Part shown: one piece after another, positions 1-64,000 of the stretch | Layout of the letters: the number at the start of each line of letters is the position of its first letter | Numbering within the stretch: position 1 is the stretch's first letter | Origin: Nitrosopumilaceae archaeon | GTDB lineage: Archaea; Thermoproteota; Nitrososphaeria; Nitrososphaerales; Nitrosopumilaceae | Length of the DNA: 64,000 bases | Direction: 5' to 3' | NCBI GenBank assembly: GCA_965207375.1 | Contig: OZ242274.1 | Coordinates: 608,001 to 672,000, forward strand | The notes under the pieces: model-generated | What the model was told of the DNA's origin: nothing | Database searches by the model: none | The model's input: only the letters and a program-made list of their open reading frames with translations | Made by a program: the position numbers and the translations under genes

Positions 1-1
1 C

Positions 2-592
2 ATCTGTGCATTTCAAACAAGAAACCCTCCCCATGTTGCCCATGAAATGCTTCAAAAAACCTCAATTACTACGCGCGATGGCGTCTTTGTTAATCCATTA
101 ATCGGAAAGAAAAAATCAGGCGACTTTGCAGATGAGGTAATTATCAAGGCATATGAAACTATGATTGCAAATTATTATCCCAAAAACAGATGTCAGCTTG
201 CAACTCTACATACCGAAATGAGATATGCTGGCCCCAAAGAGGCGATTCATCACGCCATAATGAGACAAAACTATGGCTGTACCCATATTATTATTGGAAG
301 AGACCATGCAGGTGTTGGAAACTATTATGATCCGTTTGCTGCACACAAAATTTTCGATGACTATGCAGACTTGGAAATATCCCCCGTATTTTTTCCGGCC
401 TTTTTTTACTGTACAAAATGCCTTACCTTTACAAATCCAAAGGCATGTCCACACGGAGATGACTCTCGTGAACAAATCAGCGGCACAAAACTTCGTCAAA
501 TGATTCAAAATGGAGAGGCTCCATCAGAATTTATTCTTAGGCCCGAGGTTGCCAAAGTAATCATTGACTTTCCAAAACCGTTTGTAGACTAG
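2..592 (+). CDS. sat: Sulfate adenylyltransferase (5'-truncated by window edge)
   Basis: Frame open from base 2: [25 protein letters not shown] and ISGT motifs of ATP sulfurylase. Confidence 0.95.
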
Positions 593-660
593 TGTTATAA
601 CTCTAATTTCATGCGTAATTTTGTATGTTTGAAAGAGTTTGGGCAGGGTTACAACACTAG
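589..660. repeat. Short inverted-repeat element bounded by CTAG on both sides (mini-MITE or hairpin)
   Basis: CTAG-TGTTATAACTCT (589-604) versus AGGGTTACAACA-CTAG (645-660), 14/16 inverted match. Confidence 0.4.
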
Positions 661-797
661 AGACATCAATACACCTAAACGGCAAAAACGTATGGGCGTT
701 TCTGTTTTCATGTGTGATGACGTGGAGAAATACCGGATTAAATCATCTGGTATAGATGGTAAAATACCTTAGATTGGGAAAACTATGTTAACACTTA
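660..797 (+). mobile_element. Internally deleted IS66 remnant with right TIR
   Basis: 660-699 is identical to 4236-4275 of the IS66 transposase; 700-797 is a diverged copy of about 4817-4915 ending in GTTAACACTTA. Confidence 0.85.
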
Positions 798-1232
798 TGG
801 AATTTTTAGAATCTCTTTTGCTTTTGTAACAAAAATGTCTGCCTTTTCTACTAATTTTTTTCCTTGGGTTTCAGATATTGTCCCTACTCTGTCATACAAT
901 GATTCATTTCTGCGCAATCTTGCCTTTCTAAAGTATTGTATAACGTCTTGCGATATTTTTGTAGAGTATACAACTTCAATAAATGATATTACTGCCACAT
1001 GATGCTCTTGACTTTTTGGTCTGTATCCTTTTGAGAACATTAATGCCCGACCTGCTTGTAGCATTGCATTGTAGGCAGCGTTGTGAGCCCATCCCCACTC
1101 TTTAATCTTTAACATCTTTTTAGCAGAAGCGACATCCTTTGATGCAATCATTATCTCGTTTTTGATCTGCGCAATGTCGGCAGATTCAAATTTTTCAACT
1201 AAATTCTTTTTTAATAGATCGCTTAAATTCAT
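795..1232 (-). CDS. HEPN domain protein (MNT-HEPN pair)
   Basis: AYNAMLQAGRAL helix, K-S-x-x-H and R-x4-Y (RNESLY) motifs; overlaps the upstream MNT gene; start taken at MNLSD. Confidence 0.8.
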   Translation of the reverse strand: MNLSDLLKKNLVEKFESADIAQIKNEIMIASKDVASAKKMLKIKEWGWAHNAAYNAMLQAGRALMFSKGYRPKSQEHHVAVISFIEVVYSTKISQDVIQYFRKARLRRNESLYDRVGTISETQGKKLVEKADIFVTKAKEILKIP

Positions 1233-1797
1233 TCTTATCTCCAACTATCATTATTACAGGAGTCTTTAAGATCTCCTTTAGCAAAGGGATTTTTTCATTC
1301 GATTTTTTCTTAAACTCTTTTTCAGTCCATGTTGAAATGTTAATCTCACATCCAATTTTCTTTTCAATTTTTGCAATTGAGTTTAATAATGAATCCTCAT
1401 CCACACTGTCTCCAATTATCAACATATCGACATCGCTTGTTGCCATTTCTGTGCCTTTTGCCACTGAGCCATATATCGCAGCGTACTTGATCTCTTTTTT
1501 GTCCCCTTCGAGTCCCTTACGTATCACCTGCCCTATACTTTCAGTCTTGAGAAATATTCTTTTGAGGTCCTCCCAAATTGGTGAAGCTCTCTCAAGTCTA
1601 TACAAGACCATGTTTCCCTCCTTTCTACTTTTTAAGAGTCCCAATGACTGTAGATTTTTGAGCTCTTTTTGTACATAAATGGGAGATATTTCCACAATTC
1701 TTGATAACTTTCGTATATGATATTGTGCATCAGGGTTCAGCAAGATCTGCTCTAGGATCTTTACTCTTGCCTTTGATGTGAAGAGTTTTTCTAGCAT
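1195..1797 (-). CDS. Winged HTH-minimal nucleotidyltransferase (MNT) fusion antitoxin
   Basis: N-terminal wHTH; YGSVAKG...SDVD Pol-beta NTase motif. Confidence 0.85.
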   Translation of the reverse strand: MLEKLFTSKARVKILEQILLNPDAQYHIRKLSRIVEISPIYVQKELKNLQSLGLLKSRKEGNMVLYRLERASPIWEDLKRIFLKTESIGQVIRKGLEGDKKEIKYAAIYGSVAKGTEMATSDVDMLIIGDSVDEDSLLNSIAKIEKKIGCEINISTWTEKEFKKKSNEKIPLLKEILKTPVIMIVGDKNEFKRSIKKEFS

Positions 1798-1800
1798 ATA

Positions 1801-1831
1801 TGTATACTAAATATATACAAACGTAAATAAA
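1801..1831 (-). promoter_or_regulatory. Putative promoter/operator of the MNT-HEPN operon
   Basis: TGTATA-N7-TATACA inverted repeat (1801-1819) just upstream of the ATG at 1797; TTTATTTA TATA-like box on the minus strand at about 1824-1831. Confidence 0.35.
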
Positions 1832-2047
1832 AAGTTTACAATAAAATTTCTAGTATCTAAATCGTTTTGGTAAAGCAACAGCGATGCACTGAATACAATC
1901 TTTTGCTCTCTTCTGTCCAACAAGAGTGGGCAATCTAGACTGGATATAAACAGGTAAAACCCATACGTCCGTATACTAGAATCCTTGTAAGTGTTTACGT
2001 CGTGAACACATGATAACCACCCCTGCGCTGTACTAGTGATGAATCGA

Positions 2048-2144
2048 CCCCTGATTAGGTATGGGCTATGCGCCCTTGGTCGTGAATGGGGCAATCCGAG
2101 CTGCTGTGTAATTGGGCTACGCGCCCTGATAGATGTGTGCAGCT
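2048..2144 (+). ncRNA. Predicted bridge/seek RNA core of IS110 element A (target and donor loops)
   Basis: Two loops closed by CCCC/GGGG and AGCTGC/GCAGCT, each with a GGGC-TAYGC-GCCC hairpin flanked by segments matching target and donor junctions; transcript ends unknown. Confidence 0.75.
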
Positions 2145-2185
2145 TCCGATCCGTCAAAACATCCGTAAGGAGGTGAAAAGAAAGG

Positions 2186-3277
2186 ATGAAAACATACATT
2201 GGAATAGACATTGGAAAGAAAAAGTGTGACGTATGCGTCATAAATGGTACAGGACGAGTACTTGAGACCTGTCAGTATATGAACACGGTAGCAGATGCTA
2301 AAAAGTTTGCAGAAACCATGGCACGAAAATACACGGGAAATAAAAAAACATGCAGTGCTGCATGTGAAACTACAGGCAACATGTGGAATGTTACCTATGC
2401 TAAATTTGAGGCAGCAGGTATACCAATCAAGCTTGCAAATACGTACAAGATGGCCATAATTGCCAAGACTGGTAAAAAGACAGACAAGGTGGATGCACAA
2501 AAGATAGCACAGGTATTACGAATGGATATGATTCCAGAATGTTATGTACCAAAACCGGACATACGAGGAATACGTGCAATGATACGACAGCATATCAAGA
2601 TAGTACATGATAGGACACGAGTGATAAACAGAGTACGCAGTCTTTTAGACAGACATGATGTCTCAATTGATACAGTACAAGTATATGCAGTAAAGACAAT
2701 GCAGTATCTAGAGTCTGTATCTCTTGATGAAATACATGATGAAATAATTCTGCAGCAATATGTCCGACAGATCAGACATCTGACCGAAGAGTTGACCAAA
2801 ATGAATGATTACATAGAACAAGAGGCAGCAAACAACGAGTATGCCAAACTATTGACAAGCATGACAGGGATGGGAACATATACTTCATTGTTGCTAGCAG
2901 TCGAAATTGCAGACATTTCAAGATTTGATAATCCAAAGAAACTTGTTGCATGGGCAGGTCTGTGTCCTACCATACACCAGTCAGGAGATCAAAAATATCT
3001 TGGAAGGATGAAGAAACTAGACACCAACAGTATAGTGAATTGGGCAATGTGCGAGGCAGCAAATGTGGCAGTAACACATGACCCTAGGATGAAATCAATA
3101 TACGAATCTGCAAAAAGGCGACATGCAGACAAGCATGCACTTGCAGTTGTTGTAGTTGCAAACAAGATGATAACAATATCATGGCACATTCTGAACACAA
3201 AGACACCATATTCGTCACACAATACAAGATTGTATCAGCGCAAGCTTGCTAAATTGGAAAAGGCACGTCAGAAATGA
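2186..3277 (+). CDS. IS110-family DEDD recombinase/transposase
   Basis: GIDIGK, ACET and KTDKVDA (DEDD) plus GLCPTIHQSG serine motif; GGAGGTG SD-like sequence upstream. Confidence 0.95.
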   Translation: MKTYIGIDIGKKKCDVCVINGTGRVLETCQYMNTVADAKKFAETMARKYTGNKKTCSAACETTGNMWNVTYAKFEAAGIPIKLANTYKMAIIAKTGKKTDKVDAQKIAQVLRMDMIPECYVPKPDIRGIRAMIRQHIKIVHDRTRVINRVRSLLDRHDVSIDTVQVYAVKTMQYLESVSLDEIHDEIILQQYVRQIRHLTEELTKMNDYIEQEAANNEYAKLLTSMTGMGTYTSLLLAVEIADISRFDNPKKLVAWAGLCPTIHQSGDQKYLGRMKKLDTNSIVNWAMCEAANVAVTHDPRMKSIYESAKRRHADKHALAVVVVANKMITISWHILNTKTPYSSHNTRLYQRKLAKLEKARQK

Positions 3278-3479
3278 TTTGTACCTGTCAAATCCGGTAT
3301 TAAGCTTGCTAGCGTTAGCTATAAATGATATACTAAATAATTAGGCACGGAACGGAAACGCAATAGGGATACATCAAGGTACGCGCCGGGGTGGTTAACA
3401 TAGATGCCTAGATTTTGACCATTTACGATCAAATTTTTGGCAACATGATCTAAATGAGGTCAAATAGCCAAACCATACA

Positions 3480-4889
3480 TTGACAGATTTCAAAAAACTC
3501 TACAAAGCCGAACGAACTAAGAATCTAAAACTCGAACAGATGATGGAGTTGAAAGATGCCATGATCCAAAAAAAAGATGACAACGAAAAAAAACTAAAAG
3601 ATCTAGTAAAGGAGTTAGAAAACAACATACACAATTTGAAAACTATTGCCACTGATCTTAATAAAAAACTCCAATTTTATGATAACGCACACACTCCACC
3701 ATCACGCAAGATGCCAGAAAAGAAGAAAACTGATAATAAAAACAAGGATAAAAACAAGAAAACAACAGGTGAGCGAGGAGCACCAAAGGGACACAAAGGT
3801 GCAACAAGCAAGCCAAAACCTACAAAATTCAAACAACACACGCCAGCAAAATGTCCAGAGTGTGGCTCAAAAGATCTTAAAATTATCAAAACACAGATAC
3901 GTGACATTACAGAAGTACCGCCACAGGTACAACCTGAAACAACACGTCATCATGTAGATTTGTGCTCATGCAAAAACTGTGGCAAAAAAGACATAATCCC
4001 AGAGACTGATTTTCCTACAAAAGGCAATTATGGCAACAATATAGTAACACAGGCAGTAGCAAATTATATCGACAGACTACCTCATCGCAGAAACGCAGAA
4101 GCACTGACCTTGAGGGGAATCAAAATATCTCCAGCTTCTGCACACAACATAATAACCATGGTTGGTGCGTGCCTAACGGCACCCACAAAACAACTCCTAA
4201 AGGCAATCAGGGCTGCAGTCCTGTTACACATAGATGAGACATCAATACACCTAAACGGCAAAAACGTATGGGCGTGGGTATTTTACATTCCAGGTACAAA
4301 TACTGCACTGTATGTGGTACGGCCTAGCAGGGGAAGAGACGTACTCGAAGAGATACTAGGAGATGACTGGAAGGGAACAATCATCTGTGACGGACACAAA
4401 CCGTACATGGTATATGATATCCAGAGATGTTGGGCTCACATCATGCGTGAGATGCACCACGAGACACAAAAATGTGGATGTAAAAAATGTCTGGGTGCAC
4501 AAGAGGCTCTCAAGAAAATATATGAAGATGCAAAAGATACCATAACTGCACGTATCTCGTATAAACGGCGCAAAAAAATACGGCGCAATCTGTATCGTCG
4601 TGTAAAGAGAATTATTAACACATACACTCCATTGCACAATCTCAAAAGATTCATGGGAAAGCTGGGACGAGCCCTACCAAACCTGTTCAGGTTTGTGCTG
4701 GATCCTACCATACCTCCTACCAACAATACAGCAGAACGTGCACTGCGTGAGATTGTTGTACACAGAAAAATACGTGGTGGAATCAGATCCGAAAAAAGCA
4801 TGGAGACATTGGGCAATTTGTTTTCATGTGTGATGACTTGGAGAAATGCTGGATTAAATTATCTAGAAGAGATGGCAAAATACCTCTAG
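3480..4889 (+). CDS. tnpC: IS66 transposase TnpC
   Basis: Coiled coil, CPECG...CKNC zinc finger, HIDET / ICDG / QRCWAH / NNTAERALR motifs. Confidence 0.93.
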   Translation: MTDFKKLYKAERTKNLKLEQMMELKDAMIQKKDDNEKKLKDLVKELENNIHNLKTIATDLNKKLQFYDNAHTPPSRKMPEKKKTDNKNKDKNKKTTGERGAPKGHKGATSKPKPTKFKQHTPAKCPECGSKDLKIIKTQIRDITEVPPQVQPETTRHHVDLCSCKNCGKKDIIPETDFPTKGNYGNNIVTQAVANYIDRLPHRRNAEALTLRGIKISPASAHNIITMVGACLTAPTKQLLKAIRAAVLLHIDETSIHLNGKNVWAWVFYIPGTNTALYVVRPSRGRDVLEEILGDDWKGTIICDGHKPYMVYDIQRCWAHIMREMHHETQKCGCKKCLGAQEALKKIYEDAKDTITARISYKRRKKIRRNLYRRVKRIINTYTPLHNLKRFMGKLGRALPNLFRFVLDPTIPPTNNTAERALREIVVHRKIRGGIRSEKSMETLGNLFSCVMTWRNAGLNYLEEMAKYL

Positions 4890-4968
4890 AGACGTAAAAA
4901 CCACGTTAACACTTACAAAATAACTATTGTAGACTAGGTATTTATTCACGCCTGCAAAATACGGTGTT

Positions 4969-5637
4969 GTGAAGTATTACGTCACAATTTTCGTCCTTAC
5001 AATGTTAGTATGCGTGCCCGGATTTGCCCAAGAAATCAATCCCTCGTTGAATATAATCCCCGTTGAAATTCCAGCTGACGCATTTAATGTGGTTGCAAGA
5101 GATTCTGTCATTGTATCACTTGATGAGTTACAGCAAACAAGCTGGCAGGTCACCTTGGATAACGATCTTTTATATTCAAATCCGCAAGGTAATGCAGTAA
5201 TTCGATTATACGACAATGATAGACAAGACACCTTTATTGAAGTAGGAATGGGCAGTCCCCCTCAATACTCTTTTTGGGTTGCAGTACAGCTGCCAGAGGA
5301 AGGCTATGTTCCAATTTATAATGATTTGGAGCGGGGATGGAGCACCTCATCAAAAACAATCGTATCTTATACTGACAGGGCAGGCCTTACTGTCAACAAC
5401 GGGGCAAGAATTGTAGTTACCAATTTGGACATTGACGTTTTTGCAATCGACAGTTATTCGGTACACGGAAAACAAAGCTCAACTGATCCCCCAGCAATAA
5501 ATTCTGGCATTTATAGTGCCGAGTTTTTGTCAGGCGATCCATCTCAAAATATTTTCAGCCTATATCCATTCATTTTGGCTGCAGCTATAGGAATCCTAGT
5601 AGGTGTCTTGTTTTTAACTAAGAAACGCTCCTCTTAA
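4969..5637 (+). CDS. Hypothetical exported protein with C-terminal membrane anchor
   Basis: Signal-peptide-like N-terminus; C-terminal hydrophobic helix followed by KKR. Confidence 0.7.
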   Translation: MKYYVTIFVLTMLVCVPGFAQEINPSLNIIPVEIPADAFNVVARDSVIVSLDELQQTSWQVTLDNDLLYSNPQGNAVIRLYDNDRQDTFIEVGMGSPPQYSFWVAVQLPEEGYVPIYNDLERGWSTSSKTIVSYTDRAGLTVNNGARIVVTNLDIDVFAIDSYSVHGKQSSTDPPAINSGIYSAEFLSGDPSQNIFSLYPFILAAAIGILVGVLFLTKKRSS

Positions 5638-6268
5638 AATAACTACAGTTTTTGCTTATTTTGCAGACATCACACATCGGTGAGACAGGCTTGCATATGT
5701 TTTGTCCATACATTACAAATGTATCGTTGATATCGATCCAGAACTTTTTAGGAATCTTTTTCATCAACGCCTGCTCTGTATCCTCGGGATTTTTTGTTTT
5801 GACTAGTCCCAATCGGTTAGAAATTCTATGTACGTGAATGTCAACTGGAATGGCAGGTTTTTCAAACGCATAAACTAGCACGCAGTTTGCAGTCTTTCTT
5901 CCCACGCCGGGAAGTTGTATCAATTTTTCAAGATTTTCAGGCACCACTCCGTTATATTGGGTGTGAATTACTCTTGCAACCTCTATGATTCTTTTAGATT
6001 TTACGTGATAAAAGCCAATTGCCCTAATTACCCTTTCAACATCTTTTATTTTGGCAGCCGCCAAATCCTTTGCGGTGGGATATCGTTTGAACAGCTCCTT
6101 TACAACCTTGGTAGTGCTTTCATCTCTAGTTCTTGCAGAAAGAATGGTTCCTATCAAAATACTAAACGGGCCGCCGGTTTCAGCCTCGTGCAGCTCTCTT
6201 AGTGCCGTCATTCTTGGCGGTTTTACAGAATTCATAGTCTTGTGCATTCCATCAAGAATCCGTTTCAT
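5618..6268 (-). CDS. nth: Endonuclease III
   Basis: HhH LPGVGRKTAN, VDIHV and C-x6-C-x2-C-x5-C FeS motif. Confidence 0.95.
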   Translation of the reverse strand: MKRILDGMHKTMNSVKPPRMTALRELHEAETGGPFSILIGTILSARTRDESTTKVVKELFKRYPTAKDLAAAKIKDVERVIRAIGFYHVKSKRIIEVARVIHTQYNGVVPENLEKLIQLPGVGRKTANCVLVYAFEKPAIPVDIHVHRISNRLGLVKTKNPEDTEQALMKKIPKKFWIDINDTFVMYGQNICKPVSPMCDVCKISKNCSYFKRSVS

Positions 6269-6307
6269 ATTTCAAAAACCAACCATACAAGTATTATATC
6301 TGTCACT

Positions 6308-7480
6308 ATGAGTTGTTGCGTGGAATTAACCAAACAAGAACAGGCCGCACTAAACGGCAAGTATGGTCAAGTCCAGCAACTAGCTTATAGAATTTTAGCT
6401 GCCACAGGCGAGGCAACTGACGCTGAAAGATTAATTCCAATTAAATGGGCACATCTTTCTGGCGTAAATTACAACACAATCGGTGATGCAGGAGAAGAAT
6501 TCCTCTCTAACTTGAGCAAAAACCCAGACGCACGTGTCAGGGTCAGAACAACTCTGAACCCCATGGGATTTGACAATGATACAGTTTCAGATTACAATCT
6601 AGATGAAAATTTCATCTCAAAACAGCTCAGTATCCGGGACTCTTATGAAACAATGGGAGTAATTCCATCCTTTTCGTGTATTCCGTATGAAATATTTGAC
6701 ATTCCAAAGGCTGGAACGCAGGTTGCCTTTGCAGAAAGCAACGCAGCCATTTATGCAAACTCTTTTGATAATCTAAAAACAAACAAGGAAAGCGCCTTTA
6801 GTGCATTGGCAAGCGCATTGACCGGAAAAAGTCCGTATTCTGCACTACGAAAAAATGACACTTCAGACATTACAATACAGATGAGGGTGAAAAATCCAGA
6901 CGAGCTTGCATATGGAATGTTGGGATTTTTTGCAGGCAAGGTAGGAAACAACTCTGTGACAATTTCTGGCGTATCTGATATGGATCGACGAAGCTGTAAA
7001 TCGATGTGCGGCGGCATGGGAACCTCTGGAACGTGCGCAAAATTTGAATTTGGAGCAGGCTCTGCTGATTCTGAAAAGATTGATTTTGACCAAAAGGAGA
7101 TGCAAAATGTCTACGATGAGCTAAATACTGCAGAAAAAGGCGACATCATAACACTAGGTAGTCCACAGCTTGGATTAGAAGAAATGCATGACCTGTCTTC
7201 CATGTTGCAAGGCAGATCATTTTCTAAAAACTGTCTCATCTTTTGCCCCAGATCCGTGCAGGAGCAGGCCACGCATCTAGGATATACCAATGAAATTAGA
7301 CGTGCAGGAGGTCAAATACTGTCTGACTGTTGTACGTGCTTGACCCCGTTAATTGATCCTGACAAAATTGATGCAGTTACGACCAACAGTATCAAGGGAG
7401 GCTATTATCTAAAAAACTCAACCGGGGTAGATGTAAATCTCAAACCGCTGTCACAAATTATCAAAGAAGAAACAAAATGA
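6308..7480 (+). CDS. Aconitase X catalytic subunit (DUF521; probable phosphomevalonate dehydratase large subunit)
   Basis: TTLNP, SCIPY, AESNA, GSPQ, DCC and TNS.K motifs; start adjusted to 6308. Confidence 0.8.
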   Translation: MSCCVELTKQEQAALNGKYGQVQQLAYRILAATGEATDAERLIPIKWAHLSGVNYNTIGDAGEEFLSNLSKNPDARVRVRTTLNPMGFDNDTVSDYNLDENFISKQLSIRDSYETMGVIPSFSCIPYEIFDIPKAGTQVAFAESNAAIYANSFDNLKTNKESAFSALASALTGKSPYSALRKNDTSDITIQMRVKNPDELAYGMLGFFAGKVGNNSVTISGVSDMDRRSCKSMCGGMGTSGTCAKFEFGAGSADSEKIDFDQKEMQNVYDELNTAEKGDIITLGSPQLGLEEMHDLSSMLQGRSFSKNCLIFCPRSVQEQATHLGYTNEIRRAGGQILSDCCTCLTPLIDPDKIDAVTTNSIKGGYYLKNSTGVDVNLKPLSQIIKEETK

Positions 7481-7860
7481 AGGTAATTGTAAAGGGATGC
7501 GCAACGGATAAAATCCTCAAATCAGATAAACCAATTAATTTTCTTGGAACCGTTGACAAAAAAACAGGTCACATACAAGACAAAACGCACCCGTTATACG
7601 GCAAATCCGTCAAGGATTCTGTTCTTGTCTTTCCTTACGGTGTGGGTAGCAGTGTGGGTGCATATACCATATACTCACTAAAATCTAACGGCTGTGCACC
7701 TTCGGCGATGATCTGCAAAAAGGCAGATCTTACCGTTGCAACAGGATGTGCACTAGCAGACATCCCCCTAGTTCTGATAGGTGATGATGACTTTACCGGA
7801 TTAAATCCGGGACAATGTGTCAAAATAAATACAGAGTTAAAATCTATAATTCTTGTCTGA
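7477..7860 (+). CDS. Aconitase X swivel subunit (DUF126)
   Basis: FLG.VD..TG and FPYGVGSSVG motifs; ATGA overlap with the large subunit. Confidence 0.85.
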   Translation: MKVIVKGCATDKILKSDKPINFLGTVDKKTGHIQDKTHPLYGKSVKDSVLVFPYGVGSSVGAYTIYSLKSNGCAPSAMICKKADLTVATGCALADIPLVLIGDDDFTGLNPGQCVKINTELKSIILV

Positions 7861-8440
7861 TTTGCCCGTTTGGGCTAGTTTCTGCAAAAATGACTCCTTG
7901 AAATTTTAGTATCTCTGTATCTGCATCCTTCCAGCAATCTTTTTGCAGTCCTGACTTTTTGCAGGTATGCTCCAAAAACTCAACCGCGCTCCAATTATAT
8001 TTCACAGGCACCTGTGGTAGCAACAATCCGGAATTAAATCCATTTCTTACAACTAGTCCGTCCCTGCTCACTCTGATTTGATCCAGATATTGTTGGGCTT
8101 TTTCGACTTGAATTATCTTGGGTTCTGATAGTATGGTTACCTCAAAGGTAATCTCATCTAACTCTTCAATGCTAACTGTGGGAAATCTAGGATCACTTGT
8201 AGCTGCAGAAATTGCTGCCTCCTTTAGAGCAGAAGACAGGACTTTATCAGGAAATGGATATCCGATGCATCCTCTGAGACTGTTGTTTTTGTTCAGTGTG
8301 ACAAATACTCCAGAGGGATGTGCAAATTTTTCTAAAAATTCCTTGTTTTGTGATACAGTTTCAGATTTTGTCAAAAAATCCACTACTGATTTTCTTGCCT
8401 GCTTTACAAGCATTGCACCGTCCTCACTTGATACCTTCAT
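7844..8440 (-). CDS. AMMECR1 domain protein
   Basis: GVFVTL, LRGCIG, DPRF and GLLLPQV motifs. Confidence 0.92.
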   Translation of the reverse strand: MKVSSEDGAMLVKQARKSVVDFLTKSETVSQNKEFLEKFAHPSGVFVTLNKNNSLRGCIGYPFPDKVLSSALKEAAISAATSDPRFPTVSIEELDEITFEVTILSEPKIIQVEKAQQYLDQIRVSRDGLVVRNGFNSGLLLPQVPVKYNWSAVEFLEHTCKKSGLQKDCWKDADTEILKFQGVIFAETSPNGQIRQEL

Positions 8441-10349
8441 TTTGACCGTCTCCTAATTCGGTTATGTGTGATCCTCCTGCAGGCAAAACACGTACAAATT
8501 CGTCAAGGGGTATTGTTCTAGCAATATCTTGATGAATCTTTGTAAATTCCAGCTTTATCCTTTTTGCAGCTTCTGCCATGTCTCCACTAGAGGGCTCTAT
8601 TACTGCATAACACAGGCATTTATGCTTGATTGGTTCTAGAGGTCCGCATGTCAACAAATAATTTTCATCATACTGCAAAATTCCAACTGCAAGCTTTAGG
8701 GTTGCAATCTTTACTGCATTTCTTTGCCCTTCTATTATGAAAGATCCCTTTGCTAGAAACTGTCCACTCGGAGCTGCCTTTTTGATCTGTTCTGGAACGA
8801 CCCAATACGCCCCCATTCCGTACATTGCCTCCCTCCAAGCTCTACTAAAACAGACTGTTGCATGAGCCACCTCATTTAAGCTAGAGGTAGTAGCATCTGT
8901 TGCATTTTTTAAAATAAAAAACGGTGAGCCAAAAATTTCGGCATGAAAAACCTTGTCATTTTTTTCCAAGTGTTTTCGAATTACTGCTGAATTTGAGGAA
9001 GAGTCGCGTCCCCCTATTGCAATCATGTTATCTGATGTGAAAAACCAGCGATATCTTTGAAACCAAGTACGCTTTATGATCTCGTTGAATCCAATCTCTG
9101 TCTCGCTGTTTAGTGACTGGTTCTTTAGTTTCTCAATTTTTGCTTTCGTTTTTGATTTTTGTGATTCAATTGTAGATACTGCGTTTGCCTGTTTTTTTGA
9201 TTCATTAAACAGGGCAGATGCAATTGCCTGCAATGACGACTCTGCTTTGATTTGAATTTTTTCATCCTCAATTTTGATATGTGGAACACCCTTTATCGTG
9301 ACTAGTTCTGCATCTTGCTCTTTTAGCAGGTCGACTGCACGCTTGTCCTGTATTGATAATATTCCAATAGTGACAAATCTCATGATTTCCTTTGCTATTG
9401 CAGATATCCTGTCGGCTCTGCGTAAAACCGTCTCTATTGCCTTTGTCTGTTCTTCTAATTGACTATTATATTCCTCAATTTTTTTATTGCTGGCACTAGA
9501 CTGCATTTGTTTTCCTTCATCAATGATGTCTTCTGTAAATAATTGATCTAGACCCTCCATAAACGAGCTTACCGATTCTGTTGCGTCACTTGTCGGAATA
9601 CGTATCGGATAGATTTCTGAAACTTCCTTTCTCCTAACAATTATTGGTGTGTGTTTGCCGTCTATGATGTCGCTTACTAAATTATTTGTTGTACAAAATA
9701 ATTTTTTTATTTCTTGTGACGAAAGTGTATTGGATTCTTTTTTTGGATCCATTTGGGCCTGATTGAAAATTTCCTCAGCATACTTTTTTGGAAATCCAAG
9801 ATTCTTTCCAATCCATCTAACTGCCTCTGTTTGTGCATTTGATATCTCGTTGAATTGTTCTTCTTTGATATCGAAAATATTTAGACTGTTGCTTGGGGGG
9901 GCAACATACTTTAAACCAACTGAAAGTTTTCTGTGCCGTACATCAATTGAATGCAATAAAGCCAAAATTTTCATATCCGAATTACATAAAATTATATTCC
10001 CATCCCCAAATAACTCTGCAACCAAAACAAACTCTTTTTCAAAATTATTAAATGTCATATATGCGATACGTTCTGCACCTATCTGCTCAACTTTGATTAT
10101 TTTGGCACGAAGCAGGTCATTGCGCAATCGCTTCAACAGCCTGTTTGGCTCGATTGGATCAATTTTTTTTGTTGTAGTCCAGATACCTGATGTTGAGAGC
10201 ATCATAAACACATCTGGCTTTTCTGGATGATGCAGCTTGAACAGTAGACTGCTCCTTGTTATTCCGTATATGTTGCTTACATAGTAACCGCTGGAAATCT
10301 GTCCTATCTGATTTACCAAATATCGCAGTTCTATACCTGCAAGATTCAT
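8424..10349 (-). CDS. Rqc2/NEMF-like ribosome quality control protein (NFACT domains)
   Basis: ELFGDGNIIL, WFQRYRWF, GGRD and SGQFLAKGSF motifs. Confidence 0.9.
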   Translation of the reverse strand: MNLAGIELRYLVNQIGQISSGYYVSNIYGITRSSLLFKLHHPEKPDVFMMLSTSGIWTTTKKIDPIEPNRLLKRLRNDLLRAKIIKVEQIGAERIAYMTFNNFEKEFVLVAELFGDGNIILCNSDMKILALLHSIDVRHRKLSVGLKYVAPPSNSLNIFDIKEEQFNEISNAQTEAVRWIGKNLGFPKKYAEEIFNQAQMDPKKESNTLSSQEIKKLFCTTNNLVSDIIDGKHTPIIVRRKEVSEIYPIRIPTSDATESVSSFMEGLDQLFTEDIIDEGKQMQSSASNKKIEEYNSQLEEQTKAIETVLRRADRISAIAKEIMRFVTIGILSIQDKRAVDLLKEQDAELVTIKGVPHIKIEDEKIQIKAESSLQAIASALFNESKKQANAVSTIESQKSKTKAKIEKLKNQSLNSETEIGFNEIIKRTWFQRYRWFFTSDNMIAIGGRDSSSNSAVIRKHLEKNDKVFHAEIFGSPFFILKNATDATTSSLNEVAHATVCFSRAWREAMYGMGAYWVVPEQIKKAAPSGQFLAKGSFIIEGQRNAVKIATLKLAVGILQYDENYLLTCGPLEPIKHKCLCYAVIEPSSGDMAEAAKRIKLEFTKIHQDIARTIPLDEFVRVLPAGGSHITELGDGQNEGIK

Positions 10350-10452
10350 ACAAATTTATCACGAATCTGAAATTAATACCCTTACTAATTGAGCCTGTAA
10401 ATATTACCAAAGATTTTAAACGAGGCTAGGCTCAGTCACGATAGAAATTTCA

Positions 10453-10947
10453 TTGGCAAAGTTTAAGAAAAAAAAATCAGAGCCTACACAGGGCACAAAG
10501 GAACCCGGCAAAATCGAGTCTGGGCATGATGCACCTGCTGCCAAAGAGCCAAAAAGTGAAATTACGCCATCTCCTCCCACCGAATCCCCACCAAAAGATG
10601 ATCCACCAATTAATTTGGCACAACAGGGTGAAAAGGACAGCAAATTAAACAAACTGTTCTGGATGAGGGTTGCCTTTGCAGTTATTGCAGGAATCATGGC
10701 CACATTTATCTTTGAATCTGTAGAAGGCGAGGAAAGACGCTGGTCTTCAATTGCTTTTATGATAATTGTCTTTATTGCCACTATCGTCATTGCAAAAGCA
10801 ATGAGAATACCGTTTGCATTATCTGACAGAAAAAAACTTGTTACTCAAGGTATAGGAAGTTATGTTTTCATCTATCTGTTTGTCTGGGTTTTCTCATATA
10901 CTCTGGCGCATCTAGAAGATTCTAGCGGCTCTATGCCGTTTCCATAA
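10453..10947 (+). CDS. Hypothetical membrane protein
   Basis: Pro/Lys-rich N-terminus followed by three hydrophobic helices. Confidence 0.7.
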   Translation: MAKFKKKKSEPTQGTKEPGKIESGHDAPAAKEPKSEITPSPPTESPPKDDPPINLAQQGEKDSKLNKLFWMRVAFAVIAGIMATFIFESVEGEERRWSSIAFMIIVFIATIVIAKAMRIPFALSDRKKLVTQGIGSYVFIYLFVWVFSYTLAHLEDSSGSMPFP

Positions 10948-10958
10948 ATGTGACTTTC

Positions 10959-11549
10959 ATGTGGAAATCTAAAACGCCTGGAATTCCAGATGATGCATTT
11001 GAGCGAGCAGACAACATACCTATAACAAAAGAAGAAGTTAGAGTCATACAAATCAGCAAAGCCAGACTAAATGAAGGACAAACAGTATATGATGTGGGAT
11101 GCGGCAGTGGTTCTGTTACTGCCGAAGCTGCAATTCAAATTGGTTTGACTGGAAAAATTTTTGCAATAGATTATGATCAAAATGCAATTGAGCTGACCAG
11201 AACGAATTTGCAAAAATTTGGAATAACAAACGTTAATTTGATTTTTGGCAATGCAAAGCAAAAAATCTCCGACCTGCCCATGGCTGATGCAATATTTGTG
11301 GGTGGCACAGGAGGTGACACTCGGGAAATTGTTCAATTATGTGAAAACAAGCTCAAGAGTGGAGCAAGAATAGTTGTAGGTATAATTTTAATTGAAACAT
11401 TATCTGCAGTATTGTCGATACTTGATAAACTTGACTTTTCAGATGTCGATATTACGCAGGTTACAATTTCTAAAAGCCGAAAAACTTCGACTGGAACTAT
11501 GATGCTAGCACGCAATCCGGTCACCGTCATCTCTGCTACCAAAAATTAA
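10959..11549 (+). CDS. cbiT: Precorrin-6B C15-methyltransferase (decarboxylating)
   Basis: PITKEEVR, DVGCGSG, FVGG and ARNPV motifs. Confidence 0.9.
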   Translation: MWKSKTPGIPDDAFERADNIPITKEEVRVIQISKARLNEGQTVYDVGCGSGSVTAEAAIQIGLTGKIFAIDYDQNAIELTRTNLQKFGITNVNLIFGNAKQKISDLPMADAIFVGGTGGDTREIVQLCENKLKSGARIVVGIILIETLSAVLSILDKLDFSDVDITQVTISKSRKTSTGTMMLARNPVTVISATKN

Positions 11550-11564
11550 TTGGTTAGATCAGTC

Positions 11565-11659
11565 GTAAATGCTAACGTCCTGCCTAGATTTTTTATTTTT
11601 ATGACCTTCCGAATTTGTGCCTAAAACCTACATAATTTCAAAACAATGTTAACAGATAC
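11565..11659 (+). mobile_element. 95-bp IS66-derived MITE with 8-bp TSD
   Basis: Ends GTAAATGCTAACGT and ATGTTAACAGATAC resemble the IS66 TIRs; flanked by direct repeat GATCAGTC (11557-11564, 11660-11667). Confidence 0.85.
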
Positions 11660-11835
11660 GATCAGTCTGAATTGCAACCAAGATAGATCAAAGGTAAGAT
11701 TAATCATGGCTGAAATGACTAAAGACGATATCGAATTTTCATCTATTGTAAAATATGAATAAAGTGGTGAGGACCTAGTCAGAATATGACCGATCAAAAC
11801 CGAATGCTTATGGGTGCAGGGGTAGTATTAAGGAC

Positions 11836-12285
11836 ATGAGTAAGAGACGTAGCTCACAAGAAAAGGCTGGTATGGGTTTAAAAATTGAACAGCATACAGA
11901 CACAAAAATAGGACCACTAGAAGATTTGACAACAGGTAGTTCCTCGGCCAAAGTACTAGATTTTTTCTTAATATTTGATGAATTTGACTATAGTGAAGCA
12001 GACATAAGGCGAGGATCTAGTGTATCGCAAAGACACCTGTACCGAGTTTTACCCAAATTAGTAAAATACGGAATTTTAGAGCATACAAGAAAGTCAGGTA
12101 AATCAAAAATGTACAGATTAAACAAAAATGAAAAAGCAGTTAAACACTTAGAACAATTTGTGTTTTTGTTAGCTATGAAAAGAATAGAAAAATCGGAAAC
12201 ATGGCCAGACGAAGAAAGTAAAGAAATAGTACCAATTATTGAGCCTCAAAAAGAAATACAAGAAAACAGTATCACTGTAGAATAA
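11836..12285 (+). CDS. Winged HTH transcription regulator
   Basis: KVLDFFL...SEADI...LYRVLPKLVKYGIL...GKSKMYRLN wHTH pattern. Confidence 0.75.
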   Translation: MSKRRSSQEKAGMGLKIEQHTDTKIGPLEDLTTGSSSAKVLDFFLIFDEFDYSEADIRRGSSVSQRHLYRVLPKLVKYGILEHTRKSGKSKMYRLNKNEKAVKHLEQFVFLLAMKRIEKSETWPDEESKEIVPIIEPQKEIQENSITVE

Positions 12286-12298
12286 AATCTATTTTTTA

Positions 12299-12355
12299 GT
12301 AAGTGTTAACGTCATGAACACATGATAACCGCCCTAGCGCAGGTTAGTGGTGAAT
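12299..12355 (+). mobile_element. Remnant of IS66 left end fused to IS110-A left end
   Basis: GTAAGTGTTAACGTCATG-AACACATGATAACC...GTGAAT aligns with 1987-2044. Confidence 0.85.
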
Positions 12356-12470
12356 TTCCATCTACTGAAATTTATATGGATTCGTCAAAAATATAATTTC
12401 ACATGTACCATTATTCCAAATATTTCTTGCAATAGTTTAGATTTTAACTAGGAAAAATACAATGTTTTTC

Positions 12471-13193
12471 ATGCCAGGATTGATTGGAATCGGTGTGGGT
12501 CCAGGAGATCCTGATTTACTTACAGTCAAAGCAGTCAAAGCCATACAAAATGCCGACATTATCATGTGTCCTGCCTCAAAACAAGACAGACCAAGCATTG
12601 CACTATCCGTTGTAGAATCATTAATTGACAAATCTAAAAATCAGCAAATCATCAAGCTCATATTTCCCATGACAAAGGACAGAGACGTACTTGAGGCGAC
12701 TTGGAAAAAAAATGCAAAGATAATGGCAGAAACTGTATTATCTGGAAAAAACGTCGTGTATCTTACAGTAGGTGATCCATATTTGTATAGCACATGGATC
12801 TACATGCACAAGGATCTCACCGAAAATTATCCTGACATGCAAATTAGTGTCATTCCTGGTATTGTTTCAATGTTTACCTTTGCATCCAAGATAGGCGTTA
12901 GTATTGCAGAGGGTGCTGAAAAGGTGGCCATCATTCCATCCTGTTATGACCTGTCATCGGTAAAACAAATTGCAAAAAATTCTGAAACGCTGGTATTTCT
13001 AAAGGATGGCAGATATTTTGATCAGGTAGTAGACTTGCTAAAAGAATCAGGGTTTGCAGATGATTCTATCTTTGCAATAGGTCAAGATCTGGGTACTGAA
13101 AATGAAATTATTAAAAAGCTTACACTAGGCGAGGTCACAGACGGCACATTGACTACAAAGTATTTTTCAATCTTGGTGGTAAAGCGTGCCTAA
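12471..13193 (+). CDS. cbiL: Precorrin-2 C20-methyltransferase
   Basis: GIGVGPGDPDLLT, FPM, GDPYLYST and YFS motifs. Confidence 0.92.
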   Translation: MPGLIGIGVGPGDPDLLTVKAVKAIQNADIIMCPASKQDRPSIALSVVESLIDKSKNQQIIKLIFPMTKDRDVLEATWKKNAKIMAETVLSGKNVVYLTVGDPYLYSTWIYMHKDLTENYPDMQISVIPGIVSMFTFASKIGVSIAEGAEKVAIIPSCYDLSSVKQIAKNSETLVFLKDGRYFDQVVDLLKESGFADDSIFAIGQDLGTENEIIKKLTLGEVTDGTLTTKYFSILVVKRA

Positions 13194-13956
13194 AGTCTTT
13201 TTTGTCGGATGTGGCCCAGGCGATCCCGATCTTATTACAGTAAAGGCCAAAAAACTAATTCAAAGGGCAGACATTGTAGTCTATTCTGGCTCCCTGATTC
13301 CAGACAAAATCCTAAAAATGTGCAAACGGGGAAAATTATATGATGCATCAAGGCTGGTCAGGGAAGAAATTTTTGACATTCTTTACACAAATGCCAAAAA
13401 AGACAAACTTGTAATTCGCCTGCATGACGGCGATCCATGCATTTATGGTGCAATACGTGAACAAATTGACAATCTAAAAACAAAGGAAATAGAGTCTGTT
13501 ATAGTTCCAGGCATCACTGCATTTTTGGCATCTGCTGCCGCACTAGCAACTCAGCTTACCCTTCCTGCTGTAACCCAAACCATCATTGTAACTAGGGCAG
13601 AATCACGTACCAAAGTTCCAAAACGCGAACAAATCTCAGAACTTGCAAAGCACAAAGCCACCATGACGTTTTACCTGAGTGTACATTTGCTATCTGATAT
13701 CGTAAAGCAGGCAATCAGGGGCGGATACAAAAAAGCTACACCCGTAGCCGTAGTGTACAGGGCAAGCTGGCCTGATCAAAAAATTATAACCGGAACACTT
13801 GATGATATCGCAAAAAAAGTAAGAGATCAAAAAATTACCAAGACCGCAATTGTGATTGTAGGCGACGTAGTAAAACCTACCTCATATGAGTATTCAAAAC
13901 TTTATGACAAGACATTTAGTCACGGCTATCGCAAGGCAAAATCTAAAAAGAAATAA
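13186..13956 (+). CDS. cbiF: Precorrin-4 C11-methyltransferase
   Basis: GCGPGDPDLIT, YSGSL, RLHDGDP, ASWPD and SKLY motifs. Confidence 0.92.
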   Translation: MPKVFFVGCGPGDPDLITVKAKKLIQRADIVVYSGSLIPDKILKMCKRGKLYDASRLVREEIFDILYTNAKKDKLVIRLHDGDPCIYGAIREQIDNLKTKEIESVIVPGITAFLASAAALATQLTLPAVTQTIIVTRAESRTKVPKREQISELAKHKATMTFYLSVHLLSDIVKQAIRGGYKKATPVAVVYRASWPDQKIITGTLDDIAKKVRDQKITKTAIVIVGDVVKPTSYEYSKLYDKTFSHGYRKAKSKKK

Positions 13957-14695
13957 CTTTATTTTTTATCTTTAATTTTTTCAGATTGTTTTCAAATGTC
14001 TCATTTTTTCCGGTTACGTAAATCCTTAGCCTGTTTTTTGTCATCGGTTTGATTCTTTTAGAAATGTTTTTTGCAATGTTATCTGCAGGATCTAAAAATC
14101 TGACACCTGGAAACTGTCTTGCCAAATAATTTTCCAAAAAAGGCAAATGTGTACTAGACAGTGTTGCCGCATCAATTTTTTTATCTTCGATTATTTTTGC
14201 AAGCGTTTCATTAATTGTTTTTTTGGTTTTGTCTTTGTCGTTTAGAAAATCTCCAGACTCTACTAGATCTACAAGTTTTGAACAATTGATTTTATACACG
14301 TTTGTGTTCTTTGGCAATTTCATTTTGATGACATAATGTGACAACTCCCTACTTGCAACTGCAGCTTTTGTAGCTAGTATTGCAATATTTTTTGTCTTTG
14401 AAATTTTAACAGCCTGCTTTAGCGGCGGCAATACCTTGAATGTGTTTTTAGATCTTATATTCAAAATAATTGATGGCGTGTTTGAGCCAATTATGATAAA
14501 ATCTGGTCCAAATTTCTCCCTTATTTCCTTTATAGTTTTTTGGATAATTTTTGCAAGCTCTGATTTTGATTTGTTTCCATATGGAAAGCTTTTATGATCT
14601 GCAAAATAGATGATTTCACACTTTGTATTTTTCTGCAATGCCTTAATTATTGATAATGAACCAAGCCCCGAATCAAAAACTGCAATTTTTGCCAA
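13943..14695 (-). CDS. Glutamate racemase (MurI)-like protein with Ser at both catalytic positions
   Basis: FDSGLGSL, D...PYG.KS, GSNT and SSTHLP motifs. Confidence 0.8.
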   Translation of the reverse strand: MAKIAVFDSGLGSLSIIKALQKNTKCEIIYFADHKSFPYGNKSKSELAKIIQKTIKEIREKFGPDFIIIGSNTPSIILNIRSKNTFKVLPPLKQAVKISKTKNIAILATKAAVASRELSHYVIKMKLPKNTNVYKINCSKLVDLVESGDFLNDKDKTKKTINETLAKIIEDKKIDAATLSSTHLPFLENYLARQFPGVRFLDPADNIAKNISKRIKPMTKNRLRIYVTGKNETFENNLKKLKIKNKVISF

Positions 14696-14804
14696 TACTC
14701 TAGTTTTATCTAAAATCTGGAGATAATATTGGTTAGCTAAATTTAGCCTAAAGTTGATCTAAATATACACCCCCCATTAAGAGTAGATTTCTAAACAATT
14801 CATC

Positions 14805-15455
14805 ATGCCAAACTTTGACAAGAGTTGGGCTCGTCAAGAGACCCAAGGTGTAGGAAGCAAATTTCGTGAGGCAGTAAAGCCACAGGGTGCCTTAAAACCA
14901 CGCATCCAGACTGCGGTAAACAAGTTGCAGGTCCAAATATCCAAGATGGATTCCATGCTTACAAAACTACGTGAAAGAGATGCGCAACTCTTTCAGAGAA
15001 TTGTAGCTGCAATGCAGCAGCATGATACCTCGGCCAGCAAGGTTTTATCTAACGAATTAGCCGAAATACGCAAAGTATCAAAGATGCTTGGCAACGCAAG
15101 AATGTCACTTGAGCAGGTTCAAATGAGATTGACTACTATTCATGATCTCGGTGATGCAATGGTTGCAATCGGTCCAGCAATGTCAACAATGAAGGGATTA
15201 AAGTCATCGCTAGGACGGTTCATGCCAGAAGCAGATTCTGAGTTAAACTCCATGACACAGACACTTAATGGCCTCATGATGGACTCTCTTGCAGGAGATT
15301 CATTTAACATGGATTCTGATGTCTCAACTGAAGAGACCGATAAGATTCTACAGGAAGCCTCCGCAGTTGCTGAACAGCAGATTGGTGATAAATTCCCGTC
15401 TGTACCAACTCCAACCGGACGTTCGTCTGAAACATCTACTTCGTCATTTGAGTAG
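14805..15455 (+). CDS. ESCRT-III/Snf7 family protein (CdvB paralog)
   Basis: Basic coiled-coil N-terminus, ELAEIRK, acidic C-terminus with ILQEA. Confidence 0.85.
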   Translation: MPNFDKSWARQETQGVGSKFREAVKPQGALKPRIQTAVNKLQVQISKMDSMLTKLRERDAQLFQRIVAAMQQHDTSASKVLSNELAEIRKVSKMLGNARMSLEQVQMRLTTIHDLGDAMVAIGPAMSTMKGLKSSLGRFMPEADSELNSMTQTLNGLMMDSLAGDSFNMDSDVSTEETDKILQEASAVAEQQIGDKFPSVPTPTGRSSETSTSSFE

Positions 15456-15663
15456 ATTGTAAAAAGACGTCTGTCATTCTTTTTGTTTTTTGGATTATCT
15501 TTAGACATCATCTGAATCTGGGTTTTTAGAAATACTAGTCCAAACGGTATAAAATCTGGACATTTTTCACATAAACTATTGCAAGTTTCTGTACCCTGTC
15601 AATCTTTTTAGGATTCAAACTCTAGTCCGTATCTGTCAAGTGTTACATAAAATCAGATTTTTT

Positions 15664-15762
15664 GTATTTGCCAACGTTATTCTGAATTTATGGTAATTAA
15701 ACATGAAATTACTTTGCCGTCAAAAAATAGAATAAAAATTTAGGCGTGACGTTAACACTTAT
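15664..15762 (-). mobile_element. Second copy of IS66-derived MITE (about 99 bp, diverged)
   Basis: Reverse complement starts ATAAGTGTTAACGTCACGCCTAAATTTTT; the other end GTATTTGCCAACGTTATTCTGAATTTATG matches the right end of the 11565 MITE. Confidence 0.75.
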
Positions 15763-15811
15763 ACAGTTTAGAATCACGTGCACAATCTGTAAAAACACCA
15801 ATACTTGAGAG

Positions 15812-17275
15812 TCACGGATATGCCAACTCTTTAACTAGCAAGGAATCAACATCTGAAATTTTAACTCTAGACTGTTCCATAGAGTCTCGCCTTCTTATCG
15901 TTATTGTGTGATCCTCTAGTGTCTGATGATCAACTGTTATTGCAAATGGACAACCAACTTCATCTAATCTGCGATATCTCCTACCTATTGCTCCTGAATG
16001 ATCCAAGAACGCATCAACCTTTGTTCTAATCTCTTTAAAAATCTCGTCTGTCTTTTCTTTTAATCCATCCTTTTTTACTAGCGATAAAACTCCTACATGA
16101 ACCGGAGACAGGTATGGTCGCAAAGCAAGATAAATCCTTTCATTTTCAGCGTCTTTGTGTATGCAGTGTTCCAAAATAGTGTACAAGCTACGGTCTATTC
16201 CCATTGAGATTTCAAATACATGTGGCAAAACTTTTTGTTCATCATCCATCACCTCAAACTTTTCCTTGCTTTTCTTTGCGTGATTTGCCAAATCATAATC
16301 TGATCTATAATTACACGCTACAAGCTCAAGCCATCCTGTTGTTGTTTTGACTTCAAAATCAAAGGCAACTTTTGCATAAAATGCCTTTTCTTTGTCTCCC
16401 AATTTCCTAAATCTGCTTTGAGTCATATCAATTCCGGTCTTGCTGTAAAATTCGGCCAAAATTCCCAAATAATAGGCCACAAATTTGTTTGGAACCAAGC
16501 CTGTATCTATTGCCTGCTGACATGTAACCTGTTTTAATTCCGAATCCGTCTGTATCTGGATTTTTGTATCTTTGACCTCGTCAAACTTTTCTAATTCATC
16601 TAGCTTTTGTGGATTGCAAAACACCTCTATTTCTGCCTGATAAAATTCCCTTAATCGAAGCAAACTCCGCCTAGGCGCTATCTCGTTTCTAAAACTTTTT
16701 CCTACCTGTGCAATACCTTGCGGAAGTTTCCCCCTCATTATCTTGAACAATCTTGGAAAGTCAACAAAAATTGATTGGCATGTTTCAGGTCTCAAATATG
16801 CAGGTTCACCCTCTGGACCAATTCCTACCTGAAACATCATGTTGAATTTTCTCGTACTTTCAAAATCACCCTTACATTTTGTACACTTGATGTTATTTTC
16901 TAAAATCACCTTGTCAAATTCTGCACTATCTGCACTTTCAGGAATCTCAATATTGAAATTCTCTAAAATCATTCTATCTGCTCTAAATGTTGCCTTGCAC
17001 TTTGTACATTTTACAATTGGATCTGCAAAACTTGCAAGATGCCCTGATGCCTCAAACACTGATTTGGACATAATCTGGGATCCGTCAATCTCAAGCATGC
17101 CATCACGTCTGACCAATTCACGCCTCCACAGCTCCAAAAACTTGTTTTTCATACTTACACCGGGTGGACCATATTCCCAAAATCCTGCTTGTGCGTCTCC
17201 ATAAACCTCACAGCTTGGAAAGTAAAACCCTCGTTCTAGGGCAAGCTTCATCACATCATCATATTGCATGGACAT
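15812..17275 (-). CDS. glyS: Glycyl-tRNA synthetase (homodimeric type)
   Basis: SGH..F.D, YLRPET, GKSFRNEI.P and LRLREFYQAE motifs; anticodon domain IGRRYRR.DE. Confidence 0.95.
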   Translation of the reverse strand: MSMQYDDVMKLALERGFYFPSCEVYGDAQAGFWEYGPPGVSMKNKFLELWRRELVRRDGMLEIDGSQIMSKSVFEASGHLASFADPIVKCTKCKATFRADRMILENFNIEIPESADSAEFDKVILENNIKCTKCKGDFESTRKFNMMFQVGIGPEGEPAYLRPETCQSIFVDFPRLFKIMRGKLPQGIAQVGKSFRNEIAPRRSLLRLREFYQAEIEVFCNPQKLDELEKFDEVKDTKIQIQTDSELKQVTCQQAIDTGLVPNKFVAYYLGILAEFYSKTGIDMTQSRFRKLGDKEKAFYAKVAFDFEVKTTTGWLELVACNYRSDYDLANHAKKSKEKFEVMDDEQKVLPHVFEISMGIDRSLYTILEHCIHKDAENERIYLALRPYLSPVHVGVLSLVKKDGLKEKTDEIFKEIRTKVDAFLDHSGAIGRRYRRLDEVGCPFAITVDHQTLEDHTITIRRRDSMEQSRVKISDVDSLLVKELAYP

Positions 17276-17435
17276 TACTGATTTTTGGTTAGTAATTAAA
17301 TGCTAAGATCAAGTCATCAGACACTCAAATTTATAGTGGTCTTTACCATCAGTATCTATGTGCAGTCTTAATAAAGACTTGGTTGGATTTTGCTAGTTGG
17401 AGTATGACTTTCACTAGAACAATACTTTTTCAAAA

Positions 17436-17562
17436 ATGAAGGTCGGAAATGTATCTATTCGGGCATTAAATCCCAGTACCATGCTTCATCCATTCATTAG
17501 GGTCAAAGTGTAGTTAGTTCCCCGGGCATCGAATCCCATACTGTGATCACACAAATCCCTAA
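17436..17562 (-). ncRNA. Predicted bridge/seek RNA core of IS110 element B
   Basis: Loops closed by TTAGGG/CCCTAA and ATGAAG/CTTCAT, each with a GGGATTYRATGCCC hairpin; flanking segments CAGTA, GGAACTA, ATGGT and ATAGATA match the junctions. Confidence 0.75.
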
Positions 17563-17578
17563 CCATAATGATATCATC

Positions 17579-18787
17579 TCAACTTCGCAGCTGACGTGCA
17601 GTGCTCTTTTGTCCCTCCTTTATACACGTCTCAAAATCAATCTGTTTAATCAACATCCAAAATACACTTTTTAATAATTTGGCAGCAGCTGCTACCCTGG
17701 CCTTTGACCTCCCACGCCTTTTTGCAAGACGTTTGTAAAACACACTAACAGGCGTATATGATTCCCTTTTCTCGGTGACTGCTAGATGTGTAACTACTGC
17801 CTCGACAAGTGCGTGTCTTACTAGAGATGCGCCCATCTTTGTTATGTGTCCATGATGGACAGTATCTGCAGAACGTCTAACTGATGGAACCAATCCAAAA
17901 TACGATGCCAGATGATCTTCATCAGAAAACCTTGCAATATCATCTATTTCAGAAGACAACACAAGTGCAGTATAGTTGGCTATTCCGGGTATCGTGGTGA
18001 GAAGTTGTGCGTTTTTATCCTCCTGTACCTGTTGTTTGATTTGCAGGTTGGCATACGTGATACTGTCTGTAACAGAGGCTAGATTCTTTAGATGCTGGTC
18101 TATTCTCCAGTTGTTTAGCTGGAGCAGTCTCTTTGTATATGGTCCACAAAACGGCGTTCCAGGTATGTCAATGCCTTCCTGTAACAAGATTCCGTGTATC
18201 ATGTTCTTAAAGCGAGTAGACTCTTGGACCATCTTGTGTCTGTATCTGACAAGCTGTTGCTTTTTTACAGTGTTTTCATCTGGTACATGGCATGCTGCAA
18301 CATAATCTCCACGCAGGAGGTCTGCAAGTATTTGCGCATCTACCTTATCTGTCTTCTTTTTAGACTCTGCAATGAGCCTTGTTTTGTATGGGTTAGATAA
18401 TGTTACGTCTAGTTTCAGCTTATCTGTGAGCATACGGTATATGCCGTACCATACAGATGATGATTCTAGTACGTATTTTGCATTCTTTGGCATTTTGGAA
18501 AACGCCTTTTTGATTGCAACCGGATTGCACTCTATCCTGCGGTTCTCATGCACCTTGCCGTCTTTATCCATTACTGCGACCTGCATGAATTTTTTGTGTA
18601 GATCTATTCCAACAAAGTATTTGGGTTTGGTTTTGGGGGTGTTGTTTTGGCCTGTCTTAGATGTCTTTACCTTTGAATTTGTTTTTTTGACAGACCTCAC
18701 ATTTTTTGGATTTTTTTTGCATAATCTGTTTGTTTGCTTTTTGGTAGCATTACCGGTACCATCTAAACCAGAGTTTTTTCGGGGCAC
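17579..18787 (-). CDS. IS110-family DEDD recombinase/transposase
   Basis: GIDLHK, VLES, KTDKVDA and GLVPSVRRSA motifs; start codon uncertain (Lys-rich N-terminal extension). Confidence 0.93.
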   Translation of the reverse strand: MPRKNSGLDGTGNATKKQTNRLCKKNPKNVRSVKKTNSKVKTSKTGQNNTPKTKPKYFVGIDLHKKFMQVAVMDKDGKVHENRRIECNPVAIKKAFSKMPKNAKYVLESSSVWYGIYRMLTDKLKLDVTLSNPYKTRLIAESKKKTDKVDAQILADLLRGDYVAACHVPDENTVKKQQLVRYRHKMVQESTRFKNMIHGILLQEGIDIPGTPFCGPYTKRLLQLNNWRIDQHLKNLASVTDSITYANLQIKQQVQEDKNAQLLTTIPGIANYTALVLSSEIDDIARFSDEDHLASYFGLVPSVRRSADTVHHGHITKMGASLVRHALVEAVVTHLAVTEKRESYTPVSVFYKRLAKRRGRSKARVAAAAKLLKSVFWMLIKQIDFETCIKEGQKSTARQLRS

Positions 18788-18816
18788 ATATGGTTAGTTC
18801 CGATTTTAAATCCAGA

Positions 18817-19974
18817 TCACGTCGATTTATTGGGGGGCGGCCAAGTTGAATGACACTCAAAATATGCATGAGCCATCTGCATTACAAAGGCTACAAGTGT
18901 AATATTGTATGTCTGATGGGCAACCTCTATCCGCGAATCTATCCATATGTTAGATAGGATTACAGCTACGATAAACATCAGCATCCGCATTGAGGAATTC
19001 TTGCTTGTGGTGTATGGACGTATAGATTTTACCTGCTTGTATCCCGTCTCAATCCCCCATCTCTTTTTGTATGCTTCAGGAATGTATTTCAACATGTCAT
19101 CAGAATCTGTACACGGAAGCGATGTTGCAAACACATGATATCTCTCAAAGATATTTTTTGCATCAGGTTTTTTGGGATTTGGTACTATGATCAAATTAAA
19201 TTCAAATCCATTATCAAAGGTATACTGTGATATTGCATCGCGCTTTCCTTGGGCATATTGAGATATTGCCTTTTTGATTCCCGCATTCTTTACTGCAGGC
19301 ATTATGAAATGTTTTTTGAGATTCTGTATTGTATCCATAACATCAGATGCATAAAACTCGCGGTCCAACAAGTATATGTTCACATCAGCACCCAAATTAT
19401 CGCATTTTTGTATGGTTTTACGCACGAATTCAGGGTTAAACTTGTTCCGAGTTACTGGAACCATTGCAAGATGAAATTCTTTTGCACCTGAGACCATCTT
19501 GGCAGTCATGTATGCTTCAAAGACGTATGTTCCTGCATGATGCTTTGAGTATACCATATCTGTCATGTCAGGGTCTTTGTCATAGTGTGGGATCTTGTGT
19601 TTGTCTATTGCTGCAACGCGCGTCTGGTTGTTGCCGTTTCTGCGGTCCAGCTTCATTTGGCGTACATCAACAGTATCGTGTATCATCTTTTCTCCATGTT
19701 TTATCATGTCGTCATGATCGATTGGGGTTATCTTTTGTACAAGCCAGTCTCCGCCTGGAATATCTATTCCTGAAGGAGCGTATTGGTGTGCACTGTTGGC
19801 AGCCACGCCGTATACTGACATGACCTGTAGCATGTTGACTGCGTTTGAGAGTCCATACCTCGTGTTGTTTCCTGTTCCAAACGAAATGGGCAGCCTGCCT
19901 AATGCAGATTGAAATACTTTAAACCCTCGTGTTCCGGATTTTATTGGGATATCTTGCCCATCTTTTTCTCTCAA
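18817..19974 (-). CDS. ISH3/IS4-like DDE transposase
   Basis: AAID, LLDREFY and Y-x2-R-WGIE motifs. Confidence 0.88.
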   Translation of the reverse strand: MREKDGQDIPIKSGTRGFKVFQSALGRLPISFGTGNNTRYGLSNAVNMLQVMSVYGVAANSAHQYAPSGIDIPGGDWLVQKITPIDHDDMIKHGEKMIHDTVDVRQMKLDRRNGNNQTRVAAIDKHKIPHYDKDPDMTDMVYSKHHAGTYVFEAYMTAKMVSGAKEFHLAMVPVTRNKFNPEFVRKTIQKCDNLGADVNIYLLDREFYASDVMDTIQNLKKHFIMPAVKNAGIKKAISQYAQGKRDAISQYTFDNGFEFNLIIVPNPKKPDAKNIFERYHVFATSLPCTDSDDMLKYIPEAYKKRWGIETGYKQVKSIRPYTTSKNSSMRMLMFIVAVILSNIWIDSRIEVAHQTYNITLVAFVMQMAHAYFECHSTWPPPNKST

Positions 19975-20134
19975 GGTTAAGATGGGTAGGATTATTCCGT
20001 TATTTGGATCGGTATGTCAAAAAATATTGTCTAAATAGTGACCTGTGATCTATAATCGGAACTACTGACCATACATGTAATTGCCCAATCCTAATAATGC
20101 TCAATTGTCTAGTTTTTTCAAATTCTATCTTTTT

Positions 20135-20977
20135 TCATTTGGCAAGTGACTTTACCACTTTAATATTATCAAAGTCTGTACGAGTTTCATCGATGGGAGT
20201 CTCTAAAATTATCGGTATATTTTTACCATTGATAATCTTGATAATTTCCCTCATGCCTGTTTCTCCAATATTTCCCAATCCTATGTGATAATGCCTGTCC
20301 AAATTATTGCCAAGCTCCCCCCTAGAGTCATTTAGATGTAAAATTTTTAAATGTTTAAAACCAATTGCCTTGTCAAACTTTGCAAACGTTTCTCTTACCG
20401 TTTTTGAAGTTCTAAGATCATATCCTGCAGCAAATGCATGACACGTATCAAAACAAACCCCAAACCGATTTGCCGGTTTTAGTTGAAATAGTATTTCTGC
20501 CCACTGTTCAAAGTCAGAGCCGACTGAGTTTTTTTGTCCTGCAGTATTTTCCAAAAGTATCATTGTGTCGTTATCCACCTCCGCTGCCTTGTTCAGTGCC
20601 TTTACAAGTCTCTTGATACCTGCCCCCTCTCCTGTTTCTAAATGGCTGCCTAGGTGTGTAACCAAATACGGAATACTCAACCGTCCACACCTTTCAACCT
20701 CTTCTACAAGTGCATTTACTGATTTTTCAAATGCTTCTGCATCAGGTGTTGCAAGATTTGGCAGATACGGCATATGAGCTACTGTTGCCATTTTGTCAAT
20801 CTCTGATCTTTGGATTTTTTCTTTAAAGACTGAACAATCCTTGTCTGTAAGTGCTTTTGCATGCCAGCTTCTAGGACTTCTAGTGAATATTTGAAATGCC
20901 GTACACTTTCTTTCTATTGCATTATCTACTGCCTTGTCTACAGATCCTGAAATTGAGACATGGCATCCTACCTGCAT
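20135..20977 (-). CDS. nfo: Endonuclease IV
   Basis: GCHVS, HMPY, ENTAG, DTCH, HLNDS, DRH and LETP motifs. Confidence 0.95.
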   Translation of the reverse strand: MQVGCHVSISGSVDKAVDNAIERKCTAFQIFTRSPRSWHAKALTDKDCSVFKEKIQRSEIDKMATVAHMPYLPNLATPDAEAFEKSVNALVEEVERCGRLSIPYLVTHLGSHLETGEGAGIKRLVKALNKAAEVDNDTMILLENTAGQKNSVGSDFEQWAEILFQLKPANRFGVCFDTCHAFAAGYDLRTSKTVRETFAKFDKAIGFKHLKILHLNDSRGELGNNLDRHYHIGLGNIGETGMREIIKIINGKNIPIILETPIDETRTDFDNIKVVKSLAK

Positions 20978-21144
20978 GCTTGATCTTTTTTGACGTCCAA
21001 TTTAAACCCGTTTTAGAATATTGTAAATTCTGTCCATGAAATTGTATCATCTTGTTTTGTGAAAAAAAGCACACATTTCTTGACATGCAAAAATCATCAT
21101 GTACCGTAAATCAGATTTTTAAGGCTACAAAACCATCTGTATTT

Positions 21145-22257
21145 GTGATAGGCAATATAGGCTCCTACGAGATGGCCAAATACCCGTTTTTGAGCGAAAC
21201 GGGCAGCTATTTTAAGGAACAAAACTTTTCTCTAAAGGATTTTGGCACCTTAGATGATCTTGCTCCATTCGTTGAAAAGGCCTATGATAGAATCGTGTCT
21301 GCTAGAGACGGCAAAACCTACAAATCCGAGATTCCAAAAGATGGGAGAATTACACCCGTCATACTGCAAAAAGAGGTGTTTTCATTTCTTTTGGCAGTAG
21401 TTCTCATAAAGCTAGCCAAAGCCAACATGCTGATTCAGAGATTTTCCCTTCAAGAGGCACGCACAGCCGAAAAGTCTCTGGAAAATGATCTCAGAGTATC
21501 TGATATTGTTTCTGGACCCATGTACCTTTCACAGGAAAAACTTCATGCCCGTGAACTGACAATTAAAATCATTTATGACATCTCAAAAGTAAAAATCTCA
21601 AAACCGGCACAAAATAATCTCTCCTCGTCTTCTGCAATGGTGCAAAATGATGATTGGTTGGTATCTGTTTTTGATTATGTGACACGTGCAATTCATTTTC
21701 ACGAACGCGAATGGGAGCTAGTAAACAGAAGAGTTCACAACGGATATGTGTATCTGTCTTCTCATGAGGTAGTCCGGCTGATTCGAAAAGAAATTGAAAC
21801 CTTTATTCGTACACGAATACAATCTATGGGCGTTTCTGAAATGTATCCAATATTTGAAAACTATGTCAAAGAATTATCCGAATGGAACAACTTGCACCAA
21901 CCCACCTTTGTTTCCTCCTCTGAATATCCGCCATGCATAAAGCATGCAATTGATATTTTGGAAAAAGGGGAGAATTTACCGCATTCGGGCCGCTTTATGC
22001 TTGCAACATATCTTTTAGGAAGGGATCAGTCCGTCTCTGATATTGCACCTTTGTTCAAAAATGCCCCCGACTATAACGAAAAGATTACGTTGTATCAACT
22101 AAATAATCTATCAGGTCAAGGCAGTGGTACAAAATACAAATGTCCGTCTTGTGACAAGGTGCGTTCAAATGATCTATGTTTTGCCATATCTGAATGTGAT
22201 AATATAATAAATCCTTTACAATTTGGCAGGAAGCGCGTTAATGATTCAAAAACATGA
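21145..22257 (+). CDS. priL: DNA primase large subunit
   Basis: AKYPF, YPPCI, H.GR, PDYNEKIT.YQ and PSC motifs; start uncertain. Confidence 0.9.
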   Translation: MIGNIGSYEMAKYPFLSETGSYFKEQNFSLKDFGTLDDLAPFVEKAYDRIVSARDGKTYKSEIPKDGRITPVILQKEVFSFLLAVVLIKLAKANMLIQRFSLQEARTAEKSLENDLRVSDIVSGPMYLSQEKLHARELTIKIIYDISKVKISKPAQNNLSSSSAMVQNDDWLVSVFDYVTRAIHFHEREWELVNRRVHNGYVYLSSHEVVRLIRKEIETFIRTRIQSMGVSEMYPIFENYVKELSEWNNLHQPTFVSSSEYPPCIKHAIDILEKGENLPHSGRFMLATYLLGRDQSVSDIAPLFKNAPDYNEKITLYQLNNLSGQGSGTKYKCPSCDKVRSNDLCFAISECDNIINPLQFGRKRVNDSKT

Positions 22258-23371
22258 TGAGATATTTCTCGAAACTGCTTTTAAAAAGTATTATTTTGAT
22301 AATTTCAAATTATTTTCCATACCAAAACGTCCAAACGAGCGTGAGTTTGGATATCAGAAATTTAATTCTGGAATGATACGCCATTTATCCATAAACACAG
22401 ACGAGCAACTCAGACTTTTGCTGATGACAAATGTGCCCTCTGATGTGTATTGTTCTAATGCATACTATACATTTCCGAATCTTCCAATGAAGGACAAGGA
22501 CTGGAAGGAGGCAGATCTTATATTTGATGTTGATGCCAAAGATCTAAATTTAAGCTGTCGTCCAAAACACATCTGTCAAAAATGTATAGGATGCAATTCT
22601 ACCTTTCAAAACTTACCTGTCTGTCCACAGTGCAATTCCAACAAAATAGAATCAAAATCATTTCCATGCATACACTGTATAGATGCCTCAAAAAACGAAA
22701 TACAAAAATTGTACAAAATTTTAACCGATGATCTAAACATATCAGAATCTCACATTCAAACATATTTCTCAGGAAATGAAGGATTTCACGTCCATGTAAT
22801 TGATTCGGATTTTCAAACCTGGGGTTCGCAGGAACGCAGATTTTTGTCAAACTATGTTTCATTCAAAAATGTTCTGCCTGACAGATATGGAATGAAAAAA
22901 CACAATGCAAAAAAGGAAAACTTTCCATCACTTGATGAGAACGGCTGGCGAGGCAGAGTGGCCAAATCCCTGTTTGGTTCAAAATCAAAACGCTCCAAAG
23001 TAATCTCTGATATGATGGCAAAGGACTATACTAGTTTTCAAAATACATTGCTTGAAATTGCTCCTAAAATTGGCGCAATAATTGACCCCAATGTAACCAC
23101 AGATATACACCGAGTCTTTAGGCTTGCCGGAAGCATCAACAGTAAAAGCGGCTTGACAAAAACGCATTGTGATGACATTAAAAAATTTGATCCCTATTTT
23201 GATGCCTGTTTTATAGATGATACAGACGTGCAGGTGCAAGCAGACTGTCCTGTTTCATTCAAGCTAAAACGTACAAAATTTGGTCCCTACACAAATGAAA
23301 AGGTCACGCTGCCTAGATTTGCTGCTGTATATCTTATCTGCAAGGGCTTTGCCACATCTATGATACAGTAG
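22241..23371 (+). CDS. priS: DNA primase small subunit
   Basis: REFG, DLIFDVD, FSG..GFH and IDPNVT.D..R..R motifs; Cys-rich zinc insert. Confidence 0.92.
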   Translation: MIQKHDEIFLETAFKKYYFDNFKLFSIPKRPNEREFGYQKFNSGMIRHLSINTDEQLRLLLMTNVPSDVYCSNAYYTFPNLPMKDKDWKEADLIFDVDAKDLNLSCRPKHICQKCIGCNSTFQNLPVCPQCNSNKIESKSFPCIHCIDASKNEIQKLYKILTDDLNISESHIQTYFSGNEGFHVHVIDSDFQTWGSQERRFLSNYVSFKNVLPDRYGMKKHNAKKENFPSLDENGWRGRVAKSLFGSKSKRSKVISDMMAKDYTSFQNTLLEIAPKIGAIIDPNVTTDIHRVFRLAGSINSKSGLTKTHCDDIKKFDPYFDACFIDDTDVQVQADCPVSFKLKRTKFGPYTNEKVTLPRFAAVYLICKGFATSMIQ

Positions 23372-23557
23372 CGTAACCCAAATTTCAGGCACGAAATCCA
23401 TCACACTTTTCACTAGTTTAGATAGTCATCACTATTTGATCCAAATGTGTAATTAATCCCAAAAATCTACCCCCAAAATCCTGCAAAAAAACACAGCTAA
23501 GCTAAATGTGAACTAAATTCTTAACCTAATCCTGTTGTTCTCTCCATTCTGGGCATA

Positions 23558-23594
23558 GATTTTGGCCTATTTTACCCACATTTCGCTTAGCTGA
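23558..23594. repeat. Dispersed 37-bp repeat, reverse complement of 42434-42470
   Basis: 34/37 identity by direct comparison. Confidence 0.8.
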
Positions 23595-23634
23595 GACACT
23601 GGTAAGACATTAATTTATCATATCTTGAGTATGA

Positions 23635-26487
23635 GTGATTTTGTATAACGCCTCTACCGAAAAAGACACTCCTCCGCCAGATACTGGGAAATTCATCAGG
23701 CTGGGAATTATTGCAATAATTGGAGTGGTAATATTTCTTATCGTAGGCAACCAGGCAGTCAGTATTTATATGAACTTTAGCGAGTTTGAAGAACAATTCA
23801 CAAAGCCACTGTACTATGCGGTGATATCCTCTGTAATTCTGTCTGCAATTGCACTGATTCGAATCAACGGTGCGGCACGTTCATCCATTTTCTGGTATGT
23901 AATATCTACACTGATTGGATTTTTGGGAAGGGCACAACATGACCCGATTGCAAATAACATCACAAGCTTTAGGGACTATAAGCTATCAGGAATCCAGTTT
24001 ACAGTATGGCAAATTACCAAGGTGCTACTCTTTGGTGCCTTTTTTGCAAATATTATGTTCGGATTTGCAGTAATGTCAGTAATTGATGGAACCGATCTGG
24101 GACTGCAAAATCTGCCAACACTGTTTACCCTGCCTTTCATAACTCCACCCACTGATCCGACATTTGCAACAGACAATGTGGTTCCGATGGTTCCTGCATT
24201 ACTAATTTTAATTCCGCCAATTTTGGGCGCAATCGGCTTGAGATTAATCCTATACATCGGATTAAATTCCATCATCAAAGTTGTTACCTCCTATGTAAAG
24301 GACTCTTCTGAAGGAAAACCAAGATATCTAAATTATGTATCCACTGTGGAGGCCATTATCGGTATCGGAATAATCTGGGCCGGATTCAATTTGTTCTTTA
24401 CTGACTTTATTGATTATAATACGCGTTACATCATTGCAGGAGTTTTACTTATTGGTTTTGCATTGATTGCATTTTCAGTACTTGATAGAATCAGGGCACG
24501 AGTGCTTACTCACATGTTCCAACGTGATCTTCTGATACGAATCGGAGTGATTCTCTTAATTGCAATTGTTGTAGCAGTTCTAGTGGGAGTAAACGACAGC
24601 ATTGCAGATGCAAAAAAAATCGAATATTTGGGACCCTACAAGGCACAAGAAATCGGCGTAAACCGTCATCTTGCAGAACTAGACCGCGTATCTGAAACCA
24701 TCCATGATGTAAAACTAGAATCCATATCGCCCAACAATATCAACAATTACGTAGATGCAAACAGTGATCTGCTAAATGTCATCCGTGTATGGGATTGGGA
24801 GGCAGCCTCTGCCAAACTCAAACCGGAAATAGGTCTGATTCCATATGTCACCTTCAACGATCAGGACATTTTACGGTTCAACAACACCCTTTATTGGACT
24901 GCATCAATGTCACCGATTCTTCCAAACACTGTAGAACTTGCCGACAGATGGTACAACGAACATCTGGTGTATACGCATGTCCCAAACGGATTTTTGACTT
25001 TGGAGGCAACTGAGGGACAAATCGTTGACAGCAGTACCTTCTTCCAACAACGCTCCATTTACTATGGCGAAGGTGAACTGCTTGCAGAAAAATGGTCTGC
25101 ATATCCGACAAACCGAGTAGAGTCTGCCGAACTGAATCAGGTATTTTACAATGGCGCAGGCGGTTTGGATGTGCCACCTCCGCTAAGTTGGATTTTTGAG
25201 CCCAACTTTTTACTTTCTTTTCCGGCCGAATCTGTACACATTATGAGATACAAAGACGTCAACGACAGAATGGAAACGCTGTATCCGTACTTTTTGTACC
25301 ATATGTTTGGAAATGATATTGATACATTTCCGGTAACTGATGGTGAAAATACCTACTGGCTTATTCCATTGATAGTTGGATTCCAAGCTCATGACGTACC
25401 TTGGTCTGCTGGCAGTCCGTATCTGCGACTTGCAGGATACGCCCTAGTCGATGCCTACGACGGTGATATTACGCTGCTAAAGACAGGTGATGATTTCTTT
25501 GCAGAGATGTTTGCTAGTCAGTACAGTGAACAGTTTGAGGAAATTCCACCGTGGTTAGAGGAGCAGATTAGATATCCTGCCGAACTGTTTAACTGGAAAA
25601 CTGACAGATACAATACCTATCATGTAACTGATGTTGAAACCTTTATTCAGGCAAATGAATTCTATGAAATTCCAAAGGGCTTAGATACTTACTATATTGA
25701 AGCACAACCGCCAGGTTTTGAAGAAGCAGAATTTGTAGGCCTGCTATCACTAGAACTCAAAGGCTCTCAGGGCAGGAACCTAGCAGGTTACATGATTGTT
25801 GAAAATGATCTTTCCAACCTTGGAAATATGAAATTTTATGAGGTTCCGTTAAACTCTACTACCAAACTAATCGGCCCCACCGCAGTACGTGAGGCTCTAG
25901 ACCGTGATCCTGACTTTGCTCAACTCAAAACATTGTTGAGAAATCCCCGAATTGGCGATAATATTTTGTATAGGGTGGGACAACACGATACTTACTTTAT
26001 TCCCGTGTATACTGCAGGTGCAGGCGGCGTGGTGGCCCAGCTAGGAACCATTGCAGCAGTTGGTGCCTCATTCACAGGCGAATATTATGTAGGTTTAGGT
26101 GATACGCAACAAGATGCATTCAAGGCATATTTGCAAAAATTATCAGGAGTAGCAGCTCCCTCCGGCAGTGTTCAGTCAGATGAATTGACAAAAAATGACA
26201 GAATAGATCTGATTAGAACCCTGTTTGAGGAACATGGAATTGATGTATTAGAACCCATATCTATTCAGATTCCACTCTCCTTTGAGGAAGGCAACATAAT
26301 ATTTTATACTGACGCCGAGGTTGAGGATGTGACAGAACTGATCTCTGAGTTCATAGATGATTTTGTTAAACCACGTACGGACAGGGTCTTCATGTGGGAA
26401 GAAAACAATGTAATCCACATGGGTACTATATTTGTAAAAGATGCAATACCACAAATCCACTTTATCTCTATTGAGGTAGGAAGCTAG
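23635..26487 (+). CDS. UPF0182 family membrane protein
   Basis: Multi-TM N-half; IRVWD, HLVYTH, IYYGE, VDAYDG and RYP motifs. Confidence 0.85.
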   Translation: MILYNASTEKDTPPPDTGKFIRLGIIAIIGVVIFLIVGNQAVSIYMNFSEFEEQFTKPLYYAVISSVILSAIALIRINGAARSSIFWYVISTLIGFLGRAQHDPIANNITSFRDYKLSGIQFTVWQITKVLLFGAFFANIMFGFAVMSVIDGTDLGLQNLPTLFTLPFITPPTDPTFATDNVVPMVPALLILIPPILGAIGLRLILYIGLNSIIKVVTSYVKDSSEGKPRYLNYVSTVEAIIGIGIIWAGFNLFFTDFIDYNTRYIIAGVLLIGFALIAFSVLDRIRARVLTHMFQRDLLIRIGVILLIAIVVAVLVGVNDSIADAKKIEYLGPYKAQEIGVNRHLAELDRVSETIHDVKLESISPNNINNYVDANSDLLNVIRVWDWEAASAKLKPEIGLIPYVTFNDQDILRFNNTLYWTASMSPILPNTVELADRWYNEHLVYTHVPNGFLTLEATEGQIVDSSTFFQQRSIYYGEGELLAEKWSAYPTNRVESAELNQVFYNGAGGLDVPPPLSWIFEPNFLLSFPAESVHIMRYKDVNDRMETLYPYFLYHMFGNDIDTFPVTDGENTYWLIPLIVGFQAHDVPWSAGSPYLRLAGYALVDAYDGDITLLKTGDDFFAEMFASQYSEQFEEIPPWLEEQIRYPAELFNWKTDRYNTYHVTDVETFIQANEFYEIPKGLDTYYIEAQPPGFEEAEFVGLLSLELKGSQGRNLAGYMIVENDLSNLGNMKFYEVPLNSTTKLIGPTAVREALDRDPDFAQLKTLLRNPRIGDNILYRVGQHDTYFIPVYTAGAGGVVAQLGTIAAVGASFTGEYYVGLGDTQQDAFKAYLQKLSGVAAPSGSVQSDELTKNDRIDLIRTLFEEHGIDVLEPISIQIPLSFEEGNIIFYTDAEVEDVTELISEFIDDFVKPRTDRVFMWEENNVIHMGTIFVKDAIPQIHFISIEVGS

Positions 26488-27030
26488 TTGTTACTAGTGG
26501 TCGACAACGGCTCTATTTTTACAAAAAACCTTTCTGATTATCTGACCTCCAAAAATGTTGATTTTGTATTATTGTATCATGATAAAATAAATCCCAATAT
26601 CATAAATGATTATGATTCCTTTATCTTATCGGGACGCAAAAAAAACAACAAACAAATGAATTCACTAAACTCTAAAATCATCTTACACTGTGTCAATACA
26701 TCAAAAAAGCTCTTGGGAATTTGTTACGGTGCAGAATTGCTAGCCTTGACTCTAGGCGGGACAATTCGTATGATGCCAAATTTACAAAAGGGTAATCAAA
26801 TAGTTACTGTAACCCAAAGCAACCTCCTTGCAGATTCACCCATCACCGTCTTTGAAAGTCACAGGTATGAACTATCTAGATTAGGAGACGATCTTTTTTC
26901 CATAGGTACCTCTGATCAATGCAGGCACGAGATTATACAGCACAAGACTCGAAAAATTTTTGGAACACAATTTCATCCCGAAATGACGCATGACGGTCAT
27001 AATTTGATTGCAAACTTTCTTGATCTGTGA
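26488..27030 (+). CDS. Class I glutamine amidotransferase (GMP synthase subunit A-like)
   Basis: DNGS, LGICYG, SH and QFHPE triad. Confidence 0.88.
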   Translation: MLLVVDNGSIFTKNLSDYLTSKNVDFVLLYHDKINPNIINDYDSFILSGRKKNNKQMNSLNSKIILHCVNTSKKLLGICYGAELLALTLGGTIRMMPNLQKGNQIVTVTQSNLLADSPITVFESHRYELSRLGDDLFSIGTSDQCRHEIIQHKTRKIFGTQFHPEMTHDGHNLIANFLDL

Positions 27031-27066
27031 ACGTTTTTAACAACTATATCATGACTGTTTGTTACC

Positions 27067-28023
27067 ATGGATTCTGTAGATCATGATCTTTTACTTCCAC
27101 TTGTGGAGGAACAAAACACCTGCCTTCCTCTGTCAATTAATGTAATAGCAAAATACTGGAATGTTGATCTGCCTCTAGCCGAAGCCATACTGCGGGCAAA
27201 AAACTATCCAAATGTAGACGGCAACATTTTGATTGAGGGAATTGAGCTAGCAGAAAAATACGGACTGAAAACAAAGATTTTACACTGTACTGTATCGCAA
27301 CTAAAAAAATTCATTGATATGGGAATTGCACCCATTGTTTTACTGCCAGGCGTTCAAGATATCATACAGCACGCATCTGTAATTTCAGGATATGATCCAG
27401 ACGATAAAACCATCATGCATTATGTTCCTAAAATGGAAAAGGATGGCTCATTTCATGTAGGCGTTATCCCCGAGGAAAAATTTGATCAGCATTGGTCTGA
27501 AGAAGGACGTTTGGCAATAGTTATTGCCCCACCTGATATATTTTCTCAATTAAAGAAATACGATGATGAAACATCAAACAGACTATGTTTTGAGTACGAA
27601 AAGCACAGCCTTTCAGGCAACCCACAAAAAGCAATAGAGCTGCTCAATCAAGCACTGTCCCTTTATCCCAAAAACATCAATGCCCATATGATTTTAGGAG
27701 GACTACTCAACGAACAAAATTCCTCAGACTGTATAAAACATTACGAGCAATGCATAAAACTGAACAAAAACTCTTACCTAGCTTATAGGGGATTGGGAAA
27801 TTATTTTCTAAAAACTAAACAATATTTGAGGGCCGAGCAATATTATACTGAGGCCATTGAAATTAATCCGCAGCGCTTTGGTCCAATATATAAAAATCGA
27901 GCAATTGTTAGAATGGAACAACAAAACAATTCTGGGGCAAAACTGGATCTTCAAAAATATCTCCAGTATACACCAGGTGCACATGACACATCAAGTATTA
28001 AACAGGCAATCAAGGAATTATGA
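27067..28023 (+). CDS. C39-like peptidase domain plus TPR repeats
   Basis: Q..CLP and HASVISGYD papain-like motifs; C-terminal TPRs. Confidence 0.7.
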   Translation: MDSVDHDLLLPLVEEQNTCLPLSINVIAKYWNVDLPLAEAILRAKNYPNVDGNILIEGIELAEKYGLKTKILHCTVSQLKKFIDMGIAPIVLLPGVQDIIQHASVISGYDPDDKTIMHYVPKMEKDGSFHVGVIPEEKFDQHWSEEGRLAIVIAPPDIFSQLKKYDDETSNRLCFEYEKHSLSGNPQKAIELLNQALSLYPKNINAHMILGGLLNEQNSSDCIKHYEQCIKLNKNSYLAYRGLGNYFLKTKQYLRAEQYYTEAIEINPQRFGPIYKNRAIVRMEQQNNSGAKLDLQKYLQYTPGAHDTSSIKQAIKEL

Positions 28024-28052
28024 TTAAATATTATGATACAGTACAATAACAC

Positions 28053-28226
28053 ATGGATGCAAAATGCCCCGAATGTGAACAGGTAGCAGTTTTAGATGAT
28101 GAAATTACACAGGTAAAATGTCCTCACTGCAATTTCGAGGCAGATTATGAAAAATATCTAGAAATTATGACCGATCATGCAGTCAACATGGCAGCAGACT
28201 ATATTCCTAAACGTTCTGGCATGTAA
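28053..28226 (+). CDS. Small zinc-ribbon protein (57 aa, not in ORF track)
   Basis: MDAKCPECEQ...KCPHCNF, two CxxC pairs. Confidence 0.75.
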   Translation: MDAKCPECEQVAVLDDEITQVKCPHCNFEADYEKYLEIMTDHAVNMAADYIPKRSGM

Positions 28227-28227
28227 T

Positions 28228-28350
28228 CTACCAAAAGCTTCCCTTGTCAGAGCAATCTAGATGTGCACCACATTTGGGACAAAACATGTGACATGCCTGC
28301 ATCCTGACCATCTTATTTTCACATCTTGGACAGGTAATCTTTTCTGTCAC
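28228..28350 (-). CDS. Small CPxCG zinc-finger protein (40 aa, not in ORF track)
   Basis: MTEKITCPRCENKMVRMQACHMFCPKCGAHLDCSDKGSFW, GTG start. Confidence 0.7.
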   Translation of the reverse strand: MTEKITCPRCENKMVRMQACHMFCPKCGAHLDCSDKGSFW

Positions 28351-28423
28351 AATGACATCCTGATAAAATCCTTAAAAAATATGTCCAAACGTTAATTAGG
28401 AGTTTTGCAAATTTGTTGCGTAC

Positions 28424-28828
28424 TTGACAAATTTCAAGCTGACCGTATCTGACATCAAGGGAAAATCCGTCACAAAGGAGATCAAAGAAGGCGAGGCCAA
28501 TGCGCTAATCGGCCTTCAGGTAGGAGCACAAACAGATGCAACCGTTGTCGGTCTGACCGGAAAAATTACCATAACCGGCGGTAGTGACAAATCTGGTGTT
28601 CCAATTCGCGGAGATGTACACGGTAGCGCAAGAAAGTATGTTTTACTATCCAAGGGTGTGGGATTACAAAAGGCAGAAACGGGTCAAAGAATTAGAAAGC
28701 TTGTCAGGGGAAATCAAATTTCTGAAGAAATTTATCAAATTAACTGTCGTTTTGATGGACAGTTGCCTGTAGAGCAGCAAGCACAAGAATCTGCTGACGA
28801 CACAAAATCCAAAGAAACGAAGCAATAA
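28424..28828 (+). CDS. rps6e: 30S ribosomal protein S6e
   Basis: ITGGSDKSG.P and G.R.RKLVRG motifs. Confidence 0.95.
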   Translation: MTNFKLTVSDIKGKSVTKEIKEGEANALIGLQVGAQTDATVVGLTGKITITGGSDKSGVPIRGDVHGSARKYVLLSKGVGLQKAETGQRIRKLVRGNQISEEIYQINCRFDGQLPVEQQAQESADDTKSKETKQ

Positions 28829-28859
28829 CTTAAGATACCCCAATCCTAATTTTGCAATA

Positions 28860-30119
28860 TTGCATTGGAAAGAAACTCTTCCTGATTGGTATGTTAAAAA
28901 ATACGGCTACCAGCCGTGTGTCAACATTGGCACCGCAGGCCACGTTGATCATGGAAAAACCACTCTAATCCAAGCACTTACCGGAAATTGGACCAGCGTT
29001 CACAGCCAAGAGCTAAAACGTGGTATTACTATTCGTGTGGGCTATTCTGATGCAGCATTTTACAAATGTCCCAAATGTGAGGAACCACTGGGATACTCTA
29101 CGACTCCTACCTGTCCTAATTGCGGTAGCCAAAGTGAATTATCTAGGGTCGTTAGTTTTGTTGATAGTCCAGGACACGAAAGTCTTATGGCCAACATGCT
29201 TTCTGGTTCTGCCTTGATGGATGGTGCACTGTTATTAGTTGCTTCAAATGAAAAGGTTCCAAAACCCCAGACAAAAGAGCACTTGCTGGCCCTTCAAACC
29301 TTGGGAATTAAACAAATTGTAATCATTCAAAACAAAGTTGATTTAATCACCTACAAAGAATCAATGTCTAATTATTCAGATATTACCAAATTTGTCAAAG
29401 GCACCAATGCTGCCAAATCGCCTGTAATACCGGTCTCTGCCCAGTCCGGCCTAAACATGGATGCATTAATTGGGGCAATTGAATCAAATATCGCAACACC
29501 AAAACGAGACGAGTCTGCAGATGCAGTCATGCATGTTTTGCGTTCCTTTGATGTCAACAAACCAGGCACTCTGATAAAAAACATCAGGGGGGGTGTAATT
29601 GGGGGAAGTCTTGTCCAGGGTAAATTTAAGGTAGGAGATGAAATTGAAATCAAACCCGGAATAGTCAACTCAAAAAACAAATACGATCCAATACAGACTG
29701 AGATTGTTTCATTGGGTACAGGTGCAGGCATTGTAGAGGCTGTAAAACCGGGAGGTCTAGTCGCAATAGGAACAAAATTGGATCCTTCACTTACTCGAAG
29801 TGATTCATTTATTGGCTCTATAATAGGAAAACCAGGAACTTTGCCTGAAAACTCTACAAAGGCTATCTTGAAGACAAGTCTTTTTGATCTTGCAGTAGGA
29901 TCACAGGAGGAGACAAAGGTCTTACCAATACAAAAAGCCGAGAATTTGCGGCTCAACATCGGCACTGCGCCCATACTGTCCAAAGTTTCTAACGTAAAGG
30001 GAAATTCCATATGTGTTGAATTCAAGAGACCTGTGTGCCTGTTTAAGGGAAGCAACGTTGCAATTAGCAGAAGAATTGCAGACAGATGGAGATTAATCGG
30101 TGCAGGTGTAGTTGGTTGA
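28860..30119 (+). CDS. eif2g: Translation initiation factor aIF2 gamma
   Basis: GHVDHGKT, RGITI, DSPGH, NKVD and WRLIG motifs. Confidence 0.96.
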   Translation: MHWKETLPDWYVKKYGYQPCVNIGTAGHVDHGKTTLIQALTGNWTSVHSQELKRGITIRVGYSDAAFYKCPKCEEPLGYSTTPTCPNCGSQSELSRVVSFVDSPGHESLMANMLSGSALMDGALLLVASNEKVPKPQTKEHLLALQTLGIKQIVIIQNKVDLITYKESMSNYSDITKFVKGTNAAKSPVIPVSAQSGLNMDALIGAIESNIATPKRDESADAVMHVLRSFDVNKPGTLIKNIRGGVIGGSLVQGKFKVGDEIEIKPGIVNSKNKYDPIQTEIVSLGTGAGIVEAVKPGGLVAIGTKLDPSLTRSDSFIGSIIGKPGTLPENSTKAILKTSLFDLAVGSQEETKVLPIQKAENLRLNIGTAPILSKVSNVKGNSICVEFKRPVCLFKGSNVAISRRIADRWRLIGAGVVG

Positions 30120-30480
30120 TGTTATCTGTGACACAAATTTTCTAATTCATCTGTCTACTTTTAGAATTAAAAATATTTCAAACCTAGATGTTGAAATTGG
30201 ACAAATCTCCTTTGTTGTTCCCACAGTTGTAATATCTGAATTGACAAAATTGTCAGAGGATCCCAAAAAGCATCAAAAGGCCCAGTCGGCCATACAATAT
30301 GCAAACAAACTGGAAAAAATCGAGATCAACGGAAAATATGCAGATGGGGCAATTTTGCAGCACGTATCAGATAACGGCGGCATTGTAGCTACACTAGACA
30401 AGGAGCTAAAATCTAAAGTCAAAGAAATTGGGGGCAGTGTAATGTCTCTTTGTAATGACTGTATTGTTTTAGAGTCTTAG
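30112..30480 (+). CDS. PIN domain protein (Fcf1/Utp24-like)
   Basis: DTNFL, EL, AD and ATLDKEL motifs; usual position after aIF2 gamma. Confidence 0.85.
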   Translation: MVDVICDTNFLIHLSTFRIKNISNLDVEIGQISFVVPTVVISELTKLSEDPKKHQKAQSAIQYANKLEKIEINGKYADGAILQHVSDNGGIVATLDKELKSKVKEIGGSVMSLCNDCIVLES

Positions 30481-30497
30481 AAAAATTTAATTTAGTC

Positions 30498-30977
30498 GTG
30501 TCTGCATCTATCTGTATCGTGGAAGAATTTTCGTTAACTAGTCCTGCATTTGCAAACGGCTCTCAAATTCCCAAAAAATACGGCTACAAGCATGGAAACT
30601 CTAGTCCTCCGTTACATTTGAACAACATACCAGACGGCTGCAAGTCTCTGGCCCTGATAATGGATGATCCTGATGCAATGGGTGCAGTAGGCAAAATATG
30701 GACACACTGGCTAATCTGGAACATATCTCCAGAGACCTCTGCCATTTTAGAATCAAAGGTACCTGAACATGCCATACAGGGCATTACTGATTTTGGCAAA
30801 ATAGGCTATGGTGGCCCCGCACCTCCTGACAGGCAACATACCTATGTTTTCAAACTATATGCACTAGATTCTGTCTTGAATCTATCAGAGGGCGCAGATA
30901 AAGGTCAACTAGAACGGGCAATAAATGATCATATTATATCATCCTCCAAACTGACAGGAACATTTGCACCACAATGA
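30498..30977 (+). CDS. YbhB/YbcL (PEBP) family protein
   Basis: DPDA, WTHW, GYGGPAPP and H.Y.F.LYALD motifs; true start may be slightly downstream. Confidence 0.9.
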   Translation: MSASICIVEEFSLTSPAFANGSQIPKKYGYKHGNSSPPLHLNNIPDGCKSLALIMDDPDAMGAVGKIWTHWLIWNISPETSAILESKVPEHAIQGITDFGKIGYGGPAPPDRQHTYVFKLYALDSVLNLSEGADKGQLERAINDHIISSSKLTGTFAPQ

Positions 30978-31018
30978 CTTCAAAAGAATAATAAGCTATT
31001 ATTTTGTCATTTGTATGA

Positions 31019-33154
31019 TTGATTGGCAATTCTACAATGTTTAAAATAGGCACATTCTCTTTTACGCGTCGCCATCTTTTGATTTTGGCAATACTGTCCA
31101 TATCCTTTACAATATCCTTTATGTTACGTTCAGCACCTGCTGAATTTGGCTATGAATTAAACGAGTTTGATCCGTTTTTTAATTATCGCGCCACCTCCTT
31201 TATTGTAGAAAACGGATACTTTGAATATTTGGACTGGCACGATGATAAAAGCTGGTATCCCAACGGCCGTGACGTGTCTAATTCACAAAGCATGCTGCAC
31301 TTGACTGCTGCTACAACATATCAAATATTTGGTGGCTCTACAGACCTGTATGATTTTACAATAATATTTCCCGTAGTATTTGGCTCCCTTACTGCCATAG
31401 TGGTATTTGCGCTTGTACGCGTTATTGGCGGCACCTCTGCTGGCCTGCTTGCAGCCCTATTTTATTCAGTGTCTGTTCCAATATTGGTCAGAGGAACCAT
31501 CGGCTGGTTCAAATCCGAACCATTGGGATTGTTTTATGGCGTTTTGGGAATCTACCTTTTTGCCAGTGGAATAAAATCAGATAACAAAAAAATTGCCGCC
31601 TTAAAATTGGCAGGTGCCGGAATCTTTTTGTCATTTGGACTCTCTTCTTGGGGAGGCATTCAATTTTTCATTTTACCGCTAGGGGTATTTTTCTTGGTTT
31701 TGCCATTTCTCCGAAATGATCACAGATTTCAGATGTGGGCCATTCCCTTATTTACGGCGTCTTTTGCAGCTGCCATACTTTTGTTTGACAGACCTGGACC
31801 TAGTTTCCTGACCGGCCTTGGAGGACTAGCAATTATTGGACCTACAATATCTCTTGTAATATGTAACGTAATCATGATGTATAGTAAGAAGGAAAAAACA
31901 TTCCGTAATGGGATTTTGTTTTTGGGCGGCATACTAGCATCAGGAGTTGCCATAATTTCTGCAAGCTTTGCTGGCGCGTTTTTGGGCATACCTAGTTTCA
32001 GATATCTAAACGCAGTCAATCCATTTTTAACTACGACACACCCCCTAGTTGACTCTGTATCAGAGCATGCAACAACTACTCTTGCACAATCATTTTATTT
32101 TCATTCCATATTGATGGTTTTTGCAGGAATTGCAATATGGCTAATTTTACAAAACAAAACCTCTACCGCATCTAAAAACTATGACATGTACGGATTTGCA
32201 TTGATTATAGGCATTGCAGGCGTCTATGTAAGCTCTGCCTTTGTTCGTTTGGAAATATTTGCCTCTTTATCACTTTTAATTTTGGGTTCAATTGGAATAT
32301 CCAAACTGTTCTCTAAACTATTTGAGGCCAAAAGTTTTGGGCCAAAATCCCTTTCCAAACTACCTCTGATGCAGGTTTTATTTTCAGTAGGAATTATTGT
32401 CATATTGATTATACCGCTAAATGTGCCAGCTAATGGTAACTGGACCAATGCAGTTGCTATACCGCCCACAATTCTTAATGGAGGTACAGTATACCCAATA
32501 GTTTCCAATGACTGGCCTGATGCGCTGTCTTGGATTGCAACCCAAACCCCCGAAGATTCAGTTGTTGCTGCCTGGTGGGACTATGGCTATTGGATTACTG
32601 TAGTTGGGAACCGGACTAGTATTGTAGATAATGCAACTATTGATGACAAGGCGATAGCAAAGATGGCCACGGTGTTTGTAAGCTCCCCTGATGAGGCATG
32701 GAAAATGCTAGGCGATATGGGCGCCGATTATATCCTAGTCTTTGTTGCAGCCGAGAAAATCTTTGAGGATGAGACTATAACGCTTTATACTCTACAGGGA
32801 GGAGGAGACGAAAGTAAAAAGCAGTGGTTCATAAGAATTGCAGGCCAAGATGTTTCAAAGTATCTTCATGCAGACAATATAAGCGGCACCCCGTATTTTT
32901 GGGATAACACATCCCTTGGAAAACTGTTCCCCTACACCCCAGTGGTATATTTTGATCCTGTAAACAATTTCCAATATGAAACATACAATCCAGGCACCAT
33001 TCCATTGTATGTAAAACAGGTTAAATACTCCCCAACCGAATCAGCACCATTCCATCTAGTATATGCATCTCCTAGCTATTTGAACAATGATGAACGATTC
33101 TCTCTTGGAATATTTATCTACCAAATCAACGAAAACTATGTTCCTGTACAATGA
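31019..33154 (+). CDS. aglB: Oligosaccharyltransferase AglB/STT3
   Basis: EFDP, SVSEH and WWDYG motifs; multi-TM. Confidence 0.93.
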   Translation: MIGNSTMFKIGTFSFTRRHLLILAILSISFTISFMLRSAPAEFGYELNEFDPFFNYRATSFIVENGYFEYLDWHDDKSWYPNGRDVSNSQSMLHLTAATTYQIFGGSTDLYDFTIIFPVVFGSLTAIVVFALVRVIGGTSAGLLAALFYSVSVPILVRGTIGWFKSEPLGLFYGVLGIYLFASGIKSDNKKIAALKLAGAGIFLSFGLSSWGGIQFFILPLGVFFLVLPFLRNDHRFQMWAIPLFTASFAAAILLFDRPGPSFLTGLGGLAIIGPTISLVICNVIMMYSKKEKTFRNGILFLGGILASGVAIISASFAGAFLGIPSFRYLNAVNPFLTTTHPLVDSVSEHATTTLAQSFYFHSILMVFAGIAIWLILQNKTSTASKNYDMYGFALIIGIAGVYVSSAFVRLEIFASLSLLILGSIGISKLFSKLFEAKSFGPKSLSKLPLMQVLFSVGIIVILIIPLNVPANGNWTNAVAIPPTILNGGTVYPIVSNDWPDALSWIATQTPEDSVVAAWWDYGYWITVVGNRTSIVDNATIDDKAIAKMATVFVSSPDEAWKMLGDMGADYILVFVAAEKIFEDETITLYTLQGGGDESKKQWFIRIAGQDVSKYLHADNISGTPYFWDNTSLGKLFPYTPVVYFDPVNNFQYETYNPGTIPLYVKQVKYSPTESAPFHLVYASPSYLNNDERFSLGIFIYQINENYVPVQ

Positions 33155-33156
33155 TT

Positions 33157-33315
33157 TTATTTTTGATATCTTTCGGCTAGTCTGTATCTCATGTATTTGT
33201 CATCAGGGGAAAACTTGGCAGGATGCGCAGACGAGGTATCACCGTCGCATTTTGGACATTGCATCTTCATAGTATATGTTTGACACTTGGAACATCTTCT
33301 TAATTGGAATCTCAT
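33157..33315 (-). CDS. nop10: H/ACA RNP protein Nop10 (not in ORF track)
   Basis: C..C.YT...CPKC...HPAKFSPDDKY..YR; directly follows aIF2 alpha. Confidence 0.93.
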   Translation of the reverse strand: MRFQLRRCSKCQTYTMKMQCPKCDGDTSSAHPAKFSPDDKYMRYRLAERYQK

Positions 33316-33316
33316 C

Positions 33317-34117
33317 TTATCCTACTCTTGTCTTCTTTGACTCTTCTCGCTCAAACCTGAAGGTGCCCTTTTTTTTCTCAATTACATGCTGAATTGCTGC
33401 AATTATGGGCTTTATGGCCCGTTCTGCTGCCTTAAAGTCAGGCGCAGTTATGCCCAATCTGTATTTTGGTGCGCCTAGATATGTGATTTCCACCTTTATG
33501 TCATCACCTTGTTTTGCGGCATCTTGCAGGGTTTTTTTGATTATTTCTACCCCGTTGGAGCCAGGATTGGTAATTTCCATAATTCCTCTTACCTGTACCG
33601 AAGGAAGTTTTATCTTCGAGCAGATCTCCTCTGTCACATCTAGAATTTTTTCCGGAATTTTCAGAGCATTTACTGTTTGTACACCCCTTGTTGCAATATC
33701 CATAAACGCATCATACAGTGAATCATACTTTGAATACAACAGATCTTCAAGATCTTCGCTTTGTTTGTCTGATAGTTTTGCCTTTTCTGCAATGTTTTTC
33801 ATCAACGTGTTTCCTTTTTCTTCCTGCTTTACCTCTAAAAGCTTCTTTTTCTTTTGATCTGTAGACACCTGTTTTAGTGATAAATCAATATCGTTACGGT
33901 CAGGATTTACTTTTTTGACTAGCAGCACCTTTTTTTCATTCTCCTTTACAAATTTGCTAATTGATCTAATCCAGCCGGGCGCAATTTCTGAAATGTGTAA
34001 AAATCCCTGCAATCCGTCATATTCGTCTAGTGTGACATATGCCCCATGATCCATTAATTTTGAAATTGTTGCAACAACAATTTCTCCTGGCTCTGGTAAT
34101 TCCGTATATACTGACAT
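33317..34117 (-). CDS. eif2a: Translation initiation factor aIF2 alpha
   Basis: S1 domain LDEY...HISE, IDLSLK and GAPKY motifs. Confidence 0.95.
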   Translation of the reverse strand: MSVYTELPEPGEIVVATISKLMDHGAYVTLDEYDGLQGFLHISEIAPGWIRSISKFVKENEKKVLLVKKVNPDRNDIDLSLKQVSTDQKKKKLLEVKQEEKGNTLMKNIAEKAKLSDKQSEDLEDLLYSKYDSLYDAFMDIATRGVQTVNALKIPEKILDVTEEICSKIKLPSVQVRGIMEITNPGSNGVEIIKKTLQDAAKQGDDIKVEITYLGAPKYRLGITAPDFKAAERAIKPIIAAIQHVIEKKKGTFRFEREESKKTRVG

Positions 34118-34156
34118 GATTCACAAATTTTATGATACATACATTAATGTTGCTTG

Positions 34157-34690
34157 TCAGAAATCTATTCCCTGTTTTGCCTTTACTCCCTTTTTGTAAG
34201 GGTGTTTGATCTCCCTCATTTCAGTAACTAGGTCTGCCAAATCAATTATCTCATCTCTGGCATAGTTTCCCGTTAATACCAAATCTAATCTTTCTGGTTT
34301 TGATTTAATCAAATTTATTACATCTTTTGGTTCTATTAATTTTAGATTTATTGCATAATTAATCTCGTCTAAAATTATCAGATCATACTTGTTTGATGTG
34401 ATTTTTTCCCTGCTAATTCTGATTGCTTCTTGTGCAATTTTGGTGTGCTGCTCCTTTGTGCTTTTATCGTCAATTATTCCGACAAATCCCCCCCCTATTG
34501 CTGTCATCTCAAACTCTGGCTCTAATCTTTTTGCAGAATCCATCTCACCGTAATGCCATGTTCCTTTGATGAATTGGATCATGCAAATTTTTTTGCTATA
34601 TCCTACTGCCCTTAGAACCATTCCGAGTGCAGCCGTTGTCTTTCCTTTTCCATTGCCTGTGTAAACTATGACTAACCCGTCTTGTTCCAT
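34157..34690 (-). CDS. cobO: Cob(I)yrinic acid a,c-diamide adenosyltransferase
   Basis: YTGNGKGKTTAA, QFIKG, LDE, KHPY and GIDF motifs. Confidence 0.93.
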   Translation of the reverse strand: MEQDGLVIVYTGNGKGKTTAALGMVLRAVGYSKKICMIQFIKGTWHYGEMDSAKRLEPEFEMTAIGGGFVGIIDDKSTKEQHTKIAQEAIRISREKITSNKYDLIILDEINYAINLKLIEPKDVINLIKSKPERLDLVLTGNYARDEIIDLADLVTEMREIKHPYKKGVKAKQGIDF

Positions 34691-34819
34691 ACTATATCTT
34701 TGTATTGTACTTTGTAAAAAGATACCCAACAAATAGATGCATGCGTAATGTCGTGCAGGTCAGAGATACTAGTACTCAACAAACCATCATTTAAATAAAA
34801 ATCAGATAAATTCATACGA

Positions 34820-36166
34820 TTGATAATACCTAGAATTGTTTTGTCTGGAACTAGCAGCGGCGTGGGAAAAACCTCTATTACCTGTGCCATAATTTACGGC
34901 CTTAAAAAAAGAGGATACTCTGTTCAACCCTTCAAGGTGGGTCCAGATTATATTGATCCGGGCTATCTTTCTACAGTATCTGGCAATCAATCACACAATC
35001 TTGATGTCTGGTTAATGGGAGAAGCTGAGCTGGTAAATAATTTTACTGGCAACTCAAATTCTGACATTTCTGTAATTGAAGGAGTCATGGGATACTATGA
35101 CGGTTTTTCAGGCAAAAGCAATCATGCTAGCACACATCATGTAGCTACGCTTACAAAATCCAATGTAATTTTAGTTGTTGATGCAGCAAAGACTGCACGG
35201 TCAATAGCAGCTACTGTTTTGGGCTTTACAAAATTCCATAAAAATTCCAGAATTTTGGGAATAATACTTAACAAAATAGCAGGTAAGAAGCATGAAAATC
35301 TGTGCAGAGATGCACTAACAGGACTCAGGATTCCGATAATTGGAATTGTGCCAAAAAACCCCGACCTTTCTTTGAAATCTAGACATCTTGGTCTGATACC
35401 AACAGTAGAGGACAATCAAGCTAGACTGCAAATTATCAAAATCGCAAAAACCATATCTGAATTTTTGGATTTTGATAAAATTATTAAAATCGCAAAGCTT
35501 GTCCAATCACTGCCTCCGCCTCGTAAAATTCAAGCAAAAAAACAATCCTGCGTAATTGCAGTAGCTTTGGATAACTCTTTTAATTTTTACTATCCTGCAA
35601 ATTTAGAGGCATTAAGACGGGAGGGTGCAAAAATCAAGTTCTTCAGTCCCGTCTCTGATACAAAATTTCCTACATGTGACGGAATATACATAGGCGGCGG
35701 CTTTCCAGAGGTATTATCCGAACCGCTTTCAAAAAACCATACCATGAAAAACCAAATAAAGCAGTCCCTAGAAAACGACACTCCACTGTATGCCGAATGC
35801 GGAGGTCTGATGTACCTTACAAGATCCATCCATGATGGAAGAAACAAATTTCCAATGGTCGGATTTTTTGACGCTCAAACCGTCATGACTACAAAAATGA
35901 AACTAAATTATACCAAGGCCAAAATTACATCAGAGTGTATAATTTCTGGCACGCCCAAAAATTTCCAAGGCCATGAATTTCATTATTCTGAACTGACTGA
36001 AATCGCACGAGACACTCGATTTGCATATGATATATCCGTAGGATCTGGAATTATCAAAAACTGCGACGGCATCATACAAAACAAGGCTCTTGCCTCATAT
36101 GGACATTTATATTTTGACAGCAAAAATTTTGCAAAAACCTTTGTTTCTAACTGCCTAAAATCTTAA
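34820..36166 (+). CDS. cbiA: Cobyrinate a,c-diamide synthase
   Basis: SGVGKT, KVGPDYID, EGVMG, RHLGL, AECGG and HEFHYS motifs. Confidence 0.95.
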   Translation: MIIPRIVLSGTSSGVGKTSITCAIIYGLKKRGYSVQPFKVGPDYIDPGYLSTVSGNQSHNLDVWLMGEAELVNNFTGNSNSDISVIEGVMGYYDGFSGKSNHASTHHVATLTKSNVILVVDAAKTARSIAATVLGFTKFHKNSRILGIILNKIAGKKHENLCRDALTGLRIPIIGIVPKNPDLSLKSRHLGLIPTVEDNQARLQIIKIAKTISEFLDFDKIIKIAKLVQSLPPPRKIQAKKQSCVIAVALDNSFNFYYPANLEALRREGAKIKFFSPVSDTKFPTCDGIYIGGGFPEVLSEPLSKNHTMKNQIKQSLENDTPLYAECGGLMYLTRSIHDGRNKFPMVGFFDAQTVMTTKMKLNYTKAKITSECIISGTPKNFQGHEFHYSELTEIARDTRFAYDISVGSGIIKNCDGIIQNKALASYGHLYFDSKNFAKTFVSNCLKS

Positions 36167-36789
36167 TTTTGAGCCAATTTGTATAGTGCATTGATGATGG
36201 CTGCAGCAACTGCACTGCCTCCTTTTCTGCCCCTGTTTGTAATAAATTCTGCATCTGATTGTGCTAGCTGTTCCTTTGATTCTGCTGCTGATATGAATCC
36301 AACCGGTATTCCTATGATTAACGCAGGACGTATCACTTTCTCCTTTGCCATCTGCAATACCTCCAAGAGTGCGGTAGGTGCATTGCCTATTGCAACTATT
36401 GCCCCGTCAATATCTGATGCGGCCTGTCTCATAGATACCTGCGAGCGCGTTTTTCCTTCCTGTATAGCCTGCTCCATTATTTCTGGATCTGAAATTTTAC
36501 AAACAATTTTGTTGCCATAGTTTTTCAGATTCTGCTTGTTTAGTCCCCCCATCACGCCATTTACATCTATAACTATATTGCAGCCATTTTTGAGTGCCTC
36601 AATTCCTACACTTGTTGCATTTTGCGAAAACAACATTGTATTTGTTTGTGCAAAGTCAAAGTCTGCTGTAGTATGAATGACTCTTCTTACAATTGGCCAC
36701 TGCAACTCGTCAAAATTGTGACTACCAATCTCAGATTCGATCATTTGCATACTGGCATCTTCAATTGACTGTCCCTTTCTAGTTTGCAT
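36163..36789 (-). CDS. cbiC: Precorrin-8X methylmutase
   Basis: RVIHTTAD, GNAPTAL, PVGF and GRKGGS motifs. Confidence 0.95.
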   Translation of the reverse strand: MQTRKGQSIEDASMQMIESEIGSHNFDELQWPIVRRVIHTTADFDFAQTNTMLFSQNATSVGIEALKNGCNIVIDVNGVMGGLNKQNLKNYGNKIVCKISDPEIMEQAIQEGKTRSQVSMRQAASDIDGAIVAIGNAPTALLEVLQMAKEKVIRPALIIGIPVGFISAAESKEQLAQSDAEFITNRGRKGGSAVAAAIINALYKLAQN

Positions 36790-37531
36790 TTTCGACCTCT
36801 CTTGCCCTTTGAATAATTAAATCTATCATTTTTTCATCTGCTCCTAGGTGCTTTGTTATGCATACGTTTTTTAAATCCACCTCCTTTAACGCAGGATTTA
36901 GATCCTCATAAATGTCGGTTTTTACATGTGCGCCCTTGTGCAAGAAATAAAAAACAACAACTAGTGCCTTGGGGTTATTTTTCTTGCATGATTTTATTCC
37001 TGAATTAATATCGGGCTGTTCGATTTCCAAAAAACAGTATTCTGCATTCCTGTATTGTTTTGCTAGTCCATCTACAACATATTTTAATGACATTTGCGCA
37101 TTTGGGTCCTTGCTGCCGTGTCCGATTACTAGCACGTCTATTTCATTTTTTGGCAGGGAAATTTTTTTGTCCTCAAGTGCTGATGCAATTCTGTTTTCAA
37201 CTAGGTCAATCAGACTCTGATGCATGCTCATTGGTTTAGTTACGACAAACTTGATACCTGTATGTTTTTGATATTTCATCACATCTGTAACTGCAAGTTT
37301 GACCTTTTTTCCAGGATAAAGAAAGTACGGCACTATTGTCAGCCCGTCTATATCTTTTGACAGTATCTTTTGCATTACGTCTTTGATAAACGGCCCAACG
37401 ACTTCTAGGAAGCAAAAATCTGTAAAGTCATAATTTCCCAGCTTTTTTACCTTCTTGCATATTATCTCTAATTCCTCTGATGCCTCCTTTTCCCTGCTTC
37501 CCCTATCTATTATTAGCAATCCGCGTTTCAA
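36779..37531 (-). CDS. cbiX: Sirohydrochlorin cobaltochelatase (duplicated CbiX)
   Basis: Two repeats (RGS/HGS, FLE, P/F.F...G.H). Confidence 0.88.
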   Translation of the reverse strand: MKRGLLIIDRGSREKEASEELEIICKKVKKLGNYDFTDFCFLEVVGPFIKDVMQKILSKDIDGLTIVPYFLYPGKKVKLAVTDVMKYQKHTGIKFVVTKPMSMHQSLIDLVENRIASALEDKKISLPKNEIDVLVIGHGSKDPNAQMSLKYVVDGLAKQYRNAEYCFLEIEQPDINSGIKSCKKNNPKALVVVFYFLHKGAHVKTDIYEDLNPALKEVDLKNVCITKHLGADEKMIDLIIQRAREVENAN

Positions 37532-38583
37532 TATTTTATCCTCGCCACCGCTATTGTCAAATCAGGCGGAAATTTTTGCTTTTGCACAACTAGCTGCCCC
37601 TCAGATACTAGCATTGCAGCAGCTTCAGAAACACTTGCGGTTCCCTCAAATGCCTTTACTGTGTCTGAGGGATTAGGAGCCTCCACCAAGGCAAGCTCCT
37701 CTCTGTTTACATGTTGTATTGCTACCTTCATCTCGCCTGCTGCATCAATTAGGCCTTGCACGTCCTGAGATTTTTTAATAGATGCAAATTTTGCAATAGA
37801 TTTTGAACTCAGGCCGAATTTTTTACAAACCTGCATTATTCCCTCTCTGATTGTCTCCTTTGATGTATCCTGGTGAAGTCCTATTCCAAAAACCAGTGAT
37901 TTGGGTCTGTAAATGACGGATTTTTGCTGTATCTTCTCTTCAATTGTTTCATCTGAAATAATCAGACAGGCCTTAGAATCTGAGTTTTTCATTTCATTAT
38001 AATTGTCATATAATGTGACATTTTTTGGTAGTTCTTTGCTCCACCAATTTTTCTGCCCTGCATTTTGAAACACTGCTATTTTTTCTGCATTAACCATGTG
38101 TGCACTAGTTGCAGTTACCGTTGAATCATCCTCAATACTCCATCCAAACTCCTTTCCTACTAGGTCAACTGATATTGTTTTATTCACATCTGCAGCCGTC
38201 GTTATTACCGCCCTTGAATTTAGTTTGTCTGCAATGTCTTGTGATAATTGATTGGCACCTCCCAAATGACCGGATAACAAACTTATCACAAAATCGGCAT
38301 GATCATCAATTACAATTACTGCCGGATCCGTCTTTTTGTCCTTCAGGTGGGGAGCTATGAGCCTAACAACTGCACCTAGAGAAAACAAGCAAACTAGTGC
38401 CTCATTTGTTTTAAACAACTCTTCAATTTTTTTTGCAGCAGGCTCGCCAAACCACACTATGCCAGATTCGTTACTAGAAAATTTTGCAGGTGCAAAAAGC
38501 TGCCAATTTTGATAAACTTTTTTGATTTTCTTGCCTATGACAATTCCATTTTTTGTTATTGCCAAAATCGCGACTCTTTCCAC
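37528..38583 (-). CDS. cbiG: Cobalt-precorrin-5A hydrolase
   Basis: DKKTDPAV, LSGHLGGAN, ITTAAD and SVSEAAA motifs. Confidence 0.93.
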   Translation of the reverse strand: MERVAILAITKNGIVIGKKIKKVYQNWQLFAPAKFSSNESGIVWFGEPAAKKIEELFKTNEALVCLFSLGAVVRLIAPHLKDKKTDPAVIVIDDHADFVISLLSGHLGGANQLSQDIADKLNSRAVITTAADVNKTISVDLVGKEFGWSIEDDSTVTATSAHMVNAEKIAVFQNAGQKNWWSKELPKNVTLYDNYNEMKNSDSKACLIISDETIEEKIQQKSVIYRPKSLVFGIGLHQDTSKETIREGIMQVCKKFGLSSKSIAKFASIKKSQDVQGLIDAAGEMKVAIQHVNREELALVEAPNPSDTVKAFEGTASVSEAAAMLVSEGQLVVQKQKFPPDLTIAVARIKY

Positions 38584-38615
38584 AATTTTGCCTTTACAAT
38601 TTTAATAAAATACCT

Positions 38616-39692
38616 TTACCTTCTAGCAAGAATAGTGCCATCAAAATCAAACAATACTACCTTTACTGCGACCTTTTGTTCGGAAAAATCCCTCATATGC
38701 TTGTATACATGATCGCATATCTTTTGAAAAAAGCCGTCAATTTTACGCTCTTTGATGATTTCAGATACGTGTCTTGCAGTGTTTGCAGCCAAAATCTCTG
38801 CAAATACAGATTCTTTGGCATCGCATTTAGCAGCCAACTCTGCCAAAAATCTCATATCCACCTTTGAACCCTTGACATGAGTTTGTTTTACTCCTGCTGC
38901 CATTTTGGCTAGTTTGCCAACAAATCCAACAACATATGCCTCTTTGATTCCTTTTTTTGCACACTGCTGGATTGTATATCCTGAAAAATCACCCATTTGA
39001 ACAAAGCAATGTTGCCGCAGGCGTATTATTTTCTTTGAAAGCTCCTCACTTCTTGCCCCTGTCGTCAAAACAACTATTTTGTCTTTTGCAGCTAGTGCCA
39101 CGTCCAAGTTTTGTCGTATTGATGCTGCATACGATGCTGTTGAAAACGGTATTACAATTCCGCTGGTACCTAGTATGGATATTCCTCCCACTATTCCTAA
39201 TCTGGGATTATCCGTTTTTGGTGCAAGTTCTCTTCCACTTGGCACCGAAATTATAATTTTAATTCCATGTTTTTGTAAAACATCACTACCTATTTCTTTT
39301 ACATTTTCAACAATCATCTTTTTTGGAACCGGATTTATCGCTGCCTTGTTTAATTCGAGTCCTAGTCCTGGTTTTGTCACTATACCTACTCCTGTACCTC
39401 CATTAATCTCAACCTCATTGATTTTTTTGGTCAACTCCAAATCCACTATTATCTCTGCACCGTGTGTGACATCTGGATCATCTCCACCATCTTTGATAAC
39501 TGAGCATGATGCATGCGTATTTGAAAAATCACATTTTTGAATTTTAATGTCCAGATAGTCTCCCCTTGGAATTTTTACATTTACATTTTTGATATTTTTT
39601 TTGTTAATTATTGCTAGTAACGAGGCCTTTGCAGCAGCAGCTGCACATGTTCCTGTCGTAAAACCATTTCGAAGTCCCTTTGAATTTTCCAC
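38616..39692 (-). CDS. cbiD: Cobalt-precorrin-5B C1-methyltransferase
   Basis: GFTTGTCAAAA, KDGGDDPDVTHG and GGISILGT motifs. Confidence 0.95.
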   Translation of the reverse strand: MENSKGLRNGFTTGTCAAAAAKASLLAIINKKNIKNVNVKIPRGDYLDIKIQKCDFSNTHASCSVIKDGGDDPDVTHGAEIIVDLELTKKINEVEINGGTGVGIVTKPGLGLELNKAAINPVPKKMIVENVKEIGSDVLQKHGIKIIISVPSGRELAPKTDNPRLGIVGGISILGTSGIVIPFSTASYAASIRQNLDVALAAKDKIVVLTTGARSEELSKKIIRLRQHCFVQMGDFSGYTIQQCAKKGIKEAYVVGFVGKLAKMAAGVKQTHVKGSKVDMRFLAELAAKCDAKESVFAEILAANTARHVSEIIKERKIDGFFQKICDHVYKHMRDFSEQKVAVKVVLFDFDGTILARR

Positions 39693-39699
39693 ATCTTTG

Positions 39700-40335
39700 T
39701 TATTTTGTATAAGATATTATTTGTTCTTGTAATTTCCAGTTTTGTTTTGGAATGTCATTGAACCTTGATTTCCGTAGGCCTATCTTTTCTAATGCAAGCG
39801 TTGTTATTTTATCTCCCACCAAAGCTCCAGGAGTAAGAATTTTTGCCGGATAATTGATTTTGAATTCCATTATATCGCATGTGTTTGTAATTGATTGGGT
39901 AGGCAAATCAGGCTCTAGTTCACACAAATAGTCTACCTTTACGGTTTGTGTTTCTCCAAGACACGAATCATATTTTACATAAAAGGACACTAGGTTTGGT
40001 ATAGGGTATGGTTTCTTTGGCTCGTGTTTCCTAATCTCTACATCCGTTAGACTGTTTCCTAATCTGTCCATCACATCTATCACTTGGCTTGTCTTCATTT
40101 TTGTAAGCAGATCTATGTCTATGCTTAATCTTTGCACAGGCAATTCTGTATGAAACGGCATGCACATTCCGCCCCGAATTACGGAATCTATCTATTTACA
40201 AATGTGGTAATTCATCTCAAAATCCATGATGAATTTTTCTACATAGACGGAATTTACAAATCCCATCTTCTCTGCAATTCTTTTGATGTTGGATTTTTGT
40301 AGCTCAGCTGCAAAATGATACAGGTTATGTCGCAC
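39700..40335 (-). pseudogene. AbiEii-like nucleotidyltransferase toxin, inactivated
   Basis: GTG start at 40335 in frame with VEKFIMD, RGG, RLSIDID and DKITT motifs; in-frame TAG at 40192-40194; C-terminus appears truncated. Confidence 0.75.
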
Positions 40336-42238
40336 CCCCAAGATAGTCCTTCAACTTTTTTGACATGTTTTTGTGTCTTGCAAGTGTCTCTAATTTGTCC
40401 TGACTTGCTAGGTTGTTTTCTATTAGCTGATCTAGTATGTTTGCTAGCTCGTCGTGACGTATGTAATGGCCGCCACGACTTGTCTCTCCGAGCAGGTCTA
40501 ACCACGCCTTCTCGGGGGAGGCCCACGTGTCTTTAGATACTGTAGAGTATTCTCTGATAACTATGAACTGTTTTTTTTCCGAGTACTCTAGTGCATTTTT
40601 GATGTCTTTTGTACTAGGATTCAAAAGTATTGTAGAGTTTGATTTGTGCTCTGTTATAATGTCGTATAGATACTGTCCTGCACCTTTGCTCACCTCGATA
40701 TTGTAGATCATTTTGTTGTATGCATTTTGCAGGTATGGCTCTAGCGTACTGAGAGCTGTAAACTGAAAATCAAATTCAAATTTTTCTATCAGGAACTCGT
40801 GCAAACCTTGCAATACGTCAACTATTGAATAGTTGGCAAGCAGAGTCATTTCTTTAGATTTTTGTCTTGGTGTTTTCTCTCGTGTTTCTGTCCAATCCTT
40901 TACAAATTTATTCCACATTACGTTTCGTTCCTTTAAGAAAATTTTGTATTTTTCAGGCTCGGCTAGTATAGATTTTGCCTCTAATTCTATCATACCTATG
41001 AGAAACAACGGATTTCCAACTATGCCAAAAATCGGACTTTTCCTGTTTATCTTTATCTTGTATCCCTCATCTACTCTTTGAAGATCATACAGTTGATCAT
41101 CTAGTCCATTATCAAAATTAAGTGAAATGTTTTCAGAGTTATGTTGAACCTCAAATGATTGCGCCTTGTTTAGCAGAGCCTTTGCATTTGTGCGACTTAT
41201 TCGAGGTTTTATTTTGCCGCGGATTTTATCATTGTCAAAATAATCCAATACAGTTTGAATGGATGTGATCGGTGGAGCCTTGTTTATAGAACTACGTAGA
41301 GTACTGACCACTGTGGGATTTGTTATGAACTTATCTACTGCCTCTCTGTATTCATATGATTCTTCGATAAATCCAGTTTTATGAAAATTTACCGGTACAT
41401 GATCCAGATGTATTTCCCCTACAATCTTTGCAACTTCGGGATGATTGCGTATTCCAAACTTGTCAAAGGCCTTGATCAGGCGATTGTTTTTATACAGATG
41501 TACGCCATATTCACCTTTTATGGAGCGTTTTTCTAAAAGGCCAATCCATCCTTTGATGTAGTTGTTGTGTGCAAGTTCTACATTTACCTCTTTTTTACTT
41601 CCTTTCTGAATCGATACCTCTATTGATTTACAAACACGCGTGTTGAGGTACAGTGAAATTTGATTTGATTTTATGTATTTGCCGTACCGTATTCCAAAGT
41701 TTTTTCTTAATGTCGTTGTTTGGTTTGGATATATTGGAATCCTTAACTTTGTTATTCTAACAGTTGTTCCATGCCACGGTCTGCATTTTTTTCTTGTTTT
41801 GATTTCAAAATTTTCCCACGTTCTAGATGCATCATTTAGCCATTGGTTCTCGTCATAGCAAACATGATACTCCAAGTCAGAATTTTCTGTGGCAGTCGTT
41901 ATGGCAAAGGATTGACCAAGAGTAGAGCATGCACTTTTCATCCCTAACCCAAACTTGCCTAATTTCTTGCTGTCATGTTTTGTTTCCATTGCAACTGTCA
42001 GGCCATTTTGCAGTTGCTGCATGTCCATTCCAATACCGTCATCAGATACGGAGATGGCCTTTTCTGTATAATCAAGAACCACATCAATACGCTGCATGTT
42101 CTCATCAATTCTGGCATCAATTGAATTATCCAATAATTCAGATATTGCCTGCGATGTTTTGTAGCCGGTTAGGCCCAATTTCTGAATCAGGCTCTTATCT
42201 GGTGTGATGTTAATGGTTGTTTTTCCTGCCATTTTCAA
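40325..42238 (-). CDS. GHKL (MORC/HATPase_c_3-type) ATPase with C-terminal AbiEi-like domain
   Basis: ELLDNSIDA, DDGIGM, GKFGLGMK and HGT.V.I motifs plus S5-like region; C-terminal ASPEKAWLDL. Confidence 0.75.
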   Translation of the reverse strand: MKMAGKTTINITPDKSLIQKLGLTGYKTSQAISELLDNSIDARIDENMQRIDVVLDYTEKAISVSDDGIGMDMQQLQNGLTVAMETKHDSKKLGKFGLGMKSACSTLGQSFAITTATENSDLEYHVCYDENQWLNDASRTWENFEIKTRKKCRPWHGTTVRITKLRIPIYPNQTTTLRKNFGIRYGKYIKSNQISLYLNTRVCKSIEVSIQKGSKKEVNVELAHNNYIKGWIGLLEKRSIKGEYGVHLYKNNRLIKAFDKFGIRNHPEVAKIVGEIHLDHVPVNFHKTGFIEESYEYREAVDKFITNPTVVSTLRSSINKAPPITSIQTVLDYFDNDKIRGKIKPRISRTNAKALLNKAQSFEVQHNSENISLNFDNGLDDQLYDLQRVDEGYKIKINRKSPIFGIVGNPLFLIGMIELEAKSILAEPEKYKIFLKERNVMWNKFVKDWTETREKTPRQKSKEMTLLANYSIVDVLQGLHEFLIEKFEFDFQFTALSTLEPYLQNAYNKMIYNIEVSKGAGQYLYDIITEHKSNSTILLNPSTKDIKNALEYSEKKQFIVIREYSTVSKDTWASPEKAWLDLLGETSRGGHYIRHDELANILDQLIENNLASQDKLETLARHKNMSKKLKDYLGGAT

Positions 42239-42363
42239 GAACTTAATATGCTATATTTATTAAATTTTAGCAAATAATTCATGCCTATTATAAAATTAAT
42301 TATATTTTATATGCTAATTTATGTTACTAATTGCATACTACGATAAATTATCTGGAATAGGAT

Positions 42364-42500
42364 GTAACTGCACGCCGGTCCTAGGATTTTATGCACAAAA
42401 CCAGCAGTTGACTCTCCTGTGCCGATTGGATATTCAGCTAAACGAAATGTGTGCAAAATAGGCCAAAATCACGCCTCTAGAGAATTTTATGCGCAGTTAC
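42364..42500. mobile_element. Putative 137-bp MITE with GTAA...TTAC ends
   Basis: GTAACTGCAC / GCGCAGTTAC 9/10 inverted; internal 37 bp repeated at 23558; no TSD seen. Confidence 0.5.
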
Positions 42501-42514
42501 TACAAAACCAATTC

Positions 42515-43861
42515 TTATGCAAGACTCTTGCATGTCTCATCTAGTTTCTTTAGACTTTCTGTCGAACCTATGTCCTCTCTGTATTCTAGCGGACCTGACA
42601 CAAGAGTCTTGATTGCATGATTTATTGTATCTGATGCAGTAGTGATACTATCTGAAACACAGACAAGTGCTACAACTCGTGATTTTTTCATAGTTTGGTA
42701 TTTGTCTTTCTCGGTTCTTATGCAAGCGCCAAAATATACATCCACTCCTAACTTGGCCATCTGTTTGTCATCCATATCAAATGAAACGGCATCCGGGCTT
42801 GCAGCAGGATACTCTTTTGCCACAAGATACTTTACTACACTTGCTTTGTTTGCAAACGAGACTATCTGGTCACTTAGAGTCTTATCCCATATGCGGGTTA
42901 AAATCTCAGAAAAGGAACTATCAAGGACGCCAAGTATGTTAAGTCCCTCTGGATCGCCAAAGCGACAGTTAAACTCCATGAATCTGATTCCATGACGCGT
43001 CTTAAAAAATCCGCCGTTGAGCACGCCATTAAATGATAAATCCTTTGTCCTTAACTCATAAAGTATCTTTTGCATTATTAATTTACAATCATCAAAATCT
43101 TTCTGGCTCATAAACGGCAGCCTTTTGTTGCTGTCGGTAAAACATCCCATGCCACCTGTTCCGGGCCCCGTATCTCCCTCACATCTGAATGGATAGTCAT
43201 AGCTTGCAGGAGACATTACAAGATGTATTCCATCTGTGATTCCCATTATTGTAAACTCTATGCCCTGTAGTTTTTCAACTACCAACACTTGCTCATCTGA
43301 GCGCTCCCTTAGTAACTGTGATATGTAGTCTGTACACTGTTGCCTGTCTGCTAGATGTTGAGGCATTACCTTTACGCCCTTGCCACCGGTGAGTCCTTGT
43401 GGTTTTACCACCACCTGCAAACCACGCGATTCAAACTCGTCTAGTATATCGTCTATCTCTTGAGATTTTGAAATAATCCTGTAAAACGGTGTAAATTCCG
43501 GACATGTCTTTTTCATCATCTCGATGGAATATACCTTGTCCCATTCTATTCGTGCTGCCTCCTTTGTTGGTCCTATGGCTCTAATTCCGCCTGCAATTAA
43601 GACATCTATTACGCCGTTGGCTAGCGGTTCGTCAGAGGAAACAAATGCATAATCGATTTTGTTGTCTTTTGCAAAATCTAGAATCAAATTTGCATCATTG
43701 ATGTCGCCTATCACATATACTCCCCCCGACTGTTCCACACAGTCTATAATTGAGCTGTTCTTGTGACCAATTACGGCATAAATCTGTGCATCTTTTGCAA
43801 GCTTTGCAGCAAACGCACCCTCGCGCCCCCCACTTCCAACAATGAGGAACCTTTCTTTCAT
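42515..43861 (-). CDS. purD: Phosphoribosylamine-glycine ligase
   Basis: GSGGRE, GGKGV, GDTGPGTGGMG and EFNCRFGDPE motifs; start moved to MKERF. Confidence 0.92.
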   Translation of the reverse strand: MKERFLIVGSGGREGAFAAKLAKDAQIYAVIGHKNSSIIDCVEQSGGVYVIGDINDANLILDFAKDNKIDYAFVSSDEPLANGVIDVLIAGGIRAIGPTKEAARIEWDKVYSIEMMKKTCPEFTPFYRIISKSQEIDDILDEFESRGLQVVVKPQGLTGGKGVKVMPQHLADRQQCTDYISQLLRERSDEQVLVVEKLQGIEFTIMGITDGIHLVMSPASYDYPFRCEGDTGPGTGGMGCFTDSNKRLPFMSQKDFDDCKLIMQKILYELRTKDLSFNGVLNGGFFKTRHGIRFMEFNCRFGDPEGLNILGVLDSSFSEILTRIWDKTLSDQIVSFANKASVVKYLVAKEYPAASPDAVSFDMDDKQMAKLGVDVYFGACIRTEKDKYQTMKKSRVVALVCVSDSITTASDTINHAIKTLVSGPLEYREDIGSTESLKKLDETCKSLA

Positions 43862-44100
43862 GATATACCGTATTTCCTGATTTCTTATATAATGTATACC
43901 TGCTAGGCCTAGAACAGCAGATGTCTGCAATCAACACTACAGTCTCTTACCTTCTCAGTAGAGGCAAAAGTTGCCAGTTCAGACTAGACAATTATGTAAT
44001 ATCAAAAGTTATCTCATAAAAAAATCCGCAGTTCTAGGCATCTAAGCCGACAGAACCAAAATCTTGTATATTTAAAAATAAACACTAGCAGATTAGAACT

Positions 44101-44949
44101 GTGAAAAAGACTTGTCTATCTGTTGCAATTACCGGTGCTAGTGGGTTTATTGCAAAAAATCTTCGAAAAACCCTCTCATCTGAATATGATTTAGTTAGTT
44201 TTTCACGAAATGACTTTACCTCTTTTGAAAATGAAACCAAAGTAATTACTGATTATTCAGAGTCACATCTACATTCTAATCTCAAATCATGCAATGTCTT
44301 GATTCATTTGATAGGAATTGGAAAACAGAGCACTCGTTACACCTATTACAATATCAACTCTCAAATCACCTCTAATTTACTAAACGCATGCAAATCAACA
44401 TCGGTTACCAAAATCATCTATCTTAGCGGACTAGGCGTTTCCTCAAAAAACACATCAACCTATTTCATTTCAAAGTATGAATCTGAAAAAATCATCATCA
44501 GCTCCGGCCTAGATTATACCATATTCCGACCCTCCTACATCATTGGAAAAAACGATTATCTATCAAAATCACTCAAATCCCAAATCAAAAAAAATAACAT
44601 TCTGATCCCCGGAACCGGAAAATACATCATCCAGCCCATACATATTTGCGATGTCGTACGTATCATTGCAGATTCCCTTTCTAAAAAGAAATTCTCAAAT
44701 AAAATTATTGATCTTGTAGGGCCTCAAAAACTCACCTTTGAAAAATATGTCTCACTATTTTCCAAAAAAACCCCGGCTCGAATCACAAAGATTCCCCTAC
44801 AAGATGCCCTCAAAAATGCATTAACTGATCCAAACTATATTTACAGTTTAGATGATCTAAATATCTTGCTTGGAGGGTTTGTAGGCGATTTTGACAAACT
44901 AGACAAAATTTACAGCAACCAAATAAGACCTGTCAGGAATTTTTTATAA
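44101..44949 (+). CDS. NAD-dependent epimerase/dehydratase (atypical SDR)
   Basis: TGASGFIA, YxxxK and RPS motifs. Confidence 0.85.
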
Positions 44950-46110
44950 CCCTGCTGCCTGCCTCAATGATGCTGCCTTTGCAGTATTCTCCCATGTAAA
45001 GTCGGGATCCTGCCTTCCAAAGTGACCATATGCTGCAGTCTTTCTATAAATTGGCCTTTTTAGATCCAACTGTGCGACAATTTCTGATGGCCTCATGTCG
45101 AAATTATCTTTGATGATTTCCTCTATTTTTTCCTCTGAGATTTTGTTTGTTCCAAATGTGTTTATCATGAGGGAAACTGGTTCTGCAACGCCTATAGCAT
45201 AAGCAACTTGCACTTCACACCTGTTTGCTAGTCCCGCTGCTACTACATTTTTTGCTATATATCTGCACATGTAACATGCAGATCTGTCAACCTTTGATGG
45301 ATCCTTGCCTGAAAAGGCACCTCCGCCGTGCCTTCCGAATCCACCATATGTATCTACAATAATTTTTCTTCCTGTTAATCCTGCATCCCCATGTGGACCA
45401 CCAATTTCAAATTTTCCAGTTGGATTTACATGCACTGTAATATCATCATTCCACCACTGTCCACATACAGGCTTTACAATTTTGTCTACTAGCTCGTTCC
45501 GAATAGTTTCATTTGAAATATTTGGTGTGTGCTGTGTGGATACTACTATTGTGCGTATCTTTGTAGGTGTACCATCCTTGTACAATACTGAAACCTGTGA
45601 TTTTCCATCCGGCCTGAGCCATGGAATCTCCTTTGATTTTCTAAGCTCTGCAAGCTTTGCAGTTAATTTATGCGACAACAAAATAGGTAACGGCATAAGC
45701 TCTTTGGTTTCATTTGTAGCATATCCAAACATCAGGCCCTGATCCCCTGCACCCTGTTCCTTACCATCTGCTGCAGTTACACCCTGACTGATATCCTGAC
45801 TTTGAGAATGAAGTCTTAGATCCACCTCACATGATTTGTCATCAAATTTTAATTGTGGATCGTCATATCCAATCTCTCTTATCACCTTTCTTACTAACTG
45901 CTCTTGGGCCGATTTATCAAAAGCTGCCTTTGAGGTAACCTCTCCTGCAACTGCAACAAAACCCGTGGTAGTCATTGTTTCTACGGCCACCCTAGAATCA
46001 GGATCCTGTCTGATCAGTTCATCTAGAATCGCATCTGATATCTGATCACATATTTTGTCAGGATGTCCTTCGGTAACTGATTCTGACGTAAATAGAAATG
46101 TTTTAGACAT
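44944..46110 (-). CDS. metK: S-adenosylmethionine synthetase (bacterial/eukaryotic type)
   Basis: [17 protein letters not shown] and GGGAFSGKD motifs. Confidence 0.97.
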
Positions 46111-46122
46111 AAAAATCCCTGA

Positions 46123-46368
46123 TTACAGCTCGTTTTCTAGTTTGATGAACAATACGTTGTTTCCTCTTACTATTACTCTGCCATAATTTGCTATGGTCTT
46201 GCCTTCATGCTGTTCTTCGGCATCTGTCATGATCAAGTTCATGTAGGAATCTACATTGTCCATTTTTCCCTTGTATTCTACCTCATTTTTGAGACGCACA
46301 ATAACAAGCTTTTTCGTACTTTTTTGTAGCGTTGTTAATGGTCTTTTTGCACTCGATTGTGACATCAA
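46123..46368 (-). CDS. Sm-like (Lsm) protein
   Basis: Sm1 G...D.YMN and Sm2 VRGNNV motifs. Confidence 0.92.
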   Translation of the reverse strand: MMSQSSAKRPLTTLQKSTKKLVIVRLKNEVEYKGKMDNVDSYMNLIMTDAEEQHEGKTIANYGRVIVRGNNVLFIKLENEL

Positions 46369-46471
46369 TTAATCACTTGAGTGCTTTGCTTGTCTTCTAG
46401 AATAAAAGCCTTGCCTATTGCCGTCTATCAAAAGACATTGCATTAATTTTCTGGTATTGTTTGCAGATATC

Positions 46472-47119
46472 ATGGGCACAGGACTCTCCTGTCTGGATGA
46501 ATTCTTTGATGGGAAAATTCCAGACGGGATCTTGGTAGATGTTTTTGGACCTAGCGCAATAGGCAAAACACAACTTGCAATGCAAATATCTGTCAACACC
46601 GTTTCTGAAACGAATAAAATCCTGTTTCAGGATACCACTGGCGCATTTAGACCCGAACGCATGCTTGAAATGCTCAGGTCAAACAATTTGCCAACGCAAT
46701 ACCTCAACAATGTCTCTGTTTCAAGAATAACCAATGTTTCTGAACAACTCAATATCTTATCCACAATTGATCCTTCACAATATTCCTTGATTGTAATTGA
46801 CGGCATCTCTGAATTGTTTTCATTTGAATATGGAAACCCGGATCAATTTTTTGAAAAAAACAGATTGTTTTTAAAATACATTCGCAGTCTTTCCTCATAT
46901 GCACTAGAAAATAAAATTACAATACTATTTACCAACGTCATGAGGACCATCGATGATAAACAGGTTGAAAACAATTCACAGATACTAGACATGTTTACAC
47001 ATGTCAAAATCAAACTTGAAAAGGTCAACGATTGCTCCTATTTTACCTGTTTTACTGCATTTGATAAGATCAGATTCCCCTTTCAAATTATGTCACCCGG
47101 ACTAGTCAGACTGCCTTAA
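46472..47119 (+). CDS. RecA/RadA superfamily ATPase (RadB-like)
   Basis: LDEFFDG, GPSAIGKTQL, DT...FRPER and LIVID motifs. Confidence 0.8.
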   Translation: MGTGLSCLDEFFDGKIPDGILVDVFGPSAIGKTQLAMQISVNTVSETNKILFQDTTGAFRPERMLEMLRSNNLPTQYLNNVSVSRITNVSEQLNILSTIDPSQYSLIVIDGISELFSFEYGNPDQFFEKNRLFLKYIRSLSSYALENKITILFTNVMRTIDDKQVENNSQILDMFTHVKIKLEKVNDCSYFTCFTAFDKIRFPFQIMSPGLVRLP

Positions 47120-47150
47120 AGTTATTTAGTGGTGTCTTTGTTCTATTGAC

Positions 47151-47270
47151 ATGGCAGAAATATTTGACTCTATACCAGTTATTACTGTAATCTTGTTTGC
47201 TATAGGTCTAGTCGGTGTAATTGTGTATGAAAAAACTCGAATTAAACAAGCAGAGTCGACCAGTGATTGA
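47151..47270 (+). CDS. Small single-TM protein (39 aa, not in ORF track)
   Basis: MAEIFDSIPVITVILFAIGLVGVIVYEKTRIKQAESTSD; overlaps the Lhr GTG start. Confidence 0.55.
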   Translation: MAEIFDSIPVITVILFAIGLVGVIVYEKTRIKQAESTSD

Positions 47271-49977
47271 CGACATTGTTCAAAAATTTGTCTCAATTGG
47301 ATTTGAACAATTAACACAAATTCAAAAAAAGGCAATTCCCCTGATTTTAGCAAGAAAAAATTCCTTGTTTATTGCACCTACCGGTTCTGGTAAAACAGAA
47401 TCTTCGGTAATACCTATATTTTCCCATTTGAAATACTCAAAAAAGCCTGGATACATCAAGGCACTATACATTACCCCTTTGCGTGCATTAAACCGAGATG
47501 TCTTTCGTAGAATAACAAAATATGCCCACGATCAAACTCTCACCATTGAAATCAGACACGGTGATACCTCTCAAAAAATTAGAAAAAAAATCGCCGATTC
47601 TCCCCCCGATGTCTTAATTACCACGCCAGAAACCTTGGTGATACTTCTTACTCAGAAAAAATACCTAAATGCTCTCTCTGAAATAGAATGGGTAGTAATT
47701 GATGAGGTGCATGAACTTCTTTCAAGCAAGCGCGGCACCCAACTGTCATTAAGTTTAGAGCGACTGTACCATAACTCTAAAATTGATTTTACCAGAATCG
47801 GCTTGTCTGCGACAGTCGGCAATCCAAAGGACGCTGCAAAATTTGTTGCAGGAACAAATCGCAAATTTGCAATTGCAAAAGATACCTCTGTTAGAAAATA
47901 TGACGTAGAGATTCAATATGTCAACGGCACAGTTACCGATGTTGCAAATTCAATTATAGAATATGTTACAAAACTACATCTGTCCTCTCCTGTGTTGTTA
48001 TTTACAAATACTAGGGGAGAATCAGAACTTTTAGCATCCATTCTAAAAGAAAAATCTACCATCAGCGTAGAGTTACATCACGGCTCCCTGTCAAAACAGG
48101 TTCGTGAGGAAACTGAGGAATCCTTGCGCAATGCAACCTCGGGTATCGTTGTTTGCACATCCTCACTGGAATTGGGCCTAGATATTGGCTCCGTTGAATT
48201 GGTGATTCATTACGGCTCCCCACGACAGGTATCCAAACTGATGCAACGAATAGGACGCAGCAGACACAATCGCAGCTCTTCAGCAAAGGGATTAATTGTC
48301 ACAAACAATGCCGACGATGAGCTCGAGGCTAGGGCAATACTAGAGAGAATCAAGCAAGGAGAAATCGAGGAGCAAAAAATTCATTTTGGAGCACTTGACG
48401 TTTTGGCACATCACCTTGTAGGCATGACAATGCAATCAGGTGAAATTTCTGTTCAAAAAGCCTTTGATATTGTTTCTAACGCATTTGCCTTTAGTCGTCT
48501 CACTTTGGATGAATTTGTATCAGTTGTTGAATTACTAGATTCTAACTATTTGATCTTCTTTAACAGGGAAAAAATGACATTTTGGAAAAAGACAAGGTCC
48601 TTTAGATATCATTTTCAAAGTCTATCTACAATTCCTGACATCTTGAGATTTCGAGTCTTTGATGTAATTGGTAAAAAAGCAATAGGAAGCCTTGATCAAA
48701 GGTTTGTAGGCGATTATGGTGATTCTGGAAATGTATTTGTTCTAAAGGGCTCGCATTGGAAAATTGTCAAAACCGATGAAAAGGCCCTAACAGTAAATGT
48801 AGAGCCTATACGCGGTTCAGGTATAACTGTACCATACTGGGAGGGCGAAAGTATTCCGGTTGATTTTAAAACATCAAACAAGGTCGGCACATTTAGAACT
48901 CAAATAAAATCAGGAGAATTAGACGTCTCAAACAGTGTCATCAAAAACCTACAGTTATGTCCTGTTCCAAACGAAAAAACCATTGTTGTTGAATCAGTAA
49001 GAACCGACGGTAACATAGTCCTGCATTCTTGTTTTGGCACAAAAATCAACGCCACTATAACTACGATACTGTCTTCTATGCTATCTGCAATCTTGGGATA
49101 TTCCATTGAGGGACGCTCTGATGCATACAGGATTGTTTTGACCTCTCGCAGCAGAATTTCTGAGAAAATTTTAACTGAGGTTATAAAAGACCAATATAAT
49201 CTGCCTGAAATAGTCACAGCATCTTTGCATGGCACTCATAATGTGAATTGGAAAACATGGTGCGTAGCAAAAAAATTTGGCATAGTTTCCAAGGACTCTG
49301 TATATGAAAGAAAATCAGCAAGATTCCTGTATGAGCGATACAAGAAAACCCCGCTTGTATCTGAATCCATGCGGGAGCTATTCCATGATAAATATGACCT
49401 GGAAAATACGGATAAAATTCTTCGACAGATTCGCAACGGTGAAATTTGCATTAAATGGAATGATTTAGACAAATTCTCAAAACTTGCCGAACCCATACTA
49501 GACCATACTGTAAAATATTATTCAAATCCCTCAAGCGTAGACAAGGGAATAATGGACATGGTCAAATCCAGATTGTTGAAAACCAAACACCGTTTGGTTT
49601 GTGTAAGGTGTGGCAGATGGGAAAGATCTGTTGAGACCAACCAGGTAAAAGCTGTTCTAGTATGCCCGCAATGCAAGACCCGACAAATTACTGCCACCTA
49701 TTATTCTGATTATGATTTACCTGAAATTGTACGAAAAAAACATGCAGGCAAAAAATTATCAGCAGATGAAAAACACAAGTTTGAGAGGGCATGGAAGGTA
49801 TCCTCCCTGATAGAAAGTTTTGGCAAAACTGCATTGATAGTTCTTTCCGGATATGGAATAGGTGCAGATACGGCAGCCAGAATTTTGAAAAACATGGTAG
49901 ATGATGAAATTCTCTACAAACAAATCTACGAATCTGAAAGGCAGTATGTTATGACTAGGGGCTTTTGGGATTCCTAG
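47263..49977 (+). CDS. lhr: Lhr-family DEAD/DEAH helicase with C-terminal zinc motif
   Basis: APTGSGKT, PLRALN, DEVH, SAT, HHGS and QRIGRS motifs. Confidence 0.9.
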   Translation: MIDDIVQKFVSIGFEQLTQIQKKAIPLILARKNSLFIAPTGSGKTESSVIPIFSHLKYSKKPGYIKALYITPLRALNRDVFRRITKYAHDQTLTIEIRHGDTSQKIRKKIADSPPDVLITTPETLVILLTQKKYLNALSEIEWVVIDEVHELLSSKRGTQLSLSLERLYHNSKIDFTRIGLSATVGNPKDAAKFVAGTNRKFAIAKDTSVRKYDVEIQYVNGTVTDVANSIIEYVTKLHLSSPVLLFTNTRGESELLASILKEKSTISVELHHGSLSKQVREETEESLRNATSGIVVCTSSLELGLDIGSVELVIHYGSPRQVSKLMQRIGRSRHNRSSSAKGLIVTNNADDELEARAILERIKQGEIEEQKIHFGALDVLAHHLVGMTMQSGEISVQKAFDIVSNAFAFSRLTLDEFVSVVELLDSNYLIFFNREKMTFWKKTRSFRYHFQSLSTIPDILRFRVFDVIGKKAIGSLDQRFVGDYGDSGNVFVLKGSHWKIVKTDEKALTVNVEPIRGSGITVPYWEGESIPVDFKTSNKVGTFRTQIKSGELDVSNSVIKNLQLCPVPNEKTIVVESVRTDGNIVLHSCFGTKINATITTILSSMLSAILGYSIEGRSDAYRIVLTSRSRISEKILTEVIKDQYNLPEIVTASLHGTHNVNWKTWCVAKKFGIVSKDSVYERKSARFLYERYKKTPLVSESMRELFHDKYDLENTDKILRQIRNGEICIKWNDLDKFSKLAEPILDHTVKYYSNPSSVDKGIMDMVKSRLLKTKHRLVCVRCGRWERSVETNQVKAVLVCPQCKTRQITATYYSDYDLPEIVRKKHAGKKLSADEKHKFERAWKVSSLIESFGKTALIVLSGYGIGADTAARILKNMVDDEILYKQIYESERQYVMTRGFWDS

Positions 49978-51368
49978 TCTTTGATCCTGATTTTTGAGAA
50001 ACGGCCAAGTGTTGCATCTAGTCTTCCTTCAAATCCTGCCCTTACATTTAATCCTGTAATTGAGACGACTTGACCTATAATACATTTGTCTACTAGTCTG
50101 GCCTGGTTTCTCCACCCCTTTACCAAGATCTGTCCACTGTCGTCTTCTACTAGCATTTCAGACAGGCTTACCTGTTCACCACTTTTTGTTTGAACATCAC
50201 GACGTTCTGTTTTTTGAAGAATAATTGATTCAATACATATGTCGCGTCCTGCAGATACGTCAGTTATTTTCGTTCTTGTGTCTTCTATTGCAGGTATGGT
50301 GCCGTCCTCGTCTAATTTTCTTACAAACGAATCTCCATCAAGCCAAACTGCATTTCCGTATGCTTTTGAAGGCATACATTCGATAATGTCTCCCTCTGTA
50401 AATGTGTCCGAATTTCCCGACGAGTCTGTAATATCAATGAAATTTTTATCCTTGTCAACGCCTATGATGAAGCAGTCTCCTGACTCGTCTTTGATTGTAG
50501 ATACTATTCTTGCTATTATGGGCCTACTTTGTGTTTCATCCTCAATTACAATTGTGGTTGCATCATTTCCGTGAATTTCTAATTCTTGCTTTCCAGCCTT
50601 TGCCTTTACTCCAAACAGTTTGACTTTGGCCTGTGCCGAAATGATTTTTGGAATGGCTGATTCATCCTTTCCCCACAATACTATTCTAGTTGAATTTTCA
50701 TCACTACCCTTTAGCGATAACTTCAATGCCGTACCGGGACGTCCTCTCGAGTTTGTAAATTTCATTGGAGAAATTATTCCGTCAAGTACTCCTGAAACCA
50801 CAATATTGTCGTCATTTTCTTTTATCTGGCTTATGTCCTTTGTTATGTCATCAATGGAGGGTATTTTGCTATCATTTTGTGCAGCCTCTATTGTCGAGCC
50901 TGATCCTATGTTGATAGTGGGCGCACCGTTGAGATCTGATTTTACATATGCCTTTATAATTTTGATTAAATCTCCTGGCTTGAGCTCTTCAATTCCAGGC
51001 AAATTTGCCTTTTCATCCCACAGCTTTACACTTGCAGTAGAATCCCCATCATAAACTGTCATCGTTCTAAGCAAAAATGGTGATCCATCCTTTCTTGAAA
51101 ATTGCTTGGCAGGCGACAAGTTCAGCATTCTAGTTTCTAAAGAAACCTCTCTTGCACCTGCGTATAGATCCTTTAATCCGATCTCTGTTTTTGCCTCCTG
51201 TAACGTCACACCTAAATCTGCTGCAATTAAGAAAACCGCACCCTGATCGGTTAGATATCCTGCCCCGATCTTTTCCTTTTTCTCTAAAACCATCCGTTCT
51301 ATATCTTCTTTTGACAGATCCGGTTTTTGCTCTAACAATTTTGATAATAATTCTTCATAGGTTGCCAA
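49974..51368 (-). CDS. rpa: Replication protein A / multi-OB-fold ssDNA-binding protein
   Basis: Repeated OB folds (F.RKDG, D.T..VKLW, DDSG.I.VKGW); TTG start. Confidence 0.85.
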   Translation of the reverse strand: MATYEELLSKLLEQKPDLSKEDIERMVLEKKEKIGAGYLTDQGAVFLIAADLGVTLQEAKTEIGLKDLYAGAREVSLETRMLNLSPAKQFSRKDGSPFLLRTMTVYDGDSTASVKLWDEKANLPGIEELKPGDLIKIIKAYVKSDLNGAPTINIGSGSTIEAAQNDSKIPSIDDITKDISQIKENDDNIVVSGVLDGIISPMKFTNSRGRPGTALKLSLKGSDENSTRIVLWGKDESAIPKIISAQAKVKLFGVKAKAGKQELEIHGNDATTIVIEDETQSRPIIARIVSTIKDESGDCFIIGVDKDKNFIDITDSSGNSDTFTEGDIIECMPSKAYGNAVWLDGDSFVRKLDEDGTIPAIEDTRTKITDVSAGRDICIESIILQKTERRDVQTKSGEQVSLSEMLVEDDSGQILVKGWRNQARLVDKCIIGQVVSITGLNVRAGFEGRLDATLGRFSKIRIKD

Positions 51369-51584
51369 GTAATTTAGGTTGATTTGCTGCCTTAATAAAA
51401 ATTTCATTAACAGGTTCTGTGGAGTTGTATAGATCTAGACTGAATTTTCTCTGTAAAGTGATGCATTTTGAACAAGTGCAATCCATTTATTCTTACAATC
51501 TATTGTACGAACAACAGCCTAGTATTGGTTCGTTGTTATCTCCTCGTCAACGCCAAACTTAACCAAACAAAAACACACCACCAA

Positions 51585-52058
51585 CTAGAAATTCCATTCT
51601 TCTCTTTGGAACATCCCTAGCAGCTTACATGTGGATACACCGTATATTCTAGAGACGTACGGAATGCGTGATGGTCTTTGTGCGTTCTCATCGGTTACTA
51701 TGATCGGGGACCTGCCATCTAGGTTGTTCTTGATCGAGATTGCGAGTGCGATAATGTATGGGTCGGCACTCTCGTAGTGTGCATCTGGTTTAATTAGATC
51801 CTGGTGGTCTTTGAGAATTTTCTGAACCTGCGTAATCAGTTTATCGGTACTATGAAATGCCTTTGGATGCTGCCTGATCCATGCCTCTAATCCGTCATGG
51901 CCCTGCTTTATCTCATCACGAACCGTGTTGGGGGACACTATCTTTTCCTTGGAAATCAAATCCTCGATCCTGTTCCACAAGCTAGGAAAGATCTCAGATG
52001 GATATTTTTTATCTAAATTGATCCACTCACTCGTGTCCACAACATAGGTTGTACTCAT
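51585..52058 (-). CDS. PIN-fold nuclease (DUF4411-like)
   Basis: YVVDTS, F.SLW, V.DEI, ADPYIIALA, IVTDE and IP motifs. Confidence 0.85.
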   Translation of the reverse strand: MSTTYVVDTSEWINLDKKYPSEIFPSLWNRIEDLISKEKIVSPNTVRDEIKQGHDGLEAWIRQHPKAFHSTDKLITQVQKILKDHQDLIKPDAHYESADPYIIALAISIKNNLDGRSPIIVTDENAQRPSRIPYVSRIYGVSTCKLLGMFQREEWNF

Positions 52059-52062
52059 ACCT

Positions 52063-53238
52063 TCAAATCATTCCTTCCAGCTTTTCAAAATGCTTGATAT
52101 TTAGATCCAAATACATGACCATGTCGTTGATGGTTATCAGATCTCTTTTTCTAGAGTCAGATACTAGTCGGACATACCGCCTGCCGTTGTGACTTGTGCA
52201 TTCTTTGGCCATGTTTCTCTTGCCCCCGCCCCCATGTCTTTTGGTAGTGGGAACAGGTGGGTTTGTTTTATAGTGTTTTTTGTATTCCACCCATCGCGGA
52301 TCGCCGTCAAGCAAGTTTAGTATGCGCACGATAGTGGCTGTTTTGCTTGCACAAAATTTATTGGCCAACAAATCGATCACAGAACTTGTTGGGCGATCCC
52401 TCATATCTTCCAACTCCCTTAGCATTGCTTTTCTGGGCATGATAACTGCTCCTGCAAAGATGTTGCACCACCTCTCTACCAACATGTTTTGTCCTTTGTG
52501 TTGTCCATCGATATAGTTTGGATTGGCTAGGCATATTCCATCGGTTCTCAGCAGGAGATGAGCGTACTCGTGTAACAGAGTAAATAGTTTTGTCCGTGGT
52601 TCGTCTTTGGAGTTGATTACAATCACCTTCGGATACTTGTCTGATATTACAAACCCCCTAGCATCACTAATGTCCATGGACATCTGCATCACAAATATGT
52701 TAAACGATTCGATCTTTTCTCTCAAGGCCGTGTATACATCCAAAACAAACTTGTCTATCTTTTCTCCCACGTGTGATCTTTGAAGATCCAAACCAAGCGT
52801 CTTCCTTTCTGTTTCTGCCACCCTCTCTGGATCATCTTGGAGGGTTCGGGGAATGATATTTGGTTGTACGTCTTCTGAGCGCATCTCCAACAACTCGCCT
52901 GCATTGGCCTGAACATACCTAGCACGTCTGATAACCTCTAGGGTCTTTCTAGATATCTTCACAGCGGTGTCGGATCTGTCTATCCTTCTATAATCTGTTG
53001 GTTCTTTTTCATCTGGCGGCTCTGACAGCAATAGTACAGATATGGGTCTATTGATCACCTTTGAGATCTTTTTCAGATCACTCACCTTGATGAGAGTGTT
53101 TGACCTCCCCCACTCTTGTATAGACTTTAGTTTGATGTCGGTTCTCTCTGACAATTCTTTCTCCTCCCATCCAGATCCTGCGGTGGCCCATCTGAAAACA
53201 GCTGAGTTGATCTTCACCTTCAAATGTTGTGCACTCAT
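52063..53238 (-). CDS. XRE-HTH plus ImmA/IrrE (M78) zinc metallopeptidase
   Basis: N-terminal HTH, FTLLHEYAH and E.WCN.FAG..MP motifs; GGAGG upstream of the ATG at 53238. Confidence 0.88.
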   Translation of the reverse strand: MSAQHLKVKINSAVFRWATAGSGWEEKELSERTDIKLKSIQEWGRSNTLIKVSDLKKISKVINRPISVLLLSEPPDEKEPTDYRRIDRSDTAVKISRKTLEVIRRARYVQANAGELLEMRSEDVQPNIIPRTLQDDPERVAETERKTLGLDLQRSHVGEKIDKFVLDVYTALREKIESFNIFVMQMSMDISDARGFVISDKYPKVIVINSKDEPRTKLFTLLHEYAHLLLRTDGICLANPNYIDGQHKGQNMLVERWCNIFAGAVIMPRKAMLRELEDMRDRPTSSVIDLLANKFCASKTATIVRILNLLDGDPRWVEYKKHYKTNPPVPTTKRHGGGGKRNMAKECTSHNGRRYVRLVSDSRKRDLITINDMVMYLDLNIKHFEKLEGMI

Positions 53239-53699
53239 ATGGTGTATACCTCCTGTTTTGATATCACTTTTTGCACAGATTTCAGAAACGATTTCAATCC
53301 TCATTAATTCGTCATAGAAGTATTTATGTCAATATTTACGAGGTTCTGTTGGACTATGTAGTTCTAGTATCGGAACTAGAGAATTTAGACTATAGAAGAT
53401 TTACAGTTGTAGACACACTATGAAAGAAAACACAAAAGACAAAAAGCTCAGAGGCAATACTGCTCCCAATGAAACAATCTGGCGCTGCCCGAGTTCTTGA
53501 ATCCATTCTTATTTTACAGCATATTAATTAGATCTACTACTCAACGCACAATCTAGAGCGCAAAACTAGATGCAAACAAAAGATAACGCATCTCAAAAGC
53601 CTTGAAAGCAGATGACAACAAATGGATTACACTTGTTCAATCCAATCCCGCCTAAAGATGACAAATGCACAAAATGATGCATCTACATATCTTGAAACT

Positions 53700-54038
53700 A
53701 AATCACGAAATTATTACCTTCGTTGAGATGCCTTACCATCTGCCCTATAATTTCCGATGGATGGCTCTGTCCGCATCCATCACTATCACTAACCGAGACT
53801 TGTGATTGTTATGTCATCTAGTATGGCTGATCCGAGTCCTTTTTTATGTGTGCGATTGTGAAAGTCTATGTCCATTTTGTTCTTATCATTTGCGATAAAC
53901 TCATTTACCGCACTATCTGTGCTACTATCTAGAACCGTCGTCTATTATAATCTGTAGACTCAGTCTTTCTGACACTATTCTTTCCAGCAATTTACCGATG
54001 TTTGTTGATTTATTGAGGATAGCAATGATTAAACTAAG
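53700..54038 (-). pseudogene. Degraded GT2 polyprenol-phosphate glycosyltransferase (DPM1-like)
   Basis: Fragments in shifting frames: LSLIIAILN...NIGKLL, IIIDDGS, RTHKKGLGSAIL, VMDAD, SHPSEII; boundaries approximate. Confidence 0.7.
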
Positions 54039-54040
54039 GT

Positions 54041-55516
54041 TCAAGGTGTCACCTTGCCGGTATGTGCAAATATTGTGCTGCCCTCGTTTGTGAATCTTAG
54101 ATTGGTGTACGGGTATTTGTTGGTATCGTATTTGTCCACATTCCCTGTATATTCCTTGATCAGTTTGGTGTTATGGTACACATCAACTAGTTCAGCTCCT
54201 TTTTCCTGATCGAGAATGTAATGCGGATCAATCAAAACGTACAGATAGTCAGTCGCAGGAGCATAATACAACATGTCCGCATAATCAAGAAAGACATTGT
54301 CCATGCCATGTACATCGGATAATATCCACGTATAAACAGGGCTGGCAAGTAGCGTCATCTTATCATCATCAAAGTTTAGTATTGTGTCCTCAAGTGCGTC
54401 AAATTGGGCCGAACTCATGTCAGTGTTAATAAGCATGGAGGAAACCACGATGCCAAACAGAGCAAAGCCGAGGATCACTGTGATGCTACTAGTTGTGAAA
54501 AGGACATTTGATTTTATTCTGTGTAGATTGTCGTGTATCATATATGAGACAGCGATGCAGGCCACCGGCATCAGTAATATGTAGTGAAAATACTGGAAGA
54601 ACCCAACACTGCTCACAAATATCAGAAATGGGGCAAACCAGAACACCAAGAAGAGATTCTTCTTGATTGCCGCGTATACAAATGACGCACCACCTAAGAC
54701 CGTCATTACGGGATCTATACTGAACATGTATCCTGTAATTGGCAGTATACTGCCGGTGCCTCTTCCTACTTGCCATAATACATCTCGTAACCAATAATCC
54801 AACTGGTCTAGATGCACTGCAAACGCGGGCCAGGCAGAGGGAATTACAAAAATCGGCGGCAGTGATTTACCAAGTGTCTTGATCCCGTGGTTTGATGCTA
54901 TGATGTATCCAACTACAGGTATCATTGTAACCGCAGTCAACTTGGTAAATATAGCAAGTCCCAGTAGGATAGATGAGCACAATATCATAATATTTTTGTT
55001 TTCAGAGTCCTTTGAGTGCAGGGCCAAAAGTATCGAAGAGAGCATAAAAGGAAGCAGAATGGTGTCAAGCAATATTCTCCGAACCATCCACGTCATCGGC
55101 ATTGCCGCAAATAGTATAGATGCTAGTATTGCAACCCGCTTGCCGAATCTTTTTTCTGTTATCTTGTATATTAAAAACGTGTCAAGAATGGCAAGAAGCC
55201 CCATAAGGACGCGCGGCACCAGATATGACATCTCCAACGACTGATCCACTGTTTGTGGAAAGCCTGCAATATTTAGAAATCCAGACAAGAATATCTGGCC
55301 AAAGTAAGGATGATCATAAAATGTGCCTTCTTGATGATTGCCAGTTTCCAAAACAGTCATAGCCCGCCTCATGTAAATACCCTCATCAAAGAAAATATCT
55401 GGATATCCCACCGGATTCCACAAATGGACGTAGGCAGATAGCACGAGTATTGCTACCAAGACAGCATAATGATATCTCGTGTGAAACTGTAATAATTCCA
55501 ACTTAGACGACCTCAA
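54041..55516 (-). CDS. GT-C membrane glycosyltransferase (ArnT/PMT-like)
   Basis: FDEGIY, DHP and GLAIFTK motifs; multi-TM. Confidence 0.8.
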   Translation of the reverse strand: MRSSKLELLQFHTRYHYAVLVAILVLSAYVHLWNPVGYPDIFFDEGIYMRRAMTVLETGNHQEGTFYDHPYFGQIFLSGFLNIAGFPQTVDQSLEMSYLVPRVLMGLLAILDTFLIYKITEKRFGKRVAILASILFAAMPMTWMVRRILLDTILLPFMLSSILLALHSKDSENKNIMILCSSILLGLAIFTKLTAVTMIPVVGYIIASNHGIKTLGKSLPPIFVIPSAWPAFAVHLDQLDYWLRDVLWQVGRGTGSILPITGYMFSIDPVMTVLGGASFVYAAIKKNLFLVFWFAPFLIFVSSVGFFQYFHYILLMPVACIAVSYMIHDNLHRIKSNVLFTTSSITVILGFALFGIVVSSMLINTDMSSAQFDALEDTILNFDDDKMTLLASPVYTWILSDVHGMDNVFLDYADMLYYAPATDYLYVLIDPHYILDQEKGAELVDVYHNTKLIKEYTGNVDKYDTNKYPYTNLRFTNEGSTIFAHTGKVTP

Positions 55517-56320
55517 AATTGATACTTGATAAATTTGGACTGATTTCCACTAGCTTCACTCTAGTCCTCAAACGTTTTTTCTATAATGCCAAACAACATT
55601 CCTTTCAGAAACAACGAGTAATTCTTACCGATATTATGGTGTATCAAGTTCAGCATTTTTCATCCAATCTTTCTAGAATGATTTGTATCCTTCCAGTCAT
55701 CTGATCTATCAATTAGTTTGTCTTCGGGTATTGTGCCTGCTTGAATCTTTGTATCTGCATATTCTATCATACTAAATGTAAGAATCGTTGCGACAATTAA
55801 TAAAGTAATCAATGTTGTTTTTACTTTCATGTCCTTGCATACCCTACAACTCTTTGTTATATTAAAATTGATATTGATTTGCGGTATGCCTTGTTTTATT
55901 ATAGAGGTATAGTAATTACAATAGATAATCACTCATTTTTTGTTTTTTCGTAACAGATCGACTTTCTGAAGCTACTCTGGTTTTTAGATGTTCCATGAAA
56001 CTACGTGCAAAACCCCGGTGCAGTTTACGACAATGAACCAATACAGAACAGAGACATGTTACAGAAATGATCACACAGCATCAATTTGTGTATTACACAT
56101 TCCTTGGATACGGAATAAACTCTAGTTCGTCAAAAAATTTGTCACGTGTCAGGTGGTTTTTGGTTAACTTAGTCACCAACATGGTTGGTGTAATGTCCTT
56201 TCTTTTTGATTCTATCTCCAATGCATAGTGCAAATCCTCATCTAATCTGAATGTAACATGTTTCTTCCTTTTCTTAATTCAACCCATTAACTAAATTAGT
56301 GAGCAAATTGGCCTTCTATC

Positions 56321-57235
56321 ATGCTTTGCATTAGTACGAAATCCCTTTGCAAGTCATACGGCTCTACTGCAGCAGTTAGCAACCTAGATCTATCTGTTGA
56401 ATCGGGTCAGGTTTTTGGTTTTTTAGGGCCTAATGGCGCAGGCAAATCCACTACCATCAAACTACTTACCACCCTAATCCGGCCTTCTAGCGGATCTCTA
56501 GAAATCTTTAGTTTGGATGCGATCAAAGAACCTTTGGCAGTTAGATCAAAAATTGGCGTGGTTTTACAACAGCCTAGCTACGAACCCACGCTTTCGGTTG
56601 AAAAATCCCTTGACAAGTATGGTATGATGTGGAATGTACCCTCTGAGACCAGAAAGAGGCGGGTAGAGCAGTTACTTGTAGATTTTGAATTGACACAAAT
56701 AAGAAAAAAACGCAATGAAGATCTGTCTATAGGGCAGCGCCGCCGTGTTCAGGTCGCACGTGAATTTATGCATGATATGGATTTGTTATTCCTTGACGAG
56801 CCTACAGTAGGTTTAGATCCTGCCGCAAGACGGAAACTATTTGATTTTCTCAAAAGCAAGGTAAAATCAGGACTAACCATTTTCTATACGACCCACGTTT
56901 TGACAGAGGCAGAATATCTGTGTGATACAATTGCCATTATCAACAAAGGAAATATTTTGACCATTGACACACCTGAATCACTAAAACAAACCTATGGCAG
57001 AGAAAAAACCATCAAAATACGAGTAACAGAATCAATTGCAAACATGCCCGAATTACAGCAAATCCCAGATTGTGTAATTGATGATACTATGGGAACCATT
57101 ACAATAAAATCTGAATTTTCTGAAGGTATTCTCTCAACTGTCTTGCAGCTTTTCTCTCAACACAAAATAACCATCGAAGACCTCTCAGTTATTCCCACCA
57201 ATCTTGAAGAAATATTTCTTAAAATGGTAGAATGA
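56321..57235 (+). CDS. ABC transporter ATP-binding protein (ABC-2/drug export type)
   Basis: GPNGAGKS, LSIGQ, LDEP and TTH motifs. Confidence 0.93.
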   Translation: MLCISTKSLCKSYGSTAAVSNLDLSVESGQVFGFLGPNGAGKSTTIKLLTTLIRPSSGSLEIFSLDAIKEPLAVRSKIGVVLQQPSYEPTLSVEKSLDKYGMMWNVPSETRKRRVEQLLVDFELTQIRKKRNEDLSIGQRRRVQVAREFMHDMDLLFLDEPTVGLDPAARRKLFDFLKSKVKSGLTIFYTTHVLTEAEYLCDTIAIINKGNILTIDTPESLKQTYGREKTIKIRVTESIANMPELQQIPDCVIDDTMGTITIKSEFSEGILSTVLQLFSQHKITIEDLSVIPTNLEEIFLKMVE

Positions 57236-57241
57236 ATCAGT

Positions 57242-58003
57242 ATGCATCCAATTATAAGACTTGTAAATAGAAATTTGACAGTTTCCTTAAATCCCGGATT
57301 TTTGATATGGCAGGTAATTTTTCCACTGATTTACATCTTTGTGGCAGGTTTTGCTTATACCTCTTTGATTAGCGATGTCACATTTGGAAATAAAAGCCTG
57401 AGTTATCCTGTATTTTTGGCAACCGGAATGATTGGATTCAACATTATGAACAGCACGCTAGTTTCAGGAATAGTGATCTGGAACGATAGAAAGCATGGCA
57501 TGTTTGAGCAGATTATGTCTGGCCCCTTTACACGCACTCATTATATAATCAGCAATATCTGCACAATAGGAATAATCGGACTAGTTAGTGCGTTTTTAAT
57601 AGTTATAGTGGGATTTCCCGTCTTTGCAGATTCTGTAGAATTTGAAATCTATACCATACCGTTAATCATATTTGCATCCGTAACAGGCTCGATACTGTTT
57701 GGTTCTATTGCCTCAATTATTTCCACTCGGCTCAAATCAAGTGAAGGATTCAATGTGATAATTAATACTGTCTTTTTGTTTTTTGCATTTGTCAGTACGG
57801 CATTTTATCCTGCATCAGGTGCACCAGAGGTGTTATCTGTTGCATTTTATCTCAACCCATTGACGTATCTAGTTGATGTTATCCGAGCCGCAATGTTTGG
57901 TGTAATTACTGAACTTGTGCTAGTAGAAATATTGATTCTAGTTATTCTTGCCTTGGGACTGTTTTCTGTAGCTACAAGACTGCTTACCCGCCTAGATTTT
58001 TGA
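57242..58003 (+). CDS. ABC-2 type permease
   Basis: About six TM helices, S..FYP and NPLTY motifs. Confidence 0.9.
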   Translation: MHPIIRLVNRNLTVSLNPGFLIWQVIFPLIYIFVAGFAYTSLISDVTFGNKSLSYPVFLATGMIGFNIMNSTLVSGIVIWNDRKHGMFEQIMSGPFTRTHYIISNICTIGIIGLVSAFLIVIVGFPVFADSVEFEIYTIPLIIFASVTGSILFGSIASIISTRLKSSEGFNVIINTVFLFFAFVSTAFYPASGAPEVLSVAFYLNPLTYLVDVIRAAMFGVITELVLVEILILVILALGLFSVATRLLTRLDF

Positions 58004-58006
58004 AGG

Positions 58007-58079
58007 TAGCCCGGTCCAGACTCGAACTGGAGTCAAGGGCTCCAAAGGCCCCTATGCTTGACCGCTACACTACCGGGCT
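58007..58079 (-). tRNA. tRNA-Gln (UUG)
   Basis: AGCCCGG/CCGGGCT acceptor stem, anticodon loop CT-TTG-GA, TTCGA T-loop, 73 nt, no intron. Confidence 0.95.
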
Positions 58080-58117
58080 ATCAAAATAATTAACTTTTGG
58101 TCCCTTAATGATATTTT

Positions 58118-59152
58118 CTATTTCATTAACTGCTTGATTACTTTTTCTAGCACCACGTATGGATCTTGCATCTGTTGCATAATTTTTTTTGATCTGTCAG
58201 CATACTGGTCTTTTTTACCATCTAGCATCTTTTTTGCCAGTTTGGATATCTTTTTTGGATCAGATTCCCTTTTGGCAATCTTTTTGTTTATGAGAAACTG
58301 TTCAACTATATTTGGAACTGCATTATATGATAATGTCGGGAGTCCCAACAACGCTGACTCTGCAGTCATCGTTCCACCAGAACCTATGAACAGATCAGAG
58401 TTTAGCAAAAGATTTTTTCCATTGTATGATTTTGTCAAAACCTTGACCTTGTCTCCGAATCTCTTTTTCAAATAAAAAATCTGTTCCTTGTATCTGGCCA
58501 AAACAACTATCTGTGCATCTATCGTACCTTGTGCCAATTCTTCAATTATGTCGACGGTTTTATTTTTATATTTCACATATGAGGCCTGTTCTTCGTCTAC
58601 TCTGAACAAGATTACTTTTTTATTTTTATCAAAGGGAAGTTTGCTGTTTTCTTTAATTTTCTGTCTTACTATGGAGGCTGCATCTATTGCATTGTATTTT
58701 ATGATATTTTCAGAACTGATTCCAAATTTTGTAAATCCTGATTTGGCAATGATGCGCGGAATTAATAATTTCTGAAGTAATGGCACAGACAGCTTTATTG
58801 CAGCTATTGCATACGGTGTATCTGTAAACCCTATGTGTTTTATACCTAATCCGTGTGCAATTCTTGCAGCATCTGGAGAACAAAAACTAATTGTCAAATC
58901 AGGTCTTTGTTTTTCAATTAATTTCTGCAGTTTGGCCATTCTGTAAATACTAGATTTTAACTTTGATTCCTTTCTTTTTCCTCCATATTTTCCTACAGAA
59001 ATCAACTCAAATTCTTGCAATTTTACCAAATTTGATAATTCCCTGTATCTTCTACCTGTACAAATTACCGTATGTTTTTTTCTTAATTTTTTAACAATTG
59101 GCTCAAAAAACAATAATTGCTTGGGGGTCAGTATATCGATCCAAATTTTCAA
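58118..59152 (-). CDS. DUF354 family GT-B fold protein
   Basis: MKIWIDI..P, G.YG, DTP and GGTMTAESALLG.P motifs. Confidence 0.8.
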   Translation of the reverse strand: MKIWIDILTPKQLLFFEPIVKKLRKKHTVICTGRRYRELSNLVKLQEFELISVGKYGGKRKESKLKSSIYRMAKLQKLIEKQRPDLTISFCSPDAARIAHGLGIKHIGFTDTPYAIAAIKLSVPLLQKLLIPRIIAKSGFTKFGISSENIIKYNAIDAASIVRQKIKENSKLPFDKNKKVILFRVDEEQASYVKYKNKTVDIIEELAQGTIDAQIVVLARYKEQIFYLKKRFGDKVKVLTKSYNGKNLLLNSDLFIGSGGTMTAESALLGLPTLSYNAVPNIVEQFLINKKIAKRESDPKKISKLAKKMLDGKKDQYADRSKKIMQQMQDPYVVLEKVIKQLMK

Positions 59153-59213
59153 CTAAATCCTTCTTCAAAACCGCTTCAATAAGTTTTTCTTAGTCGATAT
59201 TGCATAAAATTCA

Positions 59214-60350
59214 ATGAGAGGAGTAAAAATTGCCGTTTATGGTCTTAGTACCGAAGGGTATTCTCTTGCATGCCAGATGGCCATACAGGGAGCTGATGTA
59301 TTTTTAATTGATGAATCCTCGCCCTCTGCAATATCTCTAAATCTGGAAATTGCCAAAACATATCCCAATGTTGCATCCCTAAAGGAGGATGAACCCTTGC
59401 TTTCTATGGAGCCAATTGATGTGGCCATATCAAAGGCTCAATATCTGTTCTTTGCTCCAAGAATTAGAAAGTCCGGCCAGGACACAAAGACCGAAATTCA
59501 TTCAAAATTCAAAGATGCATCACAGTCTATGCAAAAAAACAGCACCATTGTATACAATATTCCTACTGGATTTGGAGGCAACAACGAAAACATAGCCCTG
59601 TTAGAGCATGTAACAGGATTTGAGACAGGTAAATCAATAAATTATTTTTATTATCCTATATCTGCGCAAAACCTGCCTAGGGTCATAGGATCATTTAATG
59701 GAAAATCCGATGATAAACTTGCCAGACTTTTATCAGACGGCAAAAAACAAAAAAAATTTGTGAATCTGCCCTCCTCCGAACATTTTCATGCCGTTGACGT
59801 TTTGTCCCAATTTTCAAAGACGTGCAGCATTTTAGAGGTATACAAATTTGCTCAAGATGATGCCGCCAAAGAAAATCTCTCACTAGATGAATTTACAAAT
59901 GTTTTTCTTGATGACATAATAAATGATATGTATGATCTAAAATCTCTTGGCTCCTCTTTTGAAGGTGCAAATACCTTGATGTATTTAATTAACACAAGTA
60001 TCAAGTGCATTGATGCTTACGTCAAGCGCCTAATTGACGAAATCCGTGCCACGTTAAAAAAACACGATCTCAAGGCTAGCAAGACAAAAATTGCCCTGTC
60101 TTGGACATTAGATCCGCATCAAATGAGCGGTGAAAAACTAGAGATGCTGCAAACCCTCACTACTAAATTGCGTGATTATATCGGTGAGGTTGAGGCTTAT
60201 GAAGATTCCAATTTTGGTCTTTTTCATAGCGATAAAGACACAATAGTTGTATCATGTTCTAAAATGGATTATGAAAACATGATAGATGGCAAAAAAGATG
60301 GCGGATTAGTAGTCATCAAAGCCAATCCTATGTGCGAAACAATCCAATAA
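59214..60350 (+). CDS. Divergent UDP-glucose/GDP-mannose dehydrogenase-like protein
   Basis: KIAVYGL..G Rossmann-like start and overall layout; canonical motifs are degenerate. Confidence 0.5.
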   Translation: MRGVKIAVYGLSTEGYSLACQMAIQGADVFLIDESSPSAISLNLEIAKTYPNVASLKEDEPLLSMEPIDVAISKAQYLFFAPRIRKSGQDTKTEIHSKFKDASQSMQKNSTIVYNIPTGFGGNNENIALLEHVTGFETGKSINYFYYPISAQNLPRVIGSFNGKSDDKLARLLSDGKKQKKFVNLPSSEHFHAVDVLSQFSKTCSILEVYKFAQDDAAKENLSLDEFTNVFLDDIINDMYDLKSLGSSFEGANTLMYLINTSIKCIDAYVKRLIDEIRATLKKHDLKASKTKIALSWTLDPHQMSGEKLEMLQTLTTKLRDYIGEVEAYEDSNFGLFHSDKDTIVVSCSKMDYENMIDGKKDGGLVVIKANPMCETIQ

Positions 60351-60368
60351 GAATAAATTTAGAAAATC

Positions 60369-60965
60369 ATGTCTCATTTTTTATTGAGCAAAGACGACAA
60401 ACCAGATGATTCTAGTATCCAAATACCTGTCGAATCTGTAGAACCAGAAAGCAAGATATCTGCAGAATCTGCCACGTCACAAGACGAATCTACATCTTTG
60501 AGCAAAGAAGAAATGTTAAAGTTAATCAACGAACAAAACTCCAAACTGCAAGACTATGAAGAAAAACTAAAACACGCTCTTGCAGATTTTGCAAATCTTC
60601 AAAAAAAGACATCCCTAGATATACGGACCGGAATAAACAATCAAACCGACAAGATGTTTTTGGATTTTTTACAAATTTATGATGATTTTTTGAGGGCTAA
60701 AGACGCTTATAATGCTAATAATATCGACACTGATGGGTTGGATTCTATATTGAAGAACATGGACTCTTTTTTGTCAAGCAATAATGTAGTCCAAATTGAG
60801 GCATTAGGGGAGATTTTTAATCCCAATTTTCACGAGGCTATTTCAATAATATCTGACTCTCAACTTGATGATGATACCATTACCAAAGAAATCAGAAAAG
60901 GATATATTTCTAATAATAGAGTTATAAGACCAACACTAGTCGAAATATCAAAAAGAAACAAGTGA
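60369..60965 (+). CDS. grpE: Nucleotide exchange factor GrpE
   Basis: ADFAN, FNPNFHEA and GY...RVIRP motifs. Confidence 0.93.
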   Translation: MSHFLLSKDDKPDDSSIQIPVESVEPESKISAESATSQDESTSLSKEEMLKLINEQNSKLQDYEEKLKHALADFANLQKKTSLDIRTGINNQTDKMFLDFLQIYDDFLRAKDAYNANNIDTDGLDSILKNMDSFLSSNNVVQIEALGEIFNPNFHEAISIISDSQLDDDTITKEIRKGYISNNRVIRPTLVEISKRNK

Positions 60966-60971
60966 TGAAAT

Positions 60972-62888
60972 ATGGCAAAAGTTATAGGTATAGATTTAGG
61001 CACAAGCAACTCTGCGGCAGCAGTCATGATGGGCGGCAAGCCTACGATTATTTCTGCTGCAGAGGGCGCATCTGTAGGCGGCAAGGCATTTCCATCGGTG
61101 GTTGCCTTTTCCAAGGATGGCGATCTGTTGGTTGGAGAACCTGCACGTAGACAGGCAGTTACAAACCCCGATAATACCATTATAGCTGCAAAGCGGAAAA
61201 TGGGAAGTGATTTTATCTTCAAAGTACAAGATAAAGACTACAAACCGCAGCAGATTTCTGCATTCATTTTACAGAAAATTAAAAAAGATGCAGAAGCTTT
61301 TACCGGAGACAAGGTAGAAAAGGCAGTAATTACGGTTCCTGCCTATTTTGATGATAACCAAAGACAGGCAACAAAGGATGCAGGAACAATTGCAGGCCTT
61401 GACGTAGTGAGAATAATTAACGAGCCTACTGCTGCATCATTGGCATTTGGCCTTGATAAATCAAAGCAGGACATGAAAATCATGGTTTTTGATTTTGGCG
61501 GCGGCACCTTAGATGTTACAATCATGGAAATGGGAGGAGGCGTTTTTGAGGTAATGAGTACATCTGGAGACACGCAACTAGGAGGCACCGACATGGACAA
61601 GGTTCTCATTGACTATATTGTAGATGAATTCAAGAAAAAGGAGGGCAACGATCTTTCACATGACTCTACTGCCATGACAAGAATCAGGGAATCTGCAGAA
61701 AAGGCCAAAATTGAATTATCAACTGTTATGGAAACTGACATCAACCTGCCTTTCATTGCACATGATCCCTCATCTGGACCAAAAAATTTGGAATTACGAT
61801 TTACTAGAGCAAAGCTTGAAGAACTAATCGGGCCCGTAGTGAACAAGTGTAAATCCTCAATTGATAAGTCACTGCAGGATGCAAAACTTTCCCCCTCAGA
61901 TATTACCAAAATCGTTCTAGTTGGAGGCCCTACAAGGATTCCTTTGGTTAAGAAATTTGTAAGTGAGGTTTTGGGAAAAGATGCCGAATCTGGAGTAGAT
62001 CCAATGGAGGCAGTAGCAATGGGTGCAGCAATCCAGGCAGGAATTATCGCAGGCGACATTGAAAGCGATATCGTTCTTCTTGATGTAACTCCTTTGACCT
62101 TGGGAATTGAAACACTTGGAGGCGTCAGAGAGCCATTAATTGAAAGAAACACGACAATTCCAACATCCAAAAGCAAAACATTTACGACTGCTGCAGATAA
62201 CCAGACCGCAGTTACCATACATGTGGTTCAAGGCGAACGGCCCATGTCTGCAGACAATGTATCACTTGGAAGCTTTAATTTAACCGATCTGCCGCCTGCC
62301 CCCCGCGGTGTACCTCAAATCGAGGTCAAGTTTGATATTGATGCAAATGGAATAATCAACGTTACTGCAAAGGATCTTGGTACACAAAAGGAGGCAAAAA
62401 TTACAATTGAATCAAACTCAAAGCTGTCACCTGATGAAATTGAAAAGCTCAAAGAGGACGCAGAAAAATTCTCCGATGATGACAAGAAGAAAATAGAGGC
62501 AATTGAGCTTAAAAACGAGGCAGAAAGTTATATCTATACTACTGAAAAACTCATCACACAGGATCTAAAGGACAAAATATCTCAAGAACAGGGAATCAAA
62601 GTTACTGATGCAATCAAAGAGGTAAGAGAGGTAATAGACCAAGGTGCAGATCAATTAAGGCCAAAGTTAGAGGCTCTTAAAACTCTGGTCAATGAGATAA
62701 CTGTCGAACTATACAAGAATATGCCCCCTCCGGGTGCAGCACAGGGAAATACTGATGAGCCAAACCCACAGGGAAATACTGATGAGCCAAACCCACAGGG
62801 AAATACTGATGAGCCAAACCCACAGGATCAAAATGATGGTGCTCAGCAAACAGATTCCAAATCTGATGATTCTACCAAGGCAAATTAG
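60972..62888 (+). CDS. dnaK: Chaperone DnaK
   Basis: GIDLGT, TVPAYF, NEPTAA, DFGGGT and GVPQIEV motifs. Confidence 0.98.
62740..62826 (+). repeat. 27-bp perfect tandem repeat (3 copies plus 6 bp) in the dnaK tail
   Basis: CACAGGGAAATACTGATGAGCCAAACC x3, encoding QGNTDEPNP x3. Confidence 0.95.
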
Positions 62889-62914
62889 GAATATACTTTT
62901 CCTAGGTACTAAAA

Positions 62915-64000
62915 ATGAGTTCTAAACGAGATTATTATGAGGTACTAGGCGTTGATAAAAACTCGTCTCCTGCTGACATCAAGGCGCAATACCGCAAGCT
63001 GGCTCTAAAGTTTCACCCTGATCGAAACAAGTCTGCAGAGGCAGGAGAACACTTTAAGGAAATTTCAGAGGCATACGCTGTCTTATCGGATCAACAAAAG
63101 CGTCAGACCTATGATCAACATGGACACCAGGGTATAGACGGTAGATACAGTCAGGAGGATATTTTCCAGGGAGGAAATTTCAACTTTAATGATCTCTTTG
63201 GCGGCTCAGGCGGTGGCTTTGATTCAATTTTTGAAAATCTTTTTGGCAGTAGAGACGGATATGGTGGCTCCAGTCGGGGACGCGGTGCAGATTTGCTTTA
63301 CGAAACGCAGATAACATTAGAAGATGTCTTGCATGGAAAAAAATTGGAGATAGACGTTAAAAACAACATCAAATGTGAAATGTGTGGCGGACAAGGGTGC
63401 AGACCAGGAACATCCAAAACTCGATGCTCTTCATGTAACGGTCAGGGCCAGGTCCGTCAACAACGTAAAATGGGATTTGCATCATTTGTTACTGTTGTTC
63501 CATGTAACAGTTGTCGCGGTCAGGGTATGATGATCACCGATCCGTGTCCGTCCTGCAAGGGACAGGGCAAGACAAAGGGAAGCAAACATCTAAGCTTTGA
63601 GATTCCTGCAGGCACGCAAACAGGTGACTATACAATTCCAAACGAAGGCGAATATGTGCCAGATGGTACAAGCGGTGATCTTATTGTCAGAGTACATGTT
63701 TTGCCGCACAGTAAATTCAAACATGACGGAGTGGATATGTTTTATGATCAGGACATTACCATTGTAGATGCTGCACTGGGAATAGAAACCATGATTCCTA
63801 CATTGGATGGAAATGAAAAAATCAGAATTGATGAGGGCACACAGCCCAATGATATTAAGAAATTAAGGGGCAAGGGATTGCCGTATCCTAACTCAAACAG
63901 ACGAGGTGATCTTTTTGTTCGAATGGTGGTCCATGTTCCCAAAAAATTAAGTAGGGAACAAAAAACAAAACTGCAAGAATTTGAAAAAACATTTGACTGA
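62915..64000 (+). CDS. dnaJ: Chaperone DnaJ
   Basis: HPD J-domain, G/F region, four CxxCxGxG repeats. Confidence 0.97.
   Translation: MSSKRDYYEVLGVDKNSSPADIKAQYRKLALKFHPDRNKSAEAGEHFKEISEAYAVLSDQQKRQTYDQHGHQGIDGRYSQEDIFQGGNFNFNDLFGGSGGGFDSIFENLFGSRDGYGGSSRGRGADLLYETQITLEDVLHGKKLEIDVKNNIKCEMCGGQGCRPGTSKTRCSSCNGQGQVRQQRKMGFASFVTVVPCNSCRGQGMMITDPCPSCKGQGKTKGSKHLSFEIPAGTQTGDYTIPNEGEYVPDGTSGDLIVRVHVLPHSKFKHDGVDMFYDQDITIVDAALGIETMIPTLDGNEKIRIDEGTQPNDIKKLRGKGLPYPNSNRRGDLFVRMVVHVPKKLSREQKTKLQEFEKTFD

What the first reader, a model, noticed from the sequence alone, without database searches (positions are those of the whole stretch)
1987..20072. Two archaeal RNA-guided IS110 recombinases, each apparently programmed to hit the end of a different insertion sequence
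Seen: element A sits 18 bp inside the left end of an IS66, and element B sits 3 bp inside the TIR of an ISH3-type element. Both share a layout: right end ACATAGA plus a 2-nt core (TG or TA), 6 nt from the left core to a sub-terminal IR, and a two-loop RNA. Each loop is [reverse complement of right arm]-[GGG...CCC hairpin]-[copy of left arm plus core]. The guides differ between A and B in step with their different targets. The RNA is 5' of the recombinase in A and 3' in B. Established: IS110/IS1111 elements use bridge/seek RNAs, and bacterial IS4321/IS5075 target Tn21 TIRs. Inference: this is an archaeal set of IS-on-IS parasites that may also restrain DDE IS activity, and a natural pair of reprogrammed bridge recombinases. 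I cannot confirm novelty without a search.
Basis: partly seen in the sequence, partly recalled or inferred. Interest (0 to 1): 0.93.

Follow-up and report, generated by a model that had tools for sequence, protein, structure and literature searches.

The report
Guide-RNA transposons nested in transposon ends
Two small RNA-guided jumping genes in an ammonia-oxidising archaeon carry guide RNAs that match the end repeats of two other jumping genes, and each sits exactly at that site; this is a clear natural example of a mechanism already known from bacteria, not a new one.

Summary
Element A (window 2003-3404, + strand) splits the left inverted repeat of an IS66 after 16 bp plus a TG core. Element B (17355-18796, - strand) splits the inverted repeat of an ISH3-like element 3 bp from its tip. 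Uninterrupted IS66 and ISH3-like copies in the same genome give the empty sites with a single core.

Both encode IS110-family DEDD recombinases and a two-loop RNA. The RNA lies 5' of the gene in A and 3' in B. In all four loops the 6-7 nt that end in the core copy the left target (or the element's right end), in one fixed register.

Near-identical copies carry changed guides that fit other targets. A4 has four guide bases changed and sits in a MITE. B3 has one base changed and matches the other ISH3-like end variant. Guide and target covary across homologues in related genomes.

Repeat layout (7+3 nt extensions) and guide order are those of the IS1111 group. A is the rarer form with an upstream RNA. 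Landing inside other transposons and natural reprogramming are already published for bacterial IS4321/IS5075 and ISEc21/ISMch6. This scan also reported similar cases on other DNA. Restraint of the host IS elements is untested and looks weak. Verdict: new members of a known kind.

The parts
1987..2002 (+). Outer 16 bp of the IS66 left terminal inverted repeat; this is the left target arm of element A
   Evidence: The same 16 nt run straight into TG-CCTAGA in uninterrupted IS66 copies.
2003..3404 (+). Element A, an IS1111-type IS of 1402 bp counted with the left TG core. The second core copy is at 3405-3406.
   Evidence: Four copies share these ends. Length 1402.
2010..2023 (+). Left sub-terminal inverted repeat of A. 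It pairs with 3388-3401 (14 bp, 1 mismatch). Extensions are 7 nt on the left including the core and 3 nt on the right.
   Evidence: for positions; alignment read by eye.
2036..2157 (+). Bridge/seek RNA of A. Closing helix: 2036-2044 with 2147-2155 (window positions are my conversion of columns 39-47/149-157 of alignment A2). Target loop 2048-2091: right guide UUAGGUA 2055-2061, cap hairpin 2062-2076, left guide plus core GGUCGUG 2078-2084. Donor loop 2098-2146: UGUGU from 2105, cap 2113-2127, AUAGAUG 2129-2135.
   Evidence: (34 pairs, 9 with compensatory changes among 8 sequences).
2186..3277 (+). Recombinase of A (363 aa)
   Evidence: PDB hits ISCro4 9t56 (E 1.1e-15) and IS621 8wt6 (E 5.1e-14), with the SG serine region aligned.
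3388..3406 (+). Right end of A: sub-terminal repeat, AGA, and TG core
3407..4916 (+). Rest of the interrupted IS66, with transposase ORF 3480-4889 and right TIR ending at 4916
   Evidence: PF03050; NF033517, 237.5 bits against cut-off 180.
17345..17352 (-). Target duplication ACCAT (17345-17349) and the last 3 bp (CTG on the - strand, 17350-17352) of the ISH3-like TIR; the CTG is the right target arm of B
17355..18796 (-). Element B, an IS1111-type IS of 1442 bp counted with the left TA core at 18795-6. The second core copy is at 17353-4.
   Evidence: B2 at C1:1528332-1529806 is 99.7% identical.
17430..17573 (-). Bridge/seek RNA of B. Target loop inside stem 17557-62/17497-502: right guide CACAGUA 17539-45, cap 17523-38, left guide plus core GGAACUA 17515-21. 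Donor loop inside stem 17484-90/17435-41: AUGGU within 17476-82, cap 17460-75, AUAGAUA 17452-58.
   Evidence: (16 pairs, 5 with compensatory changes among 9 sequences).
17579..18787 (-). Recombinase of B. This is the longest open frame; the DEDD domain starts at residue 59, so the true start is probably further in.
18797..20067 (-). Rest of the ISH3-like element, with transposase ORF 18817-19974
20054..20067 (+). The other TIR of the same ISH3-like element. It is an unoccupied site that matches B's guides perfectly (GGAAC-TA-CTG). The ACCAT duplication follows at 20068-72.

Best explanation
A and B are two distantly related IS1111-type members of the IS110 family. Each encodes a DEDD recombinase and a two-loop guide RNA (bridge RNA / seekRNA).

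One loop reads the target. [quoted passage not shown] Its 3' side copies the left arm plus core, so it pairs with the bottom strand. The other loop reads the element's own joined ends in the same way.

The inferred cycle is that the element excises as a circle with its ends abutted, and the RNA-recombinase complex then recombines the circle junction with the target at the 2-nt core (TG for A, TA for B). This leaves one core copy on each side and no other duplication.

A's target guides spell a site 16 nt inside the IS66 left inverted repeat. B's spell the last bases of an ISH3-like inverted repeat. Repeated, mobile and selectively neutral IS ends therefore serve as landing pads.

Shown here: anatomy, empty sites, guide-target matches in register, retargeted sibling copies, and covariation among homologues. 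Inferred: that the RNA is made, circle formation, catalysis, and any effect on the host IS.
For: Anatomy and empty sites.
- A's four full copies share identical ends and sit at related sites; uninterrupted IS66 copies show the empty site.
- B1, B2 and B4 share the left flank AATCGGAAC-TA. B1, B2 and B3 share the right flank TA-CTG. Uninterrupted ISH3-like copies end ...GTA-CTG.

Register. In all four loops the core ends 9 nt after the cap hairpin. The preceding 4-5 nt copy the left arm.

Retargeted siblings.
- A4 is 98% identical to A1 but has UUUUUUGUG where A1-3 have UUGGUCGUG. It sits at ...GATTTG-TG-CCTAAA in an ~85-bp MITE.
- B3's guide is GGAAGUA where B1/B2 have GGAACUA. That is exactly the difference between the two ISH3-like end variants.

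Homologues.
- A-type, 8 elements from 7 genomes: the left-guide/left-arm diagonal scores 33 of 40, and only 1 of 40,320 permutations reaches it. The right guide with wobble scores 30 of 40, reached by 12 of 40,320.
- B-type, 13 elements: 39 of 65 against a permuted mean of 19.2, reached by 2 of 200,000 permutations.

Structure. Compensatory changes are seen in stems and cap hairpins.

Proteins. Both are homologous to the solved bridge recombinases ISCro4 and IS621.

Published rules. Guide order (top-strand match 5' of bottom-strand match), sub-terminal repeats and 7+3 extensions fit the published IS1111 rules (PMC11187229, sections 4 and 9 read).

Recent activity. A1/A2 and B1/B2 are 99.6-100% identical and have intact frames.
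Against: - No RNA run holds this organism, so expression is unknown. No circle junction was seen; only assembled contigs were available.
- A's left target guide matches 6 nt, not 7.
- In both donor loops the 5' side does not pair with the core, only with 5 nt further in (read).
- Some homologues fit poorly. L048's right arm scores 0 of 5 and L047's left arm 3 of 5. Of 13 B-type elements, 8 score 3 or fewer of 5 on the left arm.
- Kin are not independent: A1/A4, L076/L096 and L078/L098 share RNAs.
- The B-type alignment is not structure-consistent in the target-loop cap, so that hairpin is read by eye only.
- Three perfect IS66 sites and one perfect ISH3-like site stand empty.
Confidence: 0.85

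Rival explanations
1. Host-beneficial or 'hyperparasite' reading. The IS1111-type elements are kept because, by splitting inverted repeats, they immobilise IS66, ISH3-like and MITE elements and so restrain them.
For: Four lineages in this genome sit in IS or MITE ends: A, B, C and D/F. A split TIR plausibly cannot be used by its transposase (inference; recalled to have been argued for IS4321/IS5075 in Tn21 ends, paper not held).
Against: Occupancy is low. One of 8 full IS66 copies is hit and 1 of the 10 near-identical IS66-2 left ends. Perfect targets remain empty. Relatives in other genomes mostly have other targets: a DDE transposase lies within 1.4 kb at only 3 of 13 homologue loci. Landing in repeated neutral DNA explains the pattern without any benefit to the host.
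Confidence: 0.12
2. Protein-only or DNA-structure recognition. The recombinases recognise the inverted repeats directly, and the RNA-like matches are incidental or are DNA-level binding sites.
For: There is no direct evidence for the RNA here. Some homologues have weak left-arm matches.
Against: Guide changes track target changes in 98%-identical copies. Covariation is seen across homologues at 40-67% protein identity. Compensatory stem changes are present. Homologous enzymes are shown experimentally to need the RNA (PMC11208160 passages; PMC11187229 sections read).
Confidence: 0.03
3. Chance nesting of dead elements in an IS-rich region.
For: A3 carries a stop codon. B3 and B4 are chimeric or truncated.
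Against: The same position and orientation recur in independent copies, and matching empty sites exist. A1/A2 and B1/B2 are 99.6-100% identical with open frames.
Confidence: 0.01

Closest known systems
IS1111-group elements with seekRNA: ISEc11, ISKpn4, ISPa11 (Siddiquee et al. 2024, PMC11187229)
   Same: DEDD recombinase; sub-terminal inverted repeats; 7-nt left and 3-nt right extensions; top-strand match 5' of bottom-strand match. B has the RNA downstream of the gene, as these do.
   Different: The host is archaeal (a Nitrosopumilaceae relative). B's sub-terminal repeat is only about 6 bp against the usual 11-13. A has the RNA upstream, which that paper reports only as an exception (ISMtsp17).
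[quoted passage not shown]
   Same: An IS1111-type element that inserts at a fixed point and in a fixed orientation inside another transposon's terminal inverted repeat.
   Different: Those are bacterial, with Tn3-family targets. Here the targets are IS66-family and ISH3-like ends and MITEs in an archaeon, and several lineages do it in one genome.
ISEc21 / ISMch6 (IS110 group; PMC11187229 section 12)
   Same: ISEc21's natural target lies inside other IS elements (IS3-family transposase genes). ISMch6 is a natural retargeting with three changed guide bases.
   Different: Guide order is reversed there (IS110 type). The target is a coding region, not a terminal repeat.
IS621 / ISCro4 bridge recombinases (PMC11208160; PDB 8wt6, 9t56)
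   Same: A two-loop RNA that reads target and donor around a 2-nt core; homologous protein.
   Different: [quoted passage not shown] Here it is on the 3' side. No Rfam family matched.

Membership tests
IS110 family (DEDD RNA-guided transposases) | N-terminal DEDD/RuvC-like domain plus C-terminal Transposase_20 domain | tested here: met
   PF01548 and PF02371 in both. NF033542 at 223.8 and 217.9 bits against cut-off 140.
IS110 family (DEDD RNA-guided transposases) | Conserved serine in the G--P----SG finger | tested here: met
   A reads GLCPTIHQSG. B reads GLVPSVRRSA, so the serine is kept but G is replaced by A. Both align to ISCro4 ...ESG.
IS110 family (DEDD RNA-guided transposases) | Site- and orientation-specific insertion with no duplication other than the core | tested here: met
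IS1111 group | Sub-terminal inverted repeats (usually 11-13 bp) with about 7 nt left and 3 nt right extensions | tested here: met
   A: 14 bp with 1 mismatch, extensions 7 (including core) and 3. B: extensions 7 and 3, but the repeat is only about 6 bp (rule from PMC11187229 section 4).
IS1111 group | Long non-coding region downstream of the transposase gene | tested here: inconclusive
   Met by B (about 220 nt 3' of the gene). Not met by A (RNA 5' of the gene). The source paper lists such exceptions (PMC11187229 section 6).
IS1111 group | [quoted passage not shown] | tested here: met
   Seen in both loops of A and B, and in D. Rule from PMC11187229 sections 4 and 9.
IS1111 group | Transposase groups with IS1111-type transposases in a tree | not tested
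Bridge RNA / seekRNA | Guides covary with target and donor across relatives | tested here: met
Bridge RNA / seekRNA | The RNA is transcribed, binds the recombinase and is required for movement | not testable with these tools
   No RNA holder was listed.
IS66 family (target of A) | IS66-type DDE transposase and GTAAG... terminal repeats | tested here: met
   PF03050. NF033517 at 237.5 bits against cut-off 180. TIRs at 1987 and 4916.
ISH3 family (target of B) | Transposase reaches the curated ISH3 model cut-off | tested here: not met
   NF033541 is the best hit, but at 137.1 bits against a cut-off of 225. I therefore call it ISH3-like. A 5-bp duplication and a 14-bp TIR are present.

The most novel reading that the evidence does not exclude
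In Nitrosopumilaceae, IS1111-type elements form a guild of RNA-guided 'transposons of transposons'. They repeatedly rewrite a few guide bases to hop between the end repeats of IS66-family, ISH3-like and MITE elements, and measurably immobilise them. The A-type clade keeps IS1111 ends and guide order but has its RNA upstream. It would then be a living intermediate for how the guide RNA moved between element ends. Both types would be switched on only as circles, by an archaeal TATA box in the right end that fires across the junction.
Probability: 0.2. Interest if true: 0.6.

Novelty: new member of a known kind. Interest (0 to 1): 0.42.

Why it matters
One genome supplies clean natural experiments for bridge/seek-RNA targeting in an archaeon.
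- Sibling copies 91-98% identical differ in one to four guide bases, and their targets differ in step.
- Empty sites are available for each target.
- There is an IS1111-type clade with the RNA on the unusual side.

These give ready-made guide and target pairs for testing archaeal, possibly salt- and cold-adapted, bridge recombinases. They also show that IS ends and MITEs are favoured landing pads beyond bacteria. The finding does not change the known mechanism.

Tried and rejected
- Rfam: no family matched 1500-20500 at E<=1.
- Single-sequence folding gave no signal: z -0.35 for A and +0.54 for B. Structure rests on the comparative data instead.
- RNA evidence: no RNA holder was listed, so this says nothing about expression.
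- Contigs of runs X1, X3, X4 and X5 showed no end-to-end circle joint for A or B. Contigs cannot show one.
- A hand-drawn full structure for the B-type RNA was not counted, because alignment A4 is offset by one column in the target-loop cap.
- Is IS-end targeting general in the lineage? Only 3 of 13 homologue loci have a DDE transposase within 1.4 kb. For L050, the left flank is unique and the first 28 nt of the right flank recur at only two other places in its genome. I therefore rejected 'all relatives target IS ends'.
- Literature: searches for earlier descriptions of IS110/IS1111 elements in Nitrosopumilaceae or Thaumarchaeota, or nested in archaeal IS ends, found none (passages of PMC13343696). 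Supplements were closed and may list such elements.
- PMC219399 (IS4321/IS5075) is not held.


Full report
What is there.
The window is G000:C1:608001-672000 of a 4.3-Mb, 4-contig genome. Its relatives that carry similar elements are titled Nitrosopumilus sp. MAGs (L104 has the same coordinates as L045 of G041). I therefore call the host a Nitrosopumilaceae-family archaeon. Two ORFs, 2186-3277(+) and 17579-18787(-), carry PF01548 and PF02371. Both pass NCBIfam's 'IS110 family RNA-guided transposase' model. They match the solved bridge recombinases ISCro4 and IS621. Next to them lie an IS66 transposase (3480-4889) and an ISH3-like DDE transposase (18817-19974). The latter scores below NCBIfam's ISH3 cut-off.

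Boundaries and empty sites.
Element A has four full copies in contig C1, and all share the same ends. In the window the junctions are 16 nt of IS66 left TIR, TG, AACAC on the left, and ACATAGA, TG, CCTAGA on the right. There are 8 full-length IS66 copies, and only the window's carries A. Of 13 IS66-like left ends listed, 3 read exactly ACGTCG-TG-CCTAGA without interruption. These are the empty sites, each with a single TG.
- A2 sits at the same point of an IS66-derived miniature element.
- A3 sits in a related MITE whose empty homologue is at C1:306402.
- A4 sits in an ~85-bp MITE family with IS66-like ends.
Element B lies between AATCGGAAC-TA and TA-CTG. Removing it restores the 14-bp TIR of a 1,276-bp ISH3-like element (17350-20067), which is flanked by the duplication ACCAT. 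B2 is 99.7% identical and sits at the same point of the opposite TIR of another, truncated copy. Two uninterrupted copies end ...GGAAGTA-CTG.

The RNAs.
Upstream of A's gene and downstream of B's gene lie two stem-enclosed internal loops, each capped by a near-identical small hairpin. The rule is the same in all four loops. The 5' side is the reverse complement of the (core plus) right arm. The 3' side copies the left arm plus core, and the core ends 9 nt after the cap's CCC.
- A target loop: UUAGGUA pairs with TGCCTAG (two G.U pairs), and GUCGUG copies the left arm plus core.
- A donor loop: UGUGU pairs with ACACA, and AUAGAUG copies the right end plus core.
- B target loop: CAGUA, and GGAACUA.
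- B donor loop: AUGGU, and AUAGAUA.
Three of the four 7-mers are present exactly. A's target match is 6 nt. Each 7-mer would appear in 1.1-3.6% of shuffled non-coding regions, and neither element holds the other's words.

Natural retargeting within the genome.
A4 is 98% identical to A1 but has UUUUUUGUG where A1-A3 have UUGGUCGUG. Its left flank ends GATTTG-TG, whereas A1-A3's end ACGTCG-TG. B3 is 91% identical and is a chimera with a C-like 5' part. It has GGAAGUA where B1/B2 have GGAACUA. That is the single-base difference between the two ISH3-like end variants.

Relatives.
A-like proteins occur in 33 of 201 sampled family genomes at E<=1e-20. B-like proteins occur in 21 of 201 at E<=1e-40 (both counts include G000).
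- A-type: I examined 8 elements (A1, A4 and 6 homologues that I picked's loci because their ends were readable). The 5 nt before the core match between guide and own left flank at 33 of 40 positions, and only the true pairing among 40,320 permutations reaches this. The right guide pairs at 30 of 40 positions, reached by 12 of 40,320 permutations.
- Poor A-type fits: L048's right arm scores 0 of 5, and L047's left arm 3 of 5.
- B-type: 13 elements give 39 of 65 against a permuted mean of 19.2, reached by 2 of 200,000 permutations. Eight of the 13 score only 1-3 of 5.
- Kin are not independent, so these figures overstate the evidence.
- Consensus folding gives 34 pairs for the A-type, 9 with both sides changed. 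It gives 16 pairs for the B-type, 5 with both sides changed.

Classification.
Siddiquee et al. (PMC11187229; abstract and sections 4, 6, 9, 12, 13 read) define the IS1111 group by several features: sub-terminal inverted repeats, 7-nt left and 3-nt right extensions, a usually downstream non-coding region, and a top-strand match 5' of the bottom-strand match. IS110-type elements such as IS621 have the reverse order (PMC11208160, passages read). Both A and B have the 7+3 extensions and the IS1111 order. B also has the downstream RNA. A has it upstream, which that paper lists as a rare exception. The same paper reports natural retargeting (ISMch6) and an IS110 member whose target lies inside IS3-family elements. 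It cites IS4321/IS5075 as targeting Tn21-family inverted repeats, and it states that IS1111 elements are abundant in archaea. The kind is therefore known.

How far the IS-on-IS idea goes.
In this genome two more lineages behave alike.
- C is B-like and sits G plus TA inside the left TIR of a second IS66-family element. That element has 10 near-identical (99-100%) left ends among the 14 hits, and 1 of the 10 is occupied.
- D and F sit at AATA-GA-GTTAATTT of the MITE. D's upstream RNA holds GUAAUAGA and AAUUAAC. E has a changed left guide that fits its own flank over 5 nt.
Elsewhere, only 3 of 13 homologue loci have a DDE transposase within 1.4 kb. L050's target is not an obvious IS end. Occupancy of the host IS copies is low and perfect sites stand empty. 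I therefore read IS ends as convenient repeated landing pads rather than evidence of restraint.

Earlier notes of this scan.
First-reader notes on this genome describe the same elements, and I re-derived their claims here. Follow-ups on other genomes had already filed IS110 elements inside an IS607 MITE, MITE hairpins and a palindromic mini-element as known-mechanism cases. The scan has thus found this kind before on other DNA.

Verdict.
The mechanism reading is well supported by sequence evidence but lacks RNA or activity data. These are new archaeal members of a known kind, with useful natural retargeting pairs.

Noticed in passing
window 3308-3327 (+); window 17367-17376 (-): TATA-like boxes in the right ends that point outward. 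A-type has ...GCTAGCGTTAGCTATAAAT about 80 nt before the end, conserved in homologues. B-type has an 8-nt TTATAAA-like box ending 14-15 nt before the end in most homologues. They could drive the RNA and recombinase only across a circle junction, as bacterial junction promoters do.
   Followed up: partly
window 18722-18737 (-): The motif GCAAACAAACAGATTA in B's short left end is conserved at the DNA level in homologues whose proteins share only about 50% identity. Its role is unknown; it may be a leader peptide, a binding site or part of an RNA.
   Followed up: no
G000:C1 about 355648-357080 (-): Element C, a B-like IS1111-type element. It is inserted G plus TA inside the left TIR of a second IS66-family element, one of 10 near-identical left ends listed. 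Its right end carries a 51-bp tandem duplication.
   Followed up: partly
G000:C1 1769626-1770958 (-), 2084645-2085972 (+), right end at 999345 (-): A third lineage (D, E, F) with an upstream RNA and a GA core. D and F sit in the ~85-bp MITE 11-13 bp from A4's site. D's guides match its flanks over 8 and 7 nt. E has a different left guide.
   Followed up: partly
G000:C1 about 484245-484330: A MITE copy carries only the last 11 nt of A's right end plus the core, exactly at the A4-type target. This looks like a deletion remnant of a former insertion.
   Followed up: no
G000:C1 555713-556203 and 1740058-1740203; window joint 2069->2121 in run X4: A-like relics have lost the 51 bp between the two identical cap hairpins, which fuses the target and donor loops.
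   Followed up: no
window 17344->20068: One contig of run X1 (depth 36, against about 150-170 nearby) joins the flanks without the ISH3-like element and B. A relative in X5 also lacks them. The flank on one side is only 25 nt, so this is a weak hint of insertion polymorphism.
   Followed up: no
window 1987 and 4916: The interrupted IS66 has no matching 8-bp duplication at its two ends (GAATCCTT on one side, AAAATAAC on the other). Contigs also join 4885 back to 1500. This suggests a rearrangement between IS66 copies.
   Followed up: no

Follow-up and report, generated by a model that had tools for sequence, protein, structure and literature searches.

The window, a 64,000-nucleotide stretch of the genome of a Nitrosopumilaceae archaeon, carries at positions 2005–3404 of the plus strand an insertion sequence of the IS110 family (copy A), which measures 1400 bp without the cores. 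A TG dinucleotide borders it on the left (2003–2004) and on the right (3405–3406). The genome contains four full copies (A–D) with 98–100% identity, the same ends, and TG on either side. This TG is common to target and element: It is found at both junctions of the four copies and as a single TG in the empty sites. As judged by the four copies and three exact empty sites, insertion is site-specific, uses a shared core dinucleotide, and duplicates no target sequence, as is characteristic of the IS110 family. The original prediction had placed the element between TG cores spanning 2003–3406, and the TG junctions shared by all four copies bear this out. Sub-terminal inverted repeats of 19 nt (2010–2028 and 3383–3401, both read on the plus strand) start 6 and 4 nt inside the cores and are complementary to each other at 17 of 19 positions, a length and match within the 7–17 bp or more typical of IS1111 elements; the repeats had been announced as an IS1111-like feature with 16 of 18 matches, of which the feature stands and the count changes. 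The non-coding ends comprise 181 nt on the left and 127 nt plus the core on the right.

The gene between these ends (2186–3277, plus strand) encodes a transposase/recombinase of 363 aa and is preceded by the Shine–Dalgarno-like sequence GGAGGTGA (2169–2176, plus strand), which recurs in nearly all of the homologous upstream regions compared. The protein features the N-terminal RuvC-like DEDD domain of the IS110 family (PF01548, E = 1.6e-27 over residues 5–156) and a PF02371 domain (E = 4.7e-21), and it scores 223.8 bits with NF033542 (IS110 family RNA-guided transposase) at a cut-off of 140. Residues D8, E61, D100, and D103, which are probably catalytic, are invariant or at least 90% conserved among 35 transposase homologues. 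The conserved Ser-Gly region that accompanies PF02371 in the family is present as well, with G258, C260, and P261 invariant and S266 and G267 at least 90% conserved in the homologues; the motif AGLCPTIHQSG fits GLxPxxxxSG. ISCro4 (E = 1e-15) and the distantly related IS621 protein (E = 5e-14) match the transposase about equally well. Plasmid matches bear names such as ISSaen1, ISShdy1, IS1618, and IS5708.

Copy A resides in an element of the IS66 family. The left tip of this host (1987–2002, plus strand) consists of the GTAAGTGTTTACGT terminal inverted repeat (TIR) and the left target CG and matches the left ends of eight near-full IS66 copies; the rest of the host (3407–4916, plus strand) carries a transposase ORF at 3480–4889 (PF03050, E = 1.2e-38; NF033517, 237.5 bits). 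The insertion lies 18 bp inside the IS66 left end, and, with the IS66 tip at 1987, it leaves the 14-bp TIR whole, as had been predicted. The exact empty site GTAAGTGTTTACGTCGTGCCTAGA is read without interruption in 3 of the 13 unoccupied IS66-like left ends listed, and five further full-length IS66 copies have GTCATG, GCCATG, GTTGTG, or GCCGTG abutting CCTAG. The original prediction had staked itself on IS66 copies without the IS110 element joining GTCRTG directly to CCTAG, which the three exact empty sites do. The 10-mer GTCGTGCCTA occurs three times in the 4.3-Mb genome, every time at an IS66 left end. The IS66 right end, read at 4881–4916, has no such target site, in line with the predicted left-end specificity; the latter is too narrow in one respect, however, since IS66-derived MITEs are hit too. 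Copy A is located in a full IS66 element, copy B in an IS66-derived MITE or remnant, and copies C and D in short IS66-like MITEs, so that the landing specificity is wider than IS66 left ends proper. Residence in another mobile element has precedents in the IS110 family. The terminal repeats of Tn21-family transposons serve IS4321 and IS5075 as landing sites. For ISEc21, section 12 of PMC11187229 describes a conserved part of the transposase genes of IS3-family elements as the target. In contrast to these three elements, copy A has IS66 and its MITEs as host and uses a sub-terminal site that spares the 14-bp TIR.

The left non-coding end contains four short segments, all on the plus strand, that match the target or the element ends, each at the coordinates given by the original prediction. 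The first pair of segments concerns the target. TAGGTA (2056–2061) can be widened to TTAGGTA (UUAGGUA in RNA, 2055–2061), which pairs with TGCCTAG by means of two G:U/T wobbles. Such a wobble-rich 5′ guide seems apt for hitting a degenerate repeat family. GUCGUG (2079–2084) is identical to the left target GTCG plus the core TG and therefore pairs with the bottom strand. The second pair concerns the ends of the element itself. UGUGU (2105–2109) corresponds to the reverse complement of ACACA (2007–2011), a pairing of only 5 nt in copy A that excludes the core, and AUAGAUG (2129–2135) equals the right end ATAGA plus the core TG (3400–3406). In both pairs, hence, the 5′ strand is complementary to the top strand of the DNA and the 3′ strand is identical to it.

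Copy D differs from copies A–C by three substitutions in the 3′ strand of the presumed target loop (TTGGTCGTG to TTTTTTGTG; GGTCGTG to TTTTGTG), two of which fall within the matched 6-mer (TTTGTG at the equivalent of 2079–2084). Its left flank reads GATTTG-TG as compared with ACGTCG-TG, i.e., the new site matches the changed guide. In addition, the copy-D guide variant and other flanks are seen among four assembled contigs of public runs (of 14 listed, all assembled contigs); these four contain no circle junction, which contigs of this kind could hardly reveal. Copy D is, as far as guide and flank can tell, a natural retargeting and offers a clean example within one genome, in which three guide substitutions accompany a new site class.

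The matching segments are embedded in a predicted RNA fold with an outer closing helix and two arms. The outer helix P1 is formed by GAATCG (2041–2046) and CGAUCC (2148–2153), with compensatory changes in five of six pairs; RNAalifold lengthens it to 8 bp, and copies A–C feature one A:C mismatch where copy D has G. The target arm is based on P2, which pairs CCCC (2048–2051) with 2088–2091 (88.9% of cells paired, double changes in three pairs), while RNAalifold favours another partner for the GGG. Within the target loop, the hairpin P3 (2063–2075, GGGC-loop-GCCC) is paired in 99.1% of cells with double changes in three of four pairs. P4, the base of the donor arm, joins GAGCUGC (2098–2104) to 2139–2145 and is nearly invariant (92.6% paired, no double changes), and the hairpin P5 within the donor loop (2114–2126) is 96.3% paired with double changes in all four pairs. 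Over the whole helix alignment, 93.2% of the cells are paired, and compensatory changes affect 15 of the 25 pairs, a score reached by none of 500 shuffles; slid controls remain at or below 48%. Folding 2005–2185 and aligning homologous left ends had been proposed as a check, with a mixed outcome: The single-sequence fold of the left end is not better than shuffles (z = −0.52), whereas the two-arm fold covaries. An Rfam scan of 1800–3600 (E ≤ 10) returned four weak irrelevant matches, all far below the gathering scores, and hence no family.

In loci of relatives found in Nitrososphaerota and Bathyarchaeia and on a Haloarcula plasmid, every guide strand was compared with the flank or end that belongs to it. 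The target-loop 3′ strand has at least four contiguous identities beyond TG with the left flank in 39 of 48 unique pairs, as compared with 4.3% of mismatched pairs. The 5′ strand of this loop forms at least six contiguous pairs with the core and right flank in 22 of 33 unique pairs (null, 3%). The 5′ strand of the donor loop pairs with the left end at 4.87 of six positions versus 3.52 (31 unique pairs), with variants such as TGTGT/ACACA, TGTAT/ATACA, TGTCT/AGACA, TAAAG/CTTTA, and GCTTT/AAAGC. Each of these three tests gives a permutation p ≤ 5e-5, relatedness among the loci being ignored. Among 62 loci with a complete transposase C-terminus, the donor 7-mer rule finds the right end in 49. Nine loci with no loop anchor were left out, as were, from the left-flank test, 12 of 72 loci with no recognisable left end; the right-flank test left out 22 loci, 13 because the donor 7-mer was absent within 480 nt (some contigs being cut) and nine because the hairpin could not be parsed. 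Poor matches make up 9 of the 48 left-flank pairs and 11 of the 33 right-flank pairs, of which some are parsing errors of one register and others may be real mismatches. Loci L052, L059, L087, and L089 have the usual left end minus its first 8 nt, yet both of their target strands match the flanks. Copies in the same genome with different guides occupy matching different flanks (L082/L083/L084, L132/L133, and L090/L104), and the Haloarcula plasmid relative, at 33.6% amino acid identity, has the same layout with about 200 nt of non-coding sequence on each side. Because of copy D, the tracking of flanks by guides across the family, and the helix covariation, the upstream guide matches go beyond chance. 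Copy D and the covariation of guides and flanks also uphold the roles given to the internal loops in advance, with the target read by the first and the donor by the second. The guide covariation and the helices provide copy A with a further trait of the IS110 family, a predicted non-coding-end RNA with a target loop and a loop for the joined ends.

Two other ways to account for the left-end matches have to be weighed against these data. The protein alone might pick the target, with the left-end sequence copies being protein-binding sites at the DNA level or recombination relics. The guide RNA of the element is predicted from sequence alone, and the sub-terminal repeats suggest protein contacts at the ends, both of which leave room for such a mechanism. 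It is very improbable, however, given that in each loop one strand is identical and the other complementary to the DNA with G:U-type wobbles accepted, a pattern that fits base pairing to both DNA strands; that the matches fall in the internal loops of helices covarying as RNA; and that homologous recombinases have been shown to require such RNAs (PMC11208160 and PMC11187229, for the elements described there). Alternatively, the guide RNA could occupy the position that is typical of IS1111 elements, downstream of the gene, the upstream matches being coincidence. The right non-coding end of 129 nt does contain TAGGCA, the exact reverse complement of TGCCTA, but TAGGC(A/G) is kept in the right ends of relatives with quite different right targets and therefore does not track the target, so that the motif was rejected as a guide. 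The right end contains no other 6-mer of target or donor, and it is the upstream loops that covary with the flanks in dozens of loci; a downstream guide can hardly be upheld.

The best explanation, with a probability of roughly 90%, is that 2005–3404 is an RNA-guided IS110-family insertion sequence of the Nitrosopumilaceae archaeon with a bridge (seek) RNA encoded at its left end. Computation establishes the element boundaries, the empty sites, and two kinds of covariation, that between guides and their flanks or ends and that within the helices. The 181-nt left non-coding end would be transcribed into a bridge RNA, in which P1 encloses two arms, each composed of a stem, an internal loop, and a hairpin as its cap. 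The target would be read by the first loop and the joined ends by the second, AUAGAUG standing for the right end plus core and UGUGU pairing with the left end. Bound to this RNA, the DEDD recombinase would catalyse excision of the element as a circle with the junction ...CATAGA-TG-AACACA... (in full, ...AACATAGA-TG-AACACATG...). By recombination at the TG core, the circle would next enter NNTCG/TTTG-TG-CCTR sites, which lie a short way inward from the left ends of IS66 elements and IS66-derived MITEs, without target duplication. An RNA-guided mechanism of this type is established for IS621, ISEc11, and ISEc21 (PMC11208160 and PMC11187229).

The right end carries two further conserved features on the plus strand. 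An outward-facing TATA-like box, CTAGCGTTAGCTATAAA (3309–3325), is an invariant block in 11 right ends and may serve as a promoter. In these right ends, the nearly invariant CYAGCGNNAGCTWTAAA (two variable columns) is followed by a variable spacer of 17–19 nt and a conserved box. The latter, GGCACGGAACGGAA (3344–3357), is complementary to 2145–2157, a region including the P1 3′ strand, and is situated 46–61 nt ahead of the right end in most loci. Box and P1 3′ strand covary, with a mean longest match of 6.58 versus 4.68 (p = 2e-4, 36 unique loci) and matches of at least 8 nt in 11 of 36 loci versus 3.6% in the null. Variants of box and P1 3′ strand include GGATCGG/CCGATCC, GATCAGA/TCTGATC, GGCTGGAA/TTCCAGCC, and TGCTGGTTT/AAACCAGCA.

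Box and TATA-like motif together hint at a transcript across the circle junction. The functional guide could be a longer RNA that begins in the right end and crosses the junction, rather than the left-end transcript alone, a possibility that is the less likely one. Transcription from the outward promoter at 3309–3325 would begin around 3344. The box GGCACGGAACGGAA, then at the 5′ end, would base-pair with the 3′ strand of P1, and the sub-terminal repeats, in extended form, would fold into a long junction-capped hairpin; only an excised circle or tandem copies would yield the complete RNA. The covariation in the 36 unique loci and the order of near-invariant block, 17–19-nt spacer, and box in the 11 right ends argue for such an RNA, as does the finding that bacterial circles rebuild a promoter across their junction, as described in PMC11208160. 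Minimum-energy folds of the computed junction RNA close the 5′ and 3′ ends by at least seven pairs in 27 of 36 sequences, a count that comes without a shuffle control, and such folds often pair the ends of a 220-nt RNA anyway. The documented occurrences of the TATA-like block are confined to the Nitrosopumilaceae subclade, and clades with short right ends have no obvious box as judged by eye. Moreover, the box could instead be part of the 3′ UTR in a single long mRNA and pair with the 5′ leader, or it could be the decaying relic of a downstream RNA.

Somewhat more doubtful is the generalisation that the complete bridge RNA of the archaeal clade is encoded by a split gene, with promoter and 5′ leader in the right end and the guide arms in the left end. 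If so, the full RNA would be transcribed only once the ends are joined in the circle, coupling guide-RNA maturation to excision. The RNA would be closed by the right-end box and the P1 3′ strand, with the sub-terminal repeats as an RNA hairpin around the junction, which would explain the co-occurrence of long sub-terminal repeats and IS1111-like loop polarity. In the integrated element, transcription from the outward promoter would run on into the gene of the IS66 transposase. Box and promoter-like motif provide a testable lead on the archaeal expression of bridge RNAs.

Taking the left-end bridge RNA as the guide, copy A shares features with both branches of the family. IS621 of the IS110 group (Durrant et al. 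2024, PMC11208160; structures 8wt6 etc.) is described as having likewise a DEDD recombinase with PF01548 and PF02371, a left-end RNA upstream of the gene with internal loops reading target and donor, a core dinucleotide included in the pairings, and no duplication on insertion. Its loop polarity as given there, which marks the narrow IS110 group, is opposite to that of copy A, and copy A differs from it by the 19-nt sub-terminal repeats, the outer helix around both arms, and the TG core. The narrow IS110 group combines a left-end RNA with repeats that are absent or 2–3 bp long, whereas copy A combines a left-end RNA with long repeats. The IS1111 seekRNA elements ISEc11, ISPa11, and ISKpn4 (Siddiquee et al. 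2024, PMC11187229) share with copy A the sub-terminal repeats, GLxPxxxxSG, and targets in repeated sequences. Copy A also has the IS1111 guide order described in sections 9 and 12 of that paper, i.e., the top-strand match 5′ of the bottom-strand match. It departs from the typical IS1111 element, for which a downstream RNA is described, in that its RNA (2041–2153) lies upstream of the ATG at 2186; further differences are the archaeal host and the 363-aa transposase as compared with 330–350 aa (section 6). The same section lists IS1111 relatives with a long non-coding region upstream (ISMtsp17) or on both sides (ISHvo10 and ISAcp5), to which copy A can be likened on the basis of these descriptions, and with which the Haloarcula relative, at about 200 nt on each side, also compares. 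IS1111-like traits with an upstream RNA had been predicted, and copy A fits this assignment as far as the repeats, the guide order, and the published rare exceptions are concerned.

The mechanism is thus a known one in a little-studied archaeal group, with the upstream-RNA exception already in print. What is added is an extension of bridge/seek-RNA-guided recombination, at the level of sequence, to a clade in MAGs of Nitrososphaerota and Bathyarchaeia and one Haloarcula plasmid. In the titles, abstracts, and passages covered, the literature search found no description of Nitrososphaerota bridge RNAs, which is not proof that none is published; archaeal members or the same layout may already figure in the ISfinder-wide tables of the two studies, Durrant et al. 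and Siddiquee et al. The mixed layout, IS1111 polarity and repeats with an upstream RNA, bears on how the RNA moved between the ends in IS110/IS1111 evolution. A sister element in the same window (17355–18796, minus strand) has its RNA downstream, as is typical, and follows the same loop grammar.

The IS110-family element at window positions 2005–3404 (copy A) encodes a transposase of 363 aa (2186–3277) with matches to PF01548 (1.6e-27) and PF02371 (4.7e-21). The NCBIfam model NF033542, "IS110 family RNA-guided transposase", scores 223.8 bits against this ORF at a cut-off of 140. The gene downstream (3480–4889) codes for an IS66-family transposase (PF03050, 1.2e-38; NF033517 match) and is part of the host IS66 element. 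The genome has a size of 4.3 Mb and a G+C content of 37–38%, and its kin in the genome collection belong to the Nitrosopumilaceae and other Nitrososphaerota. In this genome, the IS110 element is present in four full copies (A–D), which are 98–100% identical, and all of them start with AACACATGATAACC, end with GGTTAACATAGA, and are flanked on either side by the core dinucleotide TG. Copy C (G000:C1:875703–877106, coordinates of this genome) is probably dead because of one in-frame TAG (CAG to TAG) within the transposase frame.

The four guide matches of the predicted bridge RNA were all found: the target loop carries TAGGTA (2056–2061) as its 5′ strand and GTCGTG (2079–2084) as its 3′ strand, and the donor loop carries TGTGT (2105–2109) and ATAGATG (2129–2135), respectively. 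Including the preceding T, the 5′ target strand UUAGGUA pairs with TGCCTAG via two wobbles. The sub-terminal inverted repeats (2010–2028 and 3383–3401) are present as well—complementary at 17 of 19 positions instead of the 16 of 18 originally counted. A single-sequence fold of the RNA does not stand out from shuffles (z = −0.52), and Rfam has no family for it. A single sequence is insufficient to show that the guide matches are meaningful; three independent lines of evidence do so. The minimum-energy fold pairs the left sub-terminal repeat (CCACCCCTGCG, 2017–2027) with 2165–2176, the region of a Shine–Dalgarno-like GGAGGTG. This modeled pairing may mask translation; it is not kept in every relative.

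Copy A is flanked by GTAAGTGTTTACGTCG-TG on the left and TG-CCTAGATTTTGACC on the right. Searching the genome with the IS66 element yields 25 matching places, eight of them near full length. Three of these eight carry GTAAGTGTTTACGTCGTGCCTAGATTTTGACC uninterrupted, and in the remaining five the differences are confined to 1–2 bases left of the TG. A genome-wide count of the 10-mer GTCGTGCCTA gives three, all at those IS66 left ends. As had been predicted, IS66 copies devoid of the IS110 element join the target halves directly, giving three exact empty sites. The 14-bp IS66 terminal repeat is indeed uninterrupted because the insertion point is 18 bp inside the IS66 element, whose tip is at 1987, and the IS66 right end, as originally noted, features no such site in 4881–4916. 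In a decayed junction at 12299–12355, an IS66-type left end (GTAAGTGTTAACGTCA-TG) runs into approximately 40 nt of the IS110 left end, at the very nucleotide where copy A has its junction. On the minus strand at 795–1797, neighboring and overlapping HEPN (PF05168) and nucleotidyltransferase (PF18765/PF01909) genes have the usual look of a HEPN-MNT toxin–antitoxin pair. An IS66 right-end remnant at 650–800 (82% identity over approximately 105 bp, and a 40-bp internal piece) sits directly upstream of this pair.

In copy D, the 3′ strand of the target loop reads TTTTTTGTG, compared with TTGGTCGTG in copies A–C, and the site is AGATTTG-TG-CCTAAAGG, compared with ACGTCG-TG-CCTAG. Two of the three substitutions in this guide give back identity to the new flank, and the same three changes are found in contigs of one public run. 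As judged by these sequences, copy D is a clear case of natural retargeting.

Related loci were collected from 61 related genomes, together with 77 loci from a species-level genome collection. Their transposases are 36–69% identical to that of copy A; their hosts are Nitrosopumilaceae, Nitrososphaerales, Nitrosocosmicus, Nitrosotalea, and Bathyarchaeia; and their upstream regions share one common plan. These regions were parsed by anchors independent of the guides (72 loci with anchors, nine without), and 60 of the anchored loci have a recognizable left end. The left flank shows at least four contiguous identities beyond the TG to the 3′ target strand in 39 of 48 unique pairs, compared with 4.3% of mismatched pairs. 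The core and right flank show at least six contiguous pairings with the 5′ target strand in 22 of 33 unique pairs (null 3%; 40 parsed loci, with 22 loci dropped). The first six bases of the left end pair with the 5′ donor strand at 4.87 of 6 positions versus 3.52 (31 unique pairs), and the donor classes covary: TGTGT/ACACA, TGTAT/ATACA, TGTCT/AGACA, TAAAG/CTTTA, and GCTTT/AAAGC. For 49 of 62 loci, the 3′ donor 7-mer is located in the noncoding stretch 3′ of the transposase gene. Permutation tests of the guide covariation, which ignore the kinship of loci, yield p ≤ 5e-5 each; same-genome copies differing in guide and flank (loci L082/L083/L084, L132/L133, and L090/L104) agree with them.

Five helices were tested on an alignment of 27 sequences. 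Paired cells amount to 93.2% versus 79.5% in shuffles, and slid controls reach at most 48%. Compensatory changes occur in 15 of 25 helix pairs, which is matched by 0 of 500 shuffles. RNAalifold unaided recovers the outer closing helix P1, the base of the donor arm P4, and the hairpins inside the two loops, P3 and P5. P2 (CCCC/GGGG), the base of the target arm, is almost invariant and less certain than the other helices. Across the aligned homologous left ends, the guides track flanks and ends, and the helices carry compensatory changes; on these comparative grounds, the element of the window is a genuine bridge-RNA element, as originally proposed.

In four loci of a Cenarchaeum MAG (L052, L059, L087, and L089), the usual left end is present without its first 8 nt, and hence the donor loop has lost its match; the two target-loop strands continue to match the flanks, which are part of a small palindromic repeat. 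The related genome G004 has many copies, at about ten places on contig C2, in which one TGA, always at residue ~155, interrupts the transposase; the cause may be an inactivating mutation common to these copies, recoding, or a frameshift. The protein P0092 (584 aa) fuses an IS110 N-terminal domain to a phage-integrase domain (PF00589); its IS110 part is 68% identical to the copy A transposase over 53% of it.

The predicted left-end specificity holds for copy A, which lies in an IS66 left end, but not as a restriction to IS66, since copies B, C, and D involve MITEs or short repeats. An intact MITE of approximately 100 bp with IS66-like tips is found at 11562–11668, with an 8-bp duplication (GATCAGTC) and two sites resembling the IS110 target. 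Copy B (G000:C1:1245892–1247295) has the IS66/MITE left site as its left flank. On the right, it is flanked by the right half (second site) of the approximately 100-bp IS66-derived MITE, a half that is read at more than 20 genome places. Approximately 50 bp between sites 1 and 2 are missing. Around copy B, the left half of site 1 seems to have been brought together with the right half of site 2, which points to a deletion between the two target sites. Another 37 bp on, there is an IS66 right-end remnant. Copies C and D lie within short repeats with IS66-like tips, and empty homologues are found at C1:306402, 1447927, and 1769612. The four right flanks observed—TGCCTAG, TGCCTAA, TGCCTGA, and TGTCTAA—can all pair with the 5′ guide UUAGGUA via wobbles, and wobble in this guide would broaden the target range. 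In a copy-D-type MITE on the minus strand (G000:C1:~484245–484300), the target position is occupied by just the final 13 nt of the IS110 right end (GTTAACATAGATG), which may be the footprint of an imprecise loss.

The right noncoding end features a TATA-like block (CTAGCGTTAGCTATAAA, 3309–3325), almost invariant over 11 right ends; a 17–19-nt variable spacer; and a conserved box (GGCACGGAACGGAA, 3344–3357) complementary to the P1 3′ strand (2145–2157). The box lies 46–61 nt ahead of the right end, regardless of the length of that end, and covaries with the P1 3′ strand (mean longest match 6.58 versus 4.68, p = 2e-4, 36 unique loci), with matches of at least 8 nt in 11 of 36 unique loci versus 3.6% in the null. 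In folds of the computed junction RNA, carried out with no control, the 5′ and 3′ ends pair with each other in 27 of 36 cases, and a long hairpin forms from the extended repeats. The bacterial circle is described as restoring a promoter across the junction (PMC11208160); we infer, as an unlikely reading, an archaeal counterpart wholly within the right end that would yield a junction-spanning RNA. The stretch 3309–3357 may then be the outward promoter and 5′ leader of this RNA. If so, transcription in the integrated element would run into the IS66 transposase gene.

The seekRNAs of the IS1111 family are described as having the top-strand match 5′ of the bottom-strand match, and the IS110-type ISEc21 as having the opposite loop order (Siddiquee et al., PMC11187229). 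Copy A shares the order of the former, the reverse of ISEc21, and its long sub-terminal repeats are an IS1111 trait. The loop polarity of copy A is likewise opposite to that of the IS621 bridge RNA (PMC11208160). IS1111 RNAs are normally found downstream of the gene, whereas the RNA of copy A lies upstream. The original description—IS1111-type repeats with the less common upstream RNA—agrees with print, because the same paper names exceptions with a long noncoding region upstream (ISMtsp17) or on both sides (ISHvo10 and ISAcp5). In layout, the element is a mix of IS110 and IS1111. The solved proteins ISCro4 and IS621 match the copy A transposase about equally well. A second IS110-family element of the window (17355–18796, minus strand; protein 29% identical to that of copy A) carries a two-loop RNA downstream of its gene, with the core TA and the same loop grammar as copy A; as read from the sequence, the guides of this RNA fit GGAAC-TA-CTG and the ends of the element itself. 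A relative on a Haloarcula plasmid (33.6% identity) features an upstream layout like that of copy A, with 13-bp perfect repeats and approximately 200 nt on either side.

Follow-up and report, generated by a model that had tools for sequence, protein, structure and literature searches.

An IS1111-type insertion sequence, very probably RNA-guided, in the terminal repeat of an archaeal ISH3-like element

In a Nitrosopumilaceae archaeon (GCA_965207375.1, contig OZ242274.1, 608,001-672,000; positions are counted in this 64,000-nt stretch, hereafter the window), a 1442-bp insertion sequence of the IS110 family, IS110-B, splits the terminal inverted repeat of an ISH3-like element. IS110-B is a member of the IS1111 group, and the observations as a whole are very probably best explained by an active, RNA-guided IS1111 element that targets ISH3 tips. 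RNA guidance itself is well supported by sequence comparison: family profiles, a conserved fold and the agreement between guides and flanking DNA in relatives all bear out the initial annotation, which had proposed RNA-guided insertion of an IS110-family element into an ISH3-type terminal repeat.

Limits of the nested elements

The composite comprises the following features, given with strand where one applies and with the basis of each assignment:

17345..17349: target duplication ACCAT, left copy, of the ISH3-like element (direct reading)
17350..17354, + strand: CAGTA, the outer 5 bp of the split left terminal repeat (uninterrupted copies)
17353-17354, + strand: TA, one copy of the crossover core, within the CAGTA of the split repeat
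17355..18796, - strand: IS110-B, 1442 bp with one TA counted (alignment to uninterrupted copies)
17357..17363: sub-terminal inverted repeat of IS110-B, right-end arm, TATGTGC in + strand letters (direct reading)
17368..17375, - strand: TATA-like box, TTTATTAA in the RNA sense (direct reading, 3' ends of relatives)
17579..18787, - strand: recombinase gene of IS110-B, 402 aa, with a GTG start 9 nt inside the element end (Pfam, NCBIfam and PDB matches)
18784-18790: partner of the sub-terminal repeat, GCACATA (direct reading)
18797..20067, - strand: remainder of the ISH3-like element (ORF, Pfam, NCBIfam, copy alignment)
19974..18817, - strand: intact 385-aa DDE transposase gene of the ISH3-like element (Pfam DDE_Tnp_1 alone, E 9e-7)
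20054..20067: right terminal repeat of the ISH3-like element, intact and containing an unoccupied 10-bp target, GGAAC-TA-CTG (direct reading)
20063-20064: core TA of the intact right target (direct reading)
20068..20072: target duplication ACCAT, right copy, of the ISH3-like element (direct reading)

Excising 17355-18796 in silico yields CAGTAGTTCCGATT, the exact reverse complement of 20054-20067 (AATCGGAACTACTG), as the initial annotation had claimed, and two uninterrupted ISH3-like copies on the same contig (C1:1428551-1429826 and C1:1678472-1679747) agree with this reconstruction. The rebuilt element aligns with them over positions 1-1276 at 97.8 and 97.7% identity. In both copies the tip is contiguous, reading CAGTA[C]TTCCGATT, so the limits of IS110-B are proven: it entered between bases 5 and 6 of the ISH3-like end repeat. 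TA is the only sequence common to both of its junctions, which show no target duplication, and is therefore the crossover core. The insertion must postdate the sequence that it splits, and hence the arrival of the ISH3-like element, as had been suggested.

The host element is 1276 bp long with a 14-bp perfect terminal repeat; ISH3 family members have terminal inverted repeats, target duplications of 4-5 bp and a length of about 1.2-1.5 kb. The best NCBIfam match of its transposase is the ISH3 family model NF033541 (E 6e-40), at 137.1 bits and so under the cutoff of 225, followed by IS4 (E 7e-9). Two copies are flanked by 5-bp duplications, TATAA in one and, in the other, the ACCAT already recognized on both sides of the composite, while a third fits only a 6-bp AAGTTT.

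The sub-terminal repeat of IS110-B is 7 bp, with terminal extensions of 6 nt (including the TA) and 2 nt, whereas 7 and 3 are usual in IS1111 elements (PMC11187229); those values are obtained in IS110-B only by reading the repeat as 6 bp. The TATA-like box lies 13 nt before the last base of the element, a spacing kept in relatives. On a circle junction this putative box would end 22 nt upstream of the GTG start, and a promoter may be assembled there upon circularization.

The recombinase and its predicted guide RNA

The IS110-B recombinase carries an N-terminal, RuvC-like DEDD_Tnp_IS110 catalytic domain (PF01548, E 4e-23, profile positions 1-152 of 155) and a C-terminal Transposase_20 domain (PF02371, E 5e-21), and scores 217.7 bits against the NCBIfam profile NF033542, 'IS110 family RNA-guided transposase' (cutoff 140). 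It has PDB matches to the ISCro4 and IS621 transposases. Alignment with the ISCro4 transposase shows that the GID, E (LESSS), KTDKVD (KTDxVD) and GLxP....S motifs are kept, the first three of which we take to be the catalytic residues of the DEDD domain. At the serine motif, GLVPSVRRSA aligns to ISCro4 GLTPRRYESG, such that the serine is kept and the next residue is A rather than G; the IS110 family has SG, TG or occasionally TA at this position, in contrast to the S-A of IS110-B. In metagenomes, a recombinase search recovered 6 loci, all at <=40% identity to the IS110-B protein; these were set aside.

Non-coding DNA amounts to 224 nt downstream of the gene (17355-17578) versus 9 nt upstream. 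A downstream non-coding region and sub-terminal repeats distinguish IS1111 elements (PMC11187229, PMC11208160), the repeats that define the group measuring 7-17 bp (PMC11208160) and the transposases having a GL-P----S(G) serine motif (PMC11187229). The downstream region of IS110-B contains these segments, all on the - strand:

17427..17568 (G000:C1:625427-625568): predicted two-loop guide RNA (seekRNA / bridge RNA), from covariance model R1
17539..17543: target loop 5' guide CAGUA, equal to + strand CAG-TA, the repeat tip and core (direct reading)
17524..17537: target-loop capping hairpin, GGGAUUCGAUGCCC (direct reading)
17515..17521: target loop 3' guide GGAACUA, the reverse complement of + strand TA-GTTCC (direct reading)
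17478..17482: donor loop 5' guide AUGGU, which pairs with ACCAT at the recombinase-proximal element end (direct reading)
17461..17474: donor-loop capping hairpin, GGGAUUUAAUGCCC; helix 4 has 5 pairs, 2 of them with compensatory change (alignment)
17452..17458: donor loop 3' guide AUAGAUA, identical to the terminal ATAGA of the element followed by core TA (direct reading)

All four guide segments had been picked out by the initial annotation, as CAGTA, GGAACTA, ATGGT and ATAGATA, and all are real. So is the end of the target match at the ISH3 tip: the 5 RNA bases preceding CAGUA match neither outer flank. The left guide is restricted to three tip bases plus the core because the sequence beyond the tip varies from site to site.

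When the 224-nt tail was resampled by a first-order Markov model (n=300000), the target guide pair arose 124 times, the donor pair 730 times and both together never. The fold energy of the single IS110-B tail is no better than that of shuffles (z = 0.03), so the structure was taken from an alignment. The consensus from 12 tails has 22 pairs, with 96.8% of cells paired compared with 37-51% when the partners are slid; nine pairs show compensatory change, and none of 500 shuffles matched the covariation score. The target-loop hairpin was excluded from these pair counts, its columns being misaligned between subfamilies. Among 151 sampled genomes of the host's family, 19 contain a match to the covariance model. 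Rfam, searched over 17200-18900 at E up to 10, returned no bridge-RNA family and no matching family; three matches to snoRNA and miRNA families in that interval were at chance level and were rejected.

The correspondence between guides and flanks extends to relatives. An unconstrained longest match proved too noisy (background ~4.5 nt), so 5' and 3' guides were defined by alignment column. Across 26 distinct 5' guides, the longest matches to the 3' flank sum to 139, compared with a mean of 81 after permutation, and 17 distinct 3' guides match the 5' flank at 55 of 85 positions against 23 when permuted; neither value was reached in 20000 permutations. The fit is imperfect at single elements with putative ends: in several relatives the 5' guide has to be shifted by 1-2 nt from its position in IS110-B before it fits its flank, and some 3' guides match just 1-2 of 5 flank positions.

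These data suggest a mechanism in which the DEDD/serine recombinase of IS110-B would work with a two-loop RNA of ~140 nt, encoded directly after its gene and presumably expressed from the element's tail. The target loop would read both strands of the 10-bp CAG-TA-GTTCC, the outermost part of the terminal repeat common to ISH3-like insertion sequences of this archaeal genus, and the donor loop would read the joined ends of the element, ATAGA-TA-ACCAT. By analogy with studied relatives, IS110-B would leave as a circle and recombine at the TA core, inserting with no duplication and in one orientation, its recombinase gene reading from the ISH3 interior outwards. ISH3 tips may suit such an element as a conserved, multi-copy target that is harmless to the host. 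In the ISH3-like copy, the insertion shifts the tip 1442 bp from the rest of the repeat and leaves the transposase gene intact. It most likely disables that end of the copy, which would then probably have lost its mobility.

Target choice and competing explanations

A second IS110-B copy, 100% identical (C1:1528340-1529781), sits in a right-type ISH3 end (...CAGTA/IS/GTTCCGATTATAGATCAC), so the empty right end at 20054-20067, a perfect 10-bp site, is a real target, as had been supposed when it was annotated as unoccupied. All informative right junctions in this genome fall within a GTTCCGATT repeat (0/3 outside), and copies lying outside ISH3 repeats, which would have spoken against targeting, were likewise absent at the left: all five IS110-B-like 3' ends lie at TA/CTG (0/5 without CAG-TA), with five different outer flanks. 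AATCGGAAC-TA stands at each of the three informative 5' junctions, whose repeat contexts all differ. One fixed junction in differing flanks and repeat contexts indicates independent targeted insertions.

Seven perfect 10-bp sites stand empty in the assembly. One belongs to an ISH3 end; the six others, two on C1 and four on C3/C4, lie outside such ends. A 10-bp match may therefore be insufficient, or insertion may be rare, the number of events being small. Two bacterial genome contigs that match the occupied junction are attributed to chance, with no IS110 or ISH3 gene nearby and ~9 chance matches expected.

A point that the initial annotation missed concerns the base beside the core: both other intact ISH3-like copies have C rather than G there at both ends, and neither end matches the GGAACUA guide. 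The C/G base of the 3' guide follows the variant of the repeat tip at 6 of 7 junctions. IS110-B, with GGAACUA, lies at GGAAC in 3 of 3 cases. Genome G004 holds a lineage of 51% identity, whose two full copies combine guide GGAAGUA with GGAAG tips; its 475-bp copy, with guide GGAACUA, lies at the GGAAC tip of an ISH3-like element with target duplication TTCAT. The exception is a 471-bp copy in genome G002, whose GGAAGUA guide lies at CGAAC-TA and matches 3 of 5 positions. A dead variant 91% identical to IS110-B (C1:47139-48270) also has GGAAGUA, i.e. G for C at the position equivalent to 17517. This variant is mosaic, being similar to another element in its recombinase-proximal part; only its TA/CTG junction was used, and it was omitted from the guide-flank permutation test. 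Public runs X1, X4 and X5 carry G>C at 17517 on the + strand.

A matching-allele conflict between a hyperparasite and its host transposon, in which C-type ISH3 tips escaped the GGAACUA guide and GGAAGUA is the counter-move, is unlikely, yet it is the alternative that fares best. It would account for the occupancy of tips in this genome (0/4 C-type versus 3/5 G-type) and for the two C-type copies being the only fully uninterrupted ISH3-like copies; the sole other complete G-type copy is the insert-bearing one in the window, and all other G-type copies are fragments or carry frameshifts. Moreover, the GGAAGUA of the dead variant fits the C-type tip, the C/G switch recurs inside the second lineage in G004, and G stands in 9 of 9 CAGTA-N-TTCCGATT tips among the matches listed in G002 and G004, such that C looks derived here. 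However, the numbers are tiny (3/5 versus 0/4, Fisher's exact test, p ~0.12), and in G004 the two ends of an abundant 1.4-kb ISH3-like family differ at this base, one having G and the other C, which indicates that the position varies freely and that escape is not needed. GGAAGUA, common to G004, G002 and run X5, may be the older guide state, the G002 junction breaks the rule, and the changes could be polarized either way. It is an unlikely extension of this that, in this archaeal genus, a lineage of RNA-guided IS1111-type elements, among them recombinase-less copies of about 470-580 bp with the guide RNA only, is a specialized hyperparasite on ISH3 tips, with the core-adjacent base contested by matching alleles.

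The initial annotation went further and cast the insertion as a reversible off-switch, in which IS110-B silences ISH3 mobility until clean excision restores the repeat, a toggle on the ISH3-like element. The geometry would permit this: the tip and the rest of the repeat are 1442 bp apart, exchanging both strands back at the TA would restore the site exactly, and both flanks still match the target guides, as ISEc11 requires to form its circle (PMC11187229). Experimental relatives nonetheless argue against a toggle. The ISEc11 circle was detected and its regenerated empty target was not (PMC11187229). IS621 is excised less efficiently than it is inserted (PMC13626964), or comes out as a single-stranded circle with the donor site kept intact (bioRxiv 10.64898/2026.08.31.748434). 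A restored end, ACCAT-CAGTAGTTCC, is absent at the locus from the contigs of runs X1, X3, X4 and X5, contigs being prone to drop rare variants, and the IS110-B circle junction is absent from assembled contigs of four public runs, where absence means little. Other targeted ISH3-like copies are fragmented rather than restored, and there is no sign of selection for a switch. We consider the off-switch improbable, and this part of the earlier interpretation is not supported.

IS110-B could instead lie in ISH3 ends as a passenger, because ISH3::IS110 composites transpose as units and the ends themselves are not targeted. ACCAT on both sides of the whole composite is compatible with this, as is a contig from run X1 with a joint 17344->20068 that skips all 2723 bp (depth 36 versus 148 and 137 at the flanks). 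The joint shows that the whole composite is absent from part of the X1 sample; yet 5 letters fit either side and the shorter side has just 25, and the allele without the composite may be ancestral or come from a co-occurring strain. One of the three informative insertions is in a left-type end, one in a right-type end and one in a diverged ISH3-like element, and with respect to the tip all three share base and orientation. No configuration is common to any two composites, so there is no indication, either, of composites moving with fresh target duplications, an observation that had been named as contrary to the original proposal. The 51%-identical lineage does likewise in another species, and the split end has no internal repeat sequence beside the tip. 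Already largely refuted by the three repeat contexts, passenger transposition is very unlikely. Site recognition by protein alone, with the short RNA matches as coincidence or leftovers of ends, could appeal to a target match of just 10 bp and to the six equal sites outside ISH3 ends that are unused, but is hardly credible given the covariation of the structure, the tail resampling, the guide-flank permutations and the experimental proof of RNA guidance for the family (PMC11187229, PMC11208160).

Relation to known elements and significance

Partridge & Hall reportedly described in 2003 the IS1111-type elements IS4321 and IS5075, with sub-terminal repeats and specific insertion into Tn21 terminal inverted repeats. 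IS110-B is likewise an IS1111-type element with sub-terminal repeats in the terminal inverted repeat of another transposon. The hosts differ: IS4321/IS5075 reside in the 38-bp repeats of a bacterial transposon of the Tn3 family, whereas the host of IS110-B is a 1.3-kb archaeal ISH3-like element with a 14-bp perfect repeat. IS110-B cuts its host repeat 5 bp from the tip.

The core of IS621 is CT, whereas that of IS110-B is TA, and the two recombinases match at E 2.5e-6 only. As described in Durrant et al. 2024 (PMC11208160), the IS621 bridge RNA resembles the predicted RNA of IS110-B in having target and donor loops with guides for either strand, both guides of each loop covering the 2-nt core; unlike that of IS110-B, which is encoded downstream, it lies upstream in the left end with the guide order reversed. 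Hiraizumi et al. 2024 reportedly also deals with the IS621 bridge RNA. IS110-B is closer to ISEc11, ISPa11, ISKpn4 and ISPst6, which according to Siddiquee et al. 2024 (PMC11187229) have their non-coding region downstream and whose seekRNAs place the top-strand-complementary segment 5' of the bottom-strand one, the two overlapping in the target, as predicted for IS110-B. Those elements and IS110-B have sub-terminal repeats and no target duplication, and a circle intermediate is expected. The IS110-B recombinase is longer, at 402 aa with a ~57-aa basic extension, compared with 330-350 aa in the IS1111 transposases of that study, and its host is archaeal.

A literature search found no IS110/IS1111 element in ISH3 ends, and the supplementary target logos of PMC11187229 could list archaeal cases; the main text of PMC6563490, on mobile elements of Thaumarchaeota, contains the term 'IS110' zero times. 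Publications on IS1111-type elements in other transposons' terminal repeats date back to 2003, and those on the guide RNA to 2024; the locus is a clean new example of the mechanism described in 2024, not a new mechanism. For archaea of the ammonia-oxidizer family, it illustrates programmable RNA-guided recombination in a compact, natural setting. Because a single genome combines the uninterrupted target with both junctions, a natural single-base guide/target switch and a second copy at the opposite end, it offers a convenient system for testing the specificity of the 10-bp two-strand match. The IS110-B locus also permits testing whether RNA-guided elements restrain other transposons; if the hyperparasite reading were true, RNA-guided insertion sequences would keep the load of a DDE transposon family measurably in check.

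Anatomy and identity of the insert

Excision of window positions 17355-18796 in silico leaves CAGTAGTTCCGATT, the exact inverse of 20054-20067, and all coordinates of the initial annotation proved correct on direct reading of the window sequence. The window corresponds to positions 608001-672000 of contig C1 in the source genome, G000. The locus comprises:

17345-17349 and 20068-20072: ACCAT, on both flanks of the composite (ISH3-like element plus insert)
17350-17354: CAGTA, adjoining the left ACCAT
17355-18796: the insert, IS110-B, 1442 bp, with a minus-strand ORF of 402 aa carrying both IS110 Pfam domains
ISH3-like element without the insert: 1276 bp, with a DDE transposase ORF of 385 aa

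The limits of the insert are fixed because two uninterrupted copies on contig C1 align end to end with the rebuilt 1276-bp element, at 97.8 and 97.7% identity; only TA, the crossover core, is shared between the two insert junctions. The direct repeat around the ISH3 copy at C1:1428551-1429826 is 6 bp long (AAGTTT), versus 5 bp for the other two copies.

The 402-aa ORF scores 217.7 bits (cutoff 140) against the NCBIfam model 'IS110 family RNA-guided transposase', matches the solved transposases of ISCro4 (E 1e-7) and IS621 (E 2.5e-6), and in alignment to ISCro4 retains the GID, E, KTDxVD and GLxP....S motifs. The start of its gene lies 9 nt inside one element end, and 224 non-coding nt separate the gene from the other end; the arms of a 7-bp sub-terminal inverted repeat (TATGTGC / GCACATA) are set 2 and 6 nt in from the element ends. 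In the available text of PMC11187229 and PMC11208160 the IS1111 group is marked by non-coding sequence downstream of the gene and by repeats in sub-terminal position; IS110-B shares both.

A predicted two-loop guide RNA and its targets

The predicted RNA of the non-coding tail begins with an outer stem (UUAGGG) and an inner stem (GUGUG), followed in order by CAGUA-U, the hairpin GGGAUUCGAUGCCC, GG-GGAACUA and the closing strands of both stems; its 3' part runs through a second stem, AUGGU, the hairpin GGGAUUUAAUGCCC, AUAGAUA and a closing strand. This is the layout of IS1111 seekRNAs as portrayed in the accessible sections of PMC11187229. Of the two target guides, CAGUA equals + strand CAG-TA and GGAACUA the reverse complement of TA-GTTCC; they therefore read opposite strands, overlapping at the core. 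In the donor loop, AUGGU pairs with ACCAT at the recombinase-proximal end of IS110-B, and AUAGAUA equals the opposite end plus TA. Of 300000 resamplings of the tail, 124 produced the target guide pair and 730 the donor pair; none produced both.

Recombinase homologues at E <= 1e-40 turned up in 10 of 61 genomes searched at the protein level (60 relatives and the source genome). The consensus fold of 12 well-aligned tails contains 22 pairs, 9 of them compensatory, with 96.8% of cells paired versus 37-51% when partners are slid, and none of 500 shuffles reached its covariation score. A covariance model built from this alignment, run on a sample of 151 genomes of the host's family, matches in 19. 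From 41 aligned matches, we compared guide columns with each element's own flanks, element ends in relatives being set by motif rather than by empty sites. Summed longest matches between 26 distinct 5' guides and their own 3' flank reach 139 (permuted mean 81; 0/20000), and 17 distinct 3' guides equal their own 5' flank at 55/85 positions (23 permuted; 0/20000), related rows in both tests not being independent. Against the simple picture, the 5' guide of several relatives needs a shift of 1-2 nt to match its flank, and some 3' guides match at just 1-2 of 5 positions.

IS110-B is present in two identical copies in the source genome, alongside a 98% copy truncated at its 5' end, two tail-only relics and a 91% variant with its recombinase gene broken into two frames. 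TA|CTG adjoins all five available 3' ends, beyond which lie five different outer flanks, and AATCGGAAC-TA is found at all three available 5' junctions. Each of the three has a different context: the left-type end in the window, a fragmentary ISH3 (copy 2) at its right-type end, and an ISH3-like element of diverged sequence. In the window, the right ISH3 end is therefore a real unoccupied target, which bears out the original proposal for the opposite terminal repeat. G-type tips (CAGTAG...) are occupied in 3 of 5 cases, one of the two empty tips reading CAATAG; C-type tips (CAGTAC..., both ends of the two fully uninterrupted ISH3 copies) are occupied in 0 of 4, and perfect 10-bp sites outside ISH3 ends in this genome in 0 of 6 (two on C1, four on C3/C4). 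RNA-guided, tip-specific insertion of IS110-B is well supported.

A TATA-like box, TTTATTAA (RNA sense; within window 17355-17375), stands 13 nt ahead of the last base of IS110-B, with equal spacing in relatives. Joining of the element ends in a circle would put the end of the box 22 nt ahead of the GTG start, which itself lies just 9 nt inside the other end (18785-18796); from sequence, this arrangement looks like a candidate archaeal promoter that would be put together on the circle only and drive a leaderless recombinase mRNA. Once the element is integrated, the box points outwards to a glycyl-tRNA synthetase-like gene starting at 17275, 70 nt past the ACCAT duplication. At C1:552100-552131 and C1:1531075-1531096 one and the same sequence end (...CTAATTACGAATCAC...) cuts off the truncated IS110-B copy and an ISH3 fragment, which suggests that both have received an insertion sequence of a third kind.

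IS110-A (window 2003-3406; C1:610003-611406) is a second, unrelated IS110-family element with an upstream RNA region and a recombinase 28% identical to that of IS110-B. Its four near-identical full copies on C1 share the junction ...ACGTCG-TG|AACACATG...CATAGA-TG|CCTxxx, and the right flank of the window copy is a 56-57-nt repeat with at least 8 occurrences on C1. In a third IS1111-type element (C1:355787-357022; recombinase 47% identical) the final 51 bp, with the end motif CACATGGATA, are tandemly duplicated; public run X4 shows a G-type ISH3 end 6 bp past this element's end. All IS110 and ISH3 matches in the genome fall on C1 (2.16 Mb, 38.2% GC, 46 tRNA genes), with none on C2-C4 (together 2.14 Mb, ~36.8% GC, only 14 tRNA genes); C2-C4 could be replicons in their own right or come from another entity than C1.

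A naturally occurring guide switch

GGAAGUA is the guide of the dead 91% variant and fits the C-type tip; the same base change occurs in part in public runs X1 and X4, and throughout in X5. The genome of a relative, G004, contains a lineage whose recombinase is 51% identical; its two full copies carry CAGUA / GGAAGUA and lie at ...CCTAGGAAG-TA|...|CTG, one with an ISH3-like gene in its flank. A 475-bp copy in G004 that lacks the recombinase gene carries GGAACUA at AATCGGAAC-TA|...|CTG in an ISH3-like element (TSD TTCAT). Guide and target agree at the core-adjacent base in 6 of 7 junctions, the exception being a 471-bp copy in a second relative, G002, with GGAAGUA at CGAAC-TA. The tip CAGTA[G/C]TTCC occurs 42 times in G004, versus 7 for the reversed control pattern, on elements without nucleotide similarity to the body of ISH3 in the window; in one abundant family the two ends differ, one having G and the other C. 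The tip tallies are consistent with escape or conflict between ISH3 tips and IS110-B guides, but very few events underlie this explanation and the core-adjacent base varies freely elsewhere; it is held to be improbable.

Three loci (G004:C2:714500-719500, G004:C2:190000-194500 and G002:C57:1-5000) hold copies of 471-580 bp in which the recombinase gene is missing but both element ends and the entire two-loop guide RNA are retained; one of these copies lies in an ISH3-like end with TSD TTCAT. By their sequence they look like non-autonomous miniature IS1111 elements carrying guide RNA.

Reversibility and wider significance

We soundly infer that the split end would no longer serve ISH3 transposition. 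The initial annotation went further, proposing IS110-B as a reversible off-switch of ISH3. This is doubtful given that, in the available text of each source, ISEc11 forms circles whose restored target is not detectable (PMC11187229), and IS621 excises poorly (PMC13626964) or in single-stranded form, with the donor staying intact (bioRxiv 10.64898/2026.08.31.748434).

Public runs were compared as assembled contigs. The composite junctions of the window recur in X1, X3 and X4, and at a different locus X4 shows a G-type left end that is intact; no contig carries ISH3 without IS110-B at the window locus. One X1 contig joins 17344 to 20068 with five shared letters (depth 36 versus 148 and 137 for the flanks; shorter side 25 letters only), both flanks being single-copy in the assembly. 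The whole composite is therefore missing from part of the X1 sample, and this allele could be ancestral, a second strain or a loss.

An IS1111-type element within the terminal repeat of another transposon is reportedly already in print for IS4321/IS5075. The guide RNA of IS110/IS1111 elements is likewise established, according to the available text of PMC11187229 and PMC11208160; the IS110-B locus stands out for its completeness and its natural guide switch.
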